Source of the DNA: Antedon mediterranea
Taxonomy: Eukaryota > Animalia > Echinodermata
Assembly: GCF_964355755.1 (NCBI RefSeq)
Contig: NC_092676.1
Location: forward strand, 3,635,888-3,699,887
DNA length: 64,000 nucleotides
Reading direction: 5' to 3'
The translations under genes and the position numbers were made by a program. Under the pieces are notes generated by a model. The model did no database searches. It saw nothing but the letters and a program-made list of their open reading frames with translations, and was not told where the DNA came from. Shown piece after piece: positions 1 through 64,000 of the stretch. Numbering within the stretch: position 1 is the first letter of the stretch; every line of letters begins with the position of its first letter.

Positions 1-331
1 GCAAAGAGGCCACGTACGAAAATGGTAAATTGCGTATCAAAGGCATAGCAACTTCTGACAAGGTGACAATTAAGTACGAAAATATTAAAACATCTACGCG
101 TTAGAGAAGATGAGATGAGATAACTAAGATGACGTCACCTAGTTGTGGATGAGCTAATAATGATGCAAACGTGTACGAAAATGTTAAATTATCACCGAGA
201 TTAAGAAGAGTTGGAATCAACATTTCAGATAATCGCGAAGATGACGTAACCAAGGTGCATGCGAGTAAAAAAACGACGTATACGAAAATGTATCGGTACG
301 GACAAAAGCAGTGAAGTGTGCTAAGATATAG
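1..331 (+). pseudogene. 3' end of an array-1 Ig receptor cytoplasmic tail (YEN type), degenerate
   Basis: Translates to KEATYENGKL...KYENIKTSTR*, then NVYENVKLSPRLRR...DNREDDVT and DVYENVSVRTKAVKCAKI* in shifted frames. Homologous to 5360-5593. The 5' part is outside the window. Confidence 0.7.
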
Positions 332-1289
332 AGGAAGCAAAACTGAACCAAACGTACAGAATATTCATACAAAAACAAACAATGAAAACTGCACTAACGC
401 ATATTATCATATAGACTTGTTTATGAAGTGTTCAATACCTAAATTAGAGGTTTATACCAGGTATGATATATTTAGTATTGATGTTTTTATTAGTGAAAAT
501 GATAACTTTTAACATTTGCAAACTACTGTCCCCAACACGTACAGGGGTGTGACCTAAAAGTATTGTAAGACTAGTATGGGCCATGATACTTCCATGGTAA
601 GAGAAATAGAAAAGTAGGCTAAATATATACGTTGAATTATTATAGCAGAGTATTAAAATATTGTAATTTTGTTTAAGGAAGTAAATCAAAAAATATTATA
701 TTATAAATAATCAACTCTGAGATTAACATTAACCAGGAAAGGGAAGGAAGGAAGTATTAGAAAACAATGCAATATACATGGCTGCAGTCGCGTGCTCAAG
801 TTAGTGTTTACCGACCGAGCAATTGACCGACATAGAGAGATGTAAAGTCGCATTGCAAGCGACTAATAATTAGCAGAATTAAACTGTACAGAAACGAGTA
901 AAGAAAAACAGAATAAAGTTCATCGATAACATACTCTTATTTGGCATGAAATAAGCAACAATAAAATATCGATTATATGCAAGTACACGTGATTGTCCAA
1001 AATGGATTTTCCATGTTTCTATATAAAGCTGCGATTGTATACGCCATTAGATTTCTATATAAATATAAATATAATTTAATTATTAAACTTTAAGCAAGAA
1101 CTTATATATATTGATCGATATTTACACGTTGCAAATTAGTAATTTTGTAAAAATGTATTTAATAAATATTTTGCTTTAAGTCTATAATTTTTTACTGTAT
1201 ATTTATAACTGCAAAGTTAACGGACAAAAACCTCGCATAAATCACTTGAATTGAGAGGTATAGAGAAATTGAACAGTACATTGTTAATT

Positions 1290-1480
1290 TTTTTTTAATA
1301 GTTAATAGACTTTTATTTCGCATCTTTCTTTCTTTGTTTAAATGAAATCTGAAAATTGGACCCCATTGGAAATAAGTTTGCTTTTTTGTCGACTTAATGG
1401 GTTATCCAGGTATTCTTTTAATACATTGTATATTTTAACTTTTTATGTATGAATATCGAATAAAATCAATCAATCAATCA
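1290..1480 (+). repeat. Retroelement 3' tail ending in AATAAA-(TCAA)n
   Basis: 1358-1480 is the near reverse complement of 27079-27205 and ends in a microsatellite tail. The left boundary is approximate. Confidence 0.55.
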
Positions 1481-1886
1481 ATTTGACATTTTTGTATATT
1501 AATAGGCATGTGTTTTGTAACTTTTAAAGGTTACTTTATTATTACTTGTATTAATTTTTAATGTAACCGAGTAAATTACGTAATTTATTGTTTTATGACA
1601 TACAATACAGGAAATAAATTCAGACTTATGTTTTTATTTTACAGAGAATAAATAAATAGTATCAGATATCACAAATGTGTGAAGAAATACATTAAAAATA
1701 TTATTTTATTCTCTCAGCTTGAGTGTACTACTTACAGTACGCTCATGTAAATATATATTTAATTGAATATGTATAAGTAATTGTTTCTGTAATTGATTAT
1801 TATAAGAGAGCAGACAAATTAAACTTAATTTAAAGTAAATTTTTCCAAATGTTATTGTACTTGTTTGTTGATTAAGGAACAAATGA

Positions 1887-2324
1887 ATGGAAAGGGCACC
1901 AGTTGAGATCAACGTTAACGAGAATAAGAAAGAAAGTTGTAAAAAAAAAAATGAATATGACTGTGTAAAATCAGCAGACAATCGAAACGATAAAATGACT
2001 GAAACAGACAGTGAAAATGAGTATGATTATGTGGAAACATCAGGCATAGGCGTCAAAGAAGGCTCTGCAGAATACATTGAGGTTGTTGATGACAACACTG
2101 ATGCTGATTCCATGATTGCACTACTAAAAACAGAAACTAGTAGGCCTACTGTGGCTGAGTACAATGATGCTTCAATACAACAAAACTATATTTCAATAAA
2201 TATTAGAGAAAATGATAAAGAGGCTGAGTTCGAAAACAGTAAATTACATCGTGTTAAAGGTATCTTCGACGTATACGAAAACGCATCTGTACGCACAAAA
2301 CCACTGAAGTCTGCAAGGAAATAG
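1887..2324 (+). pseudogene. Orphan Ig-receptor cytoplasmic-tail fragment without ectodomain or TM
   Basis: NEYDYVETS, EAEFENSKLH and DVYENASVRTKPLKSARK align with the tail of 4160-5593. No Ig or TM sequence lies upstream. Confidence 0.7.
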
Positions 2325-3381
2325 AAGAAGCAAAACAGAACCAAACGTAAGATCAAAAACAACGATGAAAACTTCACCAAACAATACATTACATCAAATA
2401 CCTCTTTAAAAAAATAAATATCTGCCATTTCAGTTTCCCAGGTATGATCTATTAAGGCTTTTGTTAAGTGAACTTTCACTTTTTCCAAAATACTCATAAT
2501 TTGACAAAATAAGCAATAATGACTAAATCATACGTTGAAATGTACAGTAATTAATTGGTTTGATGTTTAAGAAAATAAAATGAAATAAATTAGAGAGATG
2601 AATATTAACCAGAAAATAGAAGAGTAGGAAGTCCTAGAAAATAATTAGCAAGAATTGAAATCGTACAGGAAAAAAAGTCAGCAAACATAAGCATTCTAAC
2701 GTGATCGTCAAAATGGTCTATGATGGTTCTCTCTAAAACCTCGACTATACGTCATTAGATTTATATAAATATAATAATTATAACTAATAAACTTTAAGCA
2801 AGAACTAAATTGTTAAGTTATTTACACGTTACAAGTTTCTAGTTTTGTGAATATACATTTAATAAAATAATTGTACCAGGTATTACGAACGTTGGAAAGA
2901 TAGCTATCTTACACTTTAGTAATTTTTATTAAAAGATAGAGATAAACTTTAACTTCAGCATTTATCAAGTATTCCTGTCGTGTGTGGCAGCAGACGGCAA
3001 CTTACTTAAAAAGAAAAAAAGAAACAGGAATGATCCAACGTTTTAGTTTTAAGTTACTCTATAGGGGGCGGTATGCATTACTAGTTTTACCTATAGAATG
3101 GAATATGTTAAAATAACTGTATACAGGTTACGTAGTTGATGCTAATATCACTTTAGCAGGGGTACGCTACAATACAGTTCACAGTAATCTGAGTGTTTAA
3201 ACAGAGTATATTGTACCAACAACGTGCACATGTGAGCATCTACAAAAAGTATTATAAAGGCTAATTTTAAGTCTAAGTATAATTGAATTTTGTATTATTA
3301 TTTCTGGACATTTTTGATCCATACAATCTGGAATTTGATGGGTAAGGTAATCGATATTGAAGTTTAGCAGACGTGTTTATA

Positions 3382-5593
3382 ATGGCTCATCATCAACATT
3401 GTACATTGCTGATGGTTATATTGTATACTATTTTTTACTGCTGCTGTGCACAAACCTATACTTTTACAAAACATCCACAATCGGTTCTCGTTACGGAAGG
3501 ACAAACAGCAACGTTGTCGTGTGAATGGACAACAGCACCAACACATGACGTTTTCTGGTCTTTTTTTCGCTCGTGTTGGTACGCCTAAATTAATTGAAAG
3601 TTTAACATTAAAATACAATGTAACAAGTAAAGCAACATCTTCAAATCTTTCCATTTTTAATGTTGATTCTGATGACGTAGGAAGCTTAAGATACAGATGT
3701 GATATCTTGGATAGTGATTCATACAGTCTTTCTGAACTTGCTTCTGTAGTGCTAGCAGAAATAACGTGCAATCCAGAGAATGGCAATGGTGAGATAGGAA
3801 CAACGCTGACATGTTCTTATATTTTGTCTCATCCGTTAGATAATGTTGATTTATTATGGTTCAGATATGGAAGTGTAATTGAATCACATCACAAACAAAT
3901 GCATGTTTTAGAATCAAGGGTTTTGACTGCCGAAGACGATGGAGTTGTATTTACTTGTAAAGCCACAATGGGATCTCAAGTGATAGGAACTTGTGAAACT
4001 ACTCCGCTAATATTGAACATAGATGCAGAGATTGAACAATAACCACCAGGTCCACTTCAGGTTGGTGATAGCTTTAATCTCACGTGCTTTGGGAAAGGTA
4101 GTCCTGATCCTGGTAATTATATTTATGAATGGATATGGAACAACATTTCTGTAGATTCTTTGAAAAGTAATTGGCGATTTGCAATAAGCAATGTATTTAC
4201 TGTGAAGAGTGCGACAACCAAAGACAACGGTGAAATAGTTACTTGTACTGTCAGTCGTGTTGGACGTGACAGCAGTACAGAGAGCTATACAATAAACATT
4301 TCGGAGATTCCATTGAGTATATTAACTACACCTTTGCAATATTCTGTTACAGACCTATTACTATCAACCAATGTCTCGGACAATGAACCTCCAAAACTAA
4401 CGATTGTCGTTGGTGTCGTAGCTCTTGCGATTTTTATAACAGCAATTATAATTTACTTTTTACACAGAAGGCGCAAGAGCAATCAGTACGCCAACAAAAC
4501 AAAACCAATGAGCCTACAATTACAGCCAAATTGTGGTCACATGGAACAACAAATTACATTTTTTGACAACAGAATTATACAAACTTCAACAAACCTCGAC
4601 AACATGCGTGAAACAGCTTTGACCCTAGATGGTCGAATGTTAGAGTCTAACACACAAGATACCAGTATGCATGAAAACCCTACCGTGTCAGCACAGGATA
4701 CAATAAAAGAAAAGTATTATATGGGATCGGTAGACATTCACAACAATGGAATCACTACAACATGCAACAAAAATGAATGTGATAGTGTGGATTTAACAAC
4801 AGACAAGCAGAGTACTAAAATGGCAGCTGAAAGAGACAGCCAAAATGACTGTGATTTTGTGGAGTCAGCAACAGACAATCACAACATTGAAACCATCACA
4901 TCAGGTAGCGTAAATGAGTATGATTATGTGGAAACATCATGCAATGGCGCTAGAGTGAAGACTATCAGAAAAAACATTGAACTTGCCGATGACAACAGCA
5001 ATTTTCCCAAGAGAAAGCCACTGAAAACAGAGAATAATAGGCCTACAACGACTAAGTACAATAATGATTCAATGTCACAAGCAGATGTTTCCAGAAATGC
5101 CAGAGCTAATGATGAATTGGCCAAAAACTTGCATCACCTCAAAGATATCACAAGCATGGCAACATCTGACGACCAGAACATGTATGAAAATGTTAAAATG
5201 CCGCGATTGAGGAAAGATAAAGTACTGCTTATAGTTACAGGCAGTAGAGAGGATGACGTCACCCCAGTACACGACGCGAATACAAAACCCGATACAAACG
5301 TGTACGAAAATGCTTCGATGTCAAAAACATGTGTTTCCAGAAATAACAGAACCAACGATAAAGAGGCTGAGTATGAAAACAGTAAACTGCATCTTAAAGA
5401 TATCACAAGCATGACAACATCTGACGACCAGAACATGTACGAAAATGTGAAAAGTGTGTTACCGAGACTGAGAAAAGATGGAGTAACCGTTATGGACAAC
5501 CGCGAGGATGACGTCACCATAGTGCACGCGAATACACATGTGTACGAAAATGCACCAATACGAACAAAAGCAGTGAAGTCTGCTAAGAAATAA
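3382..5593 (+). pseudogene. Single-exon 3-Ig transmembrane receptor with YEN/YDY tail, disrupted
   Basis: ATG at 3382, +1 frameshift in the T7 run 3561-3567, and TAA at 4040-4042 where paralogs have TCA (QSPPG). The ORFs 3446 and 4160 are in the same frame. TM is IVVGVVALAIFITAIIIYFL, followed by HRRRK. Confidence 0.85.
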
Positions 5594-5764
5594 AAGAAGA
5601 AAAACAGAACCAAACGTACAAAATATTCATACAAATACAAACAATAAGGGGTGTGACTTATTGTCAAGTAGTAAGTATTGTAAGACTAGTACGGACCATG
5701 ACAGTTCCATGCTACGATAAATAGAAAAGTAGGCTAAATATATACGTTAACATCTTGAATTATT

Positions 5765-8083
5765 TTGCTGGAGAAAACATCAGGCTCATTGATGATCTCC
5801 TATACTATACTGTTGAAGAAGATGTGAGTAGAGAGTTCATGTTTAAGGTGTTGGAAAAATTTAACTTTGGAAAGTCCTTTTGTAAATGGGTAAAAACAAT
5901 TTATAAAAACACAGAATGTGTCATTGTTAACAATGGATGGGTATCTGAAAATTTTGAAATGAAATGTGGTATACGACAAGGCTGTCCCTTGCCAGCATTA
6001 CTATTTCTATTGGTTGTAGAAACAATGGCAAGTAACCTAAGAAATGATCAACATTATAATGGAATTTTGCTACCTGGTCCTACAAAAGAGGAAGAACGTA
6101 TAGCACAACTTGCAGATGATACAGTATTGTTTGCAAGAAACGAAAAAAGTATAAAAAGAGGTCTATTCATTGTTAATAATTTCTGTGAAGTATCTGGTTT
6201 AAGCTTAAACAAAAACAAAACTAGTGCCATGTGGATTGGTAAAAATAGATTTTAAAAAGATAAACCTTTTAATTTAAACTGGGTCACTGATCCTATAAAA
6301 ATCTTAGGAATATACTTAGGTATGATGCTGAATTATGTAAAGAATTAAACTGGGCTAAAAAATTAACAAACCTTGAAAAAGTATTAAACTCTTGGAAAGC
6401 AAGGAATCTTACAATTTTTGGAAAAGTCACAGTTTTAAAAAGTTTAGCTTTAGCCCCATTAATTTACAACGCATCCATAATTGATGTGCCTGAAAGTTTC
6501 GTTAAAAGGATAACACAATTGTCTTATGAATTTCTTTGGGATGGAAAAAATGAAAAGATAAAAAGAAAAACATTAATTGGTAATATAATTGAGGGTGGCA
6601 TTAATATGCCAGATTTTTCTACTCAAGTTAAAACACTTAAAATCACATGGGTAAAGAGAATTCTTTGTAGAAAACATGTAAAATGGAAAGTACTTCCACT
6701 GTATTATATAAACAAGATTGGAAGTGATTATATGGTGTTTAATATGTCAAACTAGAATATAAGAAAGGGCAGTTTTTTGTTAGCTAAGATGCCCTTATTT
6801 TATTCAAATGTAATAAAAAGTTGTGCAGAATTTAATACAAATATAAACAGTAAGGCAAAATCTTATAATAATGTTATACAAGAAAAACCTATGGGGTAAT
6901 AATGAAATTGTTTGTAAAAACACTACTTTGTTTTATAAAACGTGGAGTAATGTAGGTTTCAATCAGATCAATGATTTAGTAAGAATCAATAGACTAATGA
7001 ACCCACATGAAATGTTATCAAAATTAAATGTCAAAAGAAACTGGCTTAGTGAATATGCTACACTTATGCAAGCTATTCCTAAAGGTTGGCTGGATTTAAT
7101 AAAAAATTATAATGGAGATAGTGTTAAATTAAATTCAGATGATTATAAAATAAATAAGATATTTCAGATGAAAACAAAACAGATATATTCAAGTTTTATA
7201 GAAGGTATGTTTGTTGCTCCTATTACTATTCCCAAATGGGAAAAAGAAATTGATATTGAAATTACAAACTGGTTTGATATTTGGTCAAGAAAAGTAAAAA
7301 ATGAGAAAAACAAAAAATATGCACAACTTAATTACAAATTACTTCTTAGAATTTTACCAACACATTTACAATTATATAAATGGAATATTAAGAACACAAA
7401 AAAATGTGAGTTATGTGATGTAACTGAGGATGAAAAGCACATGTTTTTCAAATGTAAAAGCAATGTATTATTATGGAAAAAAATCAATTTTTAAAAAGTT
7501 AGATAATAGTAACTGTTCTTTTGAAGAACTTGTTTTTGGGTCTGAATGCAACATAAAAAAATAAGTTATACTCAATTGCTCTATATTCTATATATAAAAT
7601 AAAAATATTGTCAGAATTAAATAAGTCAGTATGTAAAAACTCATGGATAATGTTTAAAAATATACTTACACAAGAGTATACCATGAAAGTATTTTATTAA
7701 TTGTTTATTTTGAAGGTTACTGTAAATAAAGTAATTTGTACAAAAATGTAAATAGAGCAAATAAAACAGAAAAAAAGAGGAAAAAAGGAAAAAAACAATA
7801 AAAAGAAGTGTAAAAAAAATAGCATGGTAAATGCTATACTCTACAAGCAACTGGTTATTGAGGTGCTTTTGATTTTCCATATTTATTGATATTGTTTTCA
7901 GTTTATATGTAATGTAAATGTGTAAATGATATCTTGCAGAGTTTTTTTAAGATGAAAGGGGAAACTTTATGTCTATGAATGAAAATAGTATATATTTAAA
8001 AAGATAATATACAAACTTAATAAAATTGTTTATTTATGTTTTGAAATGAAATAAAGGTGAGTGAACCTCACAAAAGAGAAAAA
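5765..8083 (+). mobile_element. 5'-truncated L1/Tx1-type LINE (RT and C-terminal zinc knuckle), decayed
   Basis: GIRQGCPL and IAQLADDT RT motifs, CELCDVTEDEKHMFFKC knuckle, AATAAA and A-rich end. 16-bp TSD AACATCTTGAATTATT at 5749-5764 and 8084-8099. Confidence 0.92.
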
Positions 8084-9806
8084 AACATCTTGAATTATTA
8101 TATCAGAAACAAATATTATAAAGTATATATAGCAACATAGGCCTAAGTGTCCTAATTTGACATCATTTGTTTAAATAGATAAAAAAAAAACACAAATATG
8201 AAAGTACGCGTAATCGTCAAAGTGGTCTGTGTTGGTTCTCTATAAAACATCGACTGTAGATTTTATATAAATATAATAATTATAGATAATAAACTTTAAG
8301 GAACAACTTAATTATTGACAAACCAGAAAAGAGAAGGTACGAAGTATTATAAAATAGTTAGCAAGAATTGAATAGTACAGGAAATAAAGTAAGCAAACAT
8401 AGGTTACCTAACACGTGATCGTCAAAATGGTGTCTATGACGGTTCTCTCTAAAACCTCGACTAATACGTCATTAGAAAATAATAAGCAAGAATTGAAATC
8501 GTTCAGGAAAAAAGTCAAGCCTTCTAACGTGACCGTCAAAATGGTCTATGACGGTTCTCTCTAAAACCTCGACTATACGTCATTATATTTGTATAGGCCT
8601 ATGCATTTAATAAATAAATTGTATCAGATATTACAAACGTTATAAAGAAAATCATCTTGTTCTTTATTATTTTTTTTACTAAAAGATAGCAAACAACTTA
8701 ACTTAATAAAGTTAATGAAGGGAAAACATTGAAAATGAAACGTTTTGATACTTTGTTACTATGTTATTTAAGGAAACATTAAATTATAACCGAGCAATTC
8801 TTTATATAATGTATCTATTATTTAACAAAATGGCGCCTTCAACTTCGTGAAACGAAACAAGTTAGGCGTACATTTTATTTTACGGTAATGTAAATATAGT
8901 AGGCCTACCTTATTCTACAATGAATAGCAAAAATAAATTTCATGGAATTTACAATTATTTGTTTAGAGTATGTAGGCCTAATTGATTGTTATTAGAGGAG
9001 AGGAAACAAATTTAATAAAGTGGATTTTTTCAAATATTTTTATACAAATTAAAGTATTTATTTATTAAGGTAACTGAGAGTAATAGTAATGACAAAAAAT
9101 GATAAAGATTTTGGGAACTAAGAAATTATAGATGGTGAAGGTTACAGCTTGGTTCCTTCAATCAAACACAATATGGGTTTTCTTATTACGAAAAAAAAAC
9201 AAAGAAAGTTCTAAATACTTTCTACACTGTGTAGGCCTACATTTAGAAAATTGCCAAAATTACTGTCTTCAAATGGACTTTGTTTAAAAGATATTTAGAA
9301 GAGTAAAGGATCAAATAATAAATAAATTATTGTTCTTATTAAATGATCAATAATCCAACATATATCTACAGTAATAGGCATTAGTATATAAGAAGTTTTA
9401 TAACTCGTTGACAGCATTGTCTAAATTCAAATAGACTAAAAATAAAGCCTTAAGAAAGAACGAATTTATAAAATATATAATTATAAAAACATGATTAACA
9501 ACCTAATGAACGGAAGAAAAAACAAACAACAAACTAACTAAACATAGCCTATATGGATGAAAAATAAATAAAAAGACATCCGTGGATTTTGTACTACAGA
9601 AAAGTATATTTCAAAAATACATTAAAATAGGAATATACCTCCTCAGCGTTTTAGTATAAAAAAATAACTCAAGGGGGCGGTATACAGTTATACAACTGGA
9701 GTTTTACTTATTTTACAATAATGGAATAAGATTTGTTTACAAAACCTTAGAGCGGATGCGCAGTTATTTCTGTGTATAGCATGTGACCAGGTTTGATGTA
9801 TCAATA

Positions 9807-11767
9807 GGTTCTAGGACACCTACCCCCTAGACAGTTACCCCCCGGATATTTACCACCCGGACAACTACCCCCTTAGGACAACTACCCCCCGGACAACTAC
9901 CCCCCGGACAACTACCCCCTTAGGACAACTACCCCCTTAGGATAACAACCCCCCGGACAACTACCCCCCGGACAACTACCCCCTTAGGACAACTACCCCC
10001 TTAGGATAACTACCCCCCGGTCAACTACCCCCCGGTCAACTACCCCCCCCCCCCCCCAATCCAAAAGTAGACAAACGGTTTCTGTAAAAATGAAATCATA
10101 TGTTTTTAACGGGTGTTTCGAAACTAGAGACCCGAGACCAGAGACCTGACACGAGACCCAATACGAAAAGGGAGACCTATATTTGGGTCTCCCTTTTCGT
10201 ATATTAGGGTCTCCCTTTTCGTATAGTGTGGTCTCTCTTTTCGTATAGTGGGGTCTCCCTTTTCGTATAATTTGGGTCTCCCTTTTCGTATATTTAGGTC
10301 TCCCTTTTCGTATATTAGGGTCTCTCTTTTCGTATAGTAGGGTCTCCCTTTTCGTACGTGGGTCTCTCTTTTCGTATATTTAGGTCTCCCTTTTCGTATT
10401 GGGTCTCGGGTCTCTGGTCTCTGGTCTCGGGTCTCTAGTTTCGAAACACCCGTTTTTAACCGATTATTCTGTTTAACAGCACGCTAGACCCTAGATGTGC
10501 TAGATTTAAAGTACCGTATTTATTGACAAAACGGCCTGGGCTGTTTATTGTTTAGGTGGTTTTTAGGTGGACATTTATTGGAAGAAAGTTGTTTATTCAA
10601 TGGGAGGGGGTATAATCTAATGGAAATAGACGCCGATTATTAATTCCATATGATGTTTCATGGGAGTGACATGATCACCGTTTATTTGAGGGGAATTTAT
10701 TTAAAGATCGCCGTTTATTCGGTGAGTGAACATTGAGGTCAAATATCAAAAGTGATATTATTCTTCAAGTGTACAAAAATACATATATGACAAATTTGAG
10801 ACAAAAATTAATTCTTTTAAGACCAGTGGTTATCGAAGCATTGTCCTGACGCAAACATTATTATTATTATTAGCGAACCCAGTCTTTACAGTAAATACAG
10901 GGAGTACTATATAATACGTTCGACTATCCTATGATCATGTGTGACAATCTTCAGTTTAAACCAGGCTATATTTATGTTCAATCTTTTACTTTTGTTTACA
11001 ATAATGAATAGTAATTCGTCAAAGTAACGAATTAAAATATAGTTATTAATTCCTATTATACACTGTTGCAGAGTCAGGTTGTTGAATGGTCTGGGTGGTA
11101 GTTGTCCGTCCGGGGGGTAGTTGTTCTAAAGGGATAGTTTTCTGGGTGGTAGTTGTCCAGGGGTTAGTTGTCCTACGGAGGTAGTTGTCCTAAAATATTA
11201 TTTGCCCTCGGAGTATTGTCCAGGTCCAGGAGGTAGTTGTCCTACCCGGTATTGTGTCAGAGGTAGTTGTCCGCGGGGTAATTACCCGGGTGGGGGGGGG
11301 GGTTGTCAGGGCGTAATTGTTCCTAGGGGGTAATTGTCCGGGGGTAATTGTTCCTAGGGGGTAATTGTCCGGGGGGTAGTTGTCCAGGGGTTAGTTGTCC
11401 TACGGAGGTAGTTGTCCTAAAAGATTATTTTCCCTCGGAGTATTGTCCAGGAAGTAGTTGTCCTACGGGGAGTATTGTGTCAGAGGTAGTTGTCCGGGGG
11501 GTAATTGTCCGGGGGGTAATTGTCCGGGGGGTAAATGTCCGGGGGGTAATTGTTCCTAGGGGGTAAATGTCCGGGGGGTAGTTGTCCGGGGGGTAGTTGT
11601 CCTAAGGGGGTAGTTGTCCTAAGGGGGTAGTTGTCCGGGGGGTATTTGTCCGGGGGGTAGTTGTCCTAAAGGGGTAGTTGTCCTAAGGGGGTAGTGGTCC
11701 AGGTGGTGGTTGTCCGGGGGGTAGTTTTCCGGGTGGTAAATGTCCAGGGGGTGAATATCCGGATACG
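9807..11767. mobile_element. Non-autonomous foldback/MULE-like DNA element with minisatellite arms
   Basis: GGACAACTACCCCC arrays at 9807-10050 are inverted relative to GGGGGTAGTTGTCC arrays at 11090-11767. 9-bp TSD GTATCAATA at 9798-9806 and 11768-11776. Confidence 0.85.
10111..10451. mobile_element. MITE nested in the foldback element
   Basis: TIR GGGTGTTTCGAAACTAGAGACCCGAGACCAGAGACC, internal GGGTCTCCCTTTTCGTATA repeats, 9-bp TSD GTTTTTAAC at 10102-10110 and 10452-10460. Confidence 0.88.
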
Positions 11768-12032
11768 GTATCAATACAGTGACTACCGGTACATAGTGTA
11801 TAGGAATCAGATCGAGTGAGTGTTTAAACTGAGTACGATTTCATAACAACGCGAGTATCGACTAACAATAAGGTTTACATTATAAACATTATTGTTTAAT
11901 CATCAGCATTTACCTACGTCTATTTGTGTACGTTTTTGTTTCATCAAAAATCTCTAGTTTGGAAGTTGATTTAAACTGAACCAAGGTAATATTGGAAGCT
12001 GAACTAGAAACTACCAAGTCGCAGTGTTTATA

Positions 12033-13745
12033 ATGGCTCATCATCATTGCTTGTTGTGCCTGATTATATTGTATAGTATATTTTACGACTGTTTTGCACA
12101 AATATATCGATTCACAAAACATCCACAACCGGTTCTTGTTGCTGAAGGAAACACAGCAAGGCTATCATGTGCATGGAGACCAGAATTGTATGAACTGCAT
12201 AACTTTGAATGGGCATTTTTCCCTCAGAATGGTGGTGAGCCTCAACCAATTAGAATGTCAAATTCAAAATACAATCTAACAAATGACGCAACATCTTCGA
12301 ATCTTTCCATGTCCAATGTTGATTCTAATTACGCGGGAAACTACAGGTGTGATATCAGAGGAATTAATGAATACAGTGATTCTAAAGATGTTGCTGTAGT
12401 GATAGGAGAAATAACGTGCAATCCAGAATATGATAATGGTGGAATAGGAACAAAGATGACATGTTCTTATAATTCTTCTTATCCTTCAAATTATATTTAT
12501 TTACGATGGCATAAAGACGGAAATATAGTACTATCAGACACACAAGACAAACACGTTATAGAATCAATAGTTTTGATTGCTGAAGACGATGGAGCTGTGT
12601 TTACTTGTAAAGCTATACTCGAAAACCAAGTGATAGGAACTTGTGAAACTACTCCGCTAGTATTGAACATAGATGCAGAAATTTTACAATCACCACCAGG
12701 TACACTTCAGGTTGGAGAAAGCTTAATTCTTACCTGCTCAGGGAAAGGTAATCCTGATTATTATAATTATACATGGATGTGGAATGACAACCCTGTAGGA
12801 TCGTCCCCAGATAAAAATAGATATGCAATAGAGAGTGTGCTTACTGTGAAGGATGTATCAAGCAGTGACAATGACAAAATAGTTACTTGTACCATTAGTC
12901 GTGATGGTCGTGACAGCAGTACAGCGAGCTATACAATAAATGTTGCAGAAAATACGCAAAGTACAACTGCACGTTCACGCACAACACAAGGTAGGTCTAC
13001 TGTTACAGACCTACTATCAGCAACAACATTATCATCAACCAAACTATCAGCAAACAATGTCACGTATGACGAGCCACAAACATTGATTATTGTCATTGGC
13101 GTAGTTGCAACCGTTATTGTGATTTTGATAACAGCAGTTGTAATTTACATTTTACATAAAAGGCGTCAGAAACAGGATGGCAAAAAAACAAAACCTGAAA
13201 ATGTACCATTGAAAGAACCAATGTATGGTAACACTGATCAAAATATTAACAGTTCTGAAAAATCACGCGTACAAAATGGCCCTCGGAGTGAAAAGTTGAC
13301 AACAGATTTTACAGTATATGATGAGCCTACAATTTCAAGTTCAAATACTCAGTTGGAGACTATGTACGCAGAACCTGATAGGTTAGTAACTGGTCACGAT
13401 GCTAGGTATGACACGCCACGGAACGCTATAAGTCTTGACAATATCGATACAGCGAATACTGATGAAGCGAGTGATACTAAGCAAAGAAAAACAAAAAGCA
13501 GAGAATGTATTGATGCAATGTATGCAAAACCGAACAAGTCTCGCAGTACAGAAAGTATTGATGATCTGTATGCTAAGCCCAACAAACAGACTGCAAGAAC
13601 GCCAGAGATTACCCGTGAAGATCCTACTAAGAAAAACGTAGAAGGCCTAACGTACGCAGATATAGAGTTTAAAAGCGGTACTTTTCCAAACCCAGAACCA
13701 CAGGACTACGGACTTGATTACGCAACCGTACAGATTAAGAAGTAA
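12033..13745 (+). CDS. Intronless IgSF receptor (V-type + 2 Ig, S/T stalk, TM) with YxxP motifs and two C-terminal ITIMs
   Basis: Hydrophobic signal, C..W..YAGNYRC V domain, two more Cys pairs, TM IIVIGVVATVIVILITAVVIYIL. Tail has YDEP, YAEP, YDTP, YAKP x2, LTYADI and LDYATV. Confidence 0.92.
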   Translation: MAHHHCLLCLIILYSIFYDCFAQIYRFTKHPQPVLVAEGNTARLSCAWRPELYELHNFEWAFFPQNGGEPQPIRMSNSKYNLTNDATSSNLSMSNVDSNYAGNYRCDIRGINEYSDSKDVAVVIGEITCNPEYDNGGIGTKMTCSYNSSYPSNYIYLRWHKDGNIVLSDTQDKHVIESIVLIAEDDGAVFTCKAILENQVIGTCETTPLVLNIDAEILQSPPGTLQVGESLILTCSGKGNPDYYNYTWMWNDNPVGSSPDKNRYAIESVLTVKDVSSSDNDKIVTCTISRDGRDSSTASYTINVAENTQSTTARSRTTQGRSTVTDLLSATTLSSTKLSANNVTYDEPQTLIIVIGVVATVIVILITAVVIYILHKRRQKQDGKKTKPENVPLKEPMYGNTDQNINSSEKSRVQNGPRSEKLTTDFTVYDEPTISSSNTQLETMYAEPDRLVTGHDARYDTPRNAISLDNIDTANTDEASDTKQRKTKSRECIDAMYAKPNKSRSTESIDDLYAKPNKQTARTPEITREDPTKKNVEGLTYADIEFKSGTFPNPEPQDYGLDYATVQIKK

Positions 13746-13782
13746 ATATCTCCCGTAACTGTTACGGTGACCAATACCTTAC

Positions 13783-15739
13783 ATTTACAATGGTATAAAT
13801 CAGACGAACAAGTACTATCATACACACAAAACAAACACGTTATAGAATCAATAGTTTTGACTGCTGAAGACGATGGAGCTGTGTTTACTTGTAAAGCTAT
13901 ACTCGAAAACCAAGTTATAGGAACGTGTGAAACTACTCCGCTAATACTGACTATAGATGCAGAGATTGATCAATCACCACCAGGTGTACTTCAGGTTGGG
14001 GATAGCTTTAATCTTACCTGCTCAGGGAAAGGTAATCCTGATTATTATAATTATACATGGGTGTGGAAAAACAAACCAGTAGAATCGTCCCCAGGAAAAA
14101 ATAAATTTGCAAAAGATAATGTGCTTACTATGACGAGTGTATTAAGCAATGCCAATGGCAAAACAGTTACTTGTACTATTAGTCGTGATGGTCGTAACAG
14201 CAGTACAGCGAGGTATACAATACACGTCATAAGCCCCTTTCTCACAGAGTTGTGTGCCAGGAATATTGCGGGAATATACCATTACCATGCCGGTATGGTT
14301 TTCTGTGAGAACGGGTCGTCTTGGCATCATGCCGGCACCATGCCGGCATCGACATGACCTGCTTTAGACCTAGTAATATTCTAGGGATATTCCCCGCAAT
14401 GCCAGACGGGCATTCTGTGAGAACGTATTGCCGTTATATTCCGGGGTTCCCCGTCGAGGCTTTGACACCTTGCGCAGTCAAGTGTATCACTTTGGCGCCT
14501 ATTCAATTCAATTAACAATAATAATGTCGAACTGGAGGGATAATGAGATAAGAGAGCTGCTTAAAATAAGGGGACAAGAAGAAATTTGTAGCATAATCTA
14601 TATAGGCCGCTAGGCTAGGCCAGCCATTAGCTCGTTGTTTGTTGGTGCCTGACCTTTCGTCGCCTTGTAAATTGTAGGCCTACAGCCTTCTAAGGTGTTT
14701 TACAGATTGCCGATGACGGCAAATTAATTGCTATACCTGTATAATATATGCACAATATACTGTACATAGCATGTATTGCATAAATATGCTATAAAGGAAG
14801 ATAATAATCTGTAACTTAACATTCGCCGCCATATCATCGCTAGACAAAAATAATAACAATAAAGGACGCCCTCAATAATTATTTTGTCAGAGAGTTTTTA
14901 TTGGCCGAATATGCCCGACTCCTTTCTCACAGAAAGCCGGTATATACCGGTTATATTTCCGGCACGATAGTCCGATGAGAATGGGTATATGCCGGTAACG
15001 ATACCGGCACGACGCCAGCACTGTACCGGTATATTGCAGGCACATCTGTGAGAAAGGGGCTTTAGAGAATACGCCTACTGTTACAGACCCACTATCAGCA
15101 AACAATGTCACAGACGAGCCTCAAACATTGATTATTGTCATTGGCGTAGTTGCAACAGTTATTGTGATTTTGATAACAGCAATTGTAATTTACATTTTAC
15201 ATAAAAGACGTAAGAAACAGGATGACAAAAAGACAAAACCTGAAAGTGTACCATTGAAAGAACCAATGCATGGTAACACTGATCAAAATATTAACAGTTC
15301 TGAAAAATCACGCGTACAAAATGGCACTCGGAGTGAAAAGTTGACAACAGATTTTACAGTATATGATGAGCCTACGATTTCAAGTTCAAATACTCAGTTG
15401 GAGACTATGTACGCAGAACCTGATAGGTTAGTAACTGGTTACGATGCTAGGTATGACACGCCACGGAACGCTATAAGTCTTGACAACATCGATACAGCGA
15501 ATACTGATGAAGAGAGTGATGCTAAGCCAAGAAAAACAAAAAGCAGAGAAAGTATTGATGCAATGTATGCGAAACCGAACAAGTCGCGCAGTACAGAAAG
15601 TATTGATGATCTGTACGCTACGCCTAACAAACCGACTAGCGTAGAAGGCCTAACGTACGCAGATATAGAGTTTAAAAGCGGTACGTTTCCAAACCCCGAA
15701 CCACAGGACTACAGATTAAGAAGTAAATATCTCCCGTAA
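13783..15739 (+). pseudogene. 5'-truncated tandem duplicate of the 12033 receptor, interrupted by a transposon
   Basis: Starts mid-Ig2 directly after the 3' flank of the parent. The frame is restored when 14232-15064 is removed (GTC ATA GAG AAT). A 22-nt deletion removes the last ITIM. Confidence 0.88.
14232..15061. mobile_element. Non-autonomous PIF/Harbinger-like element
   Basis: TIR AGCCCCTTTCTCACAGA, flanks ATA/TTA. Internal MSNWRDNEIRELLKIRGQEEI (14524-14586) resembles the start of the Harbinger Myb/SANT-like protein. Confidence 0.75.
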
Positions 15740-16279
15740 CTGTTACGGTGACCAATACCTTACATTTATCATTACGAATCAACTTTTGACATGTGACGTA
15801 ACCGCATCGTTCAATATTGCTTGTACTGTACAAAGCTATTTTAATGCAATGTGTATTATAGGCCTAAAATATAACAGTCAAACGAATTTATATCGTAATG
15901 GTATACGTCATAGGCATCTCATAAACGATGAAGGAATTTGTTGATATCCATTAAAACAAAAACAAATTTCATAATATTTACTACCATGGGTTGCTGTAAT
16001 TTTATTTTATTAGAAACATTATAGGCCTAATTCTGAAGATTTTGTGAAATATCAGATTTTAGCCACATGGCAAGTGAAGCGTTTTGGCAAATCATGGACA
16101 CGTGTCCCGCAGAAAAATAAAATACAACTAATATTGGAAAACTCTCTCCATAATTTCAAGTTTAACTTTATCTACGGAGGCCTAGCTCAACACGGATGTT
16201 CTTTGCTGCAGCCGTCCTATAGAAAGGACAGCAGTTGTGTACGCAGTAGCAGTAAATAAACTTACAATAATAAAAAACA

Positions 16280-16289
16280 GGAAAGTCCC
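16280..16289 (-). promoter_or_regulatory. Canonical NF-kB site GGGACTTTCC upstream of the 16764 receptor
   Basis: The + strand reads GGAAAGTCCC, about 475 nt upstream of the ATG, within a block conserved among paralog upstream regions. Confidence 0.5.
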
Positions 16290-16763
16290 AAATTTTAAAT
16301 ACAAGTTACACTCTAGGGGGCAGTATACAATACTACCGGTATACCTGACAGTCGGTAATCTGTGACAATAACTTGAAACCGGAAATCCAGTTTTTTCTGT
16401 ATATACCATCGAGCCCGACGTTCCAATACAGTGATTTAGAATACAGGAATCAGATCGAGTGAGTGTTTAAACTAGTACCATTTCTATCAAAGTTGATTAT
16501 TTCTGTATTATATCGTAGCATTTTACAATACACAGTGATAAGAAGCAGTAAAATCATAATCGAAAGTGTTCTTAAACTGGATAAAACTTCTATCACAATG
16601 TATACAGTTTTACATTGTATTAAGTATCTTTAAATCATCGGAATCCAGTATTTCTCAACGTTTTTATTCCGTACCAACAATCTCTATTTTGATAAGGAAA
16701 TTGATTTACACCAATCTATAGCAATATTTGGAACTCAACCATCGGAAGGAACTACAAAGTGTA

Positions 16764-18524
16764 ATGGCTCATCCCCAACATTGGACATTGCTGTTTTACA
16801 AGAAGTGTCTGATTATATCTTATAGTATATTTTACTGCTGTTATGCACGATCTTATACTTTTACAAAACATCCACAATCAGTTCTCGTTGCAGAAGGACA
16901 AACAGCAACGTTGTCATGTGCATGGTCACCAGCATTGAATGGAAACCATGATTTTGCATGGTCTTATTATCGACCTGGTATTAACATTCAACGAATTGAT
17001 GGTTTAAATGCAAGATACAATATAATAAATGAAGCAACCTTTTCAAATCTTTCCATTTTCAATGTTGGCTCTTTTGAAGTAGGAAGATACAGGTGTGATA
17101 TCTTTGACGATGACGCTTCATACATTCTTTCTGAGCAGGCTCTTGTAGTGCTAGGAGAAATATCGTGCAATCCAGAATACGACAATGGTGAAACAGGAAC
17201 AACGATGGCATGTTCTTATATTTCCTCTTATAATGTTAATGCTATTGATTTATTATTTTATAAGAACGGAAAAATAATTACATCAGAAGTACAAGATAAT
17301 GTTTTAGAATCAAGGGCTTTGACTAGCGAAGACGATGGAGCTGTATTTACTTGTAAAGCCACCATAAAACCAAACAATCAAGTGATAGGAACGTGTGAAA
17401 CTACTCCGCTAGTACTGAATATCGATGCAGAGATTGAACAATCACCACCAGGTCCACTTCAAGTTGGTGATAGCTTTAACCTTACCTGCTCAGGGAAAGG
17501 TAATCCTGATTATTATGAATATGAATGGAAGTGGAATGACAACCCAGTAGATTCATTAAGAGGTAACAGTCGAAGTGCAATAGGCAATGTGTTTACTGTG
17601 ACAGGCGTTTCAAGCAGTGCCAAAGACAAAATAGTTACTTGTACTATTAGTCGTAGTGGTCGTAACAGCAGTACAGCGAGCTATACAATAAACGTTTCAG
17701 AAAACAGTTTAAGTACAACACCACAAGGCAGGCAACAATCCATTACAGATCAACTATCAACAACCAATGTCCCAGATGAAGATCCACAAACAGTGATTAT
17801 TGTCATTGGCGTAGTGGCAATAGCTATTGTGATTTTGATAACAGCAATTATAATTCACATTTTATATAAAAGGCGCAAAAGACAGTACGACAAAAAGACA
17901 AAACCCGAAAGTGTACCATTGAAAGAACCAATGTACGACAACATTGAACAAGACATTAACAGTTCTGAAAAAACTTACAATTCTGAAAAAACGCACGTAG
18001 AAAATGGCTCTCTACGTGAAACATTAAAAACAGATTTATCAATATATGATGCGCCTACGATTTCAAATTCAAATACTCAGTTGGAGACTATGTACGCCGA
18101 ACCTGATATGTTAGTAATTGGTCACAATGCTAGGTATGACACGCCACGGAACGCAGTAAGTCTGGACAATATCGATTCAGTGAATGAAGCAAGTGATGCT
18201 AACCCAAGAAAAACAAAAAGCAGAGAAAGTATTGATGAAATGTATGCGAAACCGAACAAGTCCCGCAGTAAAGAGAGTATTGATGATCTGTACTCTAAGC
18301 CTAACAAACGGAATACGAACACGCCGATCGAGGCCCACAGTAAAGAGAGTATTGATGATCTGTATGCTAAGCCTAACAAATCGACCACAAACACACCAGA
18401 CCCTACTAAGAAAAACGTAGAAGGCCTAACGTACGCAGATATAGAGTTTAAAAGTGGTACGTTTCCAACCCCCGAACCACAGGATTACGGACTTGATTAC
18501 GCAACTGTACAAACCATAAAATAA
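16764..18524 (+). CDS. Intronless IgSF receptor (V-type + 2 Ig, TM) with YxxP repeats and two C-terminal ITIMs
   Basis: Paralog of 12033. EVGRYRC V-domain motif, TM VIIVIGVVAIAIVILITAIIIHIL, tail ends LTYADIEFKSGTFPTPEPQDYGLDYATVQTIK. Confidence 0.92.
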   Translation: MAHPQHWTLLFYKKCLIISYSIFYCCYARSYTFTKHPQSVLVAEGQTATLSCAWSPALNGNHDFAWSYYRPGINIQRIDGLNARYNIINEATFSNLSIFNVGSFEVGRYRCDIFDDDASYILSEQALVVLGEISCNPEYDNGETGTTMACSYISSYNVNAIDLLFYKNGKIITSEVQDNVLESRALTSEDDGAVFTCKATIKPNNQVIGTCETTPLVLNIDAEIEQSPPGPLQVGDSFNLTCSGKGNPDYYEYEWKWNDNPVDSLRGNSRSAIGNVFTVTGVSSSAKDKIVTCTISRSGRNSSTASYTINVSENSLSTTPQGRQQSITDQLSTTNVPDEDPQTVIIVIGVVAIAIVILITAIIIHILYKRRKRQYDKKTKPESVPLKEPMYDNIEQDINSSEKTYNSEKTHVENGSLRETLKTDLSIYDAPTISNSNTQLETMYAEPDMLVIGHNARYDTPRNAVSLDNIDSVNEASDANPRKTKSRESIDEMYAKPNKSRSKESIDDLYSKPNKRNTNTPIEAHSKESIDDLYAKPNKSTTNTPDPTKKNVEGLTYADIEFKSGTFPTPEPQDYGLDYATVQTIK

Positions 18525-19144
18525 CGTAATAATTATTACGTAATCGTTACAATAATCACTAAGTTTATATTTACGTTTATTGTCACGTTAATGTTTAAAC
18601 AATTTAAAGATTCGCTTAATCGTTGATGCATATTACAATCATATAAATATATATGCTTTTATTCACCAGATCCATTATGCTTATTATAAGATAGCTTAAG
18701 ATTTTACAATGAAATAATTACACTTTTACGGTATATCATACATTATGTATTAAATAATAGGATACCAATTGTAGAGTCTTAGTTTCAATATTGTACCACA
18801 AGATTGATCTCTTTTTTGACCGTTATAATTGTTTTTGTAATAAAATTAGTAAAATTGTATAAATTTGTATTGTTAGATTTTAAGATTTATATATATTTTT
18901 ATATGGTATAGTTTATTCCATTCTGTAAGGGGCGGGTTTCCCGCTGTTGAATGAGTTTGAATAAAATAAAATAAAATAAAATAAAAGACGCGAATTATAA
19001 TTTGCAGGCCTATGAGTTCCACCATTTTGTACATGGCTTGTGAATAGTTGCTATTACATTCCTTAAATATATTTGTACATAGACCAGCCAAGGACCAAAT
19101 AATGTGTTCCAAAATTCTCCATAAAATGAGCTATATAAGAGTAA

Positions 19145-19308
19145 AGCTCTGTCTACACTATCAAACTTAATGTGACAAAAAAAATGTGATGTGCCCATAC
19201 ATGGACACGGTGATGCCATATACCCTACCATATTTGGGAATATCACTACCATATATGGGCACATCACACTTTTTTTGTCACATAACGTTTGATAGTGTAG
19301 ACAGAGCT
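19145..19308. mobile_element. Tourist/Harbinger-type MITE family A, copy 1
   Basis: TIR AGCTCTGTCTACACTATCAAAC, TSD TAA. Six copies in the window. Confidence 0.88.
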
Positions 19309-19440
19309 TAAAACTTATTTTGATCTCGAACCTAACCCTTTACTTAAGACCTATGTTCCTACTAAAATGAACATGACGTATGTATCTTTTATAAATGTTG
19401 ATATAAAGTTTGCCGTACACCACGTGTATTAACTGTTGAG

Positions 19441-19490
19441 TTTCTCGACGTTTCGATCAATACGCTTTGATCGTCCTCAGGAGTGAGAAA
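19441..19490 (-). ncRNA. Putative minimal type-I hammerhead ribozyme (Penelope-type)
   Basis: Minus strand reads CTC-CTGAGGA-C-GATCAA-agcgta-TTGATC-GAAA-CG-TC-GAG, giving the core boxes, stem II and a short stem I. Confidence 0.45.
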
Positions 19491-19781
19491 TCGTTTATAA
19501 ACATTGTATAATATTGCATATACTGTAAATTAAGATCAATGTATTTAATGTTCTTCCTGGTACTGTATACCATTTCTTAATTCTTTCCTGTTTGCAATTC
19601 TACCTGTTTCAGTAGGCAATAGAAGGATATTCGTCCCTTGAACCTATTTCCTCTAGACATCCTTAATAACAAAGTTCAAATGCAAAACAAATAATTACTG
19701 TCGTCCGGTTTCCTACATAAGCCTATGTAGAAGATACATTTTTTCATATGTGTTATATTACTACAGTAAAACCACTCCTTA

Positions 19782-19914
19782 AGCTTGGTTCCCACTAGGA
19801 CGTAACGTAAGCGCAACGCAAGCAAGCTGACCATAACAAGCGACAGTTTGTGTGTCATTGGTCAAATTACTTGCGTTGCTCCTACGTCCTTGCGTTACTA
19901 GTGGGAACCAAGCT
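19782..19914. mobile_element. Harbinger-type MITE family B
   Basis: TIR AGCTTGGTTCCCACTAG, TSD TTA. A degenerate relative lies at about 23990-24146. Confidence 0.82.
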
Positions 19915-20959
19915 TTAGGGTCACTCTAGTAATCTTGTTGATTTCCATTTTTTGTGTGGAAATAAATGTTTATCAGAGAGACACCCATAGTAAGGGGCCA
20001 CTTTGTTGGGTCCTGAAGGGTGTCACATTAATAGGCGTTCAACTGAAATTGTGTTCACTTTAAAATTTCAAAAAGCATGTGTATAACTCAGGGAAGAGTG
20101 AAATCCACCCTTCCATTGTGTATTATAGTATTTTAAGATGAATAAACAGGGTATTATACTAGTATTACAAGGCCTCTCCATATGTATCGTTCTTAGTCGA
20201 AATATTAATTGTTATTTTCTAAAAACTTTTAAAGAAGCTATAATATTTCTATATATGCTCCTCAATTTGTAATTTTTTATTTTTTTTTTCAAAATAACTT
20301 TATTTATTCCAATCGCTCTTTTGGGCGTTCTTGTGCCAAAGTTTACTATTGCAACTTCAGTTTACCAAATTTTCTTAAATTGTATTGTGATTATAATAAA
20401 AAGCTTTAAACGGAAAAATATCTATTTCTTTGTACTAATTTTTGTGGTACCACGGTCATATCCTTAATCACGCTATACACAGTACCGTCTCTTGTACAGT
20501 AGCTTAAGACTATAATCCACAAGTTATACGGTACGTACATAAAATCTCTGTTAGGTCAAAATGTATAAGCCTGTTTTGTGTTCGTTCAACTTGAATAGAA
20601 AATACAAATTGTATTCAGCGTACGTGTTCCGGGTCAAGAGTTATACAAATACAACACAAGCAAAATAACTAGAAAAGTCCCGTTGTAAAGGAACGGATAT
20701 TGTAGAAGGAAGAAAGAATATAACGAAATGCCGTTTAAAAATCTAAGAACTCGTTATGACGTAGCGTAGAAACGACCAAGGTTGTATTCACACACACAAC
20801 TTAATTTATTCACTACAACCCTCCCAACTCCCCCGCAAAAAAAAAACATCATACATAATTTTATCTCCGTTTTATTACATTGCGGACACTGGTGACATTT
20901 TTACCGAGGGACGGGAATGTTTCATTTGATTTATTTATTTGACATCAAAAATGTCGTAG

Positions 20960-21547
20960 TGATATATATTACTGTGAGAATTTTCAAATGCTCAATGAAT
21001 AAAATGAATCTCCTCCTATTTTCATACCTGTGATCAATCTAACCTTCTCAATATATCCCCCACACCAATCGCGTCTTAAACAAATCTAACTTCGGACGAA
21101 TCACACATCAGCTTAATTCTGAATGTTCTGAGAGGTGTGAAGGGCGGTTAATACATTGGAAGGCAAAGACCAATACATTTTTAAATTCATCGTTTGTTAT
21201 TTTCCCTAGATTATGGGAGCAACTTCCCAATGAAATTAAAAAATGTGCTACAATTTCAGACTTTAAAGCCCAACTCATCAAACATTTGATCTCAAAATAT
21301 TAAGTTGTAATTGTTTATATTGTTTATTCAATGCAGCTTATTTTTAATTGGTGTATCTCATTATAACTTTGTTTTGTTTTATTTTGACTTAATTTGTGCT
21401 ACTTAGTTTTGTTATTTTTGTATTTTATAAGTAATGATGGAGTAAGAGCAGTTTTCTGTTTGGGCTCATGCCTATTACTTGCTCCTGGCAAGATGAATTG
21501 TAAAATGTACTTTATGAACTTTTGCCCAATAAATATTATTATTATAA
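20960..21547 (+). mobile_element. 3' fragment of a CR1/L2-group LINE
   Basis: Encodes FPRLWEQLPNEIKKCATISDFKAQLIKHLISKY* (ends 21303), then an AT-rich UTR with AATAAA-(ATT)n. A similar tail is inverted at about 37925-38015. Confidence 0.65.
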
Positions 21548-22134
21548 CAACAAAAGTAAACAACCAATGAGACCCCTTAATTTTCCTTTATTGACAATTT
21601 CAGCAACGAAAAAAAGAAATCATTGGGGACGGGGGTAAATCCAGACACAGTTCACAGAACAACGATAGACACCACGGCACATTTTCTGGATATTTTATTA
21701 AGAAATATTAACGATTCATAAAAAATGTATTAAACGACGTGATTATCTTCAATTATAACTTATATCTTACTTGATAACATATTAAATGAGTTTGTGTCGA
21801 GTGCAAGTGTTGTTACATATAACACTCGACACAAACACGTTTAGTTTGTTTTTAGTGTTAACAAAGTTTTAACGATGATTAATCATATTCAAGGTGGTTT
21901 AGTGACGTAATTTTGAAATTAGTAATATCTTACTAATTTATTTAAATATTATATGATAAAAGAGTATATAAAATTACCTATACCCTAAAAAATGACATAA
22001 TATAAATACAATAATTAGTCCAAATGTTTTAAAAATAGTATTTCAGATAGTTTAACGCTACTCAGATTATTCTAATTACAGTAATTATTAATGTTGTTAT
22101 TAATATTAGAAAACAATTCAAAGCAATAATGTAT

Positions 22135-24553
22135 TTAAGATTGAAAACCCTTATTGTCCATAGCAGGACCGGATACAAACGATGCCATTGATTTTTGCGT
22201 GTGCTCATGGACAGGGAAAAACCAGGATCGCAGAACGCCGACATATCGACTGCGCATCGTAAAATTCTCGCCATTGGCGGCGTCTTGTTCTTTCATTTTT
22301 AAAGCAGCTCGTCGGATTACGACAATACCCACTATAATGAGTACAATAAGAACTAGTGCGATAATACCCATTGTTACCCCAATAATGGTACTATTCGACA
22401 CCTCGGATTTGTTCGAGTCTAAGGCTTCGTTTTCGATATCGTCAAGGTTATTCAAAGGCGTTGTAGCCGGTGTTAATGTCGTGGTTGGTAGTGGTTGAAC
22501 GTTTAGTATCAATATGTCTGACGGCAGAGTTCCAGCAAAGTAGTTCACCCTACATTGGACACTTGCACCGGCATCAGCTAATGTTACGTCACGGATGTCC
22601 ATAGTGGCGGAGGAACCAAAATTCCGGTATGTAATGCGTTCGTCATTCGGGTTGATAACGGCACCATCGATGTACCAGGTGTAATCTGGATTTGAAATGT
22701 GAAAGGCTTGGCAAACGAACACAGCGGTGGAGCCAACATCAACGTCGTTTACTCCGCTTATCTCGACTGCTGGATCACCGGTGATGAGCTTGAACGGTCC
22801 GACTGAACAGGTACGAGGAAGGCTCCATAGCTGATGGCTACCTTCGCAGATAAAGACCGCGTCAGCATCTTCCTCTGTGACTTTCCATGTGTGTGTATTG
22901 GTGGTTTCGCTAGGCTCGGTCAAATCTTCACCTCGAAGCCATTTCAGGATAGTTGCTGGAGAACCACCGTTTGACTCGCACGAAAATGTGATTTCTTCAC
23001 CGATGTTGACATGAAGGTTGTCTATGTCGGTCTTGCATTCTGGGTAGTCTCCTGCTGGCGCGGCTAACACCTGCAGGGCTGCTTTTTGAGATTGCAGACC
23101 AGTTTCGCCGCCAAGTACGATGCATTGGTACACTCCGGCATCCTGAGCTTGGACATTACTGATGCGGAGACTGTAGCCATAGTAACCATCTATATTTGTT
23201 GGCACCACAGAATATCTGATTAAAATAAGAAACGGTATAATTAAATTAAAGACATGAAAATTAATAATAAATAAACAATTATACGTAAAATAAACAATAA
23301 TAAAACGAAATCATGGCCTATTGTGGTGTATCTACGCTGTATTGAAACAAACAAAAACATTGCCCGGGCCGTGTATACTGTAATCATGGAGGAAAAAAAA
23401 TAATTATAATGTTATTATTTTTCCTCCATTGTATAATATATATACACGATAATGACACTGATATTTCATATTCTATAATGTTGACAAATGTCAATCCAAT
23501 CACGCAGAAATGTATAATTAAATTAAACAATTAGAGAGGTTATTTTTATCTTGAGCAGCAACGATATTTATAATAACTCTCTTTGAATTGTGTTAACGGT
23601 GTTGACAATTGTAATGAATGAACTTGATGTCAATTGAAACTACGAACCATATGGTATTGATTGTCACCATGGCAATATTAATTAAATACAGTAATAACGC
23701 TAAAACTCTACCATCAACGAATAATCACCCTCATGGTTTAAATAAATATTAATATGTATTATGAATATATTATGTTGCCAGTCATATTATATTTGGTATA
23801 AATGAATCTTTAATTACTCACAGTACAGTATATATATACACATATGTAGGTTCATAATACAATTTATACCATAAGATAAGATAATATAGTCTAGTAGTCG
23901 AAATATATACTGATATTGTACCAGGTTGTATTCTTAAGTGCTAAAGTACAGTAAGTTTCCATTAAGTTGGTGCTAAATCTACTAAAGTTTGGGACTTGTA
24001 TCCACTCAAGGACGTACGCGCAACACAATTTGGCCAATCACATGCGACGGAGCATTCGAATTGTCCCTTGTGATTGGTCAAATTAAAATATGGCGCTGGA
24101 CGTAGATCAGCCTGACGTAGATTTTTGCGTTATTAGTTGGTACCAAAATGTAAAGATATTATAATGATTTTGAGACAAGCCTGGTATAGGCCCTTCCTCG
24201 TATAAATAGTACTAGTAGCCTACTGGTCGGGATCTGTTAGGCCGATACTATAATTAATGGTCTTAAAAACTGTAAAATAATGATAAATACAGTTATATAA
24301 AGTAAAATAGATACCTTTTGTATTGAGTGGAATCGCCATCTTCACCCATAACATGGGAAAGTATACTGTGCTCCTGGGTAATGAGAATCGAGTCTTTAAC
24401 CCACAAATGGCTGCCATGATCCGAATTCAAAACGCAACTCAATGTCACATCTTGGCCCACATACGCGGTGGTGTCAGTTGGTTGCGAGATAAAATCTTGC
24501 GCAAAAGACACAGACACAGTCAGGAGAAACAATCCAAGGTTCCGAAAGCCCAT
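22135..24553 (-). CDS. Two-exon 3-Ig type-I membrane protein (KIRREL/CADM/nectin-like), 439 aa; exons 24553-24315 and 23215-22135
   Basis: Signal MGFRNLGLFLLTVSVSFA. A GT-AG phase-2 intron joins ..QYKR|YSVVP.. and the total is 1320 nt. DAGVYQC motif, TM IIGVTMGIIALVLIVLIIVGIVVI, short tail with a single Tyr. Confidence 0.88.
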
Positions 24554-26899
24554 CTTTGACGCAGAAATTCCTCCTGTTTTCACCAAACGATTTTCCGACT
24601 GTAGCTTTTTCCAGTCTATGTCAACTGTTGCGCTTGGGCGTTGGTAATTTGCATTTGTGACTAAGAAAAGGTATATTGTGTTTCCCAAACGATCGATTGT
24701 CGACATTGAATGGGGTAAGCCATGCGTTCAGTGGCTGTAAGCTTCATATTTGCAAGAGAAACGACACAGCTAACCCTCATTGGACGGCATTGATCAGGCG
24801 TGAAACATTCTTCGGATCAGAATCGACCCCTCTCAGGGCGAATTCCATGTACCATCAAGTACCATGCCTCGAAGTGAGCTCTTTATATATTACGGAGCGC
24901 CGGAATTGTAAACCTCCAAACAAATTTAAACAATTGATATAAAATTCAAGTGTGGTTTGGATTCAATGCCAAATAGTACGACAACAAAAGAGGAATTTCT
25001 TTACACCTTTTGTGCTCACAAAGGAATTTTTGTGTAGAAACATATTAAACTAAGCACATATTGAATTATATACAAACACTTGTAGGTAGTATTCTAGCAT
25101 GTCATTGTTGTAAACACAATTTGAAGTCCTCGTCGTAAACCGCATAATTGCAACTGTTATAGCAAAAACATCTGGGAATCGATTTTTATTGAAAATTAAA
25201 CTAATTTTGTGGTTAAATTATTGTCCAATAAGGGTCAAGTATTGTGTCTACCACTTCCAGTAGTTAAAAATACTTTTCTTGTTTATAATACTGTACAATA
25301 CTTTTATTTTTATTTTTTTATAGTAAAAATATGCAATTTTAGTGTAGGCCTAACTATACACATATCATCATTTTAGCTTTTCAGCAGAGTAACAAATCTG
25401 ACGTTTTGTTGCTACTTTGAAAATTTAGTTTCTATCCACAACTAATCACGTCACAACTTTCTCTTCAAATATCTACACATACAAATTTACATAATCATTT
25501 AACATTTGAATTCGACCTTACAGAGAAACGGATTATAAACGACTATGAGACTGAAACTAGAAATAAAACAGAAGAGGCAGAATTAAATTACATTTTCTCC
25601 ATTATATTTAATAAATAAAATATGTTTATGATAAAGTGTTCTTTGTGTAATTAATTTCCAATAGCAACTTGATCGTTAATACGGTAAAATGTATTTAAAA
25701 AATGTAGTTCTTGTAAAACATATTCACGCAATATTAACATTTTAAATATTTAATAGTCAAGTTATAAGCCAAAATATGTTTTAAAATAGCGGCCATCTTG
25801 GATTTCAACATGGTGGCTGAAATAGAATATTTACAACTTTAATAACAATATTATATTTGGAATCTTCAGTATCACAAACATGGGTATAGAAACCATTTTT
25901 AACTTGCTATGTCACTTAAAAGTCAAGTTATAAGCCAAAATAAGTCTGAAATGGCGGCCATTTTGTTTTTCACATTTTAAGGGTGAAGATCTAAAAATTG
26001 AGCCGGGTAAACAGCACATTTAAATTCAGCACCCCGAAATTACCCTAAAACACATGTTTTTCGCTTTTAACACGAAATGCCTACAGCATTTCATTTTTCT
26101 CAGATCTGGACTAGTCTAACATAGAGATATTATAGTTCACTATAGGCCTAATAAATATCTCTGTAGTTAACTTGCTATGTACTATTGTGTTTAGACAATG
26201 CAGTAAAGTTGCTTATAACTTTTGTGGTGAAAATATCTAACAAATAAAGCATTCTCTTGGTCAAATTAAGATATTTGTCAACATGAGATTTGGAACTTTG
26301 AACTGTTCAAACCTCGTATGTGGTATTATATCATAGCATAATGTTACCGTAGTGTAGTCCATGTACATTTTATTTTTTCGTAGGCCTATTTAATTATGTT
26401 TGTTTGTTTGTTTTATTAGTTTCTCCACACATTTTAAAATAAAAGATAAAAATTGCAAAAAGAAAATTACAATAAACAAGAAAAACATCAAAAATGTGCG
26501 GATGGAGGTCAAAATAAGTTGCGGACAACTTGAAGTCGTGACCACCAGTTAAAAAAAAAATAATGAAGGTGTACAATAGCAGTCCGGCTGCGATCGCAGT
26601 CCGGCTTACATTGAAAATTTAGTATTAAAATTATAGTATTGTTACTTTGTATTATACAGTATAATACCTTTCAGTTCTCAACCATTTCTACTTCGTTAAT
26701 TTATAGGAGCCTGGCGTCAAGTTTTCTTCCTAAAACTTACAAACATACAAATTACAATGATGCTTTCGAACTTGTTCAATAATAATAATAGTAATAATGT
26801 ATTTTCAATAAACGGAATTAAACGTACTTTATATACTGCACATAGCATACAGAATAATGTGTCAACTACTGGTATCTCTATTCATATCAACATTTCAGC

Positions 26900-27375
26900 A
26901 AGGGGTATTGAGGAAGGGTGGGGGTGGTGTCTTGGAAGTGGTGTCGGGGAAGAGAGAGGGGAAGGGGTGCCAAGAAAGGGGGATGTCCAGGAAGTGATGT
27001 GGGGGAAAAGAGAAGGGGGAGGGGTGCCGAGCAAGTGGGTGTCGAGGAAGTGGTGTCGGGTAAGATAGAGGGGAGGGGTTGATTGATTGATTTTATTCGA
27101 TATTCATAAAAATAGTTAAAATATACAATGTAGATATTAAAAAAGAATACCAGGATAACCCATTAAGTCTACAAATAAAAAGTAAACTTATTTCCAATGG
27201 GTCTAATCCGTATTAACGGGAAAAGTGAGTGGTTGGGTCTAGTACAATATGATTAAGTTAGGTGCCGAGAAAGGGGATGTCGAGGAAGTGATGTCGGGGA
27301 AAAGGGAAGGGGGTGTCAAGAAAGTGGTGTCTGGGAAGAGGGAACGGGTGTCGAGGAAGTGGTGTCAAGGAAGAG
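26900..27375. repeat. G/A-rich degenerate tandem repeat (GAGGAAGTGGTGTCGGGGAA) interrupted by a retroelement tail at 27079-27205
   Basis: Repeat units are visible on both sides of an insert matching 1358-1480 in reverse. Confidence 0.65.
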
Positions 27376-27961
27376 GGTATCTAGGGTTCGAAATAAAGTA
27401 ATTTCCTCCTGAAAACCACAAATAAGCCCAAACTATAAATTCCAGAAGCGGAAGCGAAAATTCCTTTAATATTCTTAGCTCTTGACAAGTCTATGCCTAG
27501 AAAATACACCGTTTGTAATCTTTGCCCTAGCAAAGTGTGTGTTGCATTAGTAAAAAATTCACAATACTATCGTACGTACTAATCCGTGTCTAATGGAGAA
27601 AAACAAAGTACGTCTGTTCTGGAGTGTTGAACTCAATATGGCCTCAACTAACAAAGGATTTCCAAAAGGTCATTAAACTAATTCATTCACGGTACTACTA
27701 CAGTATTAAGTATTGACCAATTGGTCAACTTTAAAAGGTACTCAAATGCTCAAAACAACGGAGGAAACTAAATACCGTAACGGTATAACGAATTTCGTAA
27801 AGTAAAGAACGTCAAGGAAAACGAACTAATATCACAGACGAAATGCTTTCACATGCAAACGAGAAATCTCAACTTATATCTCCATGGACAACAAACTGAT
27901 TATTATTATTATTTTTAATATTCTTATTAATACCACAATCCGAATTCATGAACGGACACCC

Positions 27962-28256
27962 ATCTCGTTTGAACGAATTACTAATTCGTTTGAACGAATT
28001 ACTAATTCGTTTGAACGCATCACTAATTATTCGGTTGAAAGAAATACTAATTAGTTCGAACGAATGTGTCGTTTAGTTGAACGAATTACTAGGCCTAATT
28101 CGTTTGAACGAAGTATGAACTCGTTTGAACGAATTAGCAATTCGTTTGAACGGATTAGTAATCCGTTTAAATGAAGTCCGAATTCGTTTGAACGAAGTAT
28201 GAATTCGTTTGAACGAATCACTAATTCGTTTGAACGAAGTACGAATTCGTTTCAAC
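27962..28256. repeat. About 21-bp minisatellite AATTCGTTTGAACGAATTACT
   Basis: About 13 tandem imperfect, quasi-palindromic units. Confidence 0.85.
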
Positions 28257-29129
28257 CAACACCGGTAACAAATACAAATATACATTACGAATTCTTTTGA
28301 CCGTAGCTAGATCTATGAACAATAATTTTGAATCGATTCCTGATCTTTAAAACGGATTATTAAGTCATTGTTTTAAAACGAATTTATCATTACCGCTTAC
28401 GTGTAAACGGAAGCTATTGAGACCATCCCAGTCAGCTACCTTCCGTTCACATTGCTTACGGATCATTTATCACATTTTTACAATTTACTTCCTTATAAAT
28501 ATATATATATATATATAATATTATTTTTATGTATCGCTCTATTTTACTGCATCATGTGTTAGTAAAACACAAAATCTAGCCAATAAAATTCTTTCAGTAT
28601 CGGTTTTATATAAACAACGTCGTCAATTTAAATAATTGATGTGACAAAAGAAACTGCAACAAATATTTAAAAAAAAACTATTTAAAAAAAAACAAGGCCT
28701 ACATATAAACAACGCCCAATGACTGATTCTAATTTCAAACCAAACCCTAGCAAGTATAGTGTTGCTGTTATAGGCCTATTTTGGTCTACGTTAATTCAAT
28801 GACATATTGATATGTGTAGGCTATCCTTCATGAGGAAAGGAACGCCGGAGGAATAAAAAAGGACCATTATACCATAGAGATATTATATACTATAATATCT
28901 CTATTATACCAATAGCCTCCGAGATCTGCGCCAATAGAAAACAAGTTCTTCAGAATTCAAATTTATGGCGTTTTGGAAGAGAAAAGGGGAAAACCCATAT
29001 TAACAGCTATAACCTTAGACTAGAAACCGGGCGGTGGTCAAGCACTTCAATCAATGATAAATGCGGCGATGTGCAGACGGAGCTTTACGCATTATGTGAT
29101 TAAAAAAAAAGTTTTACCATATTTAATGA

Positions 29130-29345
29130 GGGTGATCCATCCAGCAATTGCTGATCATTAGGGACCCTCATAGGTTCACAAGACAAACATATACACAAGA
29201 TGCTCTACATAAACAAAGTCTTATTACAAGTCTTTTGGAGTGGAGTTGTAATTTTGTCCGATTAGAAAAAATCCTGACATGTGACGGGGACTTGAACCCA
29301 GGACCCAGGAGTGGTAGCCAAGCATCATAACCACCAATGCCCATT
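29130..29345 (-). mobile_element. tRNA-headed SINE-like repeat
   Basis: Minus strand has GTGGTTATGATGC...GGGTTCAAGTCCC (A/B-box-like). The body segment recurs inverted at 37195-37240, ahead of a poly(A) at 37294-37327. Confidence 0.5.
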
Positions 29346-31581
29346 TACTGCACACACACGCCAAAATTAATTAATTCATAATTGCCACAGCCTTGTGATT
29401 TTATTTTCTATTGAACCTTCATTAACTGTCAAAATTTGTCTTCAAAGTTCTTTTAGTTAGTGAAAAAATTATCTAAGTTTGTTATTGCTATTTTCATGCT
29501 TGTACCGTACTATTTGTGTGTTGGACACTGTTATCCCCAATTGTCTTTAAAGAAATAATAATGACAGGATATATACTGAAGTTCGGAATTTGTGAACTTA
29601 AGTACTGGTACAAGAAGATAGTGAAAAAAAACGTAATAACGAAAACAAAAATCAACAAAACAATATTGCCGAATATGGAATATCAGACCATGACAGGACA
29701 TTGACGAAACATTACCACTTCACATGGCATTTGACGAATAAGGAAATACATTATTTATTGTAAACCACAGAAGGAAATGATAGGCCTCTTAAGTAGTGGT
29801 TTAAGAATACGGAAGTACAGGAAATGATTGGGTTCATCATTATCTTTAAAGGGGAACACAATCAAAGTTTTGTTCTATGATTCAACGAAAAACTATTTTT
29901 TTTAAATGTTATTATATCTTTTAGGCACATGTGGTCAAGGATTACAAATAGTATCTTTAAAGGGGAAAACAATCAAAGTTTTGTTTGATACTTCAACGAA
30001 AAACAAATTTTAGATAATTTTTTTATTTTATTTTAAATCTTTTAAGTACATGTGGCTAAGAATTACCAATAGTAAATCAATCACTGTCCTATCAGATATG
30101 TGGTAATTAATGGGTTCATCATTATCTTTATAAAAAATATATATATTTTTGTTATTGTTCTTTTTTATATCTTTTAGGCAAGGATTACCAGGGAAGAGTG
30201 AAATTACACCATGGAGTAATACTGTATAATTATTACTACCAATAGCAAATCAATCACTCTCCTATCAGATGTAGGTGGTAATCCCCCTGATACACAGGAT
30301 ATTTAGTGTACCTGTTTACCGGGGTAACCCCTACTCGTCTCGAATGATGAACTGTGTTCTTTGAACATAACGTTCGGGGATTTCAAGAAAATGTTGAGAT
30401 AAATTCCATAATAATTGTAAAATAAAACTGTATACCGTTCTATTTACAGAGAGAACGCCAAGACTTTATCAATTTTGAAATCATTTATTTTACTTTATTC
30501 ATTTATATATTCTTGTACTTTTTATAAATTATTTCAATAACAAAAATAATAGAGTGAAAGAGTGCAACATCAATACTATTTCCTTTCCATAAAATAATTC
30601 GTTATTTTATTGCAATAAAAATATTGTTTATGAGCTATAAGTTATTTTGGTAATTTCAGTTTCGTTTCCTGCAACAACACAACAAAGACTACATTCAATG
30701 ATTAGCTAGCTCTCAGAATTCTATTTATATATATATTAATATGTTGTGTTTAGTTTTTTTTTCTGATTAAACCTCAACATTGATTAACATTACTCAGAAG
30801 TAACAATGGGTACAGTCATAAGATTGGTTTTAAATATAGAGTCGAAAAGATTTTATTATTATTTTTATAAACATTTACAGAAATTCTAAACCACCAGGTG
30901 ATATACTAAATATTAAGTAATTAATTTGAAACAATAAAGAAAAAAGATAAGGAAATCTGTGAGAATGAGAAAAATCCACCACAACCAAGATTCGAACTCG
31001 GAACCTTCTTCTTGATATATGTTCTTAACCATTCGACCACTGAGGCATAGTAGTGCCATCAGAAAACATTTCGATTATTTTTCAAAAACCAGATTCAAGA
31101 TCAAATATAGGTATGACACGCTATGTGTGCCAAAATAAGAATATTAGTTTCACCCACCGTTAAAAGAATATTCTACCACCAGTATTTAATTAAAAACCTC
31201 CACAACCAATGTTGAGGGAAAGGGGGAATTGTTTTCTAATAAGACTGTATGAGTTGCTAATAAAAATATGTAATTAGCACTGTGAACAGGGATGGGGTCA
31301 GCCTGCTGAGCATGCCCACTAAACCCATTCTGTAGCCTCACAGCGTAAAAAAAGGAGGAATGTTTGTTGATACTATTGATGCCTTGTTACTATCATTTTG
31401 AGAGAGAAAAAACAATTGCTATTGTACAGCACAGCTGTGTTTAAAGATAGTCCATAAATCATCACTCATATCAATATATTGTTGTTTAGTATATCAAAAT
31501 CTACTACCGCCCTCTATATCTGTTAGCACCATTTAGCACACTTATATTCAACTACTCATGCATTGATACTACAACCTGAAC

Positions 31582-33282
31582 CTATGAATCCAGCGGTACC
31601 GCATCCGGTTGCTTAGGCAACGGAAATGTTATTTTCGGAATATTATTGCATCCTTTAATAATGTCCAACTTTTCCTCCATCGACTTAAGATCATTCGAAA
31701 AAATCCGAAGTGTATGACACGCATCCTAAAAAAAATCAATCGATTTCGGTATGTTTACGAAATAAAAAAAACAACAGTAGTCGTACGTCGTATGATTTAT
31801 CGGTTGGTTTAAGTGAGTCAAGTGGCCGAGTGGTTTAGACAGGGGCGCTGAAAACCATAGTCATAATGTCGATAGAGGTTCAAGACTCTATTTGACAATA
31901 GTTCTGGTTGTAAAACAAGTCTGCTCGGATAAGGACTTAAAACTGTATGTTCAGTGTACATATCTGGTTCGTGTGGATTTTAAAGAACCTAGTACATCTT
32001 TTGGAAAGAGTAGACCAGTGTTCTGGTCCATTTTCAGGCCTTGTAGTTTATCACTGTGTTGGGCTAGCACCACAAACAATTGAATATACTTTATTACAAA
32101 AACCTTAAGAATGTACGTTCCAATGTGAAAATGAACTAATTACAGTATAGACATACTTTATGTATAAGTCCACAGTCAAAATGTTAAAGGTGTATACAGT
32201 ACTTATATACGATACGTTAGTATGGTAAATTTAAATGTTTTCACCTACCTGAATAACAGCTTGTGTTCGAGAGAGTTGCTGACTTGAATGAGAAAGATCC
32301 TTACGAGCATTTTGAAACGCCTGCGAGATGACTTCATTCATATCTCGATGCAATGCAATGTTTCGTTCGCGTAGTTTTCTGTGTAACAGCGTATCATACT
32401 TTGGGAGATCTCTTTCTAGGTTTTTAACTTGTTTTTGTAAATTTTCAAGCTTTTCATCTGTTTCTGACGAGTTCAATTTAGGACCGGGTTCAACTGTGAG
32501 AAGAAAAAAAAATGATATTACTTAATTCAGTGTTTTGTTCAAGTTAATTTGAATGACCTTTCTAGCCAAAAATTAATGCCTTTTTTAGCCTGAAACAGTG
32601 ATTTTACAACCTGCTTTTTCATGAAACTCCAACAGTATGACATGGCATGTTAATATGAACTGCAATCCAATTTTCAGGCTGAAAAATATTGTTGTAAGAT
32701 CCCATGATTTTCCAGGTTTTCAATGACCCAATGAACTTGAACTCTATATATTGATCTATAGAATGCACTTGGAAATACCTTGTTTAGTAGCAGGTGGTTG
32801 CGTGTGATAACAGGTGGTTGAGTGTGGTGTAGCGGCTGCTGGTACACGATAAACTAATTATAGGTGGTGGAGCTTGGTTGAGCATAAATGTGGGTTGCAT
32901 GCTGTATGTGTGTGGTGTAGTTGGTGCGTGTGTGTAGTAAACTAACAGGTGTTTGCGTATGCTTGTGTGTGGTAGTAGGTGGTACGTGAACGTGGTGTTT
33001 AGTACAATAGGACCCAGATCAAGTACTGTATGTCAGAAAGAACAACTAGAACGCTTTTTAACCTTTAAGTACTGGGAAAGCATTAAGTTGCAGTTTTGTC
33101 TCTTCATGTTCCCAACTTAAATTTGACAATCTATCTTCCTCGTCATCCGTTTCTGGTGCTTCTCCAGGAACGCAAGTGTCATCAATGGACGCAGCGGTCA
33201 GATCTTCTGTAGGACGACGGACATCATCATCCGAGTCCGACTCTAAAGCTTCTCCCTCCACTGCTGTTCTAATTGTAGTCAT
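31582..33282 (-). CDS. BLOC1S3: BLOC-1 subunit 3; exons 33282-33063, 32493-32249, 31725-31582 (202 aa)
   Basis: VPGEAPETDDE and LLHRKLRERN...QQLSRTQAVIQ|DACHTLR motifs. GT-AG junctions keep phase and total 609 nt. Confidence 0.85.
31814..32085 (+). mobile_element. tRNA-derived SINE in a BLOC1S3 intron
   Basis: GTGGCCGAGTGGT A-box and GGTTCAAGACT B-box, then a GATAAGGAC...TAAAGAACC body. No complete cloverleaf. Confidence 0.6.
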
Positions 33283-33899
33283 ACTTATACTAAAAGAAAA
33301 ACAGTAAAAAAAATTAACGTGGCAAAAAATTTAATAAGCAAGTGTATACTACTGCACTAAGTAGGCACTGTAGATTCATGGGTCATACAAAATAGACAGA
33401 CCTGGTCTCTAGGATATACAATATTATATATTATCATAGATAGCCTATATAGTATGTGGTTCAATCATACATGATGATGGTTCAATAATTGCTAAAGCAG
33501 CACTTCCAGTGTGTCCAGGCATCAATCCCCATCATCATTCAATCACAATAAATAGGCCTAATTACATATATCCGAACTCATTATTATAATAAAACAAAGA
33601 TCATACATCCTTATTGAGCTTAATTTGTTAATTTTAACTCACTGAGCTTAGTCTACAATTTATAATAGTAACTTTATGTACCAAGTGAAGTACTATACAT
33701 ACAAATGTAGGCCTACCTAATAGTTGTTATGATTACCCCTAGAAAAGATCACCTAAGTTACTACATTTTTATTGTAAATGTACCTAAACCATTTTAAAAC
33801 AACAAATAAAATATATTTATGATAAAAAATACGTTTACTATAGAGAAAATCGTTGATTTACAAACAAATGTTTATAAAACTTAGCAAATTAACTGAATA

Positions 33900-34162
33900 C
33901 AGAAATTTGTTTTATTATATTTAAAAGTAGCTTAGGTGGTTACATACAAAGATACTATAGCGCCACGAAGTGGCGCTACGTGGCGGCGCTATACGATCTT
34001 TGGTGGTGCCTGCTTCAATCCCATCATGCAATTTGCAAAATGGAGTTAAAAGCGAACAACCGAGTCGTTCCCTCGTTTGTATGCAGATAATTCCGTTTTC
34101 TGATAACTCTAAACGTGTCTGAAATAGTAACGTTCATATATAACATATTTAAGTATTTAAAG
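33900..34162. promoter_or_regulatory. Probable bidirectional promoter of BLOC1S3 and SNIP1
   Basis: Divergent genes about 880 nt apart. A CpG-rich palindromic patch lies at 33946-34003. Confidence 0.5.
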
Positions 34163-35409
34163 ATGTCCAGTAAAAGTCACCACCGTGATTCTTCACCTCA
34201 TCATAGGCATAAACACCACAAAAAACACAAGAAGCGGAGCTCGCCATCCCGCCACCGGCGTTCACGCTCTCAAAGCCCAGAAGAGAGTCATGACCACCAT
34301 CGGCCTAGAAAACACAAGGCATGGCATTTGTTTTCTTGACTTAATTTCAAACATCTCTAAATCTTTTTGATTATGTACTGTATATTTATGTAGGCCTAGA
34401 CCCTCGTTATGTTTTAAAATTATTTGTTTAATACTAGAGACTACTAGCTAGGCCCTAGCTAGCTAGCCTAGCCTAAATATTAAAATGTACAGTACAGTAG
34501 GTAAAATTATTAAATTTATTTAGTATTATTAGTTTAGGCCTAGCCTAGTCCAGGTAGTACAAACTTTAAATTCATTTATTGCATATTACTAATGCTTGAC
34601 ACACCTTTGTATTCCAGATGCGGCACCATGATGAAGAGAGGCATGGAAGACATCGAGAGTATAGTACGTCTCCAAGGAGAAGGGAAAGAGAACACCATGA
34701 CAACAGAAATACACAAACGGAAAATAGAAGAGGTCACAGACATGAAGAAAGGAGTCATCAACCTCCTGTGAGAATAAAACAAGAAAGAGAAGAAAATGAT
34801 GACAGGAGGCGAAGAGATCATAAAAACAAACCAACAAATCCATTCCAAACGTCCGAGAATAATGAGTATGGCCAACCAAACGATGCTAATCAAATGGAAG
34901 AACCCGCTCAACCAAAGCAAGGCCCAGATTTTGGGCTGTCTGGGAAACTTGCGGAAGAAACGAACACATTTAGGGGAATTGTTATCAAATACAATGAGCC
35001 CCCTGAAGCTCGAAAACCTAAGAAAAAATGGCGTTTGTACGTGTTCAAAGGTGCGGAACAAATGCCCGTCCTTCAAGTGCATAGACAAAGTGCGTATTTA
35101 CTGGGTAGGGATAGAATGGTCGCGGACATTCCTATAGATCATCCGTCGTGCTCGAAGCAACATGCAGCATTGCAATTTAGACTCGTAAACTACCAACGAG
35201 ACGACGGCACTACGGGGAGAAGAGTCAAACCGTTTGTCATCGATCTAAACTCCTCAAATGGCACAGTCGTAAATAACGTTAAGGTCGAACCGCAACGATA
35301 TGTAGAACTTTTCGAAAAAGACGTTGTCAAGTTTGGATATAGTTCTAGGGAATATGTTTTGCTTCATGAAAAGACGTCTGTTGATGAGTCGGACGAAGAG
35401 GACGTCTAA
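34163..35409 (+). CDS. SNIP1: Smad nuclear-interacting protein 1 (FHA domain); exons 34163-34318 (probable) and 34618-35409
   Basis: FGLSGKLAEETNTFRGIVIKYNEPPEARKP..WRLYVFK..YLLGRDR..DHPSCSKQHA..YSSREYVLLHE, with an RS/H-rich N-terminus. Confidence 0.95.
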
Positions 35410-36068
35410 AATTATTAAACCAAAGGTGTTGACCAATGACAGATCCTATCCTAGCGAAATATCCCAAAACTGAATACTGGAATTAGCCTTAAAATAAGAA
35501 TCTTGTCATATGTTCCTATTACTGTTGGAAGAGTCTACTATTACTAAGTAATTGTTATTACAATACATAAGTACCATCGAGAAATTACACAATATAGAAG
35601 TGGTTTTCCAATCACACATTACCAAAAAACATTAAATCTATGTTCAGTTCGATATTTTTCAGTAATATAGAATCATCAACATAGAATTTAAACAAATTGA
35701 CACTTAGAAAGTGACAGTATTATCATTACTTATCGACTGAAATAAATTATTTTGAATACCACTAAAATATGTGATTCGCCTGTAGAGTAACCAACTATAG
35801 TTATAATTCTGTTATTTTACTGGTGCACTATAACAATAATGTGCACTATTTTAACAGTCAGTCAAACATTGATTCCAGACTAAATTAATTTTATAATATA
35901 TGTATATTTAGTATGCTACTGTATACAGTATTTAGTAAGAAATATACAAAATTAAGTGAGAAATGAATTAACTTATCTCAATTGTGTGTATAATTTTGGA
36001 AGTGTTGGTGGCCTTAAGTAACTCTAAACCATTATTTTGAAACGTATAACTGCTGATGCATTGTGTAA

Positions 36069-36217
36069 AGCTCTGTCTACACTATCAGAATGGTTTGGAA
36101 AAAAAAGTTGAGATGATGTGCCTAAATATGGTAGTGATATGACATCATCATGTCCATATAATAATGGGCACATCACAATTTGTTTGTCCCATAAAGTTTG
36201 ATAGTGTGGACAGAGCT
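36069..36217. mobile_element. MITE family A copy
   Basis: Same TIR as 19145, flanks TAA/TTA. Confidence 0.82.
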
Positions 36218-37299
36218 TTATGTCATACAGTAGATGTACAGCCTCACAGAGATTAATTATATTATTGTGGCGTGTATTTGTATTATTTATGTTTTGGAAC
36301 TCTGGGTATTTTGTGGGAGTATCTCCAGCACCTCCTTGTATTGTATACATCGTTTTTACCAACTCTCGTATAAGCCCATAGGCTTATATCTGAAGAATAC
36401 CAACATGGTTTGTGGACAATTACTTAAGATTTGGAAATGGGTTTATACTAAAGTGTCGTAAATGGTATCAAATGTGTTGAAATAATGAAAATATATTACT
36501 CTTTTTTTTTTCTGTGCGCTTTTATAATTGGTTTATACTTGTGTCGTCGTGGTATGAAATGCTTTGTAATAAAGACACTGTTGAAATAATAATGTAATAT
36601 TATTCTTCATTCATTTTTTTCTGTGCACTTTTATAATTGGTAATTAAATATTCGTGTTCATTATGTTTTCGCTGAAGATCACAATCTAATATAAAAATAA
36701 TTCATTCTTGCGGTTTTTTAGAGGAATAAATAATTTGCGGTGTGGTTTTTTATGAAAAATATTTATGTTTTTCTGGCGGTAAAACAGATCACACTATTAT
36801 GATAATTTGTTTTTATTCTTATAAATCTTGATGAACATCCTGTTATTTTAAAAAACGTTTCCTTATATAGTATTTCTTTTTCTCAAAATTCTACAAGCAC
36901 GCCATTTCCTATACCGATGATTATTCTAAATTTTAGACAAATCAGGAATCATAACAAAAATATTTTACTGTACTGTTACTGCAGTAACATATGAATTTGT
37001 AGATGTTTATGAAGCCATCACTGCAATGATGAGTAAATGTAATAATAATTACTGTACCTTGAAAAAAATTGTAAAGTAAAAGAGTAAACAAAATATAATT
37101 ACTGCAGTAGAATAATTTTGAAATGGTCCCTAATGTTTCTACAAAAACTGTATCATAATAAACACTCATTTTTCCCTTTACTTCAAGTCTTCTAAGTCTT
37201 TGTTTATGTAGAGCATCTTGTGTATATGTTTGTCTTGTGAAATTTTAAATAGTTTATCCATCCTGTAATTGGCGGGTTACTCGCTGTTGGATGAGTATG

Positions 37300-37330
<31 letters not shown>

Positions 37331-37611
37331 TTTCCCTTTACTACACATAAGAATACTATGAACAACTGTATAGAAAAAAAATAGTTTTATTTTATTAAAA
37401 ATTATAAGACAGTAAATCCAGAATTACTTTAAAAATTGAAATGTGCTAAATGTTGTTAATTTCAATAATCAAATACCCGATACAAATTATTAAAATAACT
37501 TTAGCTTATAGATTCCAATCATAAAGTGAGGTATTGATACCAAGATATGTTAGTGTTAGTAAGGTGAATTTCTTCAATTATAAAAAACATAGTTCTTATT
37601 CTGAGGTGTAA

Positions 37612-37741
37612 AGATCTCTACACTATCAAACTAGTTTGACAAAAGTGATGCGCCCAAATATGGTAGTGATATAACATCATCATGTTCATATATGGGCACA
37701 TTTTTTTGTCACATAAAGTTAAAGATAGTGTAGAAAGAGCT
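37612..37741. mobile_element. MITE family A copy (diverged)
   Basis: CTACACTATCAAAC...GATAGTGTAGA termini with the shared internal GCCCAAATATGGTAGTGAT. Confidence 0.75.
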
Positions 37742-38254
37742 CAAGTTAAAGGCACCCTGGGATTACATCTGAACAACTTGGAGGAACGTACATGCAACCC
37801 AACACACTTAATTCAACAATGGGTGGCTAACAATATGTTAACATTATTTTTAGCTTACTTGGGGCAATAAATAATTTGTTCTTAAGACTCGTTCCAAGCG
37901 AAAAAGAGCGGGTTCTTTGTCTTAATAATAATAATAATAATATTTATTCGGTCATCAATGTAAAAATAACCAGGAATGAGAATAGGCTAAAGCCCAAACA
38001 GATTCTGCACTCACTCCATAATGAGTGACGGTTAATTTTAGATCTGATTTTTCAGCCTGCCTAAAGAAAAACTATCGGTACCCATTTAAGGTATCTGTCC
38101 TCAGGGTAAAGAAGTAGTAAAATATTTTACAGAAGATAAGATAACTTTGCTACTAAATTTGTATTAATTAAAAATGTAATGAAAGACTAGTGTATTAACT
38201 AGTAAGGCCTATATACAAATATTTAGCAGACTTTCCGACCCCTGGGTCATAAAA

Positions 38255-38475
38255 TAACCACTGTGTCAAAAAATGACCTCTGTGTCATAAAATTACCTCT
38301 AGTTCATTAAAAGACCTCTAGTTCATAAAATGACCTCTAGTTCATTAAATGACCTCTAATTCATAAAATGACCTCTAGTTCATTAAATTACCTATGGTTC
38401 ATTTGTGTCATAAAATGACCCCTGGTTCATTAAACGACCTCTGGTTCATAAAATTACCCCTAGGTCATAAAATTA
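38255..38475. repeat. About 20-bp minisatellite AAATGACCTCTAGTTCAT(T/A)A
   Basis: About 10 tandem units. Confidence 0.8.
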
Positions 38476-38597
38476 AATCAAATTTGTCATGTATAACGCC
38501 TACTATTGCACCAATTTATTTGCCATTCACCATCTTATTTTGTGCATTATCCATACGTCGTTTTCTTCCTTAATTTTGATGCAATTTAAAAGAAATT

Positions 38598-41500
38598 TCA
38601 CCACAAAGCATCTTTGCTTTTTGTTGCCTTTGCCATTTCTAACAGTGCCTGCGAAGAATTGAAGAAGAATATTATTATTAAATTACATTATTCAACAAAT
38701 TCAGATTATATTCAATTTAATTTAAGTAAAGAAAGCCCTCTATAGATTAAGCAAGTAAGTACTCGTTGGACTGGTCTAATACGTTTGGTTTTCTAAAAAT
38801 GTTGGACCTTAAACCTCAAGAAAGGTTTTAGGAGGGTTTACAGTTTTGATTTTTTTTTAAAGTTTTTTCTATAAAACACCCAGTTAAAATACAAAAATGT
38901 TTATGGTAAAGATGTACACAAACCACCAGTTATCTAGTGGCATGTCTACCATCAAGCAGAAGATTCTAGGTTCAAATCTAAGTTGAGGCAGATTTCATCC
39001 CTTTACAAGCATATTATAAGAACAAATTATCATTTTTCATTTTATTTGTTCCTATTATTATTTTATCAAAATATATATCACAAAATGCAGATTATAGTAC
39101 GAAATTGTGGTTACATTGTTGTTCACAATGGGTTGTGGTAATTAAAAAACAAAAACAATTGAAATATTAAAAACGAAGCGAATCATAACTGGTGTGTGGT
39201 GCACTATCATTAAAGTGTAAAACAATACCACAAACAAACAAAAAACAAAAAATGAATAAAAAGAAAATTTGAAAAAAAAACAACCAATCATAAAATGGTT
39301 GTATATTGTTTGTTTAAAAAAAAAATTCAAGGAATTTATCAATTATAGAGTTCTGTGGTGCTGACGTCACGACGGTAGGTGGCGCTGCGTGGTTGCTAGC
39401 TAACCAAAAAATGCATTCAAACTGCCTGCGTGACTCCAAATAATTTGATAGAAATACAGATCTACTGTATATGGTTTATCAACACAATAGCGTTGAACGC
39501 ATTTTTTGGTTGGCTAGCAACCACGCAGCGCCATCTATATGACGTCACACTGCAGAACTCTATAAACACATTTTAATAACTGTTCCTGGTTCAATAATAT
39601 ATTTTTAAATGTATATGATTTAATATATAAGTGACATAAACTTTGCCATGATTTAGTTATCCATGTTTTGTGTCTGCCCAAAATCATTTGTCGTGTTTCA
39701 GTTTTGCATAATTGTTATGTTTGGCAATAAAAAGAAAAAAACAAAAGTAAACATTTGAATCAGTCACTTTCATATAAACTTTAATATTCACGATATTGGA
39801 ACTTGATTTTAGTTTACTCATTTTCTTATTTTTTCAGGTAAATAAATTTTGTTTAGATCCAGTTTTTGGTCAAACTGGATAACAATTATGTGACAATAAA
39901 ATGGCATGGCATCTTCATGGGTAACAAAAGACACAAAACCATGTAAGCATGGTCTCTAAAAGAAACAGAACTGTAAATGTTCCTCTCCACCCAACTCTAA
40001 CAATAGAAGAGTACATTATAGTGTGGGTGGTTATTTTTCCAGGTCATTAGTGCTTTACATTGTCTACGTGTGAAGTTGTGTTTTTAGTTTTTTAAAAGCA
40101 CCAGTTTAAAGATAAAAATTAATATTTTTATGTCATTAAAAACTTCCAAAATGATTAGTTTTGGTTAAGTTTTGGTTAAAGATGTATTGTTCCCCAAAAA
40201 CCTGAAAAATAAAGAATAATAAAATCAGACTTTGAATAGGTAATTTTGCAGTTTTAATAATGTTATTCACTTCTGTAGAAAAAAAAAATTTATTTCACTT
40301 ATAAAAAGAACAAATTAATTTTAACCAAAACCATTGTCTGACAGGCATATTTTTTGCTTTAGATTATATTTTTTCAGAATTTTTTTTTTTTTTTTTTCTG
40401 ATCCAGTTTTTGGTCAAAGTGATAACTATTAATGTGACATTAAAATGGCATATTCAACAAAACAATTATTTAGGGAGAAAATACATCCTCAAAAAACATA
40501 CTTTCATCTTTGCATCCTCCTTCTCTTTATAATCTTTCACTTTTTGTTTCGCTATCAACATTTTCTTTTCTTCGTGAGCCTCTCTATTCCGCCGCCTGGC
40601 AGCCATCCTTGCCTGAAAATTATCACTGCAAAATAATGAATTGATGAACTATGATAAATCCAAATAAAATAAACTACGATACGTGAAATGAATTGAAATG
40701 AAAACCATATTATATTACCATATTTTTGACAACATGGACCTAGTGTTCAATATTTTTTGTTCAAGTATTTCTGTAGAATTAAGATAATGTATTCTGTATA
40801 TTATTTTATATAGAAGTTTCACAATTAAATTTTGTATTATTATATCGTGTGTTATAAAAATTTGTTTTAATAGTTTTTTTTTCATTTTTCATTTATTTGT
40901 TTGTTTTGCTAAATTTTCCACACACATCAAATAACAGAACATGTACATTCTAATAAAACATAGATTAATTAATCAGAATTTTTAACTTTTATACAATCAG
41001 AATGTTCAGATAGCAATTGCATTTTATAACACTTTTGTTAACATCTTATTACTGTATTGCATATTTTTCTAAATTTGTTTATGTCGGTTTTATTGTATCG
41101 TCCTAGTTGACAGGGGCTGGTCAAGCACATCACAAGATGACAGTTTTATTACTTTTGCTTTTCCGCTACTCCCCTGTTATACTTTTTTTTTTTTTTTATG
41201 TAGAAAGATTGAAAATAAATAAATAAATAAATAATTATAAATTAGATTAAGAGAAACATGAGTGTCGATGGAGGTCAAATAAGTTCAAAGAACTTTAAGG
41301 CTGACCCCCATTTGAAACATTACAAACATTATAATTATAAATATGTGATAAAAAAGATAATAAAAAAGTAGAAAAAACATGAATTAAAAAAATAATAAAT
41401 AAATAAACAGAGTAGTTATCGGATATGGGATAAAAAGCAAATATGCATATGGAAATATTTAAAATCATGGCACATATTATAATAATAATAACAATATAAT

Positions 41501-44305
41501 GGAAAAAAACGACATATCAGATTGTGTATGTCAGACAATTACTCACTATATGTACAGACAGAAAAGAGATTTCTTGAGGGTATATTTAAAATTAGCAATG
41601 GACGGTTTTTTTTTAAAATTCAATCGAGAGAGAATTCCAAACATTAAACAAATTTCAGGCAAAAACTAGAAAAAAAAAAGAATTTTAAAAATATAGAATT
41701 ACAACCCAAAAAGCAATCAATACAGTAAAGGTCAGGCAACCTGAATTATTTCCTGAAAGATTTTCAGAATGGTTAATTAAAGAAAAAGAAAGAATTTCGA
41801 ACTGCTATATACTTTTAAGAAAAATAAAACTCTGGTTTTGGGAGTGTTTGTGGTTTTTTTATGCTGTCCAGTTTTAATTGTTCTAAAATATACAATTTAA
41901 AAAATGGCTAATTAATAATTTGATGTTATACCTGCTTGTTCCCATGACTATTGAATCGTGAAGGTCGGGGCTCTGCTGTCGTTGTCGTTTACTCTCCGCT
42001 CTTCCTATACGCTTCTCAATCTTCGCATCATGGCCTGTACCTCGTGGTGCTAATTCTTCCAACACCTAAATAAAGAGACCATTTGTTATTTATTTGTCTA
42101 CCAAGTGCTCTCACTTGCACTGATGGAGAGCTACTGTTGCCTGAAAGCTCTAATTTTTCTGGCTGTTTTACTTTATCGTTTTGATTTAGCTTTTTGCTTA
42201 TTTTATTTTCATTGAGATCCCACCACTGATAGTCACGGCATTGTCATTATTTTTAAAACACATATTTTTAATTTAGACTTTGATTAAAACATTTGATTGA
42301 TTTTGTACACAATTTTTAACATACATTTTTACATTTTATTGTTATTATTATTATTATTTTAAATTGAAGAAATACTGTTCCAAATGAGCAGTATAACTTG
42401 CATGTTTGTTTGTGTTTTTTTACTCACCATATTGTTGTGCTTTTTGAATTGCTTCCTTTCATATTTTAATCGTTTTCTTTCTTCTTCTCTATTTTCTTCT
42501 TCTTGAGCTTTTAAAAATGTTGGCTAAATCGAAAATAAATTATAGATTAATAAAGAAAAAAAAAGAATACAGAGATTCACTTCATGCAAGTCAAAACTTG
42601 AATCATAAACATTATATCATATTTTGTATTATAGAAATTGAATATTCATATAGAGAATTAAAAACATTTTATTGCTAATAAAAATAGTAGCGGCAGGGTA
42701 GAACTAAATTACATACAGGTAAAGTAGGGCCTTGTACAGGCCTTGCCAATCCTCCAGAAGGCATAGTAGGGCCTAACACAGGCCTAAATGTGTCGCCTGT
42801 GGGCATGGTTGGGCCCATCACCGGCCTAAATGTATCGCCTGTGGGCATGGTTGGACCCAACACCGGCCTAGAAGAATGTCCCGAAGATTCCCCTTGTAGC
42901 TCTTTTGTACCGTACATCGCATCAGAGGCAGCTTTTAATTGGCTACCAGCCTTTTTACCAAACGTCGAAAATGTTCTTTCTCCGGGACTTGTCATCGAAC
43001 TCCATTTTCCAATATTACTTCGAACCGTCTCCATATTTTTGTTATTGACAGTTGTAGCAAACTAAAGAATACAAAAACAAAGATACATTTTCAAAAATTA
43101 AAAAGAGTCCATGACTCATGGATTGAAATTTAGTGATTACTACAACTTAATATTTTTTTAAGACAAAGAATATCTCTTCTTTCTCATCATAGTGCCATTC
43201 AATACAACAATTCCTTATGTAAAGTTTCAATGAAAATAAAAACTAATTACAAAATAAATAAAACATTTATTTATGATTCATACAAACAAAAAATAAGAAA
43301 CTAGATAAAATCCGACGTCATTTGTCTTGGTAACCTTTTGTGCTTAACATACTGTAAGTACAACATGGTAAAAAACAGGGATTTTTTAAAGCTCTGTCTA
43401 CACTATCAAACTAGTTTGACAAAAAAAGTGTGATATATGTAGTAATATCATCATGTCCATTTATGGGCACATCACATTTTTTTGTCACATAAAGTTTTAA
43501 GTGTAGACAAAGCTTAATAGCAATCTTTATTATTAATAAAACCAATACCTTAATAAATATATTATATAAATATTATATTTTATATTGATAACAGCATTTC
43601 AAACTATTTTTATTTATTGCTTTATTTGTTTGTGAAATATCATATATATATCACTTTTAAAATCTTTTCTCAATGAATTAATTATTTAGTCAATACAGGT
43701 ATATAACCTTTAATCAATGTTTCTAAATCGTTAATTTTTCAGTAAGATTATTCCATAAAAAATAAACCATGATATTTTATTGATTTCATACCAAGGTTCA
43801 TTTTGAACTTTATTATTGCATACATGAAAACAGTCTTATTTGTGTAGCCACTCCAAAATCAAAGTAATTGTTTATTTCTTTGAAAAGAATATTTAATTTT
43901 TCAGGAAGATTATTCAATAATATGAACAATAAACATTGAAATTTTATTGATTTTATACAACGGTCCGTTTTGAACTTTATTATTGCAAACAATCCTATTT
44001 GTGTGGCCACTCCCAATAGTAGTAAATCAAAGTAAATACATGGTAAAAATTTTTTTTATTTCTTTGAATCTTTAATTTTTCAGGAAAATTATTCCACAAT
44101 ATGATTAATAAACATTGAAATTTTATTGATTCCATACCAAGGTCGTTTTGAACTTTACAGGACGTATCATTGCGTACGTGCAAACCGTCCTGTTTGTGTT
44201 GCCACTCCCAAAAGTAGCAAGTTAATGTATCAAACTTACCTTCCACTTATATTTAGTTTTTGACGAAGCCGACACGTCTGTTGTATCAATGCCATCATAG
44301 AATTT
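38598..44305 (-). CDS. 5'-incomplete multi-exon gene, SCI1 (style cell-cycle inhibitor 1)-like; exons 44305-44240, 43061-42717, 42523-42428, 42065-41932, 40625-40502, 38648-38598
   Basis: All junctions are GT-AG and phase-compatible. The protein reads KFYDGID..KYKWK|F..GPTMP repeats..|ERKQFKKHNNM|VLEELAPRGTGHDAKIEK..SPDL..MG..|DNFQAR..EDAKMK|ALLEMAK..LW*. The family name is from recollection of the motif. Confidence 0.78.
39346..39562. mobile_element. MITE with about 75-bp TIR
   Basis: TAGAGTTCTG..TGACGTCA..GGCGCTGCGTGGTTGCTAGC..AACCAAAAAATGC is mirrored at 39495-39562, with TA flanks. Confidence 0.8.
41255..41800 (-). mobile_element. Decayed CR1/L2-group LINE 3' fragment
   Basis: Minus strand gives a WNSLS..F..SIANFK..LKKSL-like terminus. 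The tail motif GATGGAGGTCAAATAAGTT recurs at about 26500. Confidence 0.45.
43390..43514. mobile_element. MITE family A copy
   Basis: Same TIR, TSD TAA. Confidence 0.82.
43725..44220. repeat. Three imperfect tandem copies of a unit of about 170 bp (intronic)
   Basis: TTTTATTGATT..TTTTGAACTTTA..GCCACTCC recurs three times. Confidence 0.7.
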
Positions 44306-45214
44306 CTATAAAGACAAATACATTTGCAAAACAATATTAATTATTTATTTTCTTTATTAAATTTAAACAGTATAAATATAAGTTTACTACTTCACAGGCT
44401 CCTGTCAAAGTCAATGATAAAACTAAACGGATATTTTTTCCTTGCATTTGATCAATTTGCTGTACTGTATAAACTTTCATCATACTCAGATCAAGTACAA
44501 ATTTACATACATACATGTATGTATGTAAATTTGATCCGAGCCCCGCACAACCTCCAACCTACAACCGGAGGCGTACGACGTCATCAACAGATGACGTCAA
44601 GAATGACCAAGCTGCATTAACACTCCGCAGTCAGTTGAGAAGGATCTCTGATAGAGATCGAAACGTTCGAGTAAGTACTCAGTTAACTTGTGCTTTTACA
44701 AAAACGAAATTTGTCATCTATACAAAATCAAAGCTAAATGAAATTCTTTCATGAATTTAACCTGTTTTTATGCAATCATTTAGCAAGCCTTGTTTAGGAA
44801 ACACACTTATAATAATAATAATTCAACAATTATTAGTTTCTATCAATGGTATAACAATACAATAAAAAGAGTGGTAATGTATAATGAGAAAATACAAAAA
44901 ATACCATTAATAGAGGATCTTGCAAGAAGAGATTTCTTGTCACGCAAGACCAATAAACAAAAAGAAAAAAATACTTTGTATATAATTATATATATAAAAC
45001 AAAAAAGTCATGACAACAAACAGTTTGAAGGTCTAGTTTGAGTACAATGATAATAAATGATTTTTACGAAAAGTTGGGAGAGATTACAGTGATTGCCTCA
45101 TGAGCGTTCGCATGTTATTTAAAAAATGCAGTACCTCCAAAAGAAAACAATTTAACAAAATCCCTAACATTTTCAAATTAAATATTCTATTAATAATTAT
45201 TATTCTATTGTTAA

Positions 45215-45372
45215 CGTTTTCCATCTTCCGACATTACGCTTTCCACAATTTGTTTCCATTTTTTTTCTGTTTATGGCAGGATGGTTTGTTATTGTGTTAG
45301 TGTTTACTAGTCCTTGTAAGTCTTTCTTTATTTGATTCATCCAGTTATTTCTTGGTCTTCCTACGGGTCGTT
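45215..45372 (-). mobile_element. RTE-type LINE C-terminal remnant
   Basis: Minus strand translates to RPVGRPRNNWMNQIRKDL. Confidence 0.55.
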
Positions 45373-46011
45373 TTAATTAATTATTAATATTTCTATTAAT
45401 AATAAAATTAATAATTGTGTTAGCTAAAAGTGTACATGTGTTTTCTAAAAAATAAACCTCTTTCAAAGAATTACAGTATCACTTTAAATAACAATAAATT
45501 GTGTACAAGTTATATATACAAATCCACATAATCCGTTTCTCTGATTGACTGAAAGTCGTTACTGCTTTAACAATAGAAAAGAATTGAAATCAAAATCTGG
45601 CAATTACATGACATTGACAGGTAATCATCTTAAGTCTGTATTTCCCTTTGATCTTTACAGCCTCATACCATACTTAAATTGCCATTAGGAAACAAGGAAT
45701 AATAATAGTGACGTAGTTACACTGAGATAATGCTCACTTGACATTCTTATCAGTGTATTTTGGTGGGAAAAGAAGGTCGTACCTTCCGGCCAGGACGTCT
45801 GAACAACATGTTCACATTGTCTTTTGTTCACCATTTTATCGCTGCGAACCTTGTCATGAACTTGTTTGTTGTCGCTTTTCACTGAAGACAATTAAATCAA
45901 ATTTCTACAGGAATGGTTCACTAGTATTTGTATGCCAGTTTGATTGTTGATGGGTTTGCTAAACTAAAAATTGCATCAAGTGAAAATTGATTTAGACACA
46001 AGTTGATTTTG

Positions 46012-47517
46012 ATGAGGAAGATGGCATTTTCAACCATATATGTTCTTGTTAGTTTGTTAAGCATTTATGCAGAACAAGTGGTCGGACAGCTGACACTAGG
46101 CCAGTGGCCTCAAACAATAACAACTGCAAGTCCAGGAGAAGATGTTACTTTGCCCTGTCAGATAATAGGGATCGATCATAAGAATTACGCAGTGATGTGG
46201 CTAGCTAATAGACAACCAATTGTTAGTAGCCAACCGTCATTAATTAATAAAAATCTTAATAGAGTTATAGTTGAAGATTTTAAAATGTCAATTAATGATG
46301 ACAGATTTGACTTAATTATCTCTATCAGTGATTACGTAGCTTCTAAATTCAACCTGTCTTTGTTTGTCTGCACGGTAGTAAAAAGTGACAACCCAAGCCA
46401 TTATCGAATACAAACATCAAATTCAACATTGCTTATAAAAAACTGGAGTTTTGAAGCGCCAACATGTTCCAATCAGCCGGACGATGACGGACGTGTACAG
46501 TGTCAGTATTCAATCAACCATTTAACGAACGGAAAATTAAGCTTTCTTGGGAATTTCGTACAAATTCAAACCACAACAAGAATGGTAAACAACTACACAA
46601 TTTTGGAATATGCAACAAATTTACAAGACGTAGACAAAATTGTTCTTTGCGAGGTACTGAATGAAATCTTAGACGAAACAAGAGGTTGTACGACAGGTTT
46701 GTTAAAAATAAATTTAAGGTCACCGTTAAACCCTACACAACCTACGCAAAATTCAGAGACAACTTCTACATCAGATGCAAGTACAACTTTGTTGCCGACG
46801 ATACCACCTTCAAGTACCTCAATAATTTGGATACTATTACCGGTAGTTGTTACGCTGATTATGCTCATATCTTTACTTTGTACCGTATGGTTTATTAAAG
46901 TAAATTGTCTTAAAAAGAAAATAGCTTCTAGAGAAAGTGTTAATAATTCTAGTAAAAGAGATAGCACATCGCAAAAACTACGACATGACTACGAAGATAT
47001 ACCAAATGACCATAACCAGTTAAACACAAACATTATGTACGTACACAATAACGAAGGAACACATGAATTACCATCAAAGAAAATGTCATTACCGCATGAA
47101 TATGAAGAGATCAAACCTGATCAAGCACAATTTGTTGAGAATTCAGGACGAAATTCCATAATTGAGAATTTAAACGATCAAATTCATGAGTACGCTGTGT
47201 TGAATAGAGAGAACGACGAACATTTTCAAGGTACTGTAAACATGACTGAAAATAAAGAACGCTGCAATGTGCAAATTATTAACGACTATGAAAGTTTGTG
47301 TATGGAAAACAAAACGCAAGAGAGTGATCTAGGTTACATAAACGAAGGAAGGCATGAATATGCAGTTTTGAATGCAGAAATTGAAAACAAAGAAGAAAGT
47401 CTAACCAGTGAATACAACAAACCAAATGTTCAAGAAATGAAGGAAGAATACTTATGGTGTAAGAATGAAGTTTACGAGTCATGTGAGGACCTTCAGATTA
47501 CCAACAATAAAACTTAA
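46012..47517 (+). CDS. Intronless divergent IgSF receptor (V-like + one reduced Ig, stalk, TM) with repeated (H/N)(D/E)Yxx(I/L) tail
   Basis: SPGEDVTLPC..W V-domain start, TM IIWILLPVVVTLIMLISLLCTVWFI. Tail has HDYEDI, HEYEEI, HEYAVL x2, NDYESL. The start may be 46021. Confidence 0.85.
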   Translation: MRKMAFSTIYVLVSLLSIYAEQVVGQLTLGQWPQTITTASPGEDVTLPCQIIGIDHKNYAVMWLANRQPIVSSQPSLINKNLNRVIVEDFKMSINDDRFDLIISISDYVASKFNLSLFVCTVVKSDNPSHYRIQTSNSTLLIKNWSFEAPTCSNQPDDDGRVQCQYSINHLTNGKLSFLGNFVQIQTTTRMVNNYTILEYATNLQDVDKIVLCEVLNEILDETRGCTTGLLKINLRSPLNPTQPTQNSETTSTSDASTTLLPTIPPSSTSIIWILLPVVVTLIMLISLLCTVWFIKVNCLKKKIASRESVNNSSKRDSTSQKLRHDYEDIPNDHNQLNTNIMYVHNNEGTHELPSKKMSLPHEYEEIKPDQAQFVENSGRNSIIENLNDQIHEYAVLNRENDEHFQGTVNMTENKERCNVQIINDYESLCMENKTQESDLGYINEGRHEYAVLNAEIENKEESLTSEYNKPNVQEMKEEYLWCKNEVYESCEDLQITNNKT

Positions 47518-48121
47518 ATACTTAATATACTGAGAGGTTGAGGGTTAGGGGTTGGGGGTTGGGATTGAAGGTGGTTAATTACAAGTTTTTACATTCAGCC
47601 AACATTTTAACCAATCTCAACCAAAGTATTGGAATACTTTATTTTATATATTAAATACAACTCTTGCTTTAAATAATCTTTTAGATATTGCTTATACTAT
47701 ATTATATGCTATACTATCTAGATTATTAATTTCATTATGTAAAATATTTTACTGTATGACATATGGATTATGTAACTTATTAAAATTCACACAGTATTTG
47801 TTCAACTCAACGGACTGATATTTTTAATCTTGTACTAAATTGAATAAAGAATAATATACAACTTCAAATCTCTGTCATTTTCATTTTCCAGAAAAAGTTG
47901 TTATAATTGAATGCATGATGATGAAATCATGCATAGCAATTAATTACTAAATTTGTGTAACAATGAGTGCACACATTTTCAACATGGGCTTCTTTTCAAG
48001 GATTAATGCAGTAACTACATTTTATTCATGCTTGTTTATACAATAGTTTATGTAATAATTCAGCAAGCTTTCTTTGGTAATTATGCAATAAAGACTGTTT
48101 ATTGCATGACCTTCTACCTTA

Positions 48122-48276
48122 AGCTTTGTCTACACTATCAAACTAGTTTGACCAAAACAAATTGGATATGCCCAAATATGGTAGTGATAACCCCAAATAT
48201 GATAGTAATATGACATCATCATGTCTATATTTGGGCACATCATCACATTTTTTGGTTTGATAATGTAGACAGAGCT
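48122..48276. mobile_element. MITE family A copy
   Basis: Same TIR, TSD TTA. Confidence 0.8.
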
Positions 48277-48943
48277 TTACATAAAACTAAAAATCATGTA
48301 AATATGCAGTTACTGAAGTAGAATAATATTGACACGATCCTTTTACGAGACTGTAATTGTCACATACTGACCAATGAGATATAATAAAATGTTTTGAAAT
48401 GATCAATATGTAATACTTTACGTTTCAGTATTAGAAATAGTACAAAAGGTCATTTATAATACATTTTCAATGTAGTGGTATATTCCTCACACAGTAGACT
48501 CAGACACTGGCTTGAAAATTATTAATTTTTACTAGAATTTTTGTTTTGATCAAGATTTTTGTTCAAGATACAACACAAGATGGATTGTGTTATTGGTTAT
48601 TGGCAAAGTAGGTTTGAAGCTGCAGAGATTATTTCAAATGATAGAAATATTTTGGTAAACCAGTATTGATAACATTGCTGAAAGTTTCTCAATTCTAGGT
48701 GATGAAATGAATTTCACACTTTTTATCAAAATATCATGTTTAATAGATTTTGAACCATCTTCTACTAGTATTAAAACAAAGTATATATGTTCCGTGTTTG
48801 AACCAAGCGATAAAGGTGTCCCTGTTGAAACAGCAATTTCATTGTTATTATACAGAAACATACATTTAGTTCTCCTTTGTGTGGAGACATCAAGACAACA
48901 GTTATCATTGGAGAAACATTATCATTAGGATGTTTCCCACCAG

Positions 48944-51917
48944 TAGTCCAGTCCCTAAGGGGAAATGATGTTACCATAGTGGATACAAGTGTGCCCTTTG
49001 GCATGTTGATAGAACATGATATGGAGATACCAAAACAAAGTTACTGGAAATCTGATTTGACCTCTGTGACCTCTGACCTCAATTTTTATATTTCTATCTT
49101 AAACAGCCATATCTCCGCAACGGGTTTGACAATTGAAATGATATTGGTGTCAAATAGATCAGAGGGTACATATTTATATTCGCTCTAATAGAACTTTTTT
49201 CCAAAAAACGACCGGAAATGTAATTTCTCAATGTTTTGACCTTTGACCTCGGCTTACTATATCTCAATAACTACTGGTCAAATTTTCTTGAAATTTGTTT
49301 CAAATTGTTAAGAGCATACATATTTATATATACTCTAATTAAACATGTTCTTCCAAATCCACAGGAAATGTCATTTACTGACCTTTGACCTTTAATGTTT
49401 AAATATGTCTGTATCTCTGTAACCAAATGTCATAAAAAGTTCAACTTGGTGTCAAAATGTTCAAAATGTAAACATTTATATTAGCTCTAATAGAAGATGT
49501 TATCATATTTTTACTGGAAATGCCAGTTTGAGGTATGACCAGGATATACTGTTAAGCGTGCGTGTGTCATAGCCTACTTATAATAATATACCTAAAATAT
49601 AGATTTAATGGACCAGAACTACATTCAATATCCTATCTAGCCTTTTACAATTTTTTTAAAACTTAATGTTTAATTTAATTTCAATATATAATTCCATCGC
49701 ATGGTAGGCCTACACCGTAAGAGCAACATTTAATATCAACAAAAAATTAAATAAACTTAAAAGTTAAATAACATTAAAAAAAAAGAAAGAAAATCAGGAT
49801 CTTAAAGAAAGAAAAGAAGAATTAACCAATGCGATTTGATACTCATAAAACATATGACCTAATTATCAATTAATTGCTTGAAGTATGCTGACAAAATAAA
49901 ATGCTTGAAACAGTGAGGAAAAAGCGAAGAAAAGAAAAACATATGTTTAAAATATTAGAAATCTGAAAAGGATCAAAGACAAATTAATTACAAAGCTGAT
50001 TTCTTTTCAAGAACATACTGTAGTGGAATATAAAAGGAAAACAAACCAGTGAGCAGTCAAAATTACCATCTTGGCTTGATGAGGCAATAACACATCCAGC
50101 TCATAACACTCTACAACAAAATCTTTGAAACCAGAAGAAATCAAGAGAAGCAATGATAATTATACTTTAATCCACAAAAACATGACAAAACTGACATCAA
50201 CCATTACCGACCAAACGAACATTATCACATGTACACAAATAATTTACAAAAGTAATCAAAAAACAAAATCAGAGACCGACTAGAAGTAAATAAACCAATA
50301 TATAAGGCTTTATACAGTAGGACCATCTTATACAGTTGGTCAATCAACTAAAATAAAAAGGAAATGAATATCACCAAATCTTTGATTTAGAGATTATCAG
50401 AAAGCATTTGACTCAATAAAACAGGCATTACCATATTAGAGGGAAATATTATACCTCAACAAATATTGATTACGATTGTTCAAAGAGAAGTTAAGGAAGA
50501 TTAGTAAGACAAGGTGACACTTAAGATCTTCACTGCATTGGAAGAGGTGTTTAATCAAAGAGCTAATCTAAAAAATAGAGTAAATATCACTTTAAAGACA
50601 AAATAAACAGTTAATTTAACCAAAATCACAATTGACTTCCAGCCTATTTTTTGCTTTAAATTACAGTTTTTTTGGGTATGCACTATATCATTTTTTTTTC
50701 AATCCAATTTTTGGTGAAACTATTATGTGTGACATTAAAATTGCATATTCAACAAAAATATTTGTCAAAATTACTTTTGTCAGGGGGAAAATAAGTATAT
50801 CTTTATTAGCATGTGATATTATTAGCAAATATTTCAAATGTAGTTTTAAAACTTTCCCATTACAAACAATTGCCATAATTCTGATAACATTACAATACAC
50901 CCATCCTCTGGGACTTATTTTCAAATGTAGCTAAAACTTTCCAGTACAATTCCGGTCATTTTGATGTGTATAGATGCATGCAGTAGCATTGGAAAGGCGA
51001 GAGAGGGGGAGGTGGTTGGGGTGATGGAGAGACATATTTTTTACATGTTTGTCTACACTATAAACTAGTTTAACAAAAAAGGTGTGATGTGCCCAAATAT
51101 GGTAGTGATATGTCATTCATCGTGTCCATATATGGGCACATCACATTTTTTTGTCGCATAAAAATGTTATAGTGTAGACAGAGTTTAATATTTGTGTAAC
51201 ATGTAACAAAAATATGTGTCTCTCCATCCACCCCAACCCCCTCTCCTCTCTCGATCTTTTTTTTTAGATTATTAATTGCTAAATATGTGCAAAACGATGG
51301 GTCATAGCTCAAAATGACATTTCCAATTGAATTCTGACAAAATATTTTGTTAGAGCAAATATAAATGTGTATATTCTAAACAATTTGACACCAAACTGAA
51401 CTTTTTAGGACAAATAGTTACCGAGATATTGACATATTCAAACATTAGAGGTCAAGGGTCAAAAAAGCTTAATTTATGGTAATTTTTTGAAAAAAGTTTC
51501 TATTAGACTAAATATTAGATTTATGTTCTTAACATTTTGAGCCCATTCTCAAATCTCTGAGATTGCGTGTTATTGAGATATTAGGCAATCAAGGTCAAAG
51601 GTCAAACTGAAAAATAAAGCCTTTGCGGCCATTTTTGTACAATTATTTTCATTATAGCGAATATAAATATATATCTTCCAAGCATTTTTTAAAAAAAATA
51701 AATGTAAAATGTCCCTGCGTTTCCAAGATATGGCGATTTTTAGTTATATAATAGAAAAATATAAAAATTGAGGTCAGAGGTCACAGAGGTCAAATCAGAT
51801 TTCCAGTAACTTTGTTTTGGCATCTCCACACTATACTCTACCAAACTGCTATACTGAAAAATTTGTATCCAGTTTGGTAACATCCCACCCCTTTTTCTCC
51901 CCTTAGGGACTGGACTA
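48944..51917. mobile_element. Non-autonomous DNA transposon with TAG..CTA ends and long imperfect TIRs (Academ-like)
   Basis: TIR TAGTCCAGTCCCTAAGGGGA, 3-bp TSD CAG (48941-48943 and 51918-51920). 49020-49095 mirrors 51752-51830. It contains RTE remnants (DYQKAFDSI at about 50393) and MITEs. Confidence 0.8.
51048..51185. mobile_element. MITE family A copy, nested in a small inverted-repeat element (about 51000-51250) inside the Academ-like element
   Basis: TGTCTACACTAT..ATAGTGTAGACAGAG, flanked by the inverted pair GATGGAGAGACATATTTTT / AAAAATATGTGTCTCTCCATC. Confidence 0.72.
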
Positions 51918-53928
51918 CAGTAACAGATTATGATGTAACAACAACTTTAACAGTGAACAAACAAGTGTTACCTATTTATAATTGGTTAACCAATGCTTAC
52001 AACTTGACTGTAACAAAAGAGTACCATGATGCAGTGTTTGTATGTGAATCAAGAAGAAACGAAACAAATGAAATCAGAAATTGCTCTGTTGGTCCAATCA
52101 CTGTCAACTACAAACCAGAGATTAATATCACAAAAATATCACCACTGGAATACATCTGTACAGCAGAGGCTAGACCACCTGTTAATGAAACAAACTGGAT
52201 TGTGGAGCCTAAAATTTCTCAGGAAAATTTTGAAATATTAATAAATAACACATTAATATTTACTGAGCAATTAAAAGCTAACTCTGTTATAGAATGCTGG
52301 GCAGAAAATTCTGTTGGAAAAACAACAGAAATATTTAAAATAGTCAACTTGAATGATGAAAATAAGGACATTGAAGAAAATAGCAACAGCATCTTCATTA
52401 CTATTGTTATTATCAGTGCTGTTGTTTTTATTGTTGTAACTATGCTTTGTATTATCCGCAAGTCCAAAATAAAAAAATCAGCAACTACAATTGATGCTAG
52501 CGATGTTGCTAGCCAGTCAAGCACAGAAGTGAATGACTATGCAGCATGTGAAACTATACAATTAAACAACATAGGTCAGAGTTCAGGGGTCATGACAGAT
52601 AATTTGACACATACCGTATTGATCAAAGAGATGCAGCTTACAGAACTATTCATAGCTTAGGTCACAGTTCAAGGGTGACAATTGATGATGCATGCAAAAC
52701 ACCAATGGAAAAAGTATGTGGTGAAGCTAATGATGAAGATGACACAAAGTACATTTCTGAACAGTTTCACATAGGTCAAAGGTCAGATATGACTGACAGC
52801 ATAGCGTAATAACGTTGACAGTGAAACAAGTAAAACACAGGAAGCCGTATATGACCAACCTTATGCTAAAGTTGTGAAGAACAAAATCGATAAATATGAT
52901 ATTCCTGAGTTGGTTGCACCTACTAGAGTTTACGCTAACAATTATTGTGTTAGAAAACAGCATGCTAGACAATCTTCTTCTGTGAGTCTTCAAAGCAAAG
53001 GTCAGAGTTTAAAGATCATACCTGATAACATAGCTTACATAAATTCCAATTTGATGAGAAATTCTATACCTAACAGAGTTTATGTTAACAATCCTTTGTG
53101 ATAGAAAACAACGCTTTAAACAACCTTCTTCTGAAAATAGCCAAAGCAAAGGTCAGAGTTTAAAGGTCATACCAGATAATGTAGCTTATATAAATTCCAA
53201 TTTGATGAGAAATTCTACACCTAACAGAGTTTATGTTAACAATCCTTGTGATAGAAAACAACACTTTAAACAACCTTCTTCTGAAAATAGCCAAAGCAAA
53301 GGTCAGAGTTTAGAGGTCATACCAGATAACATACCACACATGAACACAAGACATTGACAAATACAGGAAACTTTATATGACGAACCTTATGTTGAAGTTA
53401 ATAAAGACAAAGAAAATTGCAATAGACACCAAACAGAAAGTATGGGAAACACGTCACCTTCAGACAGAGCTTTAGGTCAACCATAGGTCAAAATTGAAGA
53501 AAAGTGATAGACAAACAAATGCAGTTTGAGGATTTGCAGTTGCTACCATGTTTGTTATAGCAATTTACTATATATATTCTCATAATTATTGCTATTAATC
53601 AAACTAATAGAGAAAACAACAACAATTAAATGTATCTTTTTAGAATTTATTTTATATTATTTTATAAAATTATCAGTGGACTCTTTATTTTATTTACAAG
53701 ATTAAATAAATTATATTTATTCACAAACGAATAAACTGTAAACCAACAAAAAATGGTTTAAAAATTTGATCACCTGATGGTAACCAATCAGTTCATGATA
53801 CATAATTAGCAAATGAATATTCATTTATTTTAGTACTTATTAAAGATTAAACAAAACATCATTTTCCAATAGAACATCACTTCCTACGGTGGTTTAAACT
53901 CGGAATTTTCTGTAGAATTGTTTGAGAG

Positions 53929-55314
53929 ATGAAGATTAACAACATGGATCGTACTGTTTACTTCCTGATAGTATTTGCTTTAACATCTTTTTTTGCTGAG
54001 CTAATTGCTGCTGTGACATCATCAACAACACTGTTGGTCTCTCCAGGCCAGAGTGTGGCACTGCCATGCATTTGTAATAATCTAGATGATGACAACAAAG
54101 TTACATGGAATTATTATCGAAGTGCTGAGGAGAAAATCACTATTTCAAAAGACAGAAATGTCTTGTCAACAAGTATTGATAAACTGGTTGAAAGTTACTC
54201 AATTACAGTTGGTGAAAGCTGTGCAATTGTAGGTGATGGAAAGAATTTCACGCTTTGTTTCAAAATACCAAGTTTAATAGATTTTAGGGGTTTATCTATT
54301 AGTATCAAAATAGATTATACATGTTCTGTATCTAAATCAAGCAACACAACTGCAGAAGAAACAACTTTCAGTGTAACCATACAGAAACCAACATATATTC
54401 CTTCAATGTGTTCGGAAAAGACTTCAACGGTTGTTATTGGGGAAACATTATCATTAGGCTGTTTACCCCCAGCGACAAATTATGTTACAACAAATTTAAC
54501 ATTGAACAAACACGTTTTACCAACCACAAATTCTCAAGCTTACAACTTGACTGTAACAAAAGAACATCATGATGCAGAGTTTGTATGTGAATCAAGAAAT
54601 AAAGGAAAAATTGAGATAATATGTACTGTAGGCCCGCTCATTGTCAACTACAAACCAGAGATTAACATCACACAAGTGAATCCACTAGCATTCCACTGTA
54701 CTGCAGAGGCTAGACCAACCGTTAATCAGACAAACTGGATTGTGGAGCCTGAAATTCTTCAAGAAAATGTTAAGATATTAAATGATATATTATTCTTCCC
54801 TGAAGAATTAGACAATGATGCTTTTTTAGAATGCTGGGCAGAAAATACAGTTGGAAAAACAACAGAAAAGTTTTACGTTTCAAAGTTAAACAATGATCCA
54901 GATTTTTACATTGTCATTATCATTATTATAATCATTGTCATTGTTTTTGGCATTATTATCATTGTAATCTACTACCGCAAGTGTAAGAGAAACCAAACAC
55001 AGAAAATTGACAATGATGATACCGGGAATGATACCCGTGTTGTGGAGAGGATAGGCAGACAGGAAAATGGATACCAAGTACCAGAAGAACATGTCACTGT
55101 CAGGCAAAATTATCAACAGTTACAAAAAACGAATATTAAACATGATGAAATGGCTGCAGGTTATGAAAAAATTACGCCGATTGACAAAGGTCAGAGTTCA
55201 AGGGTCATGTCAGATACTTTGGCATACATGACCACTTTTGATGGTAGAGTCACATGGCAACAGGAATCTGTATGTGATGAAACTTACATTGAAATTATTG
55301 ATGATACAAAATAG
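53929..55314 (+). CDS. Intronless 3-Ig TM receptor with Tyr-motif tail (YQVP, YQQL, YEKI, YIEI)
   Basis: Signal peptide, three Cys pairs, poly-Ile TM, basic stop-transfer sequence. Paralog of 56893, 60340 and 62744. Confidence 0.9.
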   Translation: MKINNMDRTVYFLIVFALTSFFAELIAAVTSSTTLLVSPGQSVALPCICNNLDDDNKVTWNYYRSAEEKITISKDRNVLSTSIDKLVESYSITVGESCAIVGDGKNFTLCFKIPSLIDFRGLSISIKIDYTCSVSKSSNTTAEETTFSVTIQKPTYIPSMCSEKTSTVVIGETLSLGCLPPATNYVTTNLTLNKHVLPTTNSQAYNLTVTKEHHDAEFVCESRNKGKIEIICTVGPLIVNYKPEINITQVNPLAFHCTAEARPTVNQTNWIVEPEILQENVKILNDILFFPEELDNDAFLECWAENTVGKTTEKFYVSKLNNDPDFYIVIIIIIIIVIVFGIIIIVIYYRKCKRNQTQKIDNDDTGNDTRVVERIGRQENGYQVPEEHVTVRQNYQQLQKTNIKHDEMAAGYEKITPIDKGQSSRVMSDTLAYMTTFDGRVTWQQESVCDETYIEIIDDTK

Positions 55315-55789
55315 GAAACGTTTTTGGCAAATGTGTAAAAGGAAATCCTAGTAACAATAAAAAATGTTGACACAAAACTGGTTATAACAAAATTTCAAAA
55401 TAATTGAACCGTGTTTCCAGTATCAATAAGTTCCACGACATTCAACCTTCAGAACAAAGGAATTAGAAATCCTGAACTTCATACATTCCTGACATACAAA
55501 CAATTAATTCTGACATCAAACCCTAAAATATCACTAATATTTTGTAAATATAAGCATGTTAATTCTTTGCAGTTTATTGTTATTCTAAAATAAATGCTTC
55601 AACTTGATATATAATAATTAAAAATAAAAATAATAAATAATAATAATATAGTATACAAAATACTAACATTTTGTAAATTGTAAATAATTCTAGTATACTT
55701 GTCTTTTAGATTAAAATTTTGTCAATTTGCAAAATATAACACTTTTTTTTCAAAAATGTATGTGTTATTGCATACGGTATTACCTTCAG

Positions 55790-56490
55790 CACACACAATA
55801 AATAAAACATTAAATTGTAAATAATTTTATACTTTTGTCTTTTTTATATTAACGTTTTATACTATACGTTTTTCTAAACAAATTGTTATATTGGATATTC
55901 TTACAGCACACCTATTTCCGCATCATCATGTATAGTATCATTTTTATATTCTAACACTTCCAGGAAATCTGACCATAAAAAATCATGATTTTCTTAACTT
56001 TTTTTTATAATATATTCACCTTTGTATAGACTGAATAAACCAGTTTAGTTTTATTTCATGAAAATATTCTTAACAGCATTTCAAATACAACATGGAATTT
56101 TGAGTTTATATGACGCAGTAAGTTACTGCAGTAAACTGCAGTAGAATAATTATGACATGGTCTCTAAATTCTGACATGGCATGTAACTAAATAATTTTAT
56201 ACTTTTGTTTAACATTTTGTAATATTTTAGATATTTAATATTAACGATCTTTTCCAAAAAATAAAAACACACCTATTTCGGCATCATCATGTATTGTATC
56301 CTATTCTACAGCATATCAACCCTTCCCATTTAAAATAACAGGAAATCATTAACGAACTGATATGAACGAAATCATGATTTTCTTATTTTTTATGATATAT
56401 TTACCTTTCTATGGAATGCATTTAAACCAGTTTAGGTTCATTTCATGAAAATATTCTTTACATTATTTCAAATACAGCATGGAATTTTGA
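55790..56490. repeat. Local tandem duplication of about 360 bp
   Basis: CACACCTATTTC..CATCATCATGTA..AAATCATGATTTTCTTA..TTTCATGAAAATATTCTTTA occurs twice. Confidence 0.65.
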
Positions 56491-56892
56491 AATTTATTTG
56501 AGTTTATATGATGTGTACTACTGTACCACAGAATATGAATTATAACACGCAAAAAAAAGAGAGAAATAAAACATATACTTTGCAAATACTTTGCTTTTGT
56601 TTGATTTTTTATTATCGTTTTGTCAAAAAATAGACAAGTACTGTAGTCCGGCAGTAAGCTGATCATTATGGTTGTGAGTTCAATTGTCAGATACTGTACC
56701 AGCCAATCAGTGCATGATACATAATTATCAAATGAATATTCAATAGTTTTAGTAAGGAACTTGTTGAAAATTCAACACAGTATCGTTTTGTCCAAGCCTA
56801 AGCTTCCTTGTACACTGTACACACTGGTTAAAAAAATATTTATATTTTTCATTTACTTGGATTTTTGTAAACTGAATATAGTCTCTTTCAAG

Positions 56893-58371
56893 ATGGATTG
56901 TGATAATGTTTTCTTCTTGGTTGTATTGACTTTATTGTCTTCATCTTCATTTGCTGTTGAGTTTGTCACTAGGCCACCTTTAACAGTCACTGTCTATCAC
57001 GGTCAGAATGTATCACTGCCTTGTGCTTTTGAGAATTTGATTCTAAATCACCACATAGTAGAATGGACTTATTTGCCAAGTTATGACATCCAGTACAATA
57101 TTTCAAAGGACAGAAATATTTTGTTAACAAGTATTGACAACATTGCTGAAAGTTACTTAATTGTAGGTGATAAAGAGAATTTCACACTTTTTATCAAAAT
57201 ACCAAGAATAATAGATTTTGAATCATCTTCTAGTATTAGCACTTATTATAGATGTTCTGTGTTTGAACCAAGCAAAGATGTCCCTGTTGCAACAGCAAAT
57301 TCAACTGTTATTATACAACCAATATTTAGAGATCCAGTTTGTTTAAAAATCAACAAACCTGTTGTCATTGGAGAAACATTATCATTAGGATGTTACTCAA
57401 CAGAGACATATTATGACATTAAAACAATTTTAAAAGTGAACAAACAAGTTTTACATACTAATTATTATGTTGGGCCCTTCAATGTTTACAACTTGACTGT
57501 AACAAAAGAACACCATAATGCAGTGTTTGTATGTGAATCAAGAAGAAAGGAAACAAATGAGACCAGAAGTTGCTATATTGGTCCAATCACTGTCAACTAC
57601 AAACCAGAGATTAACATCACAAAAATATCACCACTCGAATACCACTGTACTGCAGAGGCTAGACCTCCTGTTAATGAAAAAGTCTGGATTGTGGAATCTA
57701 GTGTTCCTGAAGATCACTTTACTATTTTGAATGGGATTTTGAAATTTACTGAATTGCCAAAGTTTGGTTCTGAAATAACATGTGAAGCGGGAAATCTTTT
57801 GGGAGAAGATTCCAAGTCAATGATCATTCCATTGTTGAAAAATATTGATGGAGAAAAAATCAGAAATGATGAAGAAATAATAAGAAATAATGAAGAAATG
57901 ATAAACAATGATAGTGCTAGAATTTACATGATCTTATTATTTGTTGTTATAACTATTAACATCCTTTTTGCAATTGGCATTTGCTACCATAAATATAAAA
58001 AGAAACAAAATAATAACATTACTGATGATGACTATGATGATACCACTAAAAGGCAGGAGAGACAAGATGAAGATGAATATCAAATACCTGACAAAAGTAC
58101 CAGTCAACATTACCAATCATTAAAATTAGAAAAAGTTGCTACTAATAATGATACTACTTATGAAACTACTTTCACAATTGACAAAGGTCAGAGTGCAAGT
58201 GTCATGCCAGATATATACATGAGCTCTATTGATGGTGGACAAAAGATAGAAACTGTGTATGATACAGCTTATGCTGAATGTGCTGTTAACGAAAATGATG
58301 GCACAAAATATGAAGTCATTCCTGATATTAAAGAATGTAGAAAAGACATCGGGCGAAGTTTATGTGAATAA
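56893..58371 (+). CDS. Intronless 3-Ig TM receptor; its YVNNP repeat extension (to 58828) is out of frame by 1 nt
   Basis: ATG 56893 (MDCDNVFFLVVLTLLSSSSFA), TM IYMILLFVVITINILFAIGICY, tail YDDT, YQIP, YQSL, YETT, YEVI. Confidence 0.88.
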   Translation: MDCDNVFFLVVLTLLSSSSFAVEFVTRPPLTVTVYHGQNVSLPCAFENLILNHHIVEWTYLPSYDIQYNISKDRNILLTSIDNIAESYLIVGDKENFTLFIKIPRIIDFESSSSISTYYRCSVFEPSKDVPVATANSTVIIQPIFRDPVCLKINKPVVIGETLSLGCYSTETYYDIKTILKVNKQVLHTNYYVGPFNVYNLTVTKEHHNAVFVCESRRKETNETRSCYIGPITVNYKPEINITKISPLEYHCTAEARPPVNEKVWIVESSVPEDHFTILNGILKFTELPKFGSEITCEAGNLLGEDSKSMIIPLLKNIDGEKIRNDEEIIRNNEEMINNDSARIYMILLFVVITINILFAIGICYHKYKKKQNNNITDDDYDDTTKRQERQDEDEYQIPDKSTSQHYQSLKLEKVATNNDTTYETTFTIDKGQSASVMPDIYMSSIDGGQKIETVYDTAYAECAVNENDGTKYEVIPDIKECRKDIGRSLCE

Positions 58372-58800
58372 TCCACGTGAAAGGAAGCAACAACCTAAAG
58401 GACCTGAATGTAATGAACCACATATAGAAATTGTTGTTGACAAACAAGACATTACAAAACATGCTGATGTTGAAAACACATCCACACCTAGTGCAGTTTA
58501 TGTGAATAATCCACATGTCAGGAAACGACAACCTAAAGGACCTGTATGTGATGAACCACACAAAGAAATTGTTGATGACAAACAAGACATTACAAAACAT
58601 GCTGATGTTGAAAACACATCCACACCTAGTGCAGTTTATGTGAATAATCCACATGTCAGGAAACAACAACCTAAAGGACCTGAATGTGATGAACCACACA
58701 TAGAAATTGTTGCTGACAAACAAGACATCACAAAATATGTCGATGTTGAAAACACTTCCACATCCAGTTCTATTTATGTCAATAATCCGCATGTTAGAAT
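58340..58800 (+). repeat. 138-nt (46-aa) tandem repeat, about 3.3 units, four YVNNP motifs
   Basis: GTTTATGTGAATAATCC at 58358, 58496 and 58634, with a variant near 58772. Confidence 0.9.
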
Positions 58801-60339
58801 ACAGCCATCTACAAACATTCAGAAATAGTGAAAATGGTCATTATTGGACACCCCACGCCATTGATAGCTGTTTATTGAGACAGCTCCTACACAGGGATGT
58901 TATAATTGCTTTTATACTGGCATTAGTTAATGGATAATATCAATTTTGCGCAGAAAACATTTACGCTCTAAAAAAAAACTGTTGTTACTTGGTATAATTA
59001 ATAGCTTGTTTAAACTACATTTTGTAAAGAAAGAATCTTACTGCTGCTGTTAATACTTTCCACACTAGTATAGTAAATCAGTATAAATTATAATAGAAAG
59101 TATAAAATTTAAATAAAAATAATCAAGTAATAACATGCTGTAAATATGCATATTAATATTCTCAGATGTATTTTGATTTTCATTATTAATTTACTATTCT
59201 TTGATTATTATCCTATTTAACGTTTTTAACCCTTATAACAGTAATCATGTGACGCCATTTGGACCAATCATGTTCTTGTATTTAATAGGCTATGTAATAT
59301 AATTACTATGTATCACTAGAATTATAAACCTGGAGGAAATAAAGACGACTCGGAAATTTGTCGGACCATTATTACCATTTTAGGATGCTGATTCCAAATG
59401 TTATATGGGCGGTTTAGGGTGGTGTTTTTCTATTTAATATGTAAACTGTAATTCTCAATTTCCACTTTATGAGGCAGTTACTACAATAAACAGGTTAAAG
59501 AGCAAACAAAATGCTTACAGTTACAACTGCATTAGGACAATTTAGACATCCTACATGCTATATATTTACTACAATACAATAAAGTAAAAACGAGTCATAA
59601 AATCATTCCATCAATTTTTTAACTTTTCTAACTTTCTTACAAAACAATGACATAAAGAAGGATTTTTTAATACAAAAAGTATCAACTATTATGAATCACT
59701 GTGTTGACATTAAAAGGTCTGAAAAAGACACATTCTTCCTGAAAGTGAGTCAGAACTTTGAAATACAGAGGGCGCTGTTTTATATAAAACCACAAGACCA
59801 TGACTATTCAATAACTGACAGTATTACACTTGTTCACCACTTTCTTTCTAAAAGAAAATATTGCTATTAGAATTTCTGTCTACAAAAGTCAATGTACTAT
59901 CATGGAGGTACAGTATGATATGACAATACTATTATTATATTATTATACCTCCATGCTATTTAAACTCTTCAGACAAAAATGGCAAAGGATGAAAAAAAAG
60001 TGCAATTTCACTTTTCTTGCTGCTTTATTATGTTGACTGAACCTGATCAGCTTTCAGCCAATGAGTGAACAGCAGAGGATTATCAATACCACTCAAACCT
60101 TTCACTACTGCAATCACGGGATCTCATGGTTGACCGAGTTTGATCAACTCTAAGCCAATGAGTGAACAGCATAGGATTATCAATTAATATGCATTACTTC
60201 CATTATTTTTACAATGAATTTCCGCTAGTACTCATATAGTATTTCCTATAATACATTCATGTTGGTTTGAAATCAATACATGTTACTTCCTTAAATTTAA
60301 ATTGTTTATACAATCAACAACTTTCTCGAAGAAACAAAC

Positions 60340-62250
60340 ATGATGCACTCTGGTAATGTTTACTTACTGATTGTATTGACTTTAATATCTTTGTTTTCAT
60401 CATATGAGTCAAAGTTTGTTACTAGGCCATCATCCCCATTAACTGTTTTTCCAGGTCAGATTCTTTCTCTGCCATGTGTTTTAAAGAATGTCTTACCAAA
60501 TAACTCTGTAGTTCGATGGACTTATCGGAAATTATATTCAGAAAAATTACAAGTTATTTCAGAGAACAGAATACTAACCAATGATTCTGAAAACAGATTT
60601 GCCGAACATTTATTAATCCTTGGTGAAGGACTAAACTATACTCTACATTTGAAAATACTGAATCAAAGTTCATTACATTTTGGAACATCAACTAGTATCA
60701 GTGTAGATTATTTGTGTTCCATTTTTAAACCAAACATAGGAAATACTGATTCAGTAATTTCAAATATTATTATAAAGAAGTGGACATTTGATGCTCCTAC
60801 ATGCAAAGAAATAAATACAACTGTTGCCAATGGAGATACAATATCATTAGAATGCTTGCCACAATCAACAGATCCAGATGTTACAACAACTTTAACAGTG
60901 AACAAAGGAGCTTTACCTATTAATGGAATCCTCACTGTTTACTACGTAACTGTAACAAAAGAAAATGATACAGTGTTTATATGTGAATCAAGAAGAAAAG
61001 AAACAAATGAGAGAAGAAGTTGCTCTGTAGGTCCAATCACTGTCAACTATAAACCAGAGATTAACATCACACAAATATCACCACTGGAATACCACTGTAC
61101 TGCAGAGGCTAGACCATCTGTTAATAAAACAGTCTGGATTTTGGAAAACGGCAATACCTTAAATTACAGTATCAACATTTCAAATAATGTATTAACATTC
61201 AATGAACCACCTGAAGTTGATCAGCTGACAAATGTAACATGCAAAGGACAAATTGTTGTCGGGACGGCAATAAAAACATTAAGTGTACAAAAGAAATGTC
61301 AATTTGTTGAACCGGATTGTAACTCTCAATATGTTATAAATGTAAATACGACAACATTGGAATGTACTACTAATTGTAAACCTACAATCATCATAACAAC
61401 GCCAGAAATAAAACAAATCATAACTACTAAAGACGGATTATACATTGGACACAATATTAATGTAACAAAAGGTGAACACAATGCAACGTTTATTTGTAGT
61501 TCAAAGAAGAACATTTGTAGAACGATTCCAATACGTGAGATAACGACAACCGTTCCTGTAACACGCAACAGCGCAGATATCGATCAATACACTCAGTCTA
61601 GTATACAAGAACTAATAACCACGGTAAATAACATGTTAATCAAAAACGAGGATGAAACACAAGATAATAATGGTAACTGGATGAATATAATAATTTTGGT
61701 TATTGCAGTAAGTTTAGTATGCTTTTTTGTCATTATTCTTATAATACTTGTTTGTTTATATACACAAAAACAAAAGAAAGTTAAATCAAAAAATGAAACT
61801 ACGACAAAACCTTCACAACAGGAAGACAAGAAGGAGGATTCAATGGTTTTAAACTACGCAATGGGAAACATGGACAAGTATCAGGAAACAGAAAATGAAA
61901 TATACGTAGATGGAAATGAGGTTGATATTAATCAGCCAATCAGAGCGAACGAATTTGAAGATTTGGATGGATATATAGAAAATGAGAATGAAATATACGT
62001 AGATGGAAATGAGGTCTATATTAATCAGCCAATCAGAACGAACGAATTTGACGATTTGGATGGATATATAGAAAATGAGAATGAAATATACGTAGATGGA
62101 AATGAGGTCAATATTAATCAGCAAAGCAGAGTGAACAAATTTGAAAATTTGGATGGATATATAGAAAATGAGAATGAAATATATGTAGATGGAAATAAGG
62201 CTTATGTTAATCAGCCAATCAGAGAAAATGAATTTGAACATTTTGATTAA
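60340..62250 (+). CDS. Intronless 4-Ig TM receptor with a 31-aa Tyr repeat tail
   Basis: Signal, V, two Ig and an extra Ig2-like domain (EPDC..TLEC..NATFICSS), TM IIILVIAVSLVCFFVIILIILVCLY, then ENEIYVDGNEVDINQPIRANEFEDLDGYIEN x4. Confidence 0.9.
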   Translation: MMHSGNVYLLIVLTLISLFSSYESKFVTRPSSPLTVFPGQILSLPCVLKNVLPNNSVVRWTYRKLYSEKLQVISENRILTNDSENRFAEHLLILGEGLNYTLHLKILNQSSLHFGTSTSISVDYLCSIFKPNIGNTDSVISNIIIKKWTFDAPTCKEINTTVANGDTISLECLPQSTDPDVTTTLTVNKGALPINGILTVYYVTVTKENDTVFICESRRKETNERRSCSVGPITVNYKPEINITQISPLEYHCTAEARPSVNKTVWILENGNTLNYSINISNNVLTFNEPPEVDQLTNVTCKGQIVVGTAIKTLSVQKKCQFVEPDCNSQYVINVNTTTLECTTNCKPTIIITTPEIKQIITTKDGLYIGHNINVTKGEHNATFICSSKKNICRTIPIREITTTVPVTRNSADIDQYTQSSIQELITTVNNMLIKNEDETQDNNGNWMNIIILVIAVSLVCFFVIILIILVCLYTQKQKKVKSKNETTTKPSQQEDKKEDSMVLNYAMGNMDKYQETENEIYVDGNEVDINQPIRANEFEDLDGYIENENEIYVDGNEVYINQPIRTNEFDDLDGYIENENEIYVDGNEVNINQQSRVNKFENLDGYIENENEIYVDGNKAYVNQPIRENEFEHFD

Positions 62251-62325
62251 TATATAGAAAATGAGAATGAAATATACATAGATGGAAATGAGGTCGATAT
62301 ATTAATCAGCCAATCAGAGCGAACA
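61891..62325 (+). repeat. 93-nt tandem repeat, about 4.6 units, running past the stop codon
   Basis: AATGAAATATACGTAGATGGAAATGAGG recurs every 93 nt. Confidence 0.9.
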
Positions 62326-62743
62326 TTTTTTAACATTTAACGTTTAATATTCAAAACTTTAAAAAGTTCCTTATTAAATTTACACGCTTACATTGGTTTT
62401 ATTAATTACACAGTATGTCATGAAAACAATGCAATTGGTTAAAATGTTTACACTATGGGGTTACTACAAAATTTTATACACTAGCTACTGTATATCTATG
62501 CCATACAAATATCGAAAATACAAGAAAAACAAAACTGTGTTATGGTTGATCGAGTTTGATTAGCTACCAGATAATGAGTAAAAACTACAGAGTTTTGAAT
62601 GTAAATTGTAAAACTTTCGTTGTATGAGGAACAAGATGCATACTGTAGATGCTACAGTGTATTCTGCACATTCTACTATCGCTGGCTTCAACTACTTTTC
62701 TCTACTCTACCTTTCTACATGATCAAACAACTTTGAAATCAAC

Positions 62744-64000
62744 ATGACTGGAGATTGTGATGTTTTCTTCCTGGTTGTATTGACTTTATTGTCTTCATCT
62801 TCACTTGCTAATGTTGAGTTTGTTACTAAGCCACCATCAAATGTGACTGTCTATCCAGGTCAGAATGTTTCACTGCCTTGTGTTTTTGAGAATTTAATTC
62901 TAAATCACCACATAGTAGAATGGAGTTATTGGCCAAGTTACGAGTATAAGGAGATTATTTCACATGACAGAAATATTTTGTTACCAAGTATTAATAACAT
63001 TGCTGAAAGTTACTCAATTCTAGGTGATGAAATGAATTTCACACTTTTTATCAAAATACCAAGTTCAATAGACTTTAAATCATCTTCTAGTATAAAAACT
63101 GATTATAGATGCTCTGTGTATGAGCTAATCAAAGATGTCCCTATTGAAATAGCAATTTCAACTGTCGTCATACCGAAATATACATTTCATTCTCCAGTGT
63201 GTGGAGCAATCATCAAAACTGTTGTCATGGGAGAAACATTATTATTAGGATGTTGGCCACCAGAGACAGATTATAATGTTACAACAATTTTAACTGTAAA
63301 CAAACAAGTTCTACCTACTACTTATTATAATGGGGGCATTGCTTACAACTTGACTGTAACAAAAGAGTACCATAATGCAGTGTTTGTATGTGAATCGAGA
63401 AGAAAAGAAACAAATGAGACCAGAAGTTGCTCTGTAGGCCCACTCACTGTCAACTACAAACCAGAGATTAACATCACACAGATATCACCACTGGAATACA
63501 TCTGTACTGCAGAGGCTAGACCACCTGTTGATACAACAGTCTGGATTGTGGAATCTAGTGTTCCAGAAGATCACTTTACTATTTCAAATAAGACTTTGAA
63601 ATTTATTAAATTGCCAAAAGTTGGTTCTGAAATAACATGTGAAGCAGGAAATCTTTTGGGAAAAGAATCCAAGTCAATGATCATTCCATTGTTGAACAAT
63701 AATGATGAAGAAAAAATCAAAATTTACATGATCATATTATGCGTTGTAATAACTATTAACATCATTGTTGCAATTGGCGTTTGCTACCTTAAATATAAAA
63801 AGAAACAAAATAATAACAATACTGATGATGACTATGATGATACCACTGAAAGGCAGGAGAGACAAGATGAAGATGAATATCAAATACCTGACAAAAGTAC
63901 CAGTCAACATTACCAATCATTAACATCAGAAACAATGGCTACTAAAAATGATACCACTTATGAAACTGCTTTCACAATTGACAAAGGTCAGAGTGCAAAG
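62744..64000 (+). CDS. Intronless 3-Ig TM receptor, closest paralog of 56893; runs off the window (not in the ORF track)
   Basis: Manual translation MTGDCDVFFLVVLTLLSSSSLANVEFVTKPP..LPC..W..YRC..TM IYMIILCVVITINIIVAIGVCYL..DEYQIPDK..HYQSL, open to base 64000. Confidence 0.9.
   Translation, partial: MTGDCDVFFLVVLTLLSSSSLANVEFVTKPPSNVTVYPGQNVSLPCVFENLILNHHIVEWSYWPSYEYKEIISHDRNILLPSINNIAESYSILGDEMNFTLFIKIPSSIDFKSSSSIKTDYRCSVYELIKDVPIEIAISTVVIPKYTFHSPVCGAIIKTVVMGETLLLGCWPPETDYNVTTILTVNKQVLPTTYYNGGIAYNLTVTKEYHNAVFVCESRRKETNETRSCSVGPLTVNYKPEINITQISPLEYICTAEARPPVDTTVWIVESSVPEDHFTISNKTLKFIKLPKVGSEITCEAGNLLGKESKSMIIPLLNNNDEEKIKIYMIILCVVITINIIVAIGVCYLKYKKKQNNNNTDDDYDDTTERQERQDEDEYQIPDKSTSQHYQSLTSETMATKNDTTYETAFTIDKGQSAK

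Follow-up and report, generated by a model that had tools for sequence, protein, structure and literature searches.

The 64,000-nucleotide stretch of Antedon mediterranea DNA analysed here (the window) carries a complex of Ig receptor genes, which are likely fast-evolving recognition receptors and possibly serve immunity. Twelve receptor copies were located on the plus strand, of which six are complete single ORFs, one is cut by the window end and five are clearly broken. They form a left array of six A-type and a right array of six B/C-type copies, in agreement with the original prediction of two arrays with about twelve plus-strand genes or remnants, about half of them disrupted. The prediction had also assumed a single family encoded entirely on the plus strand. 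The two arrays and the orientation of the 12 copies stand, but each array holds its own distant subfamily (A and B/C are about 24% identical), and a 13th relative, designated D, had been missed between the arrays; it lies on the minus strand (24553-22138), has one intron and is accompanied by BLOC1S3 and SNIP1. As had been proposed, the signal peptide, Ig domains, transmembrane segment (TM) and tail of a receptor are encoded without a stop in a single genomic reading frame of 419-636 aa, where "single exon" refers to the coding sequence only. The longest stop-free run after base shuffling of the window was 170 aa (30 shuffles). A B-F Cys pair, a C-strand Trp, a signal peptide and a single TM place the proteins among the type I membrane receptors of the Ig superfamily (IgSF), an assignment based on Pfam, hydropathy, a B model with fold search, and conserved Cys and Trp columns.

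The left array starts with two tail remnants. The first (1-330) encodes YEN-type repeats with in-frame stops in its translation and matches the tail of the copy at 3382 (tblastn, E 2e-12); its 5' part would fall beyond the window start. The second (1887-2324) is a tail-only remnant of the YDY/YEN type with no ectodomain upstream. The pseudogene at 3382-5593 consists of a signal peptide, a frameshifted V domain, D2, D3, TM and a tail of 370 aa with seven YxN motifs and no ITIM, and a stop at 4040-4042 separates D2 from D3. A decayed fragment of a non-LTR retrotransposon occupies the plus strand at 5725-7494 (Pfam RVT_1, E 2e-15; zf-RVT, E 4e-7). Two A receptors, named here like the other copies by their start positions, are intact. 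The 570-aa receptor 12033 (12033-13745) comprises signal peptide, V, D2 with four Cys, D3, stalk, TM and a tail with five YxxP motifs and two terminal ITIMs, and the 586-aa receptor 16764 (16764-18524) has six YxxP motifs and two terminal ITIMs. Between them lies a truncated A copy (13770-15739) that starts within D2, lacks the second ITIM and is interrupted by an 833-bp element with terminal inverted repeats (14230-15062). It directly abuts the 3' UTR of 12033, which marks a deletion junction. The intact pair is 51% identical in V and 68-75% in D2, D3 and tail, and the same A ectodomain carries differing tails. The Ig folds of A were detected by Pfam; its AlphaFold model was poor (pLDDT 42) and was left out of the fold comparison.

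The D gene (22138-24553) encodes 439 aa with a signal peptide, V, D2 with four Cys, D3, TM and a short tail. Its single GT-AG intron (23216-24314) lies inside V, and the spliced joint 23215-24315 is present in run X1, which was therefore treated as RNA. In this run, D is highly transcribed. Transcript cover was assessed in the contigs of X1 (tissue unrecorded) and, as regards the arrays, for the left one. Within this one run, the cover of the 16764 3' end exceeds background and that of 12033 does not. No intron within the A ORFs was found among the 15 of 565 RNA joints listed, which is weak evidence. The two neighbours of D are the BLOC1S3 exons on the minus strand (32231-33290; Pfam PF15753, E 1e-16 and 9e-9), a housekeeping gene, and SNIP1 with two coding exons on the plus strand (34163-35409), which is 100% identical to Antedon mediterranea SNIP1 and 73% to that of Anneissia and served as the anchor for both species and synteny.

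The right array opens with the divergent receptor C (46021-47517), which is intact, comprises 498 aa and has two Ig domains and a 210-aa tail with five Yxx[ILV] motifs. It is followed by a B pseudogene (48580-53480, end approximate), in which V is deleted and frameshifted, D2 is split by a transposon and the tail carries frameshifts and YxN repeats. The transposon is a 2974-bp DNA element (48944-51917) with terminal inverted repeats of about 600 bp and a 3-bp target duplication. Four further B copies are open: an intact receptor of 456 aa (53944-55314), a 492-aa ORF (56893-58371), an intact receptor of 636 aa (60340-62250) with an extra Cys-bearing segment after D3 and 31-aa acidic Tyr tail repeats, and a copy (62744-64000) that runs off the window after the TM and 72 tail residues. 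The repeats of 56893 continue to 58828; those at 58250-58828 are out of frame and include four YVNN motifs after the ORF end at 58371. In Atlas, Siglec/CD22-like clusters appear as look-alikes of 56893 (0.93-0.95). Pfam matches of B are weak or silent. The AlphaFold model of B (pLDDT 68.9) matched three-Ig V-C-C ectodomains in Foldseek (E 1e-12), the best matches being the adhesion molecules nectin, Necl, IgLON and DIP. For instance, the model aligned with Necl-4 over 268 residues (Z 13.2, rmsd 5.8) and with SIRP-gamma over 260 (Z 11.5, rmsd 6.5).

The receptors of the window are not isolated; they represent the crinoid expansion of a three-Ig family that extends across echinoderms and hemichordates (unnamed receptors XP_022110264, XP_071488653, XP_071794978, XP_033121851, XP_033121853, XP_077866871, PIK56403). 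The V-like domain and the four-Cys D2 are shared with unnamed sea star, urchin, sea cucumber and hemichordate proteins. The four D2 Cys are kept in 34, 34, 33 and 34 rows of a 34-row alignment, which covers all eight window receptors and leans to A since 22 of the rows were chosen from A-profile matches. One branch of this family is strongly conserved: sea star and urchin relatives with the same ITIM tail share about 98% identity within Asterias and form clusters at 90% or more within Diadema, a pattern that is not that of an arms race. A close relative of A was not found in a profile search of 1.84 billion representatives, whose top ranks were long multi-Ig proteins, and none of 3598 candidates scored in a word-indexed search with the 16764 ectodomain. 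None of nine window translations had an exact match in the protein collection, and two metagenome scans for genomic loci of the relatives, aimed at their exon structure, gave 119 and 253 pattern matches, none of which was confirmed.

The tails had been described as Tyr-signalling, and known clusters with ITIM-type tails had been named for comparison. Among the seven intact or open ORFs, ITIMs ([ILVS]xYxx[LVI]) occur in the two A receptors, 12033 and 16764, with two each; the five B/C tails have none, and neither an ITAM nor a charged TM residue was found in any of the seven. Therefore, no classical activating partner is encoded within the window. The presence of both ITIMs within the final 35 residues of the A receptors exceeds shuffled expectation (p 0.0005 and 0.0018), as does the number of YxxP motifs in the A tails (p 1e-4 and 2e-4). 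Moreover, of 20 relatives retrieved by a profile of ectodomain plus TM, from which the tails were excluded, 13 have an ITIM within their last 70 residues, and in 8 the first ITIM resembles LxYADL. A signalling role of A is thus supported at the level of motifs, in that ITIM and YxxP occur beyond shuffles and are common to distant echinoderm relatives. ITIMs are bound by SHP phosphatases, YxxP motifs by Crk/Nck adaptors and YxN motifs by Grb2. We propose that the N-terminal domains likely bind variable extracellular ligands and that the phosphotyrosine tails likely signal through SH2 proteins. Src-family kinases would phosphorylate the tails, upon which the tandem ITIMs of the intact A receptors may recruit SHP-type phosphatases and thereby inhibit, whereas YxxP and YxN repeats may dock Crk/Nck-type and Grb2-type adaptors, respectively. 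Related ectodomains on different tails could then yield different signalling outputs.

Birth-and-death evolution in an invertebrate, as originally predicted, is supported by a species-specific clade, 5 of 12 copies being broken, tandem duplication of DNA and a selection signal in B. A clade of their own unites the Antedon B copies to the exclusion of three copies from Anneissia (97/99), so that the one-to-one orthology that had been named as evidence against such a family is absent for B, and A offers no close relative to compare. When 60340 was grouped with the Anneissia copies, prompted by a similar tail motif, the AU test did not reject the grouping (p 0.07). In Anneissia japonica, relatives of B lie on the SNIP1 scaffold; the accessions of a B gene (XP_033106970) and of SNIP1 (XP_033106972) nearly adjoin, and the scaffold length is 1,651,227 for both. 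The locus is therefore syntenic, and a B array persists beside SNIP1 in another crinoid family. Upstream motifs were copied along with the genes, which shows that the copies arose by DNA tandem duplication and rules out separate retrotransposition of each copy. The copies were further shaped by gene conversion, by the swapping of tails and by transposons that disrupted some of them. Since a whole receptor is encoded in one exon, we propose that diversity arises via whole-gene duplication, gene conversion and expansion of tail repeats rather than exon shuffling or splicing. In the B ectodomain, M2a was preferred over M1a with p 2.7e-5 untrimmed and p 0.004 and 0.008 after removal of columns near gaps, M8 over M8a with p 5e-4, and the site test without the converted hinge gave p 0.014. 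Positive selection on the B ectodomain is thus supported (p 0.004-0.014 after trimming), with top sites 68, 70 and 74 in V and 154 in D2, in tests that were our own implementation on four B paralogs and that gene conversion can inflate. Positive selection was not significant for the B V domain alone (p 0.24-0.30), and omega of the A V domain did not exceed 1 (ML 0.86, p 0.63), which leaves relaxed constraint as the explanation for much of the divergence. The tail of the A pair has an omega of 0.36, and V and tail differ in omega (p 0.03).

The explanation that we favour, with roughly even confidence, is a tandem complex of single-frame crinoid Ig receptors under birth-and-death evolution, which would bind ligands and signal by phosphotyrosine, most probably in innate recognition of microbes or self; the immune role itself is a candidate function of about even probability. 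The adhesion-type fold matches, the conserved sea star and urchin branch, the B/C tails devoid of ITIMs and the non-significant V tests weigh against this explanation. A different origin of the same features would be unstable duplication of one or two functional genes, with mostly neutral copies drifting to pseudogenes in a transposon-rich region. The domain-wide omega of 0.5-1.0 in most B comparisons, the frequent deletion junctions, frameshifts and transposon insertions, the lack of exact matches for the nine translations and the weak RNA cover are consistent with it. However, six long ORFs are open at ectodomain dS up to about 0.8 and retain all framework Cys and Trp, 35-40% of B codons evolve at omega of about 0.13, and a B array is retained beside SNIP1 in a second crinoid family, which makes neutral drift improbable. 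More weight, although it is still unlikely, can be given to receptors for adhesion or cell identity, comparable to a nectin/IgLON/DIP-like code in neural wiring, epithelia or arm regeneration, which would have diversified under relaxed constraint and whose Tyr tails would couple to the cytoskeleton. The top fold matches (nectins, Necls, IgLONs and DIPs), the conservation of sea star and urchin orthologs and the strongly transcribed, short-tailed D fit this role, and YxxP clusters suit Crk/Nck cytoskeletal adaptors. Yet any three-Ig rod gives such folds at 13-20% identity, no PDZ-type C-terminal ending was recognised by eye in the six complete ORFs, and the set is species-specific with half of its copies dead, unlike developmental adhesion codes.

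A specific role in allorecognition, which had been offered as part of the original prediction, received no specific support. A locus like Hydractinia Alr, with allele-specific V binding in trans and ITIM tails that block self-rejection, would share the layout of clustered V-plus-Ig receptors with divergent Tyr tails and pseudogenes described for Alr (bioRxiv 10.1101/2022.03.04.482883). In an independent RNA sample (S1), one contig differs from the 16764 5' end at 38 of 335 bases, compared with 2 of 554 and 3 of 469 in exons of D, and may be a divergent allele, but it may equally be a paralog, given that the A ORFs have 6-15 times single-copy depth in DNA runs. Feather stars are solitary, and we know of no natural fusion-rejection reaction in them; an Alr-like function is considered unlikely. 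Receptors for gamete recognition or reproductive isolation are very improbable: the rapid, species-specific way in which the surface Ig domains diversify would fit, as would a weak Izumo-Ig Pfam match (E 0.002, below the cut-off), but this match is generic Ig similarity, and gamete ligands do not typically have long ITIM-bearing tails or numerous pseudogenes. A more far-reaching reading, which we consider speculative and rather unlikely, is an overlooked SIRP/LILR-like echinoderm-hemichordate family with conserved, inhibitory tandem-ITIM tails that crinoids would have expanded into a polymorphic intronless complex, re-pairing related ectodomains with ITIM, YxxP (Crk-type) or YxN (Grb2-type) tails. 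It would be a paired-receptor system without ITAMs or adaptor-coupled partners and a candidate for missing-self or graft recognition in echinoderms.

The complex had not been recognised as a described family, and a full-text literature search found no description of such a clustered ITIM-bearing Ig complex in echinoderms. The studied immune expansions of echinoderms are other families; the sea urchin genome and immune papers of 2006 reportedly mention V-type Ig receptor genes in a small cluster, which may overlap with the present family. So far, clusters of ITIM-bearing Ig receptors are known in vertebrates, one tunicate and one hydroid. If the genes described here encode coelomocyte receptors, the echinoderm gap would be filled, and named, single-exon and easily amplified candidates for inhibitory self-recognition would be available in a basal deuterostome lineage. 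Moreover, the one-exon coding layout is unusual in the IgSF and alters how such a complex can diversify. B barely scores in Pfam and the translations are absent from the protein collection; therefore, such families are easily missed in annotation.

The vertebrate SIRP, LILR/KIR and teleost NITR clusters combine a V-type ligand domain, tandem terminal ITIMs and birth-and-death evolution. The V-type domain, the tandem terminal ITIMs (in A) and the birth-and-death clusters are shared with the window, whereas a short-tailed partner with charged TM and an exon-per-domain structure, the latter ruled out by the single coding frame, are not. The activating partner that marks paired receptors was not found within the window, as the seven intact or open ORFs have no ITAM or charged TM residue. 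SIRPs are defined by a V and two C1-set domains with a J-like motif, and NITRs by a VJ-type V domain and a six-Cys I domain. For SIRP, there was no C1-set Pfam match at E 0.1 and FGxG is absent in seven of seven ORFs; for NITR, FGxG is likewise absent and D2 has four Cys. Siglec/CD22 proteins use an F-strand Arg for sialic acid and a non-canonical V disulfide; the window receptors have the canonical B-F pair, and D, S or T follows the F-strand Cys, which excludes membership. With the nectin/Necl/PVR group, the receptors share the three-Ig V-C-C ectodomain, and this group provides the best fold matches; the hallmark of nectins and Necls is this ectodomain with a PDZ and/or band 4.1 motif, and PVR is a fast-evolving member that contains an ITIM (PMC7286890). 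In contrast, the window receptors are 13-18% identical to them, have a four-Cys D2 and clustered intronless copies, and no PDZ or band 4.1 motif was recognised.

Among invertebrates, Hydractinia and Botryllus use clusters of ITIM-bearing Ig receptors, accompanied by pseudogenes, for recognition (bioRxiv 10.1101/2022.03.04.482883; PMC12582321), which supports the favoured explanation. Hydractinia Alr shares clustered receptors that cross the membrane once and combine a V-like domain with other Ig domains, very divergent tails of which a minority has ITIMs, many pseudogenes and domain-level recombination; it differs in having one exon per domain, an Fn3-like region in most receptors and ITAMs in many (bioRxiv 10.1101/2022.03.04.482883), whereas the window receptors occupy one frame, with neither Fn3 nor ITAM found. 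The single ORF and the absence of an Fn3 Pfam match rule out Alr membership. Botryllus FcoR likewise belongs to an invertebrate deuterostome and shares ITIMs, Tyr motifs in pairs at the C-terminus, recombination between genes and variation in copy number; its Sushi domains, many exons, splice-based motif switching and fester pairing (PMC12582321) were not seen in the window. The unnamed echinoderm-hemichordate receptors carry automatic names only and are only 22-28% identical to A. They are built in the same way from signal peptide, V, four-Cys D2, D3, TM and Tyr tail, and several of them have YAKP and tandem ITIM motifs in common with the A genes.

The Ig receptor complex is real: ORF listing, tblastn and self-blastn located 12 receptor copies on the plus strand in two arrays (1-18524 and 46021-64000), of which six are complete single ORFs, five are broken and one continues beyond the end of the window. 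These counts bear out the original prediction of about 12 genes or remnants in two arrays, about half of them disrupted (5/12). Encoding of the receptor in one ORF was likewise confirmed, as each intact copy has a signal-like N-terminus, followed by Ig domains and a single uncharged transmembrane (TM) helix; the tail spans 114-222 aa and includes 7-13 Tyr residues. The receptor ORFs comprise 419-636 aa, compared with 170 aa for the longest stop-free run in 30 shuffles. The predicted plus orientation holds for the 12 array copies but not for a further Ig gene, D, on the minus strand between the arrays (24553-22138). This 13th family member is interrupted by one intron midway through the first Ig domain (V), has a short tail and strong cover in the RNA run, and may represent a conserved founder type for this locus. 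The arrays are also separated by BLOC1S3, the FHA-domain gene SNIP1 (34163-35409; 100% identity to SNIP1 of the crinoid Antedon mediterranea and 73% to Anneissia japonica) and a further housekeeping gene with several small exons and GPTMP repeats on the minus strand (40466-43061), possibly GPALPP1. A palindromic short element family with six copies (19142-19311, 36060-36221, 37606-37744, 43381-43519, 48119-48280 and 51036-51190) is covered at very high depth by both the DNA and the RNA runs.

A four-cysteine second Ig domain (D2) is common to all eight receptors of the window. The Pfam V-set, I-set and Ig models match the left-array subfamily A, and the right-array subfamily B barely scores; the two subfamilies are distantly related (hhalign probability 70%, E 4e-5, identity 24%). 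In a quick tree, B groups with the receptor C, which starts at 46021 (support 98), separate from A and D. All three 5'-complete A genes have, 191-303 bases upstream, a 12-base motif that is absent from the rest of the window, and several B genes are preceded by a block containing CCAAT. Since these upstream motifs were duplicated with the genes, the copies were made by whole-gene DNA duplication. The truncated A copy 13770 (copies are named by their start) begins within D2, immediately after the 12033 3' UTR, which marks a deletion junction, and contains a non-autonomous 833-bp inverted-repeat element (14230-15062) with high depth in DNA runs. The B copy 48580 is split by a 2974-bp DNA transposon (48944-51917) with a 3-bp target duplication, TAG...CTA ends and inverted repeats of about 600 bp, which we take to resemble Academ elements. 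The sequence just upstream of 12033 (9812-11752) looks like a foldback element, with a 22-bp repeat set between inverted arrays whose 15-16 bp unit is G-rich/C-rich.

The tails are diverse. Both intact A receptors, 12033 and 16764, carry two terminal ITIMs in their final 35 residues (shuffle p 0.0005 and 0.0018), preceded by 5-6 YxxP motifs (shuffle p 1e-4 and 2e-4). The pseudogene 3382 combines an A ectodomain (75% DNA identity) with an unrelated tail containing seven YxN motifs, a count inflated by repeat expansion; thus, two kinds of tail have occurred on one kind of ectodomain. The YxN-type tail also occurs in the remnants 1-330 and 1887-2324. ITIMs are missing from the B and C tails, where Yxx[ILV] and acidic Tyr repeats occur alongside YVNN repeats. 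In 56893, four YVNN units of 138 bp (58250-58828) sit one frame off the ORF, which may reflect an allele, a recent mutation or an assembly error. No ITAM was present in the seven intact or open ORFs. From established knowledge of motif binding, the ITIM, YxxP and YxN motifs would engage SH2 partners.

One sequencing run of an independent sample, X1, spans the GT-AG splice joint of D, and X1 is therefore RNA. In this one run, in which contig depth cannot rank genes, RNA relative to DNA depth was 23-199 in D exons, 2.9 in the 3' bin of 16764 and at background (0.10-0.14) in 12033, compared with 0.02-0.27 in non-genic and LINE bins. This hints at transcription of 16764, or of a close paralog, in the X1 tissue. 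One X1 contig differs from the 16764 5' end at 38/335 bases and may derive from an allele or paralog. Moreover, the A ORFs occur at 6-15x single-copy depth in the DNA runs of one sample, which exceeds the number of ectodomain copies in the window (four) and weakly hints at additional copies.

Searches with the B profile gave five matches among 7996 scored candidates (47-63% identity), four of them from Anneissia. Two of these lie on a scaffold equal in length to that of Anneissia SNIP1, one with an accession two numbers off; thus, the B locus is probably syntenic between Antedon and Anneissia. Rather than the one-to-one conserved orthologs that the original prediction held to be incompatible with its proposal, the four B ectodomains of Antedon group in a single clade (97/99) apart from three of Anneissia; 60340 shares a like tail motif with the Anneissia genes, and their grouping was not rejected (p 0.07). 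Sequence and profile searches found no close relative of A. The A profile, built from ectodomain and TM only, gave 424 matches at E 0.001, and 24 relatives whose matches span their length were hand-picked among the 150 listed. Ten were looked up and came from Acanthaster, Asterias, Diadema, Apostichopus, Anneissia (two), Saccoglossus and three others. The near-adjacent Anneissia accessions XP_033121851 and XP_033121853 lie on a second scaffold (1,865,526 bp), distinct from that of SNIP1; with at least two wider-family members there, further clusters exist in crinoids. In the 20 of the 24 that have both a TM and a tail (four were dropped for no TM, very short tails or one fused model), raw counts without shuffle control gave an ITIM within the last 70 residues in 13, an LxYADL-like ITIM in eight and Y[AS]xP in nine. 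Because tails were absent from the query, these counts lend independent support to the view that the A tail motifs are old and functional. The 1123-aa protein P0142 looks like two three-Ig TM receptors joined in series, which suggests that a gene model in another animal has merged tandem copies.

The chances that the complex has an immune role are about even. ITIM-tailed members from sea stars and urchins are highly conserved within the genus, which counts against a purely arms-race reading. Service as adhesion or neural coding receptors is rather unlikely; the predicted B structure (pLDDT 68.9), on which the fold comparison rests because the A model was unusable, is a three-Ig-domain rod with 13-20% identity to the nectin, Necl and IgLON ectodomains that it matches. 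An allorecognition locus is improbable, and gamete recognition slightly more so.

We give neutral decay of the arrays as little credence as allorecognition. Between 12033 and 16764, V identity is 51% compared with 68-75% elsewhere; counting gives a V omega of 1.23 (CI 0.71-2.41) and likelihood one of 0.86, not above 1, and tail omega is 0.36. The four B ectodomains have an overall omega of 0.59, and in tests with our own code on these recombining paralogs a site model that puts about 5% of the codons at omega 9-17 beats neutrality (raw p 2.7e-5; p 0.004 and 0.008 after trimming; p 0.014 with the hinge left out), which is suggestive of positive selection in the B ectodomain; for the V domain alone, it was not significant (p 0.24-0.30). 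Within V, the highest-ranking sites (68, 70 and 74) come after the C-strand Trp and would be on the C-C' ligand face, in a model region with pLDDT about 60. At the B hinge between D2 and the third Ig domain, with tract limits chosen after the trimmed result was seen, synonymous differences fall to 37/295 from 161/573 (p 1e-4 for 60340 against 62744 and 56893), which points to gene conversion.

The full-text literature searched, outside of which most subscription journals lie, contained no account of this receptor family; the 2006 sea urchin papers reportedly describe a small V-type Ig cluster. Vertebrates, Botryllus and Hydractinia have clustered Ig recognition receptors, and the complex would most likely work as these do. 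However, its receptors are not members of those families and are distinguished by their one-exon coding layout, four-Cys D2 and mixed ITIM, YxxP and YxN tails.

Follow-up and report, generated by a model that had tools for sequence, protein, structure and literature searches.

Results

A receptor gene cluster with two classes of tail

Does the crinoid Antedon mediterranea carry receptors that join one ectodomain to two opposing tails, as paired receptors do? The question is raised by a 64,000-nucleotide stretch of its genome (contig NC_092676.1; hereafter the window), for which an initial annotation had proposed inhibitory and activating counterparts sharing one ectodomain, with near-identical Ig2-Ig3 frameworks, on unrelated tails.

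Members of both tail classes are clustered inside 18.5 kb, all on one strand (+). Genes B (12033..13745; 570 aa) and D (16764..18524; 586 aa) are intact, each a single ORF uninterrupted from signal peptide to stop, and encode type I receptors with a signal peptide, three Ig folds (Pfam Ig matches exceed the cut-off), one TM segment (13080-13154 in B, 17790-17864 in D) and a cytoplasmic tail. Both end in the ITIM pair LTYADI/LDYATV (13647 and 13713 in B; 18426 and 18492 in D), as the initial annotation had recorded together with starts at 3382, 12033 and 16764. Copy C (13788..15739) is ITIM-type and broken: it lacks Ig1 and part of Ig2, is joined to the 3′ flank of B by short microhomology, carries an 832-bp insertion (14231-15062) and has lost its second ITIM to a 22-nt deletion. 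The YEN-type tail is found in gene A (3382..5593, ATG at 3382), a pseudogene with a signal peptide, three Ig domains, an uncharged TM segment (4397-4462) and a 376-aa tail, and in two remnants. R1 (1..331) is the broken 3′ end of such a tail, with stops at 102, 111 and 150 and a frameshift near 272, its 5′ part falling beyond the window edge; R2 (1887..2324) retains a YDYV block and a single YENA, and upstream of it no ectodomain or TM homology was detected (blastn of 332-1890 against A, B and D was empty, and tblastn returned tail only).

The predicted model of gene D, which rests on a 40-row alignment and replaced a first model with a pLDDT of 55.8, shows three consecutive Ig domains at a pLDDT of 86.8. 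Its three-Ig fold matches have 13-20% identity, and fold, PDB-sequence and Atlas searches returned generic Ig neighbours only.

An adjacent gene is 100% identical to A. mediterranea SNIP1, which marks the window as crinoid DNA. The window also contains a second Ig cluster, whose ectodomains are 50-67% alike and whose tails, of numerous types (YVNN, YEEI/YAVL, YIENENEIYVDGN), are 16-36% alike in nine of ten pairs, so that turnover of tails is general in this window.

Motif content was compared with 2,000 composition shuffles of each tail. The tail of A contains YDYV at 4919, YENV at 5183 and 5438, YENA at 5303 and 5543, and YENS at 5372, its five YEN motifs being located in an internal repeat of ~85 aa, and YxN occurs seven times against 1.24 expected (p<0.0005). 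R1 has four YxN (0.32 expected), while R2 is not enriched (one versus 0.67 expected). Motif regexes matched neither an ITIM nor an ITAM in the A tail, which as a possible activating module has YxN repeats only. The description of the YEN/YDYV tails as free of ITIMs therefore stands for A, and the remnants are indeed YEN-type tails, but R1 has one regex match, IKYENI. The stretch SMSQADV in A was considered as a decayed LTYADI and rejected, its distal alignment being non-significant and the stretch belonging to A's own repeat. By itself, the ITIM pair is in modest excess over chance (p=0.013 in B, p=0.064 in D). Overlooked in the first reading were the YxxP motifs of the B, C and D tails, five to six in each (five in B, six in D) with fewer than one expected (p<0.0005), whose tyrosines in B and D are missing from the proximal tail of A. 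YxxP motifs are a binding preference of Crk/Nck-type adaptors.

Synonymous divergence switches at the stalk/TM boundary

Across the whole ectodomain, A, B and D are 57-65% identical (52-63% in Ig1). Ig2 and Ig3 do share their frameworks, but at 61% (A-B), 66% (A-D) and 71% (B-D) identity they are not near-identical. In Ig1, pN and pS are about equal (0.28/0.25, 0.21/0.25 and 0.30/0.29 for the pairs of A, B and D), as expected in fast-changing recognition domains. Nor are the tails wholly unrelated: the proximal ~100 residues of A's tail (4463..4792) are homologous to those of B and D (33-34% aa identity), and only the distal parts fail to align (319 and 193 of 1,000 shuffles reached the scores against B and D). 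For the proximal tail, none of 1,000 shuffles reached either alignment score, and two (B) and none (D) of 1,000 did so after removal of the first 20 residues; DNA-level local scores were weak (reached by 46/300 and 7/300 shuffles). R1 and A's last repeat unit share 67% of amino acids (pN 0.16, pS 0.45), which would fit a formerly coding YEN tail of older lineage, and the B-D tails have a pN of 0.11 versus a pS of 0.30. Given that shuffled controls likewise yield pN<pS once aligned, low dN/dS is safe for well-aligned pairs only, and R2 versus A is borderline.

Ectodomain pS is 0.29 (A-B), 0.27 (A-D) and 0.29 (B-D). In the proximal tail it is 0.64 [0.50-0.79] for A-B and 0.72 [0.58-0.88] for A-D versus 0.26 [0.15-0.38] for B-D, leaving A near-saturated at synonymous sites relative to B and D. 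Because B-D pS is alike in the two regions, this pair shows no regional rate effect. The best-fit switch point lies at the stalk/TM boundary (17775..17792, D codon 338, just 5′ of the TM segment; near 4379-4396 in A), with a maximum chi-square of 85.4 that 0 of 1,000 permutations reached (permutation maximum, 18.2). Beyond it, in the 3′ direction, bases are common to B and D against A, and the third-position patterns AD/AB/BD change from 34/33/29 to 4/7/54 (Fisher p=2e-11). Since synonymous divergence switches here, it is likely that the ectodomain and tail of A differ in history, in the manner of paired receptors.

In a 24-row tree of ectodomains, A to D form a single clade (100/100), separate and long-branched, which bears both tail classes and so upholds the proposal of one ectodomain on two kinds of tail. 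Within this clade A is sister to B/C/D (88/78, unstarred), the same topology as that of the tails; formal incongruence between ectodomain and tail was not found in the tree. With congruent topologies, the case for mosaicism rests instead on divergence, and on three genes. Of the outcomes that the initial annotation had named as refuting its reading, alignable tails with congruent trees were thus observed in part, whereas the switch in synonymous depth supports separate histories. We found no recent conversion tract (ectodomain pS ~0.28). Given the divergence switch but congruent topology, homogenisation of A's ectodomain would be an old exchange at most.

These data lead us to favour, by a modest degree, a tandem family of three-Ig type I receptors in which one ectodomain lineage is carried on ITIM and YEN tail classes, likely through old ectodomain exchange, with a predicted phosphatase-recruiting output of the ITIM class and a predicted Grb2-type adaptor output of the YEN class.

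Relatives and further copies

Among 150 listed of 182 matches, the best identities were 22-39% and no intact YEN-type gene was present. The family was absent from the protein collections searched: exact look-ups found none of eight ORF versions from the window, and word-based comparison gave no match among 7689 candidates of near length for B or among 676 of shorter length for an Ig3-tail piece of A. A metagenome scan returned four weak loci at 29% identity, which were left unused. No closer partner of A lies within the window, though there may be one elsewhere.

The pattern N[VA]EGLxYA[DE][LI] is present in 10 of the 150 listed relatives, and 18 have [LIV]xYA[DE][LI] within the last 90 aa. 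Relatives with the ITIM module were named from Saccoglossus, Ptychodera, Asterias, Patiria, Acanthaster, Diadema and Anneissia (20 of the 150 were looked up). A profile built from the 18 relatives placed D (E 4e-5), B (6e-5) and C (0.015) first among 1951 six-frame segments and matched no YEN tail among them, a result favoured by retrieval of these relatives with the D tail in the query and their choice by regex. The C-terminal ITIM pair of B and D thus appears, from motif and profile matches, to be of a kind also present in other echinoderms and hemichordates.

Sequencing-run contigs carrying new letters link YEN-tail segments (267 to 5540, 5383 to 173, 2176 to 5360) and so point to further YEN-type copies beyond the window. 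Summed X4 contig depth was ~8,000-10,000 over the ectodomain, ~1,400-4,200 over the remnant tails and ~150 over single-allele pieces, a pattern suggestive of ectodomain loci in the tens and of several loci with YEN tails, contig depth being no copy number. Contigs of X5, a run guessed to be RNA, cover intergenic DNA too and leave the A tail almost without cover.

Alternative explanations

The chief alternative is a birth-and-death Ig receptor family whose modular tails turn over fast and form no opposing pair. YEN would then be one of many tyrosine-scaffold tails, produced after duplication as repeats expanded and were scrambled, and might be co-stimulatory, neutral or inhibitory. The congruent topologies, the homologous proximal tails and the many tail types of the second cluster are in its favour, as are relatives with other motif combinations: the hemichordate P0183 has YENV and an ITIM pair in the same tail, and A. 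mediterranea P0198 and P0245 have YAKP without the C-terminal ITIM module, P0245 also with YENV. A Grb2-binding motif can itself inhibit, as TIGIT does via Grb2-SHIP1 (PMC7226588). Fast protein evolution does not, however, raise synonymous divergence, the B-D tails have diverged no more than the B-D ectodomains, and the switch is sharp; we regard this alternative as rather unlikely.

Less probable still is a role outside immunity, as KirrelL-like or nectin-like receptors for adhesion or cell fusion that would use their tails to adjust cytoskeletal signalling during development, in nerves or in regeneration. YxxP repeats suit actin adaptors, and NCAM, Necl-4 and fasciclin-3-like clusters are among the neighbours by fold and feature, although CD22, SIRP and CEACAM-like matches are just as close. 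Cell fusion in echinoderms requires kirrelL, an Ig gene without introns (PMC8903837), and B and D, as uninterrupted ORFs, resemble it in gene layout. Many copies, frequent pseudogenes and an Ig1 pN close to pS are ill-suited to a conserved developmental gene, and no relative exceeds 39% identity among the listed matches.

Gene A is a real pseudogene: its frameshift in the T-run at 3561-3567 is spanned by X3 and X4 contigs over 3502-3633 with 0 differences and 0 gaps, at a depth of 338 versus ~150 for single-allele pieces. A functional gene A, with breaks introduced by the assembly, is very improbable and largely refuted, for although contigs over its second break (TAA, 4040-4042) all read C at 4041, a sense codon, in 4/4 runs, contigs lose rare variants and the stretch around 4041 is common to many paralogs, while alternative contigs have four nucleotides inserted at 4293 and are shorter by a net 46 nt at 4592-4642, and 24 of the 31 listed substitutions comprise 20 non-synonymous and 4 synonymous changes. 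All three YEN-type copies (A, R1, R2) are broken, as first noted, but damage extends beyond this class: ITIM-type C is broken too, and a bias towards YEN was dropped as non-significant (3/3 versus 1/3; Fisher p=0.2).

Discussion

In the favoured account of one ectodomain lineage on two tail classes, ligand binding would lead a Src-type kinase to phosphorylate the tails, whereupon the ITIM pair of B and D would recruit SHP-type phosphatases, their YxxP motifs Crk/Nck-type adaptors, and YEN tails Grb2-type adaptors. The ectodomain of A would have been exchanged with, or homogenised to, that of ITIM-type genes long ago by unequal crossing-over or conversion, and the family would turn over by birth and death, both classes leaving pseudogenes. 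The ITIM tail is, by its motifs, likely inhibitory. The weakest step, which we advance only tentatively, is an activating role for the YEN class in opposition to the ITIM class, with both binding the same ligand. Judged as classical paired receptors, the crinoid genes fall short: they show neither an ITAM nor a charged TM residue, bear no trace of recent conversion and give congruent trees, and the searches turned up no YEN gene that is intact. The architecture is paired-receptor-like, with the YEN class at most a putative activating partner.

Similar designs are known. CEACAM1/CEACAM3, Xenopus ceacam (PMC5112662) and CD300A/CD300C (PMC12447643) are likewise clustered Ig receptors, and CEACAM and CD300 pairs have related ectodomains on unlike tails, one ITIM-bearing member, an ectodomain younger than the tail, and pseudogenes in the cluster. 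Xenopus paired CEACAM ectodomains are 80-93% identical with synonymous change near-absent (PMC5112662), exceeding the likeness between crinoid ectodomains. Unlike these vertebrate pairs, the crinoid genes are single-ORF, their second class is known from pseudogenes alone, and the kinship is generic Ig only. Grb2-binding YxN-type motifs function in activating DNAM-1 and inhibitory TIGIT (PMC7226588), which resembles the present contrast between such a motif and an ITIM-bearing Ig receptor; each has one ITT-like motif, compared with five YEN repeats here, and they are not tandem paralogs sharing an ectodomain.

Among invertebrates, Hydractinia Alr is also an Ig-TM cluster in which tails diverge more than ectodomains, with ITIMs in some members and 12 pseudogenes, but its members have ITAM tails and an Fn3-like spacer and devote one exon to each domain (PMC9546547), whereas the single-ORF crinoid genes gave no ITAM and no Fn3 Pfam match. 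Botryllus FcoR (520-610 aa) is a deuterostome multigene Ig receptor family with alternative tyrosine-motif tails (PMC12065747); it has hemITAMs and, between its V and C2 domains, a sushi domain, for which the crinoid receptors gave no Pfam match, and switches motifs by splicing, the crinoid switch being genomic. Nearer at hand, the ambulacrarian proteins XP_033121828, XP_022110264, XP_070568247, XP_077864653 and XP_071965601 have a similar Ig-TM-tail layout, conserved cysteines, and YAKP and/or LxYA[DE]L tail modules in common with the window family, at an ectodomain identity of only 18-26%.

A crinoid paired-receptor system built independently from intronless Ig genes is possible, though we consider it unlikely. 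In such a system, with tens of loci, recombination would move ectodomains between an ITIM tail of ancient ambulacrarian origin and a multi-YEN, Grb2-recruiting tail specific to the lineage, so that the same ligands would meet inhibitory and activating receptors that need neither ITAMs nor adaptor chains. In the literature searched, with most subscription papers outside its coverage, no echinoderm family of Ig receptors was described in which ITIM tails stand beside tails of another kind. Should there be YEN-type genes that are intact and act against the ITIM type, paired-receptor logic would reach the basal echinoderm branch, with an activating module of another sort, and the single-ORF genes would be easily cloned and tested. 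Even without pairing, the conserved ambulacrarian ITIM tail module would offer a handle on inhibitory signalling outside chordates.

Organization of the receptor cluster

Six related elements occupy 18.5 kb of the plus strand in this window, whose GC content is 33%. Two of them, B at 12033-13745 and D at 16764-18524, are plus-strand ORFs without interruption (570 and 586 aa, respectively) that encode a signal peptide, three Ig domains, a Ser/Thr stalk, one transmembrane (TM) segment and a tail of about 200 aa. Their Ig domains match Pfam I-set/V-set and Ig_2/Ig_3, and the structure model has a pLDDT of 86.8. Copy A (3382-5593, plus strand) has a B/D-like layout with a 376-aa tail, and is interrupted by a frameshift and a TAA codon. 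Copy C (13788-15739, plus strand) is of the ITIM type but lacks Ig1 and carries an 832-bp insertion and a 22-nt deletion that removes its second ITIM. The insertion (14231-15062) is flanked by 17-bp terminal inverted repeats; a short peptide inside it (MSNWRDNEIRELLKI...) may resemble the Myb-like ORF of Harbinger elements. R1 (1-331) and R2 (1887-2324) are plus-strand remnants of YEN-type tails sharing their 3' flanks with A; a search for ectodomain homology upstream of R2 found none. A broken plus-strand non-LTR retroelement (5725-7491; reverse transcriptase fragment, PF00078, E 2e-15) adjoins A on its downstream side, and inverted arrays of short tandem repeats (9809-11762) lie between A and B.

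Two classes of tail

YxN motifs occurred seven times in the A tail, against 1.24 expected, and a scan of that tail for ITIM, YxxP and ITAM motifs returned none. YxxP, a binding site for Crk/Nck-type SH2 domains, was found five times each in B and C and six times in D (expected <1). B and D have two ITIMs each, spaced 22 residues apart in both genes, a pairing that exceeded shuffled tails modestly (p=0.013 and 0.064, respectively). R1 was 67% identical to the last unit of the A tail, with a non-synonymous divergence (pN) of 0.16 and a synonymous divergence (pS) of 0.45; the R2 values against A (pN 0.31, pS 0.44) were borderline. Although pN below pS also arises in shuffled controls once aligned, the R1 comparison suggests that YEN tails were likely once coding.

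Conservation among relatives gave the ITIMs stronger support than the shuffle test did. Searches with D returned 182 matches, and the 150 listed had identities of 22-39%. N[VA]EGLxYA[DE][LI] was present in 10 of these 150 and [LIV]xYA[DE][LI] near the C-terminus in 18, with a further tyrosine motif after it in most cases. The named carriers were hemichordates, sea stars, one urchin and one crinoid (20 of the 150 listed matches were identified). A profile built from the 18 carriers ranked D, B and C as the top three among 1951 window segments; the D tail in the query and the choice of carriers by pattern favor the conservation result. YENV and an ITIM pair occur together in one hemichordate protein, P0183. 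In other crinoid Ig-TM proteins (P0198, P0245 and P0177), DDLYAKP-like repeats occur but the C-terminal ITIM module is absent; the Ig families of crinoids thus seem to mix their tail modules.

Ectodomain and tail histories

The initial annotation described a shared, near-identical ectodomain joined to two unrelated tails. This two-tail feature is real, and the description was correct in part. Near-identity is confined to short blocks, with overall identities of 61-71% in Ig2-3 and 52-63% in Ig1. The distal tails do not align, whereas the proximal ~100 residues do (33-34%, above 1000/1000 shuffles). Ectodomain pS was equal among A-B (0.29), A-D (0.27) and B-D (0.29), whereas in the proximal tail it was 0.64 for A-B and 0.72 for A-D, close to the shuffled level of 0.75-0.89, and 0.26 for B-D. 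Site patterns switched immediately ahead of the TM segment, at codon 338 of D (chi-square 85.4; 0/1000 permutations), also on third positions alone (p=2e-11). Since protein selection does not explain a synonymous jump, the A ectodomain and tail likely differ in history. The pS between YEN tails (0.44-0.45) exceeded that between the A ectodomain and the ITIM genes, with overlapping intervals.

The branching orders of ectodomains and tails, expected to part under the initial reading, agreed. In a 24-row ectodomain tree, genes A to D formed a single clade (100/100) with A outside B/C/D (88/78, unstarred), and the tails showed the identical order, which counts against a simple reading of A as a mosaic.

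Damage in the YEN-type copies

The A frameshift lies in a T-run at 3561-3567. Contigs from sequencing runs X3 and X4 covered 3502-3633 with zero differences and zero gaps, at an X4 depth of 338 as against ~150 where two alleles were resolved into separate pieces; this frameshift is therefore genuine and probably carried by both alleles. The TAA at 4040-4042 is TCA in B, C and D. All contigs over position 4041 read C, at odds with the assembly, but this is weakened by the loss of rare variants in contigs and by a stretch common to many paralogs. Alternative contigs show further lesions, with 4 nt inserted at 4293 and 46 nt lost on balance across 4592-4642. Among 24 of the 31 listed substitutions (seven beside higher-depth paralog cover or close to the 3' end were omitted), 20 were non-synonymous and four synonymous, a proportion like that of neutral DNA. 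A is a pseudogene. All three YEN-type copies are broken, as initially annotated, but a bias toward this class was not supported, one of three ITIM-type copies being broken too (p=0.2). Run contigs hint at further YEN-type copies beyond the window.

Surroundings and annotation

A related three-Ig TM gene on the minus strand (22138-24727; ORFs 24296-24727 and 22138-23310) has a predicted intron inside Ig1 and appears to be an intron-bearing relative near the single-ORF genes. A second, plus-strand cluster of single-ORF Ig-TM genes (45991-64000) forms its own clade (100/100), and at the protein level its ectodomains are conserved above the tails in 9/10 pairs. Its tails have varied tyrosine motifs, including YEEI/YAVL, YVNNP repeats and YIENENEIYVDGN repeats. 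In the tail of the gene at 56725 the frame shifts around 58330-58370. The copy at 51881-53354 is broken, and fragments lie at 48625-49540.

Between the clusters lies a plus-strand SNIP1-like FHA gene (34600-35406), mostly one ORF, whose 34618-35406 reading frame has, across 263 aa, 100% identity to the SNIP1-like protein of the feather star Antedon mediterranea, and 73% to that of Anneissia japonica. This match makes Antedon the likely source of the window. The protein collections searched include this neighbor but lack B and D, and no relative among the matches listed exceeded 39% identity; the Ig receptor family thus seems to have been missed by annotation. Structure and Atlas searches returned generic three-Ig neighbors and nothing closer. 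Titles and abstract openings in the open literature, with subscription journals thinly covered, yielded no paper on an echinoderm Ig family of this kind, and the available sections of an invertebrate IgSF review mention ITIMs solely for vertebrate LILRBs (PMC11999971).

Signaling and comparison with known receptors

ITIMs bind SHP-1/2 and SHIP (PMC9546547), and B and D are predicted to be phosphatase-recruiting receptors that carry adaptor sites. pYxNx binds Grb2, with an activating outcome in DNAM-1; in TIGIT, pYxNx-Grb2 brings SHIP-1, with an inhibitory outcome (PMC7226588). The YEN class would be a past or present Grb2-type scaffold receptor, its output of either sign.

The V domains of paired Xenopus CEACAMs are 80-93% identical, with hardly any synonymous change (PMC5112662), and CD300C, which is often lost, activates via a charged TM residue (PMC12447643). 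The crinoid genes resemble paired receptors in clustering and, by sequence, in their ITIMs, but their ectodomain identity is too low and they have no ITAM or charged TM residue; we therefore rejected filing them as paired receptors. Invertebrate precedents for clustered Ig receptors with ITIM and other tails are Hydractinia Alr (PMC9546547) and, likewise, Botryllus FcoR (PMC12065747). Echinoderm kirrelL, which is intronless, provides a gene-structure precedent for B and D and a rival model in which the crinoid receptors would have a non-immune role (PMC8903837).

That the two classes form a true activating/inhibitory pair, as initially proposed, is doubtful, although the crinoid genes may work like paired receptors. 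We lean slightly toward a mosaic family with two kinds of tail and distinct signaling outputs.

Follow-up and report, generated by a model that had tools for sequence, protein, structure and literature searches.

A near-invariant terminal tyrosine pair, predicted to dock SHP2, in two paralogous three-Ig receptor genes

Two paralogous receptor genes, A and B, lie in the window, the whole stretch of 64,000 nucleotides analysed here, and the tails of both end EGLTYADIEFKSGTFP(N/T)PEPQDYGLDYATVQ, with two ITIM tyrosines 22 residues apart. Our overall reading, which we hold to be probable, is that this pair, kept by purifying selection, forms a predicted dock for both SH2 domains of an SHP2-type phosphatase, that its ancestry likely reaches across echinoderms and hemichordates, and that its likeness to the tails of SIRP-alpha and PD-1 does not come from shared descent.

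Receptor genes A and B

The products of genes A and B are three-Ig type I receptors. Features of the two genes and of two broken relatives are as follows.

12033..13745, + strand: gene A, 570-aa ORF without interruption, paralogue of gene B
Parts of gene A, + strand: signal peptide; three Ig domains, 12102-12947; Ser/Thr stalk; uncharged transmembrane helix, 13080-13151; tail of ~195 aa
13317..13580, + strand: five YxxP motifs of A (YDEP, YAEP, YDTP, and YAKP twice), 5' of the terminal pair
13635..13670, + strand: proximal motif of A, NVEGLTYADIEF; Y541 at 13653; predicted SHP2 N-SH2 ligand
13671..13712, + strand: proline-rich linker of A between the motifs; substitutions tolerated, no indel among the listed contig variants
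13713..13730, + strand: distal motif of A, LDYATV; Y563 at 13719; predicted SHP2 C-SH2 ligand
16764..18524, + strand: gene B, 586-aa ORF without interruption, 62% identical to A
18414..18521, + strand: terminal motif pair of B; Y557 at 18432, Y579 at 18498
13783..15768, + strand: copy C, a broken recent partial duplicate of A without signal peptide or domain 1
Pieces of copy C, + strand: domains 2-3, 13783-14222; an insertion of ~850 bases; stalk to end, 15091-15768
3382..5593, + strand: broken YEN-tailed paralogue; frameshift near 3570, stop at 4040-4042

Gene B repeats the layout of gene A, with a signal peptide, three Ig domains, a stalk, an uncharged transmembrane helix and a tail of ~200 residues. 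Pfam places the ectodomain of the receptor family in I-set, Ig and C2-set_2. The initial annotation spoke of diverging V domains; the divergence of domain 1 is real, but in A this domain is as much I-set as V-set, the V-set score of 25.9 bits falling just below the cut-off of 26. Its best fold matches are titin/obscurin (Z 15, rmsd 1.5–1.6).

Residues 384-570, in the tail of A, were modelled with pLDDT below 50, which is weak evidence of disorder only. Upstream of the terminal pair the tails carry five (A) or six (B) YxxP motifs, together with YxN sites. Motifs of the YxxP class bind adaptor proteins of the Nck/Crk/RasGAP kind, and the upstream YxxP and YxN sites suggest adaptor docking; a literature search for YxxP binders returned nothing usable. 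These YxxP motifs are additions to the initial annotation, as is the third, broken copy that has no distal motif.

Immediately 5' of gene A (9812-11762) are oppositely oriented G-rich and C-rich arrays of 15–17 bases, together with a 22-base array. A 13-base element, identical at 11817-11829, 16460-16472 and 3190-3202, sits ~190–300 bases 5' of the start codon in A, in B and in the broken paralogue (3382-5593), respectively, and is a candidate promoter or start-site element.

The terminal pair is kept while domain 1 diverges

From EGLTY to VQ, 30 of 31 residues are identical between A and B, compared with 51% identity in domain 1. The tandem terminal ITIM with tyrosines 22 apart, its presence in both genes and its near-invariance beside diverging first domains are thus as initially annotated, and the motifs read as written there. 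The coordinates given for B (18420-18524) were exact; the start given for A (13645) was four bases late, the E of EGLTY being at 13641. Chance produces such an arrangement rarely: an ITIM pair 18–31 residues apart arose in 0.165% of 20,000 shuffles of A's tail, and one with the second ITIM within the last 15 residues in 0.02%. The 44-residue end of the tail had no meaningful match in the PDB.

The near-identity of the two ends might be the product of recent gene conversion extending into the flanks, the outcome that the initial annotation named as fatal to its own proposal, or of chance, with no functional signal in either case. The locus does duplicate pieces of itself, copy C being 87–88% identical to parts of A. 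The silent sites refute this explanation. Between A and B, 7 of 26.5 silent sites differ over residues 532-568, a rate like that of domain 1 and of the whole gene, while only 2 of 84.5 replacement sites differ; the corresponding counts for domain 1 are 19.8 of 72.7 and 72.2 of 230.3. Silent rates in the terminal segment and domain 1 are equal (Fisher p 1.0), and replacement rates differ (p 3e-9). DNA 3' of the motif has diverged (117 of 169 aligned bases match), and the motif recurs in relatives at 20–25% identity. We therefore regard conversion or chance as having a negligible claim on the data.

The terminal segment is under purifying selection, not gene conversion, because its silent divergence equals that of the rest of the gene while its replacement divergence is only 0.024 (terminal 37 codons, pS 0.264 and pN 0.024; rest of the gene, pS 0.279 and pN 0.191). 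Neutrality of the segment is rejected (binomial p 0.001; bootstrap P 0.0004), and the segment is more constrained even than the remaining tail (p 0.018). The most conserved 37-codon segment of the A/B pair is the terminal one, with a pN of 0.012 against 0.058 for the best elsewhere. In domain 1 the replacement rate is about the silent rate (pN 0.31, pS 0.27), and relaxed and diversifying evolution cannot be told apart, the interval of pN-pS spanning zero.

Related DNA is present in ten runs under three organism codes; none is listed as RNA, although one may be. Contigs were aligned from four of the ten, one of which may be the source of the window. One run has 498 contigs that align to gene A with varied identity; these contigs do not separate alleles from paralogues. 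Across the end segment, 24 variants are listed among 56 contigs from four runs, and Y541 and Y563 are unchanged in all. The motif cores hold five silent variants and one D>E, the linker eight silent and eight replacement variants, and the sequence upstream two; the difference between core and linker is not significant (Fisher p 0.33). The linker tyrosine Y559 varies among contigs, and one low-depth contig has a diverged linker, apparently one codon longer.

Fit to the two SH2 domains of SHP2

Natural ligands of the SHP2 N-SH2 domain, as tabulated in one source, are hydrophobic at -2, +1, +3 and +5 and acidic at +2 and +4 (PMC8007070). The proximal L-T-pY-A-D-I-E-F agrees at all six positions, with L, A, I and F hydrophobic and D and E acidic. 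For the C-SH2 domain the pattern described is acidic at -1, hydrophobic at +1 and +3 and polar at +2, with an aromatic +5 favoured (PMC12878756); the distal L-D-pY-A-T-V fits most of this consensus, its +5 being I or T, not aromatic. In the natural activators of SHP2 covered by three reports the N-SH2 motif comes first, head to tail (PMC10231330, PMC12905495, PMC6994217). In the crystal structure reported for PZR, ITIMs pY241 and pY263, also 22 apart, bind both SH2 domains of SHP2 1:1 (PMC12415285). The spacing, order and probably flexible tail of A and B are compatible with such 1:1 head-to-tail binding. The proposal that the tandem ITIMs could engage both SH2 domains accordingly keeps its footing, since the spacing would allow two-site binding as in PZR; 22 residues is not special, relatives spanning 21–38. 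We predict with high confidence, from its sequence, that the terminal pair is an SHP-recruiting module.

Once the receptor binds its ligand or clusters, a Src-type kinase would come to the disordered tail. By analogy with PZR and PD-1, pY563 would then dock the C-SH2 domain and pY541 the N-SH2 domain, head to tail, and docking at two sites would hold the phosphatase open at the membrane. The upstream YxxP sites, going by their motif class, might recruit adaptors of the Nck/Crk/RasGAP kind.

The two motifs might instead act separately, the proximal one alone binding SHP2 and the distal one serving another SH2 protein or endocytosis, so that each receptor offers one SHP2 site or SHP2 bridges two receptors. 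One study of PD-1 prefers a model in which single motifs let two receptors be bridged (PMC7078208). Among 11 motif-bearing relatives (see below) spacing ranges from 21 to 38, and only eight have a canonical distal motif. Yet the order is constant in all 11, with the acidic N-SH2-type motif first and the terminal motif second, which matches the head-to-tail order described for natural activators (PMC10231330), and spacing stays within 21–29 in 10 of them. We consider separate action improbable, with either stoichiometry, and prefer two-site docking.

Relatives and age of the module

A HMMER search over 1.84 billion proteins gave 341 matches, none of them close among the best 150. A transmembrane helix is present in 94 of those 150, and an ITIM/ITSM pair 15–35 apart in 27 of the 94; many of these 27 tails resemble those of three vertebrate-named rows (two CD22-like, one hypothetical). 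Eleven of the best 150, chosen by this very pattern, carry [LVI]xYA[DE][LI] near the C-terminal end. Names were looked up for 20 of the 150, and eight of the 11 could be named: Amphiura (2), Asterias (2), Acanthaster, Diadema, Anneissia and Saccoglossus, with three unnamed. The named ones represent four echinoderm classes (brittle star, starfish, sea urchin, crinoid) and an acorn worm. The only named sea-cucumber member is without the motif.

The second tyrosine follows the first by 21–29 residues in 10 of the 11. Before the proximal tyrosine, NVEGL occurs in A and in four of the 11, with NAEGL in one more, and YAxP lies upstream of the pair in four. Part of the shared NVEGL may reflect constraint rather than ancestry, because IRS-1 also has G-L ahead of its motif. 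Scored against the profile of these relatives, in columns outside the selecting pattern, A reaches 15.5 compared with 9.6 for the best of 99 control ITIM/ITSM sites, which are not independent of one another. Overall the motif-bearing relatives are 20–25% identical. In a 24-sequence alignment no change is seen at seven of the eight ectodomain cysteines, and hardly any at the eighth.

The module is thus likely old within Ambulacraria (echinoderms plus hemichordates), judging by the 11 distant relatives that share the terminal pair on an eight-cysteine ectodomain. Its history is less simple on the ectodomain tree, built by a quick method from 37 hand-chosen rows with long branches flagged. Two extra domain-2 cysteines, present in A, occur in 26 of the 37 rows; the other 11, including all three named vertebrate rows, are without both. 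That tree gave no placement for A and B, and it rejected the 13 motif-bearing rows as a single ectodomain clade (p-AU 0.007). Repeated origin of motif-bearing tails, or tail exchange, is therefore possible; our reading favours an ancestral tail with repeated loss.

The family is apparently undescribed. Word-index searches with A's tail and with the whole of A gave no match, seven window proteins had no exact-sequence match in the protein collection searched, and atlas searches returned generic Ig clusters only, B's tail giving only leads below 0.9. RefSeq relatives carry automatic names only. Searches of the open-access literature met with no account of an echinoderm ITIM-bearing Ig receptor family, and subscription journals or genome-paper supplements could hold one; PMC8024022 and PMC11999971 add nothing on this family. 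Literature searches on the motif strings and on where SIRP originated likewise yielded nothing of use.

Likeness to SIRP-alpha and PD-1

The tail of SIRP-alpha also includes PEP and EYASVQ, and SIRP-alpha, like A and B, has three Ig domains. The SIRP-alpha motif cited at first annotation is real, Y470 reading TLT-pY-ADLDM in a published table (PMC8007070), close to GLT-Y-ADIEF of A and B. A special kinship to SIRP-alpha is not supported, however, the three Ig domains being by sequence profile of a different type and the motifs forming one pair rather than two. SIRP-alpha is described as V-C1-C1 with CD47 as ligand (PMC2785349), and its four tail tyrosines as spaced 24 and 26 within pairs (PMC12765318). 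A and B have V/I, C2-like (with the extra cysteine pair) and I/C2 domains, and their tails hold two ITIMs only, with five or six YxxP sites. The C1-set profile found no match in A or B and one in 24 family members (E 0.009). The same table sets SIRP-alpha Y470 and Y429 beside Gab1, Gab2, IRS-1 and PDGFR (PMC8007070), so the likeness is what any N-SH2 ligand shows, and its likely source is a common binding partner, not kinship.

With PD-1 the shared features are an acidic proximal motif, VD-pY-GELDF, followed by a distal pY-AT[IV], reported to lie head to tail on SHP2 (PMC6994217). PD-1 differs in having one IgV domain, a distal ITSM and a spacing of 25; the account consulted dates its family to jawed vertebrates and reports that sea urchin and acorn worm yielded no homologue of CD28, CTLA4 or ICOS (PMC11599192). 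Set against the PD-1/CD28 family, A and B have three Ig domains and, at distal -2, L rather than T, which places them outside it; being without an ITSM, they resemble PD-1 with no special kinship supported.

Could the family nonetheless share true, deep homology with vertebrate SIRP, or with PD-1, the pair having been inherited from the deuterostome ancestor? Besides the three Ig domains and a proximal motif near-identical to Y470, SIRP-alpha and -gamma match the family profile across all three domains (E 2e-21 and 2.5e-20), and the fold comparison puts antibody light chains (V plus C1) level with titin over domains 1-2. That comparison used the whole model, where LRIG1 ties as well (Z ~14, rmsd 9–18), and it gave domains 2-3 no clear class. 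But SIRP-alpha is only 49th of the 60 matches listed in the profile search, below LRIG1, CADM4, OPCML and NEGR1 among three-domain matches, and 28th by Foldseek. Its four tail tyrosines at spacings of 24 and 26 (PMC12765318) and the single Ig domain and ITSM of PD-1 also speak against it. Deep homology is in our judgement very improbable, and we rejected membership of either family: there is no C1-set signal and no ITSM, and the motif is common to the unrelated Gab1, IRS-1 and PDGFR. Of the two origins offered at first annotation, convergent or ancient, each likely applies at its own level: ancient within echinoderms and hemichordates, convergent with SIRP-alpha and PD-1. The A/B module likely works as the SIRP and PD-1 tails do, without membership in either family.

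Signal output and ligand

Docking of this kind does not imply inhibition: in Gab1, IRS-1, PDGFR and PZR, growth signalling runs through the same motif. The N-SH2 consensus is the same in Gab1, Gab2, IRS-1 and PDGFR (IRS-1, GLN-pY-IDLDL; PDGFR Y763, DVK-pY-ADIES; tabulated in PMC8007070), whereas these are adaptors or receptor kinases for growth signalling and unrelated proteins, so the motif arises repeatedly. In PZR/MPZL1, an Ig receptor, two ITIMs likewise lie 22 apart near the C-terminus and YADI is present (PMC12415285), but in the distal position, and the linker is unrelated; PZR acts in cardiac signalling. PZR has a single Ig domain.

Receptors A and B may therefore be adhesion or growth-signalling receptors like PZR, nectin-like proteins or Kirrel, sharing the docking mechanism of our preferred reading and differing in output, with SHP2 promoting Ras/MAPK or cytoskeletal signalling instead of inhibition. 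Beyond the shared motif and the identical spacing of PZR, the nearest solved three-domain matches include LRIG1, CADM4/Necl-4, OPCML and NEGR1, some relatives bear automatic names such as kin of IRRE-like, nephrin-like and cell adhesion molecule 2-like, and the pair comes after five or six YxxP sites. Tandem and broken copies, tail replacement, a domain 1 whose pN of 0.31 is close to its pS of 0.27, and 498 diverse contigs on gene A in one run look instead like a fast-turnover recognition family; such copy and tail turnover is a mark of those families, unlike single-copy adhesion genes. We give the adhesion or growth role an appreciable weight, short of an even chance.

Among clustered invertebrate Ig receptors, Botryllus FcoR and Hydractinia Alr are described with pseudogenes and mixed ITIM/activating tails (PMC12582321, PMC9546547). 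Theirs are multi-exon and genetically tied to allorecognition, A and B being uninterrupted ORFs with a terminal two-site pair; the families are set apart by description only. By this analogy, the clustering and turnover of the genes, with their variable domain 1 and mixed tails, would favour a recognition role for A and B. Whether the net effect of the receptors is to damp an immune-type response seems to us evenly balanced. The initial annotation proposed self-recognition; self as the ligand seems to us unlikely. Related ectodomains with contrasting tails were seen (ITIM pair and YEN), although the example with the YEN tail, at 3382-5593, is a broken paralogue, and an activating partner with a charged transmembrane residue was not found, none of the eight scored helices in the window carrying K, R, D or E.

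A wider and tentative proposal, which we think doubtful as a whole, is that this is an undescribed, fast-evolving paired-receptor family of echinoderms and hemichordates, in which the diversifying domain 1 of eight-cysteine three-Ig receptors would read self or microbial surfaces, and inhibitory members with a two-site SHP2 switch in the style of PD-1 and SIRP would oppose YEN-tailed ones. If it is true, non-chordate deuterostomes have an immune checkpoint of their own, separate in origin from vertebrate SIRP and PD-1. Inhibitory Ig receptors have been described in cnidarians, tunicates and vertebrates, and none for echinoderms in the accessible parts of the literature searched. A family with an SHP2 motif from crinoids to acorn worms supplies candidates for the restraint of immune or adhesive signalling, and its tails show how far one SH2 partner can drive unrelated receptors toward near-identical ends.

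Broken copies and neighbouring sequence

The window holds examples of both tail loss and tail replacement: copy C has lost its distal motif, and the paralogue at 3382-5593 has a YEN tail. At the DNA level the ectodomain of that paralogue matches A and B at ~75% identity; its tail is unrelated, with repeated YEN motifs and no ITIM. In copy C a 22-base deletion in the stalk-to-end piece removes the distal motif; 148 of 153 aligned bases are identical to A at its end. The insertion of ~850 bases in copy C (14226-15076) has short terminal inverted repeats and is likely a non-autonomous transposon. More YEN-type tail copies, like that at 4508-5593, occur at 1-383 and 1887-2324 with no ectodomain in view, which suggests further tandem receptors upstream.

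A second cluster of Ig receptor ORFs occupies 46012-64000, with uninterrupted ORFs at 46012, 53929, 56893, 60340 and 62753 (the last cut by the window end) and fragments near 48659 and 51947. The extra domain-2 cysteines are present in three of three ORFs tested. The tails are tyrosine-rich with no ITIM; there is one ITSM match in 56893, and 60340 has repeated YVDG/YINQ units. On the minus strand, 22135-24706 holds parts of a further multi-Ig transmembrane gene. It apparently has introns, and its middle domain has the CS.GP pattern seen in the receptors. A reverse-transcriptase fragment of a LINE-type element (Pfam RVT_1) lies at 5839-7494. The window is animal DNA from a crinoid host: the ORF at 34618-35409 is 100% identical over its full length to a SNIP1-like protein of Antedon mediterranea, the next match being that of Anneissia japonica at 73%.
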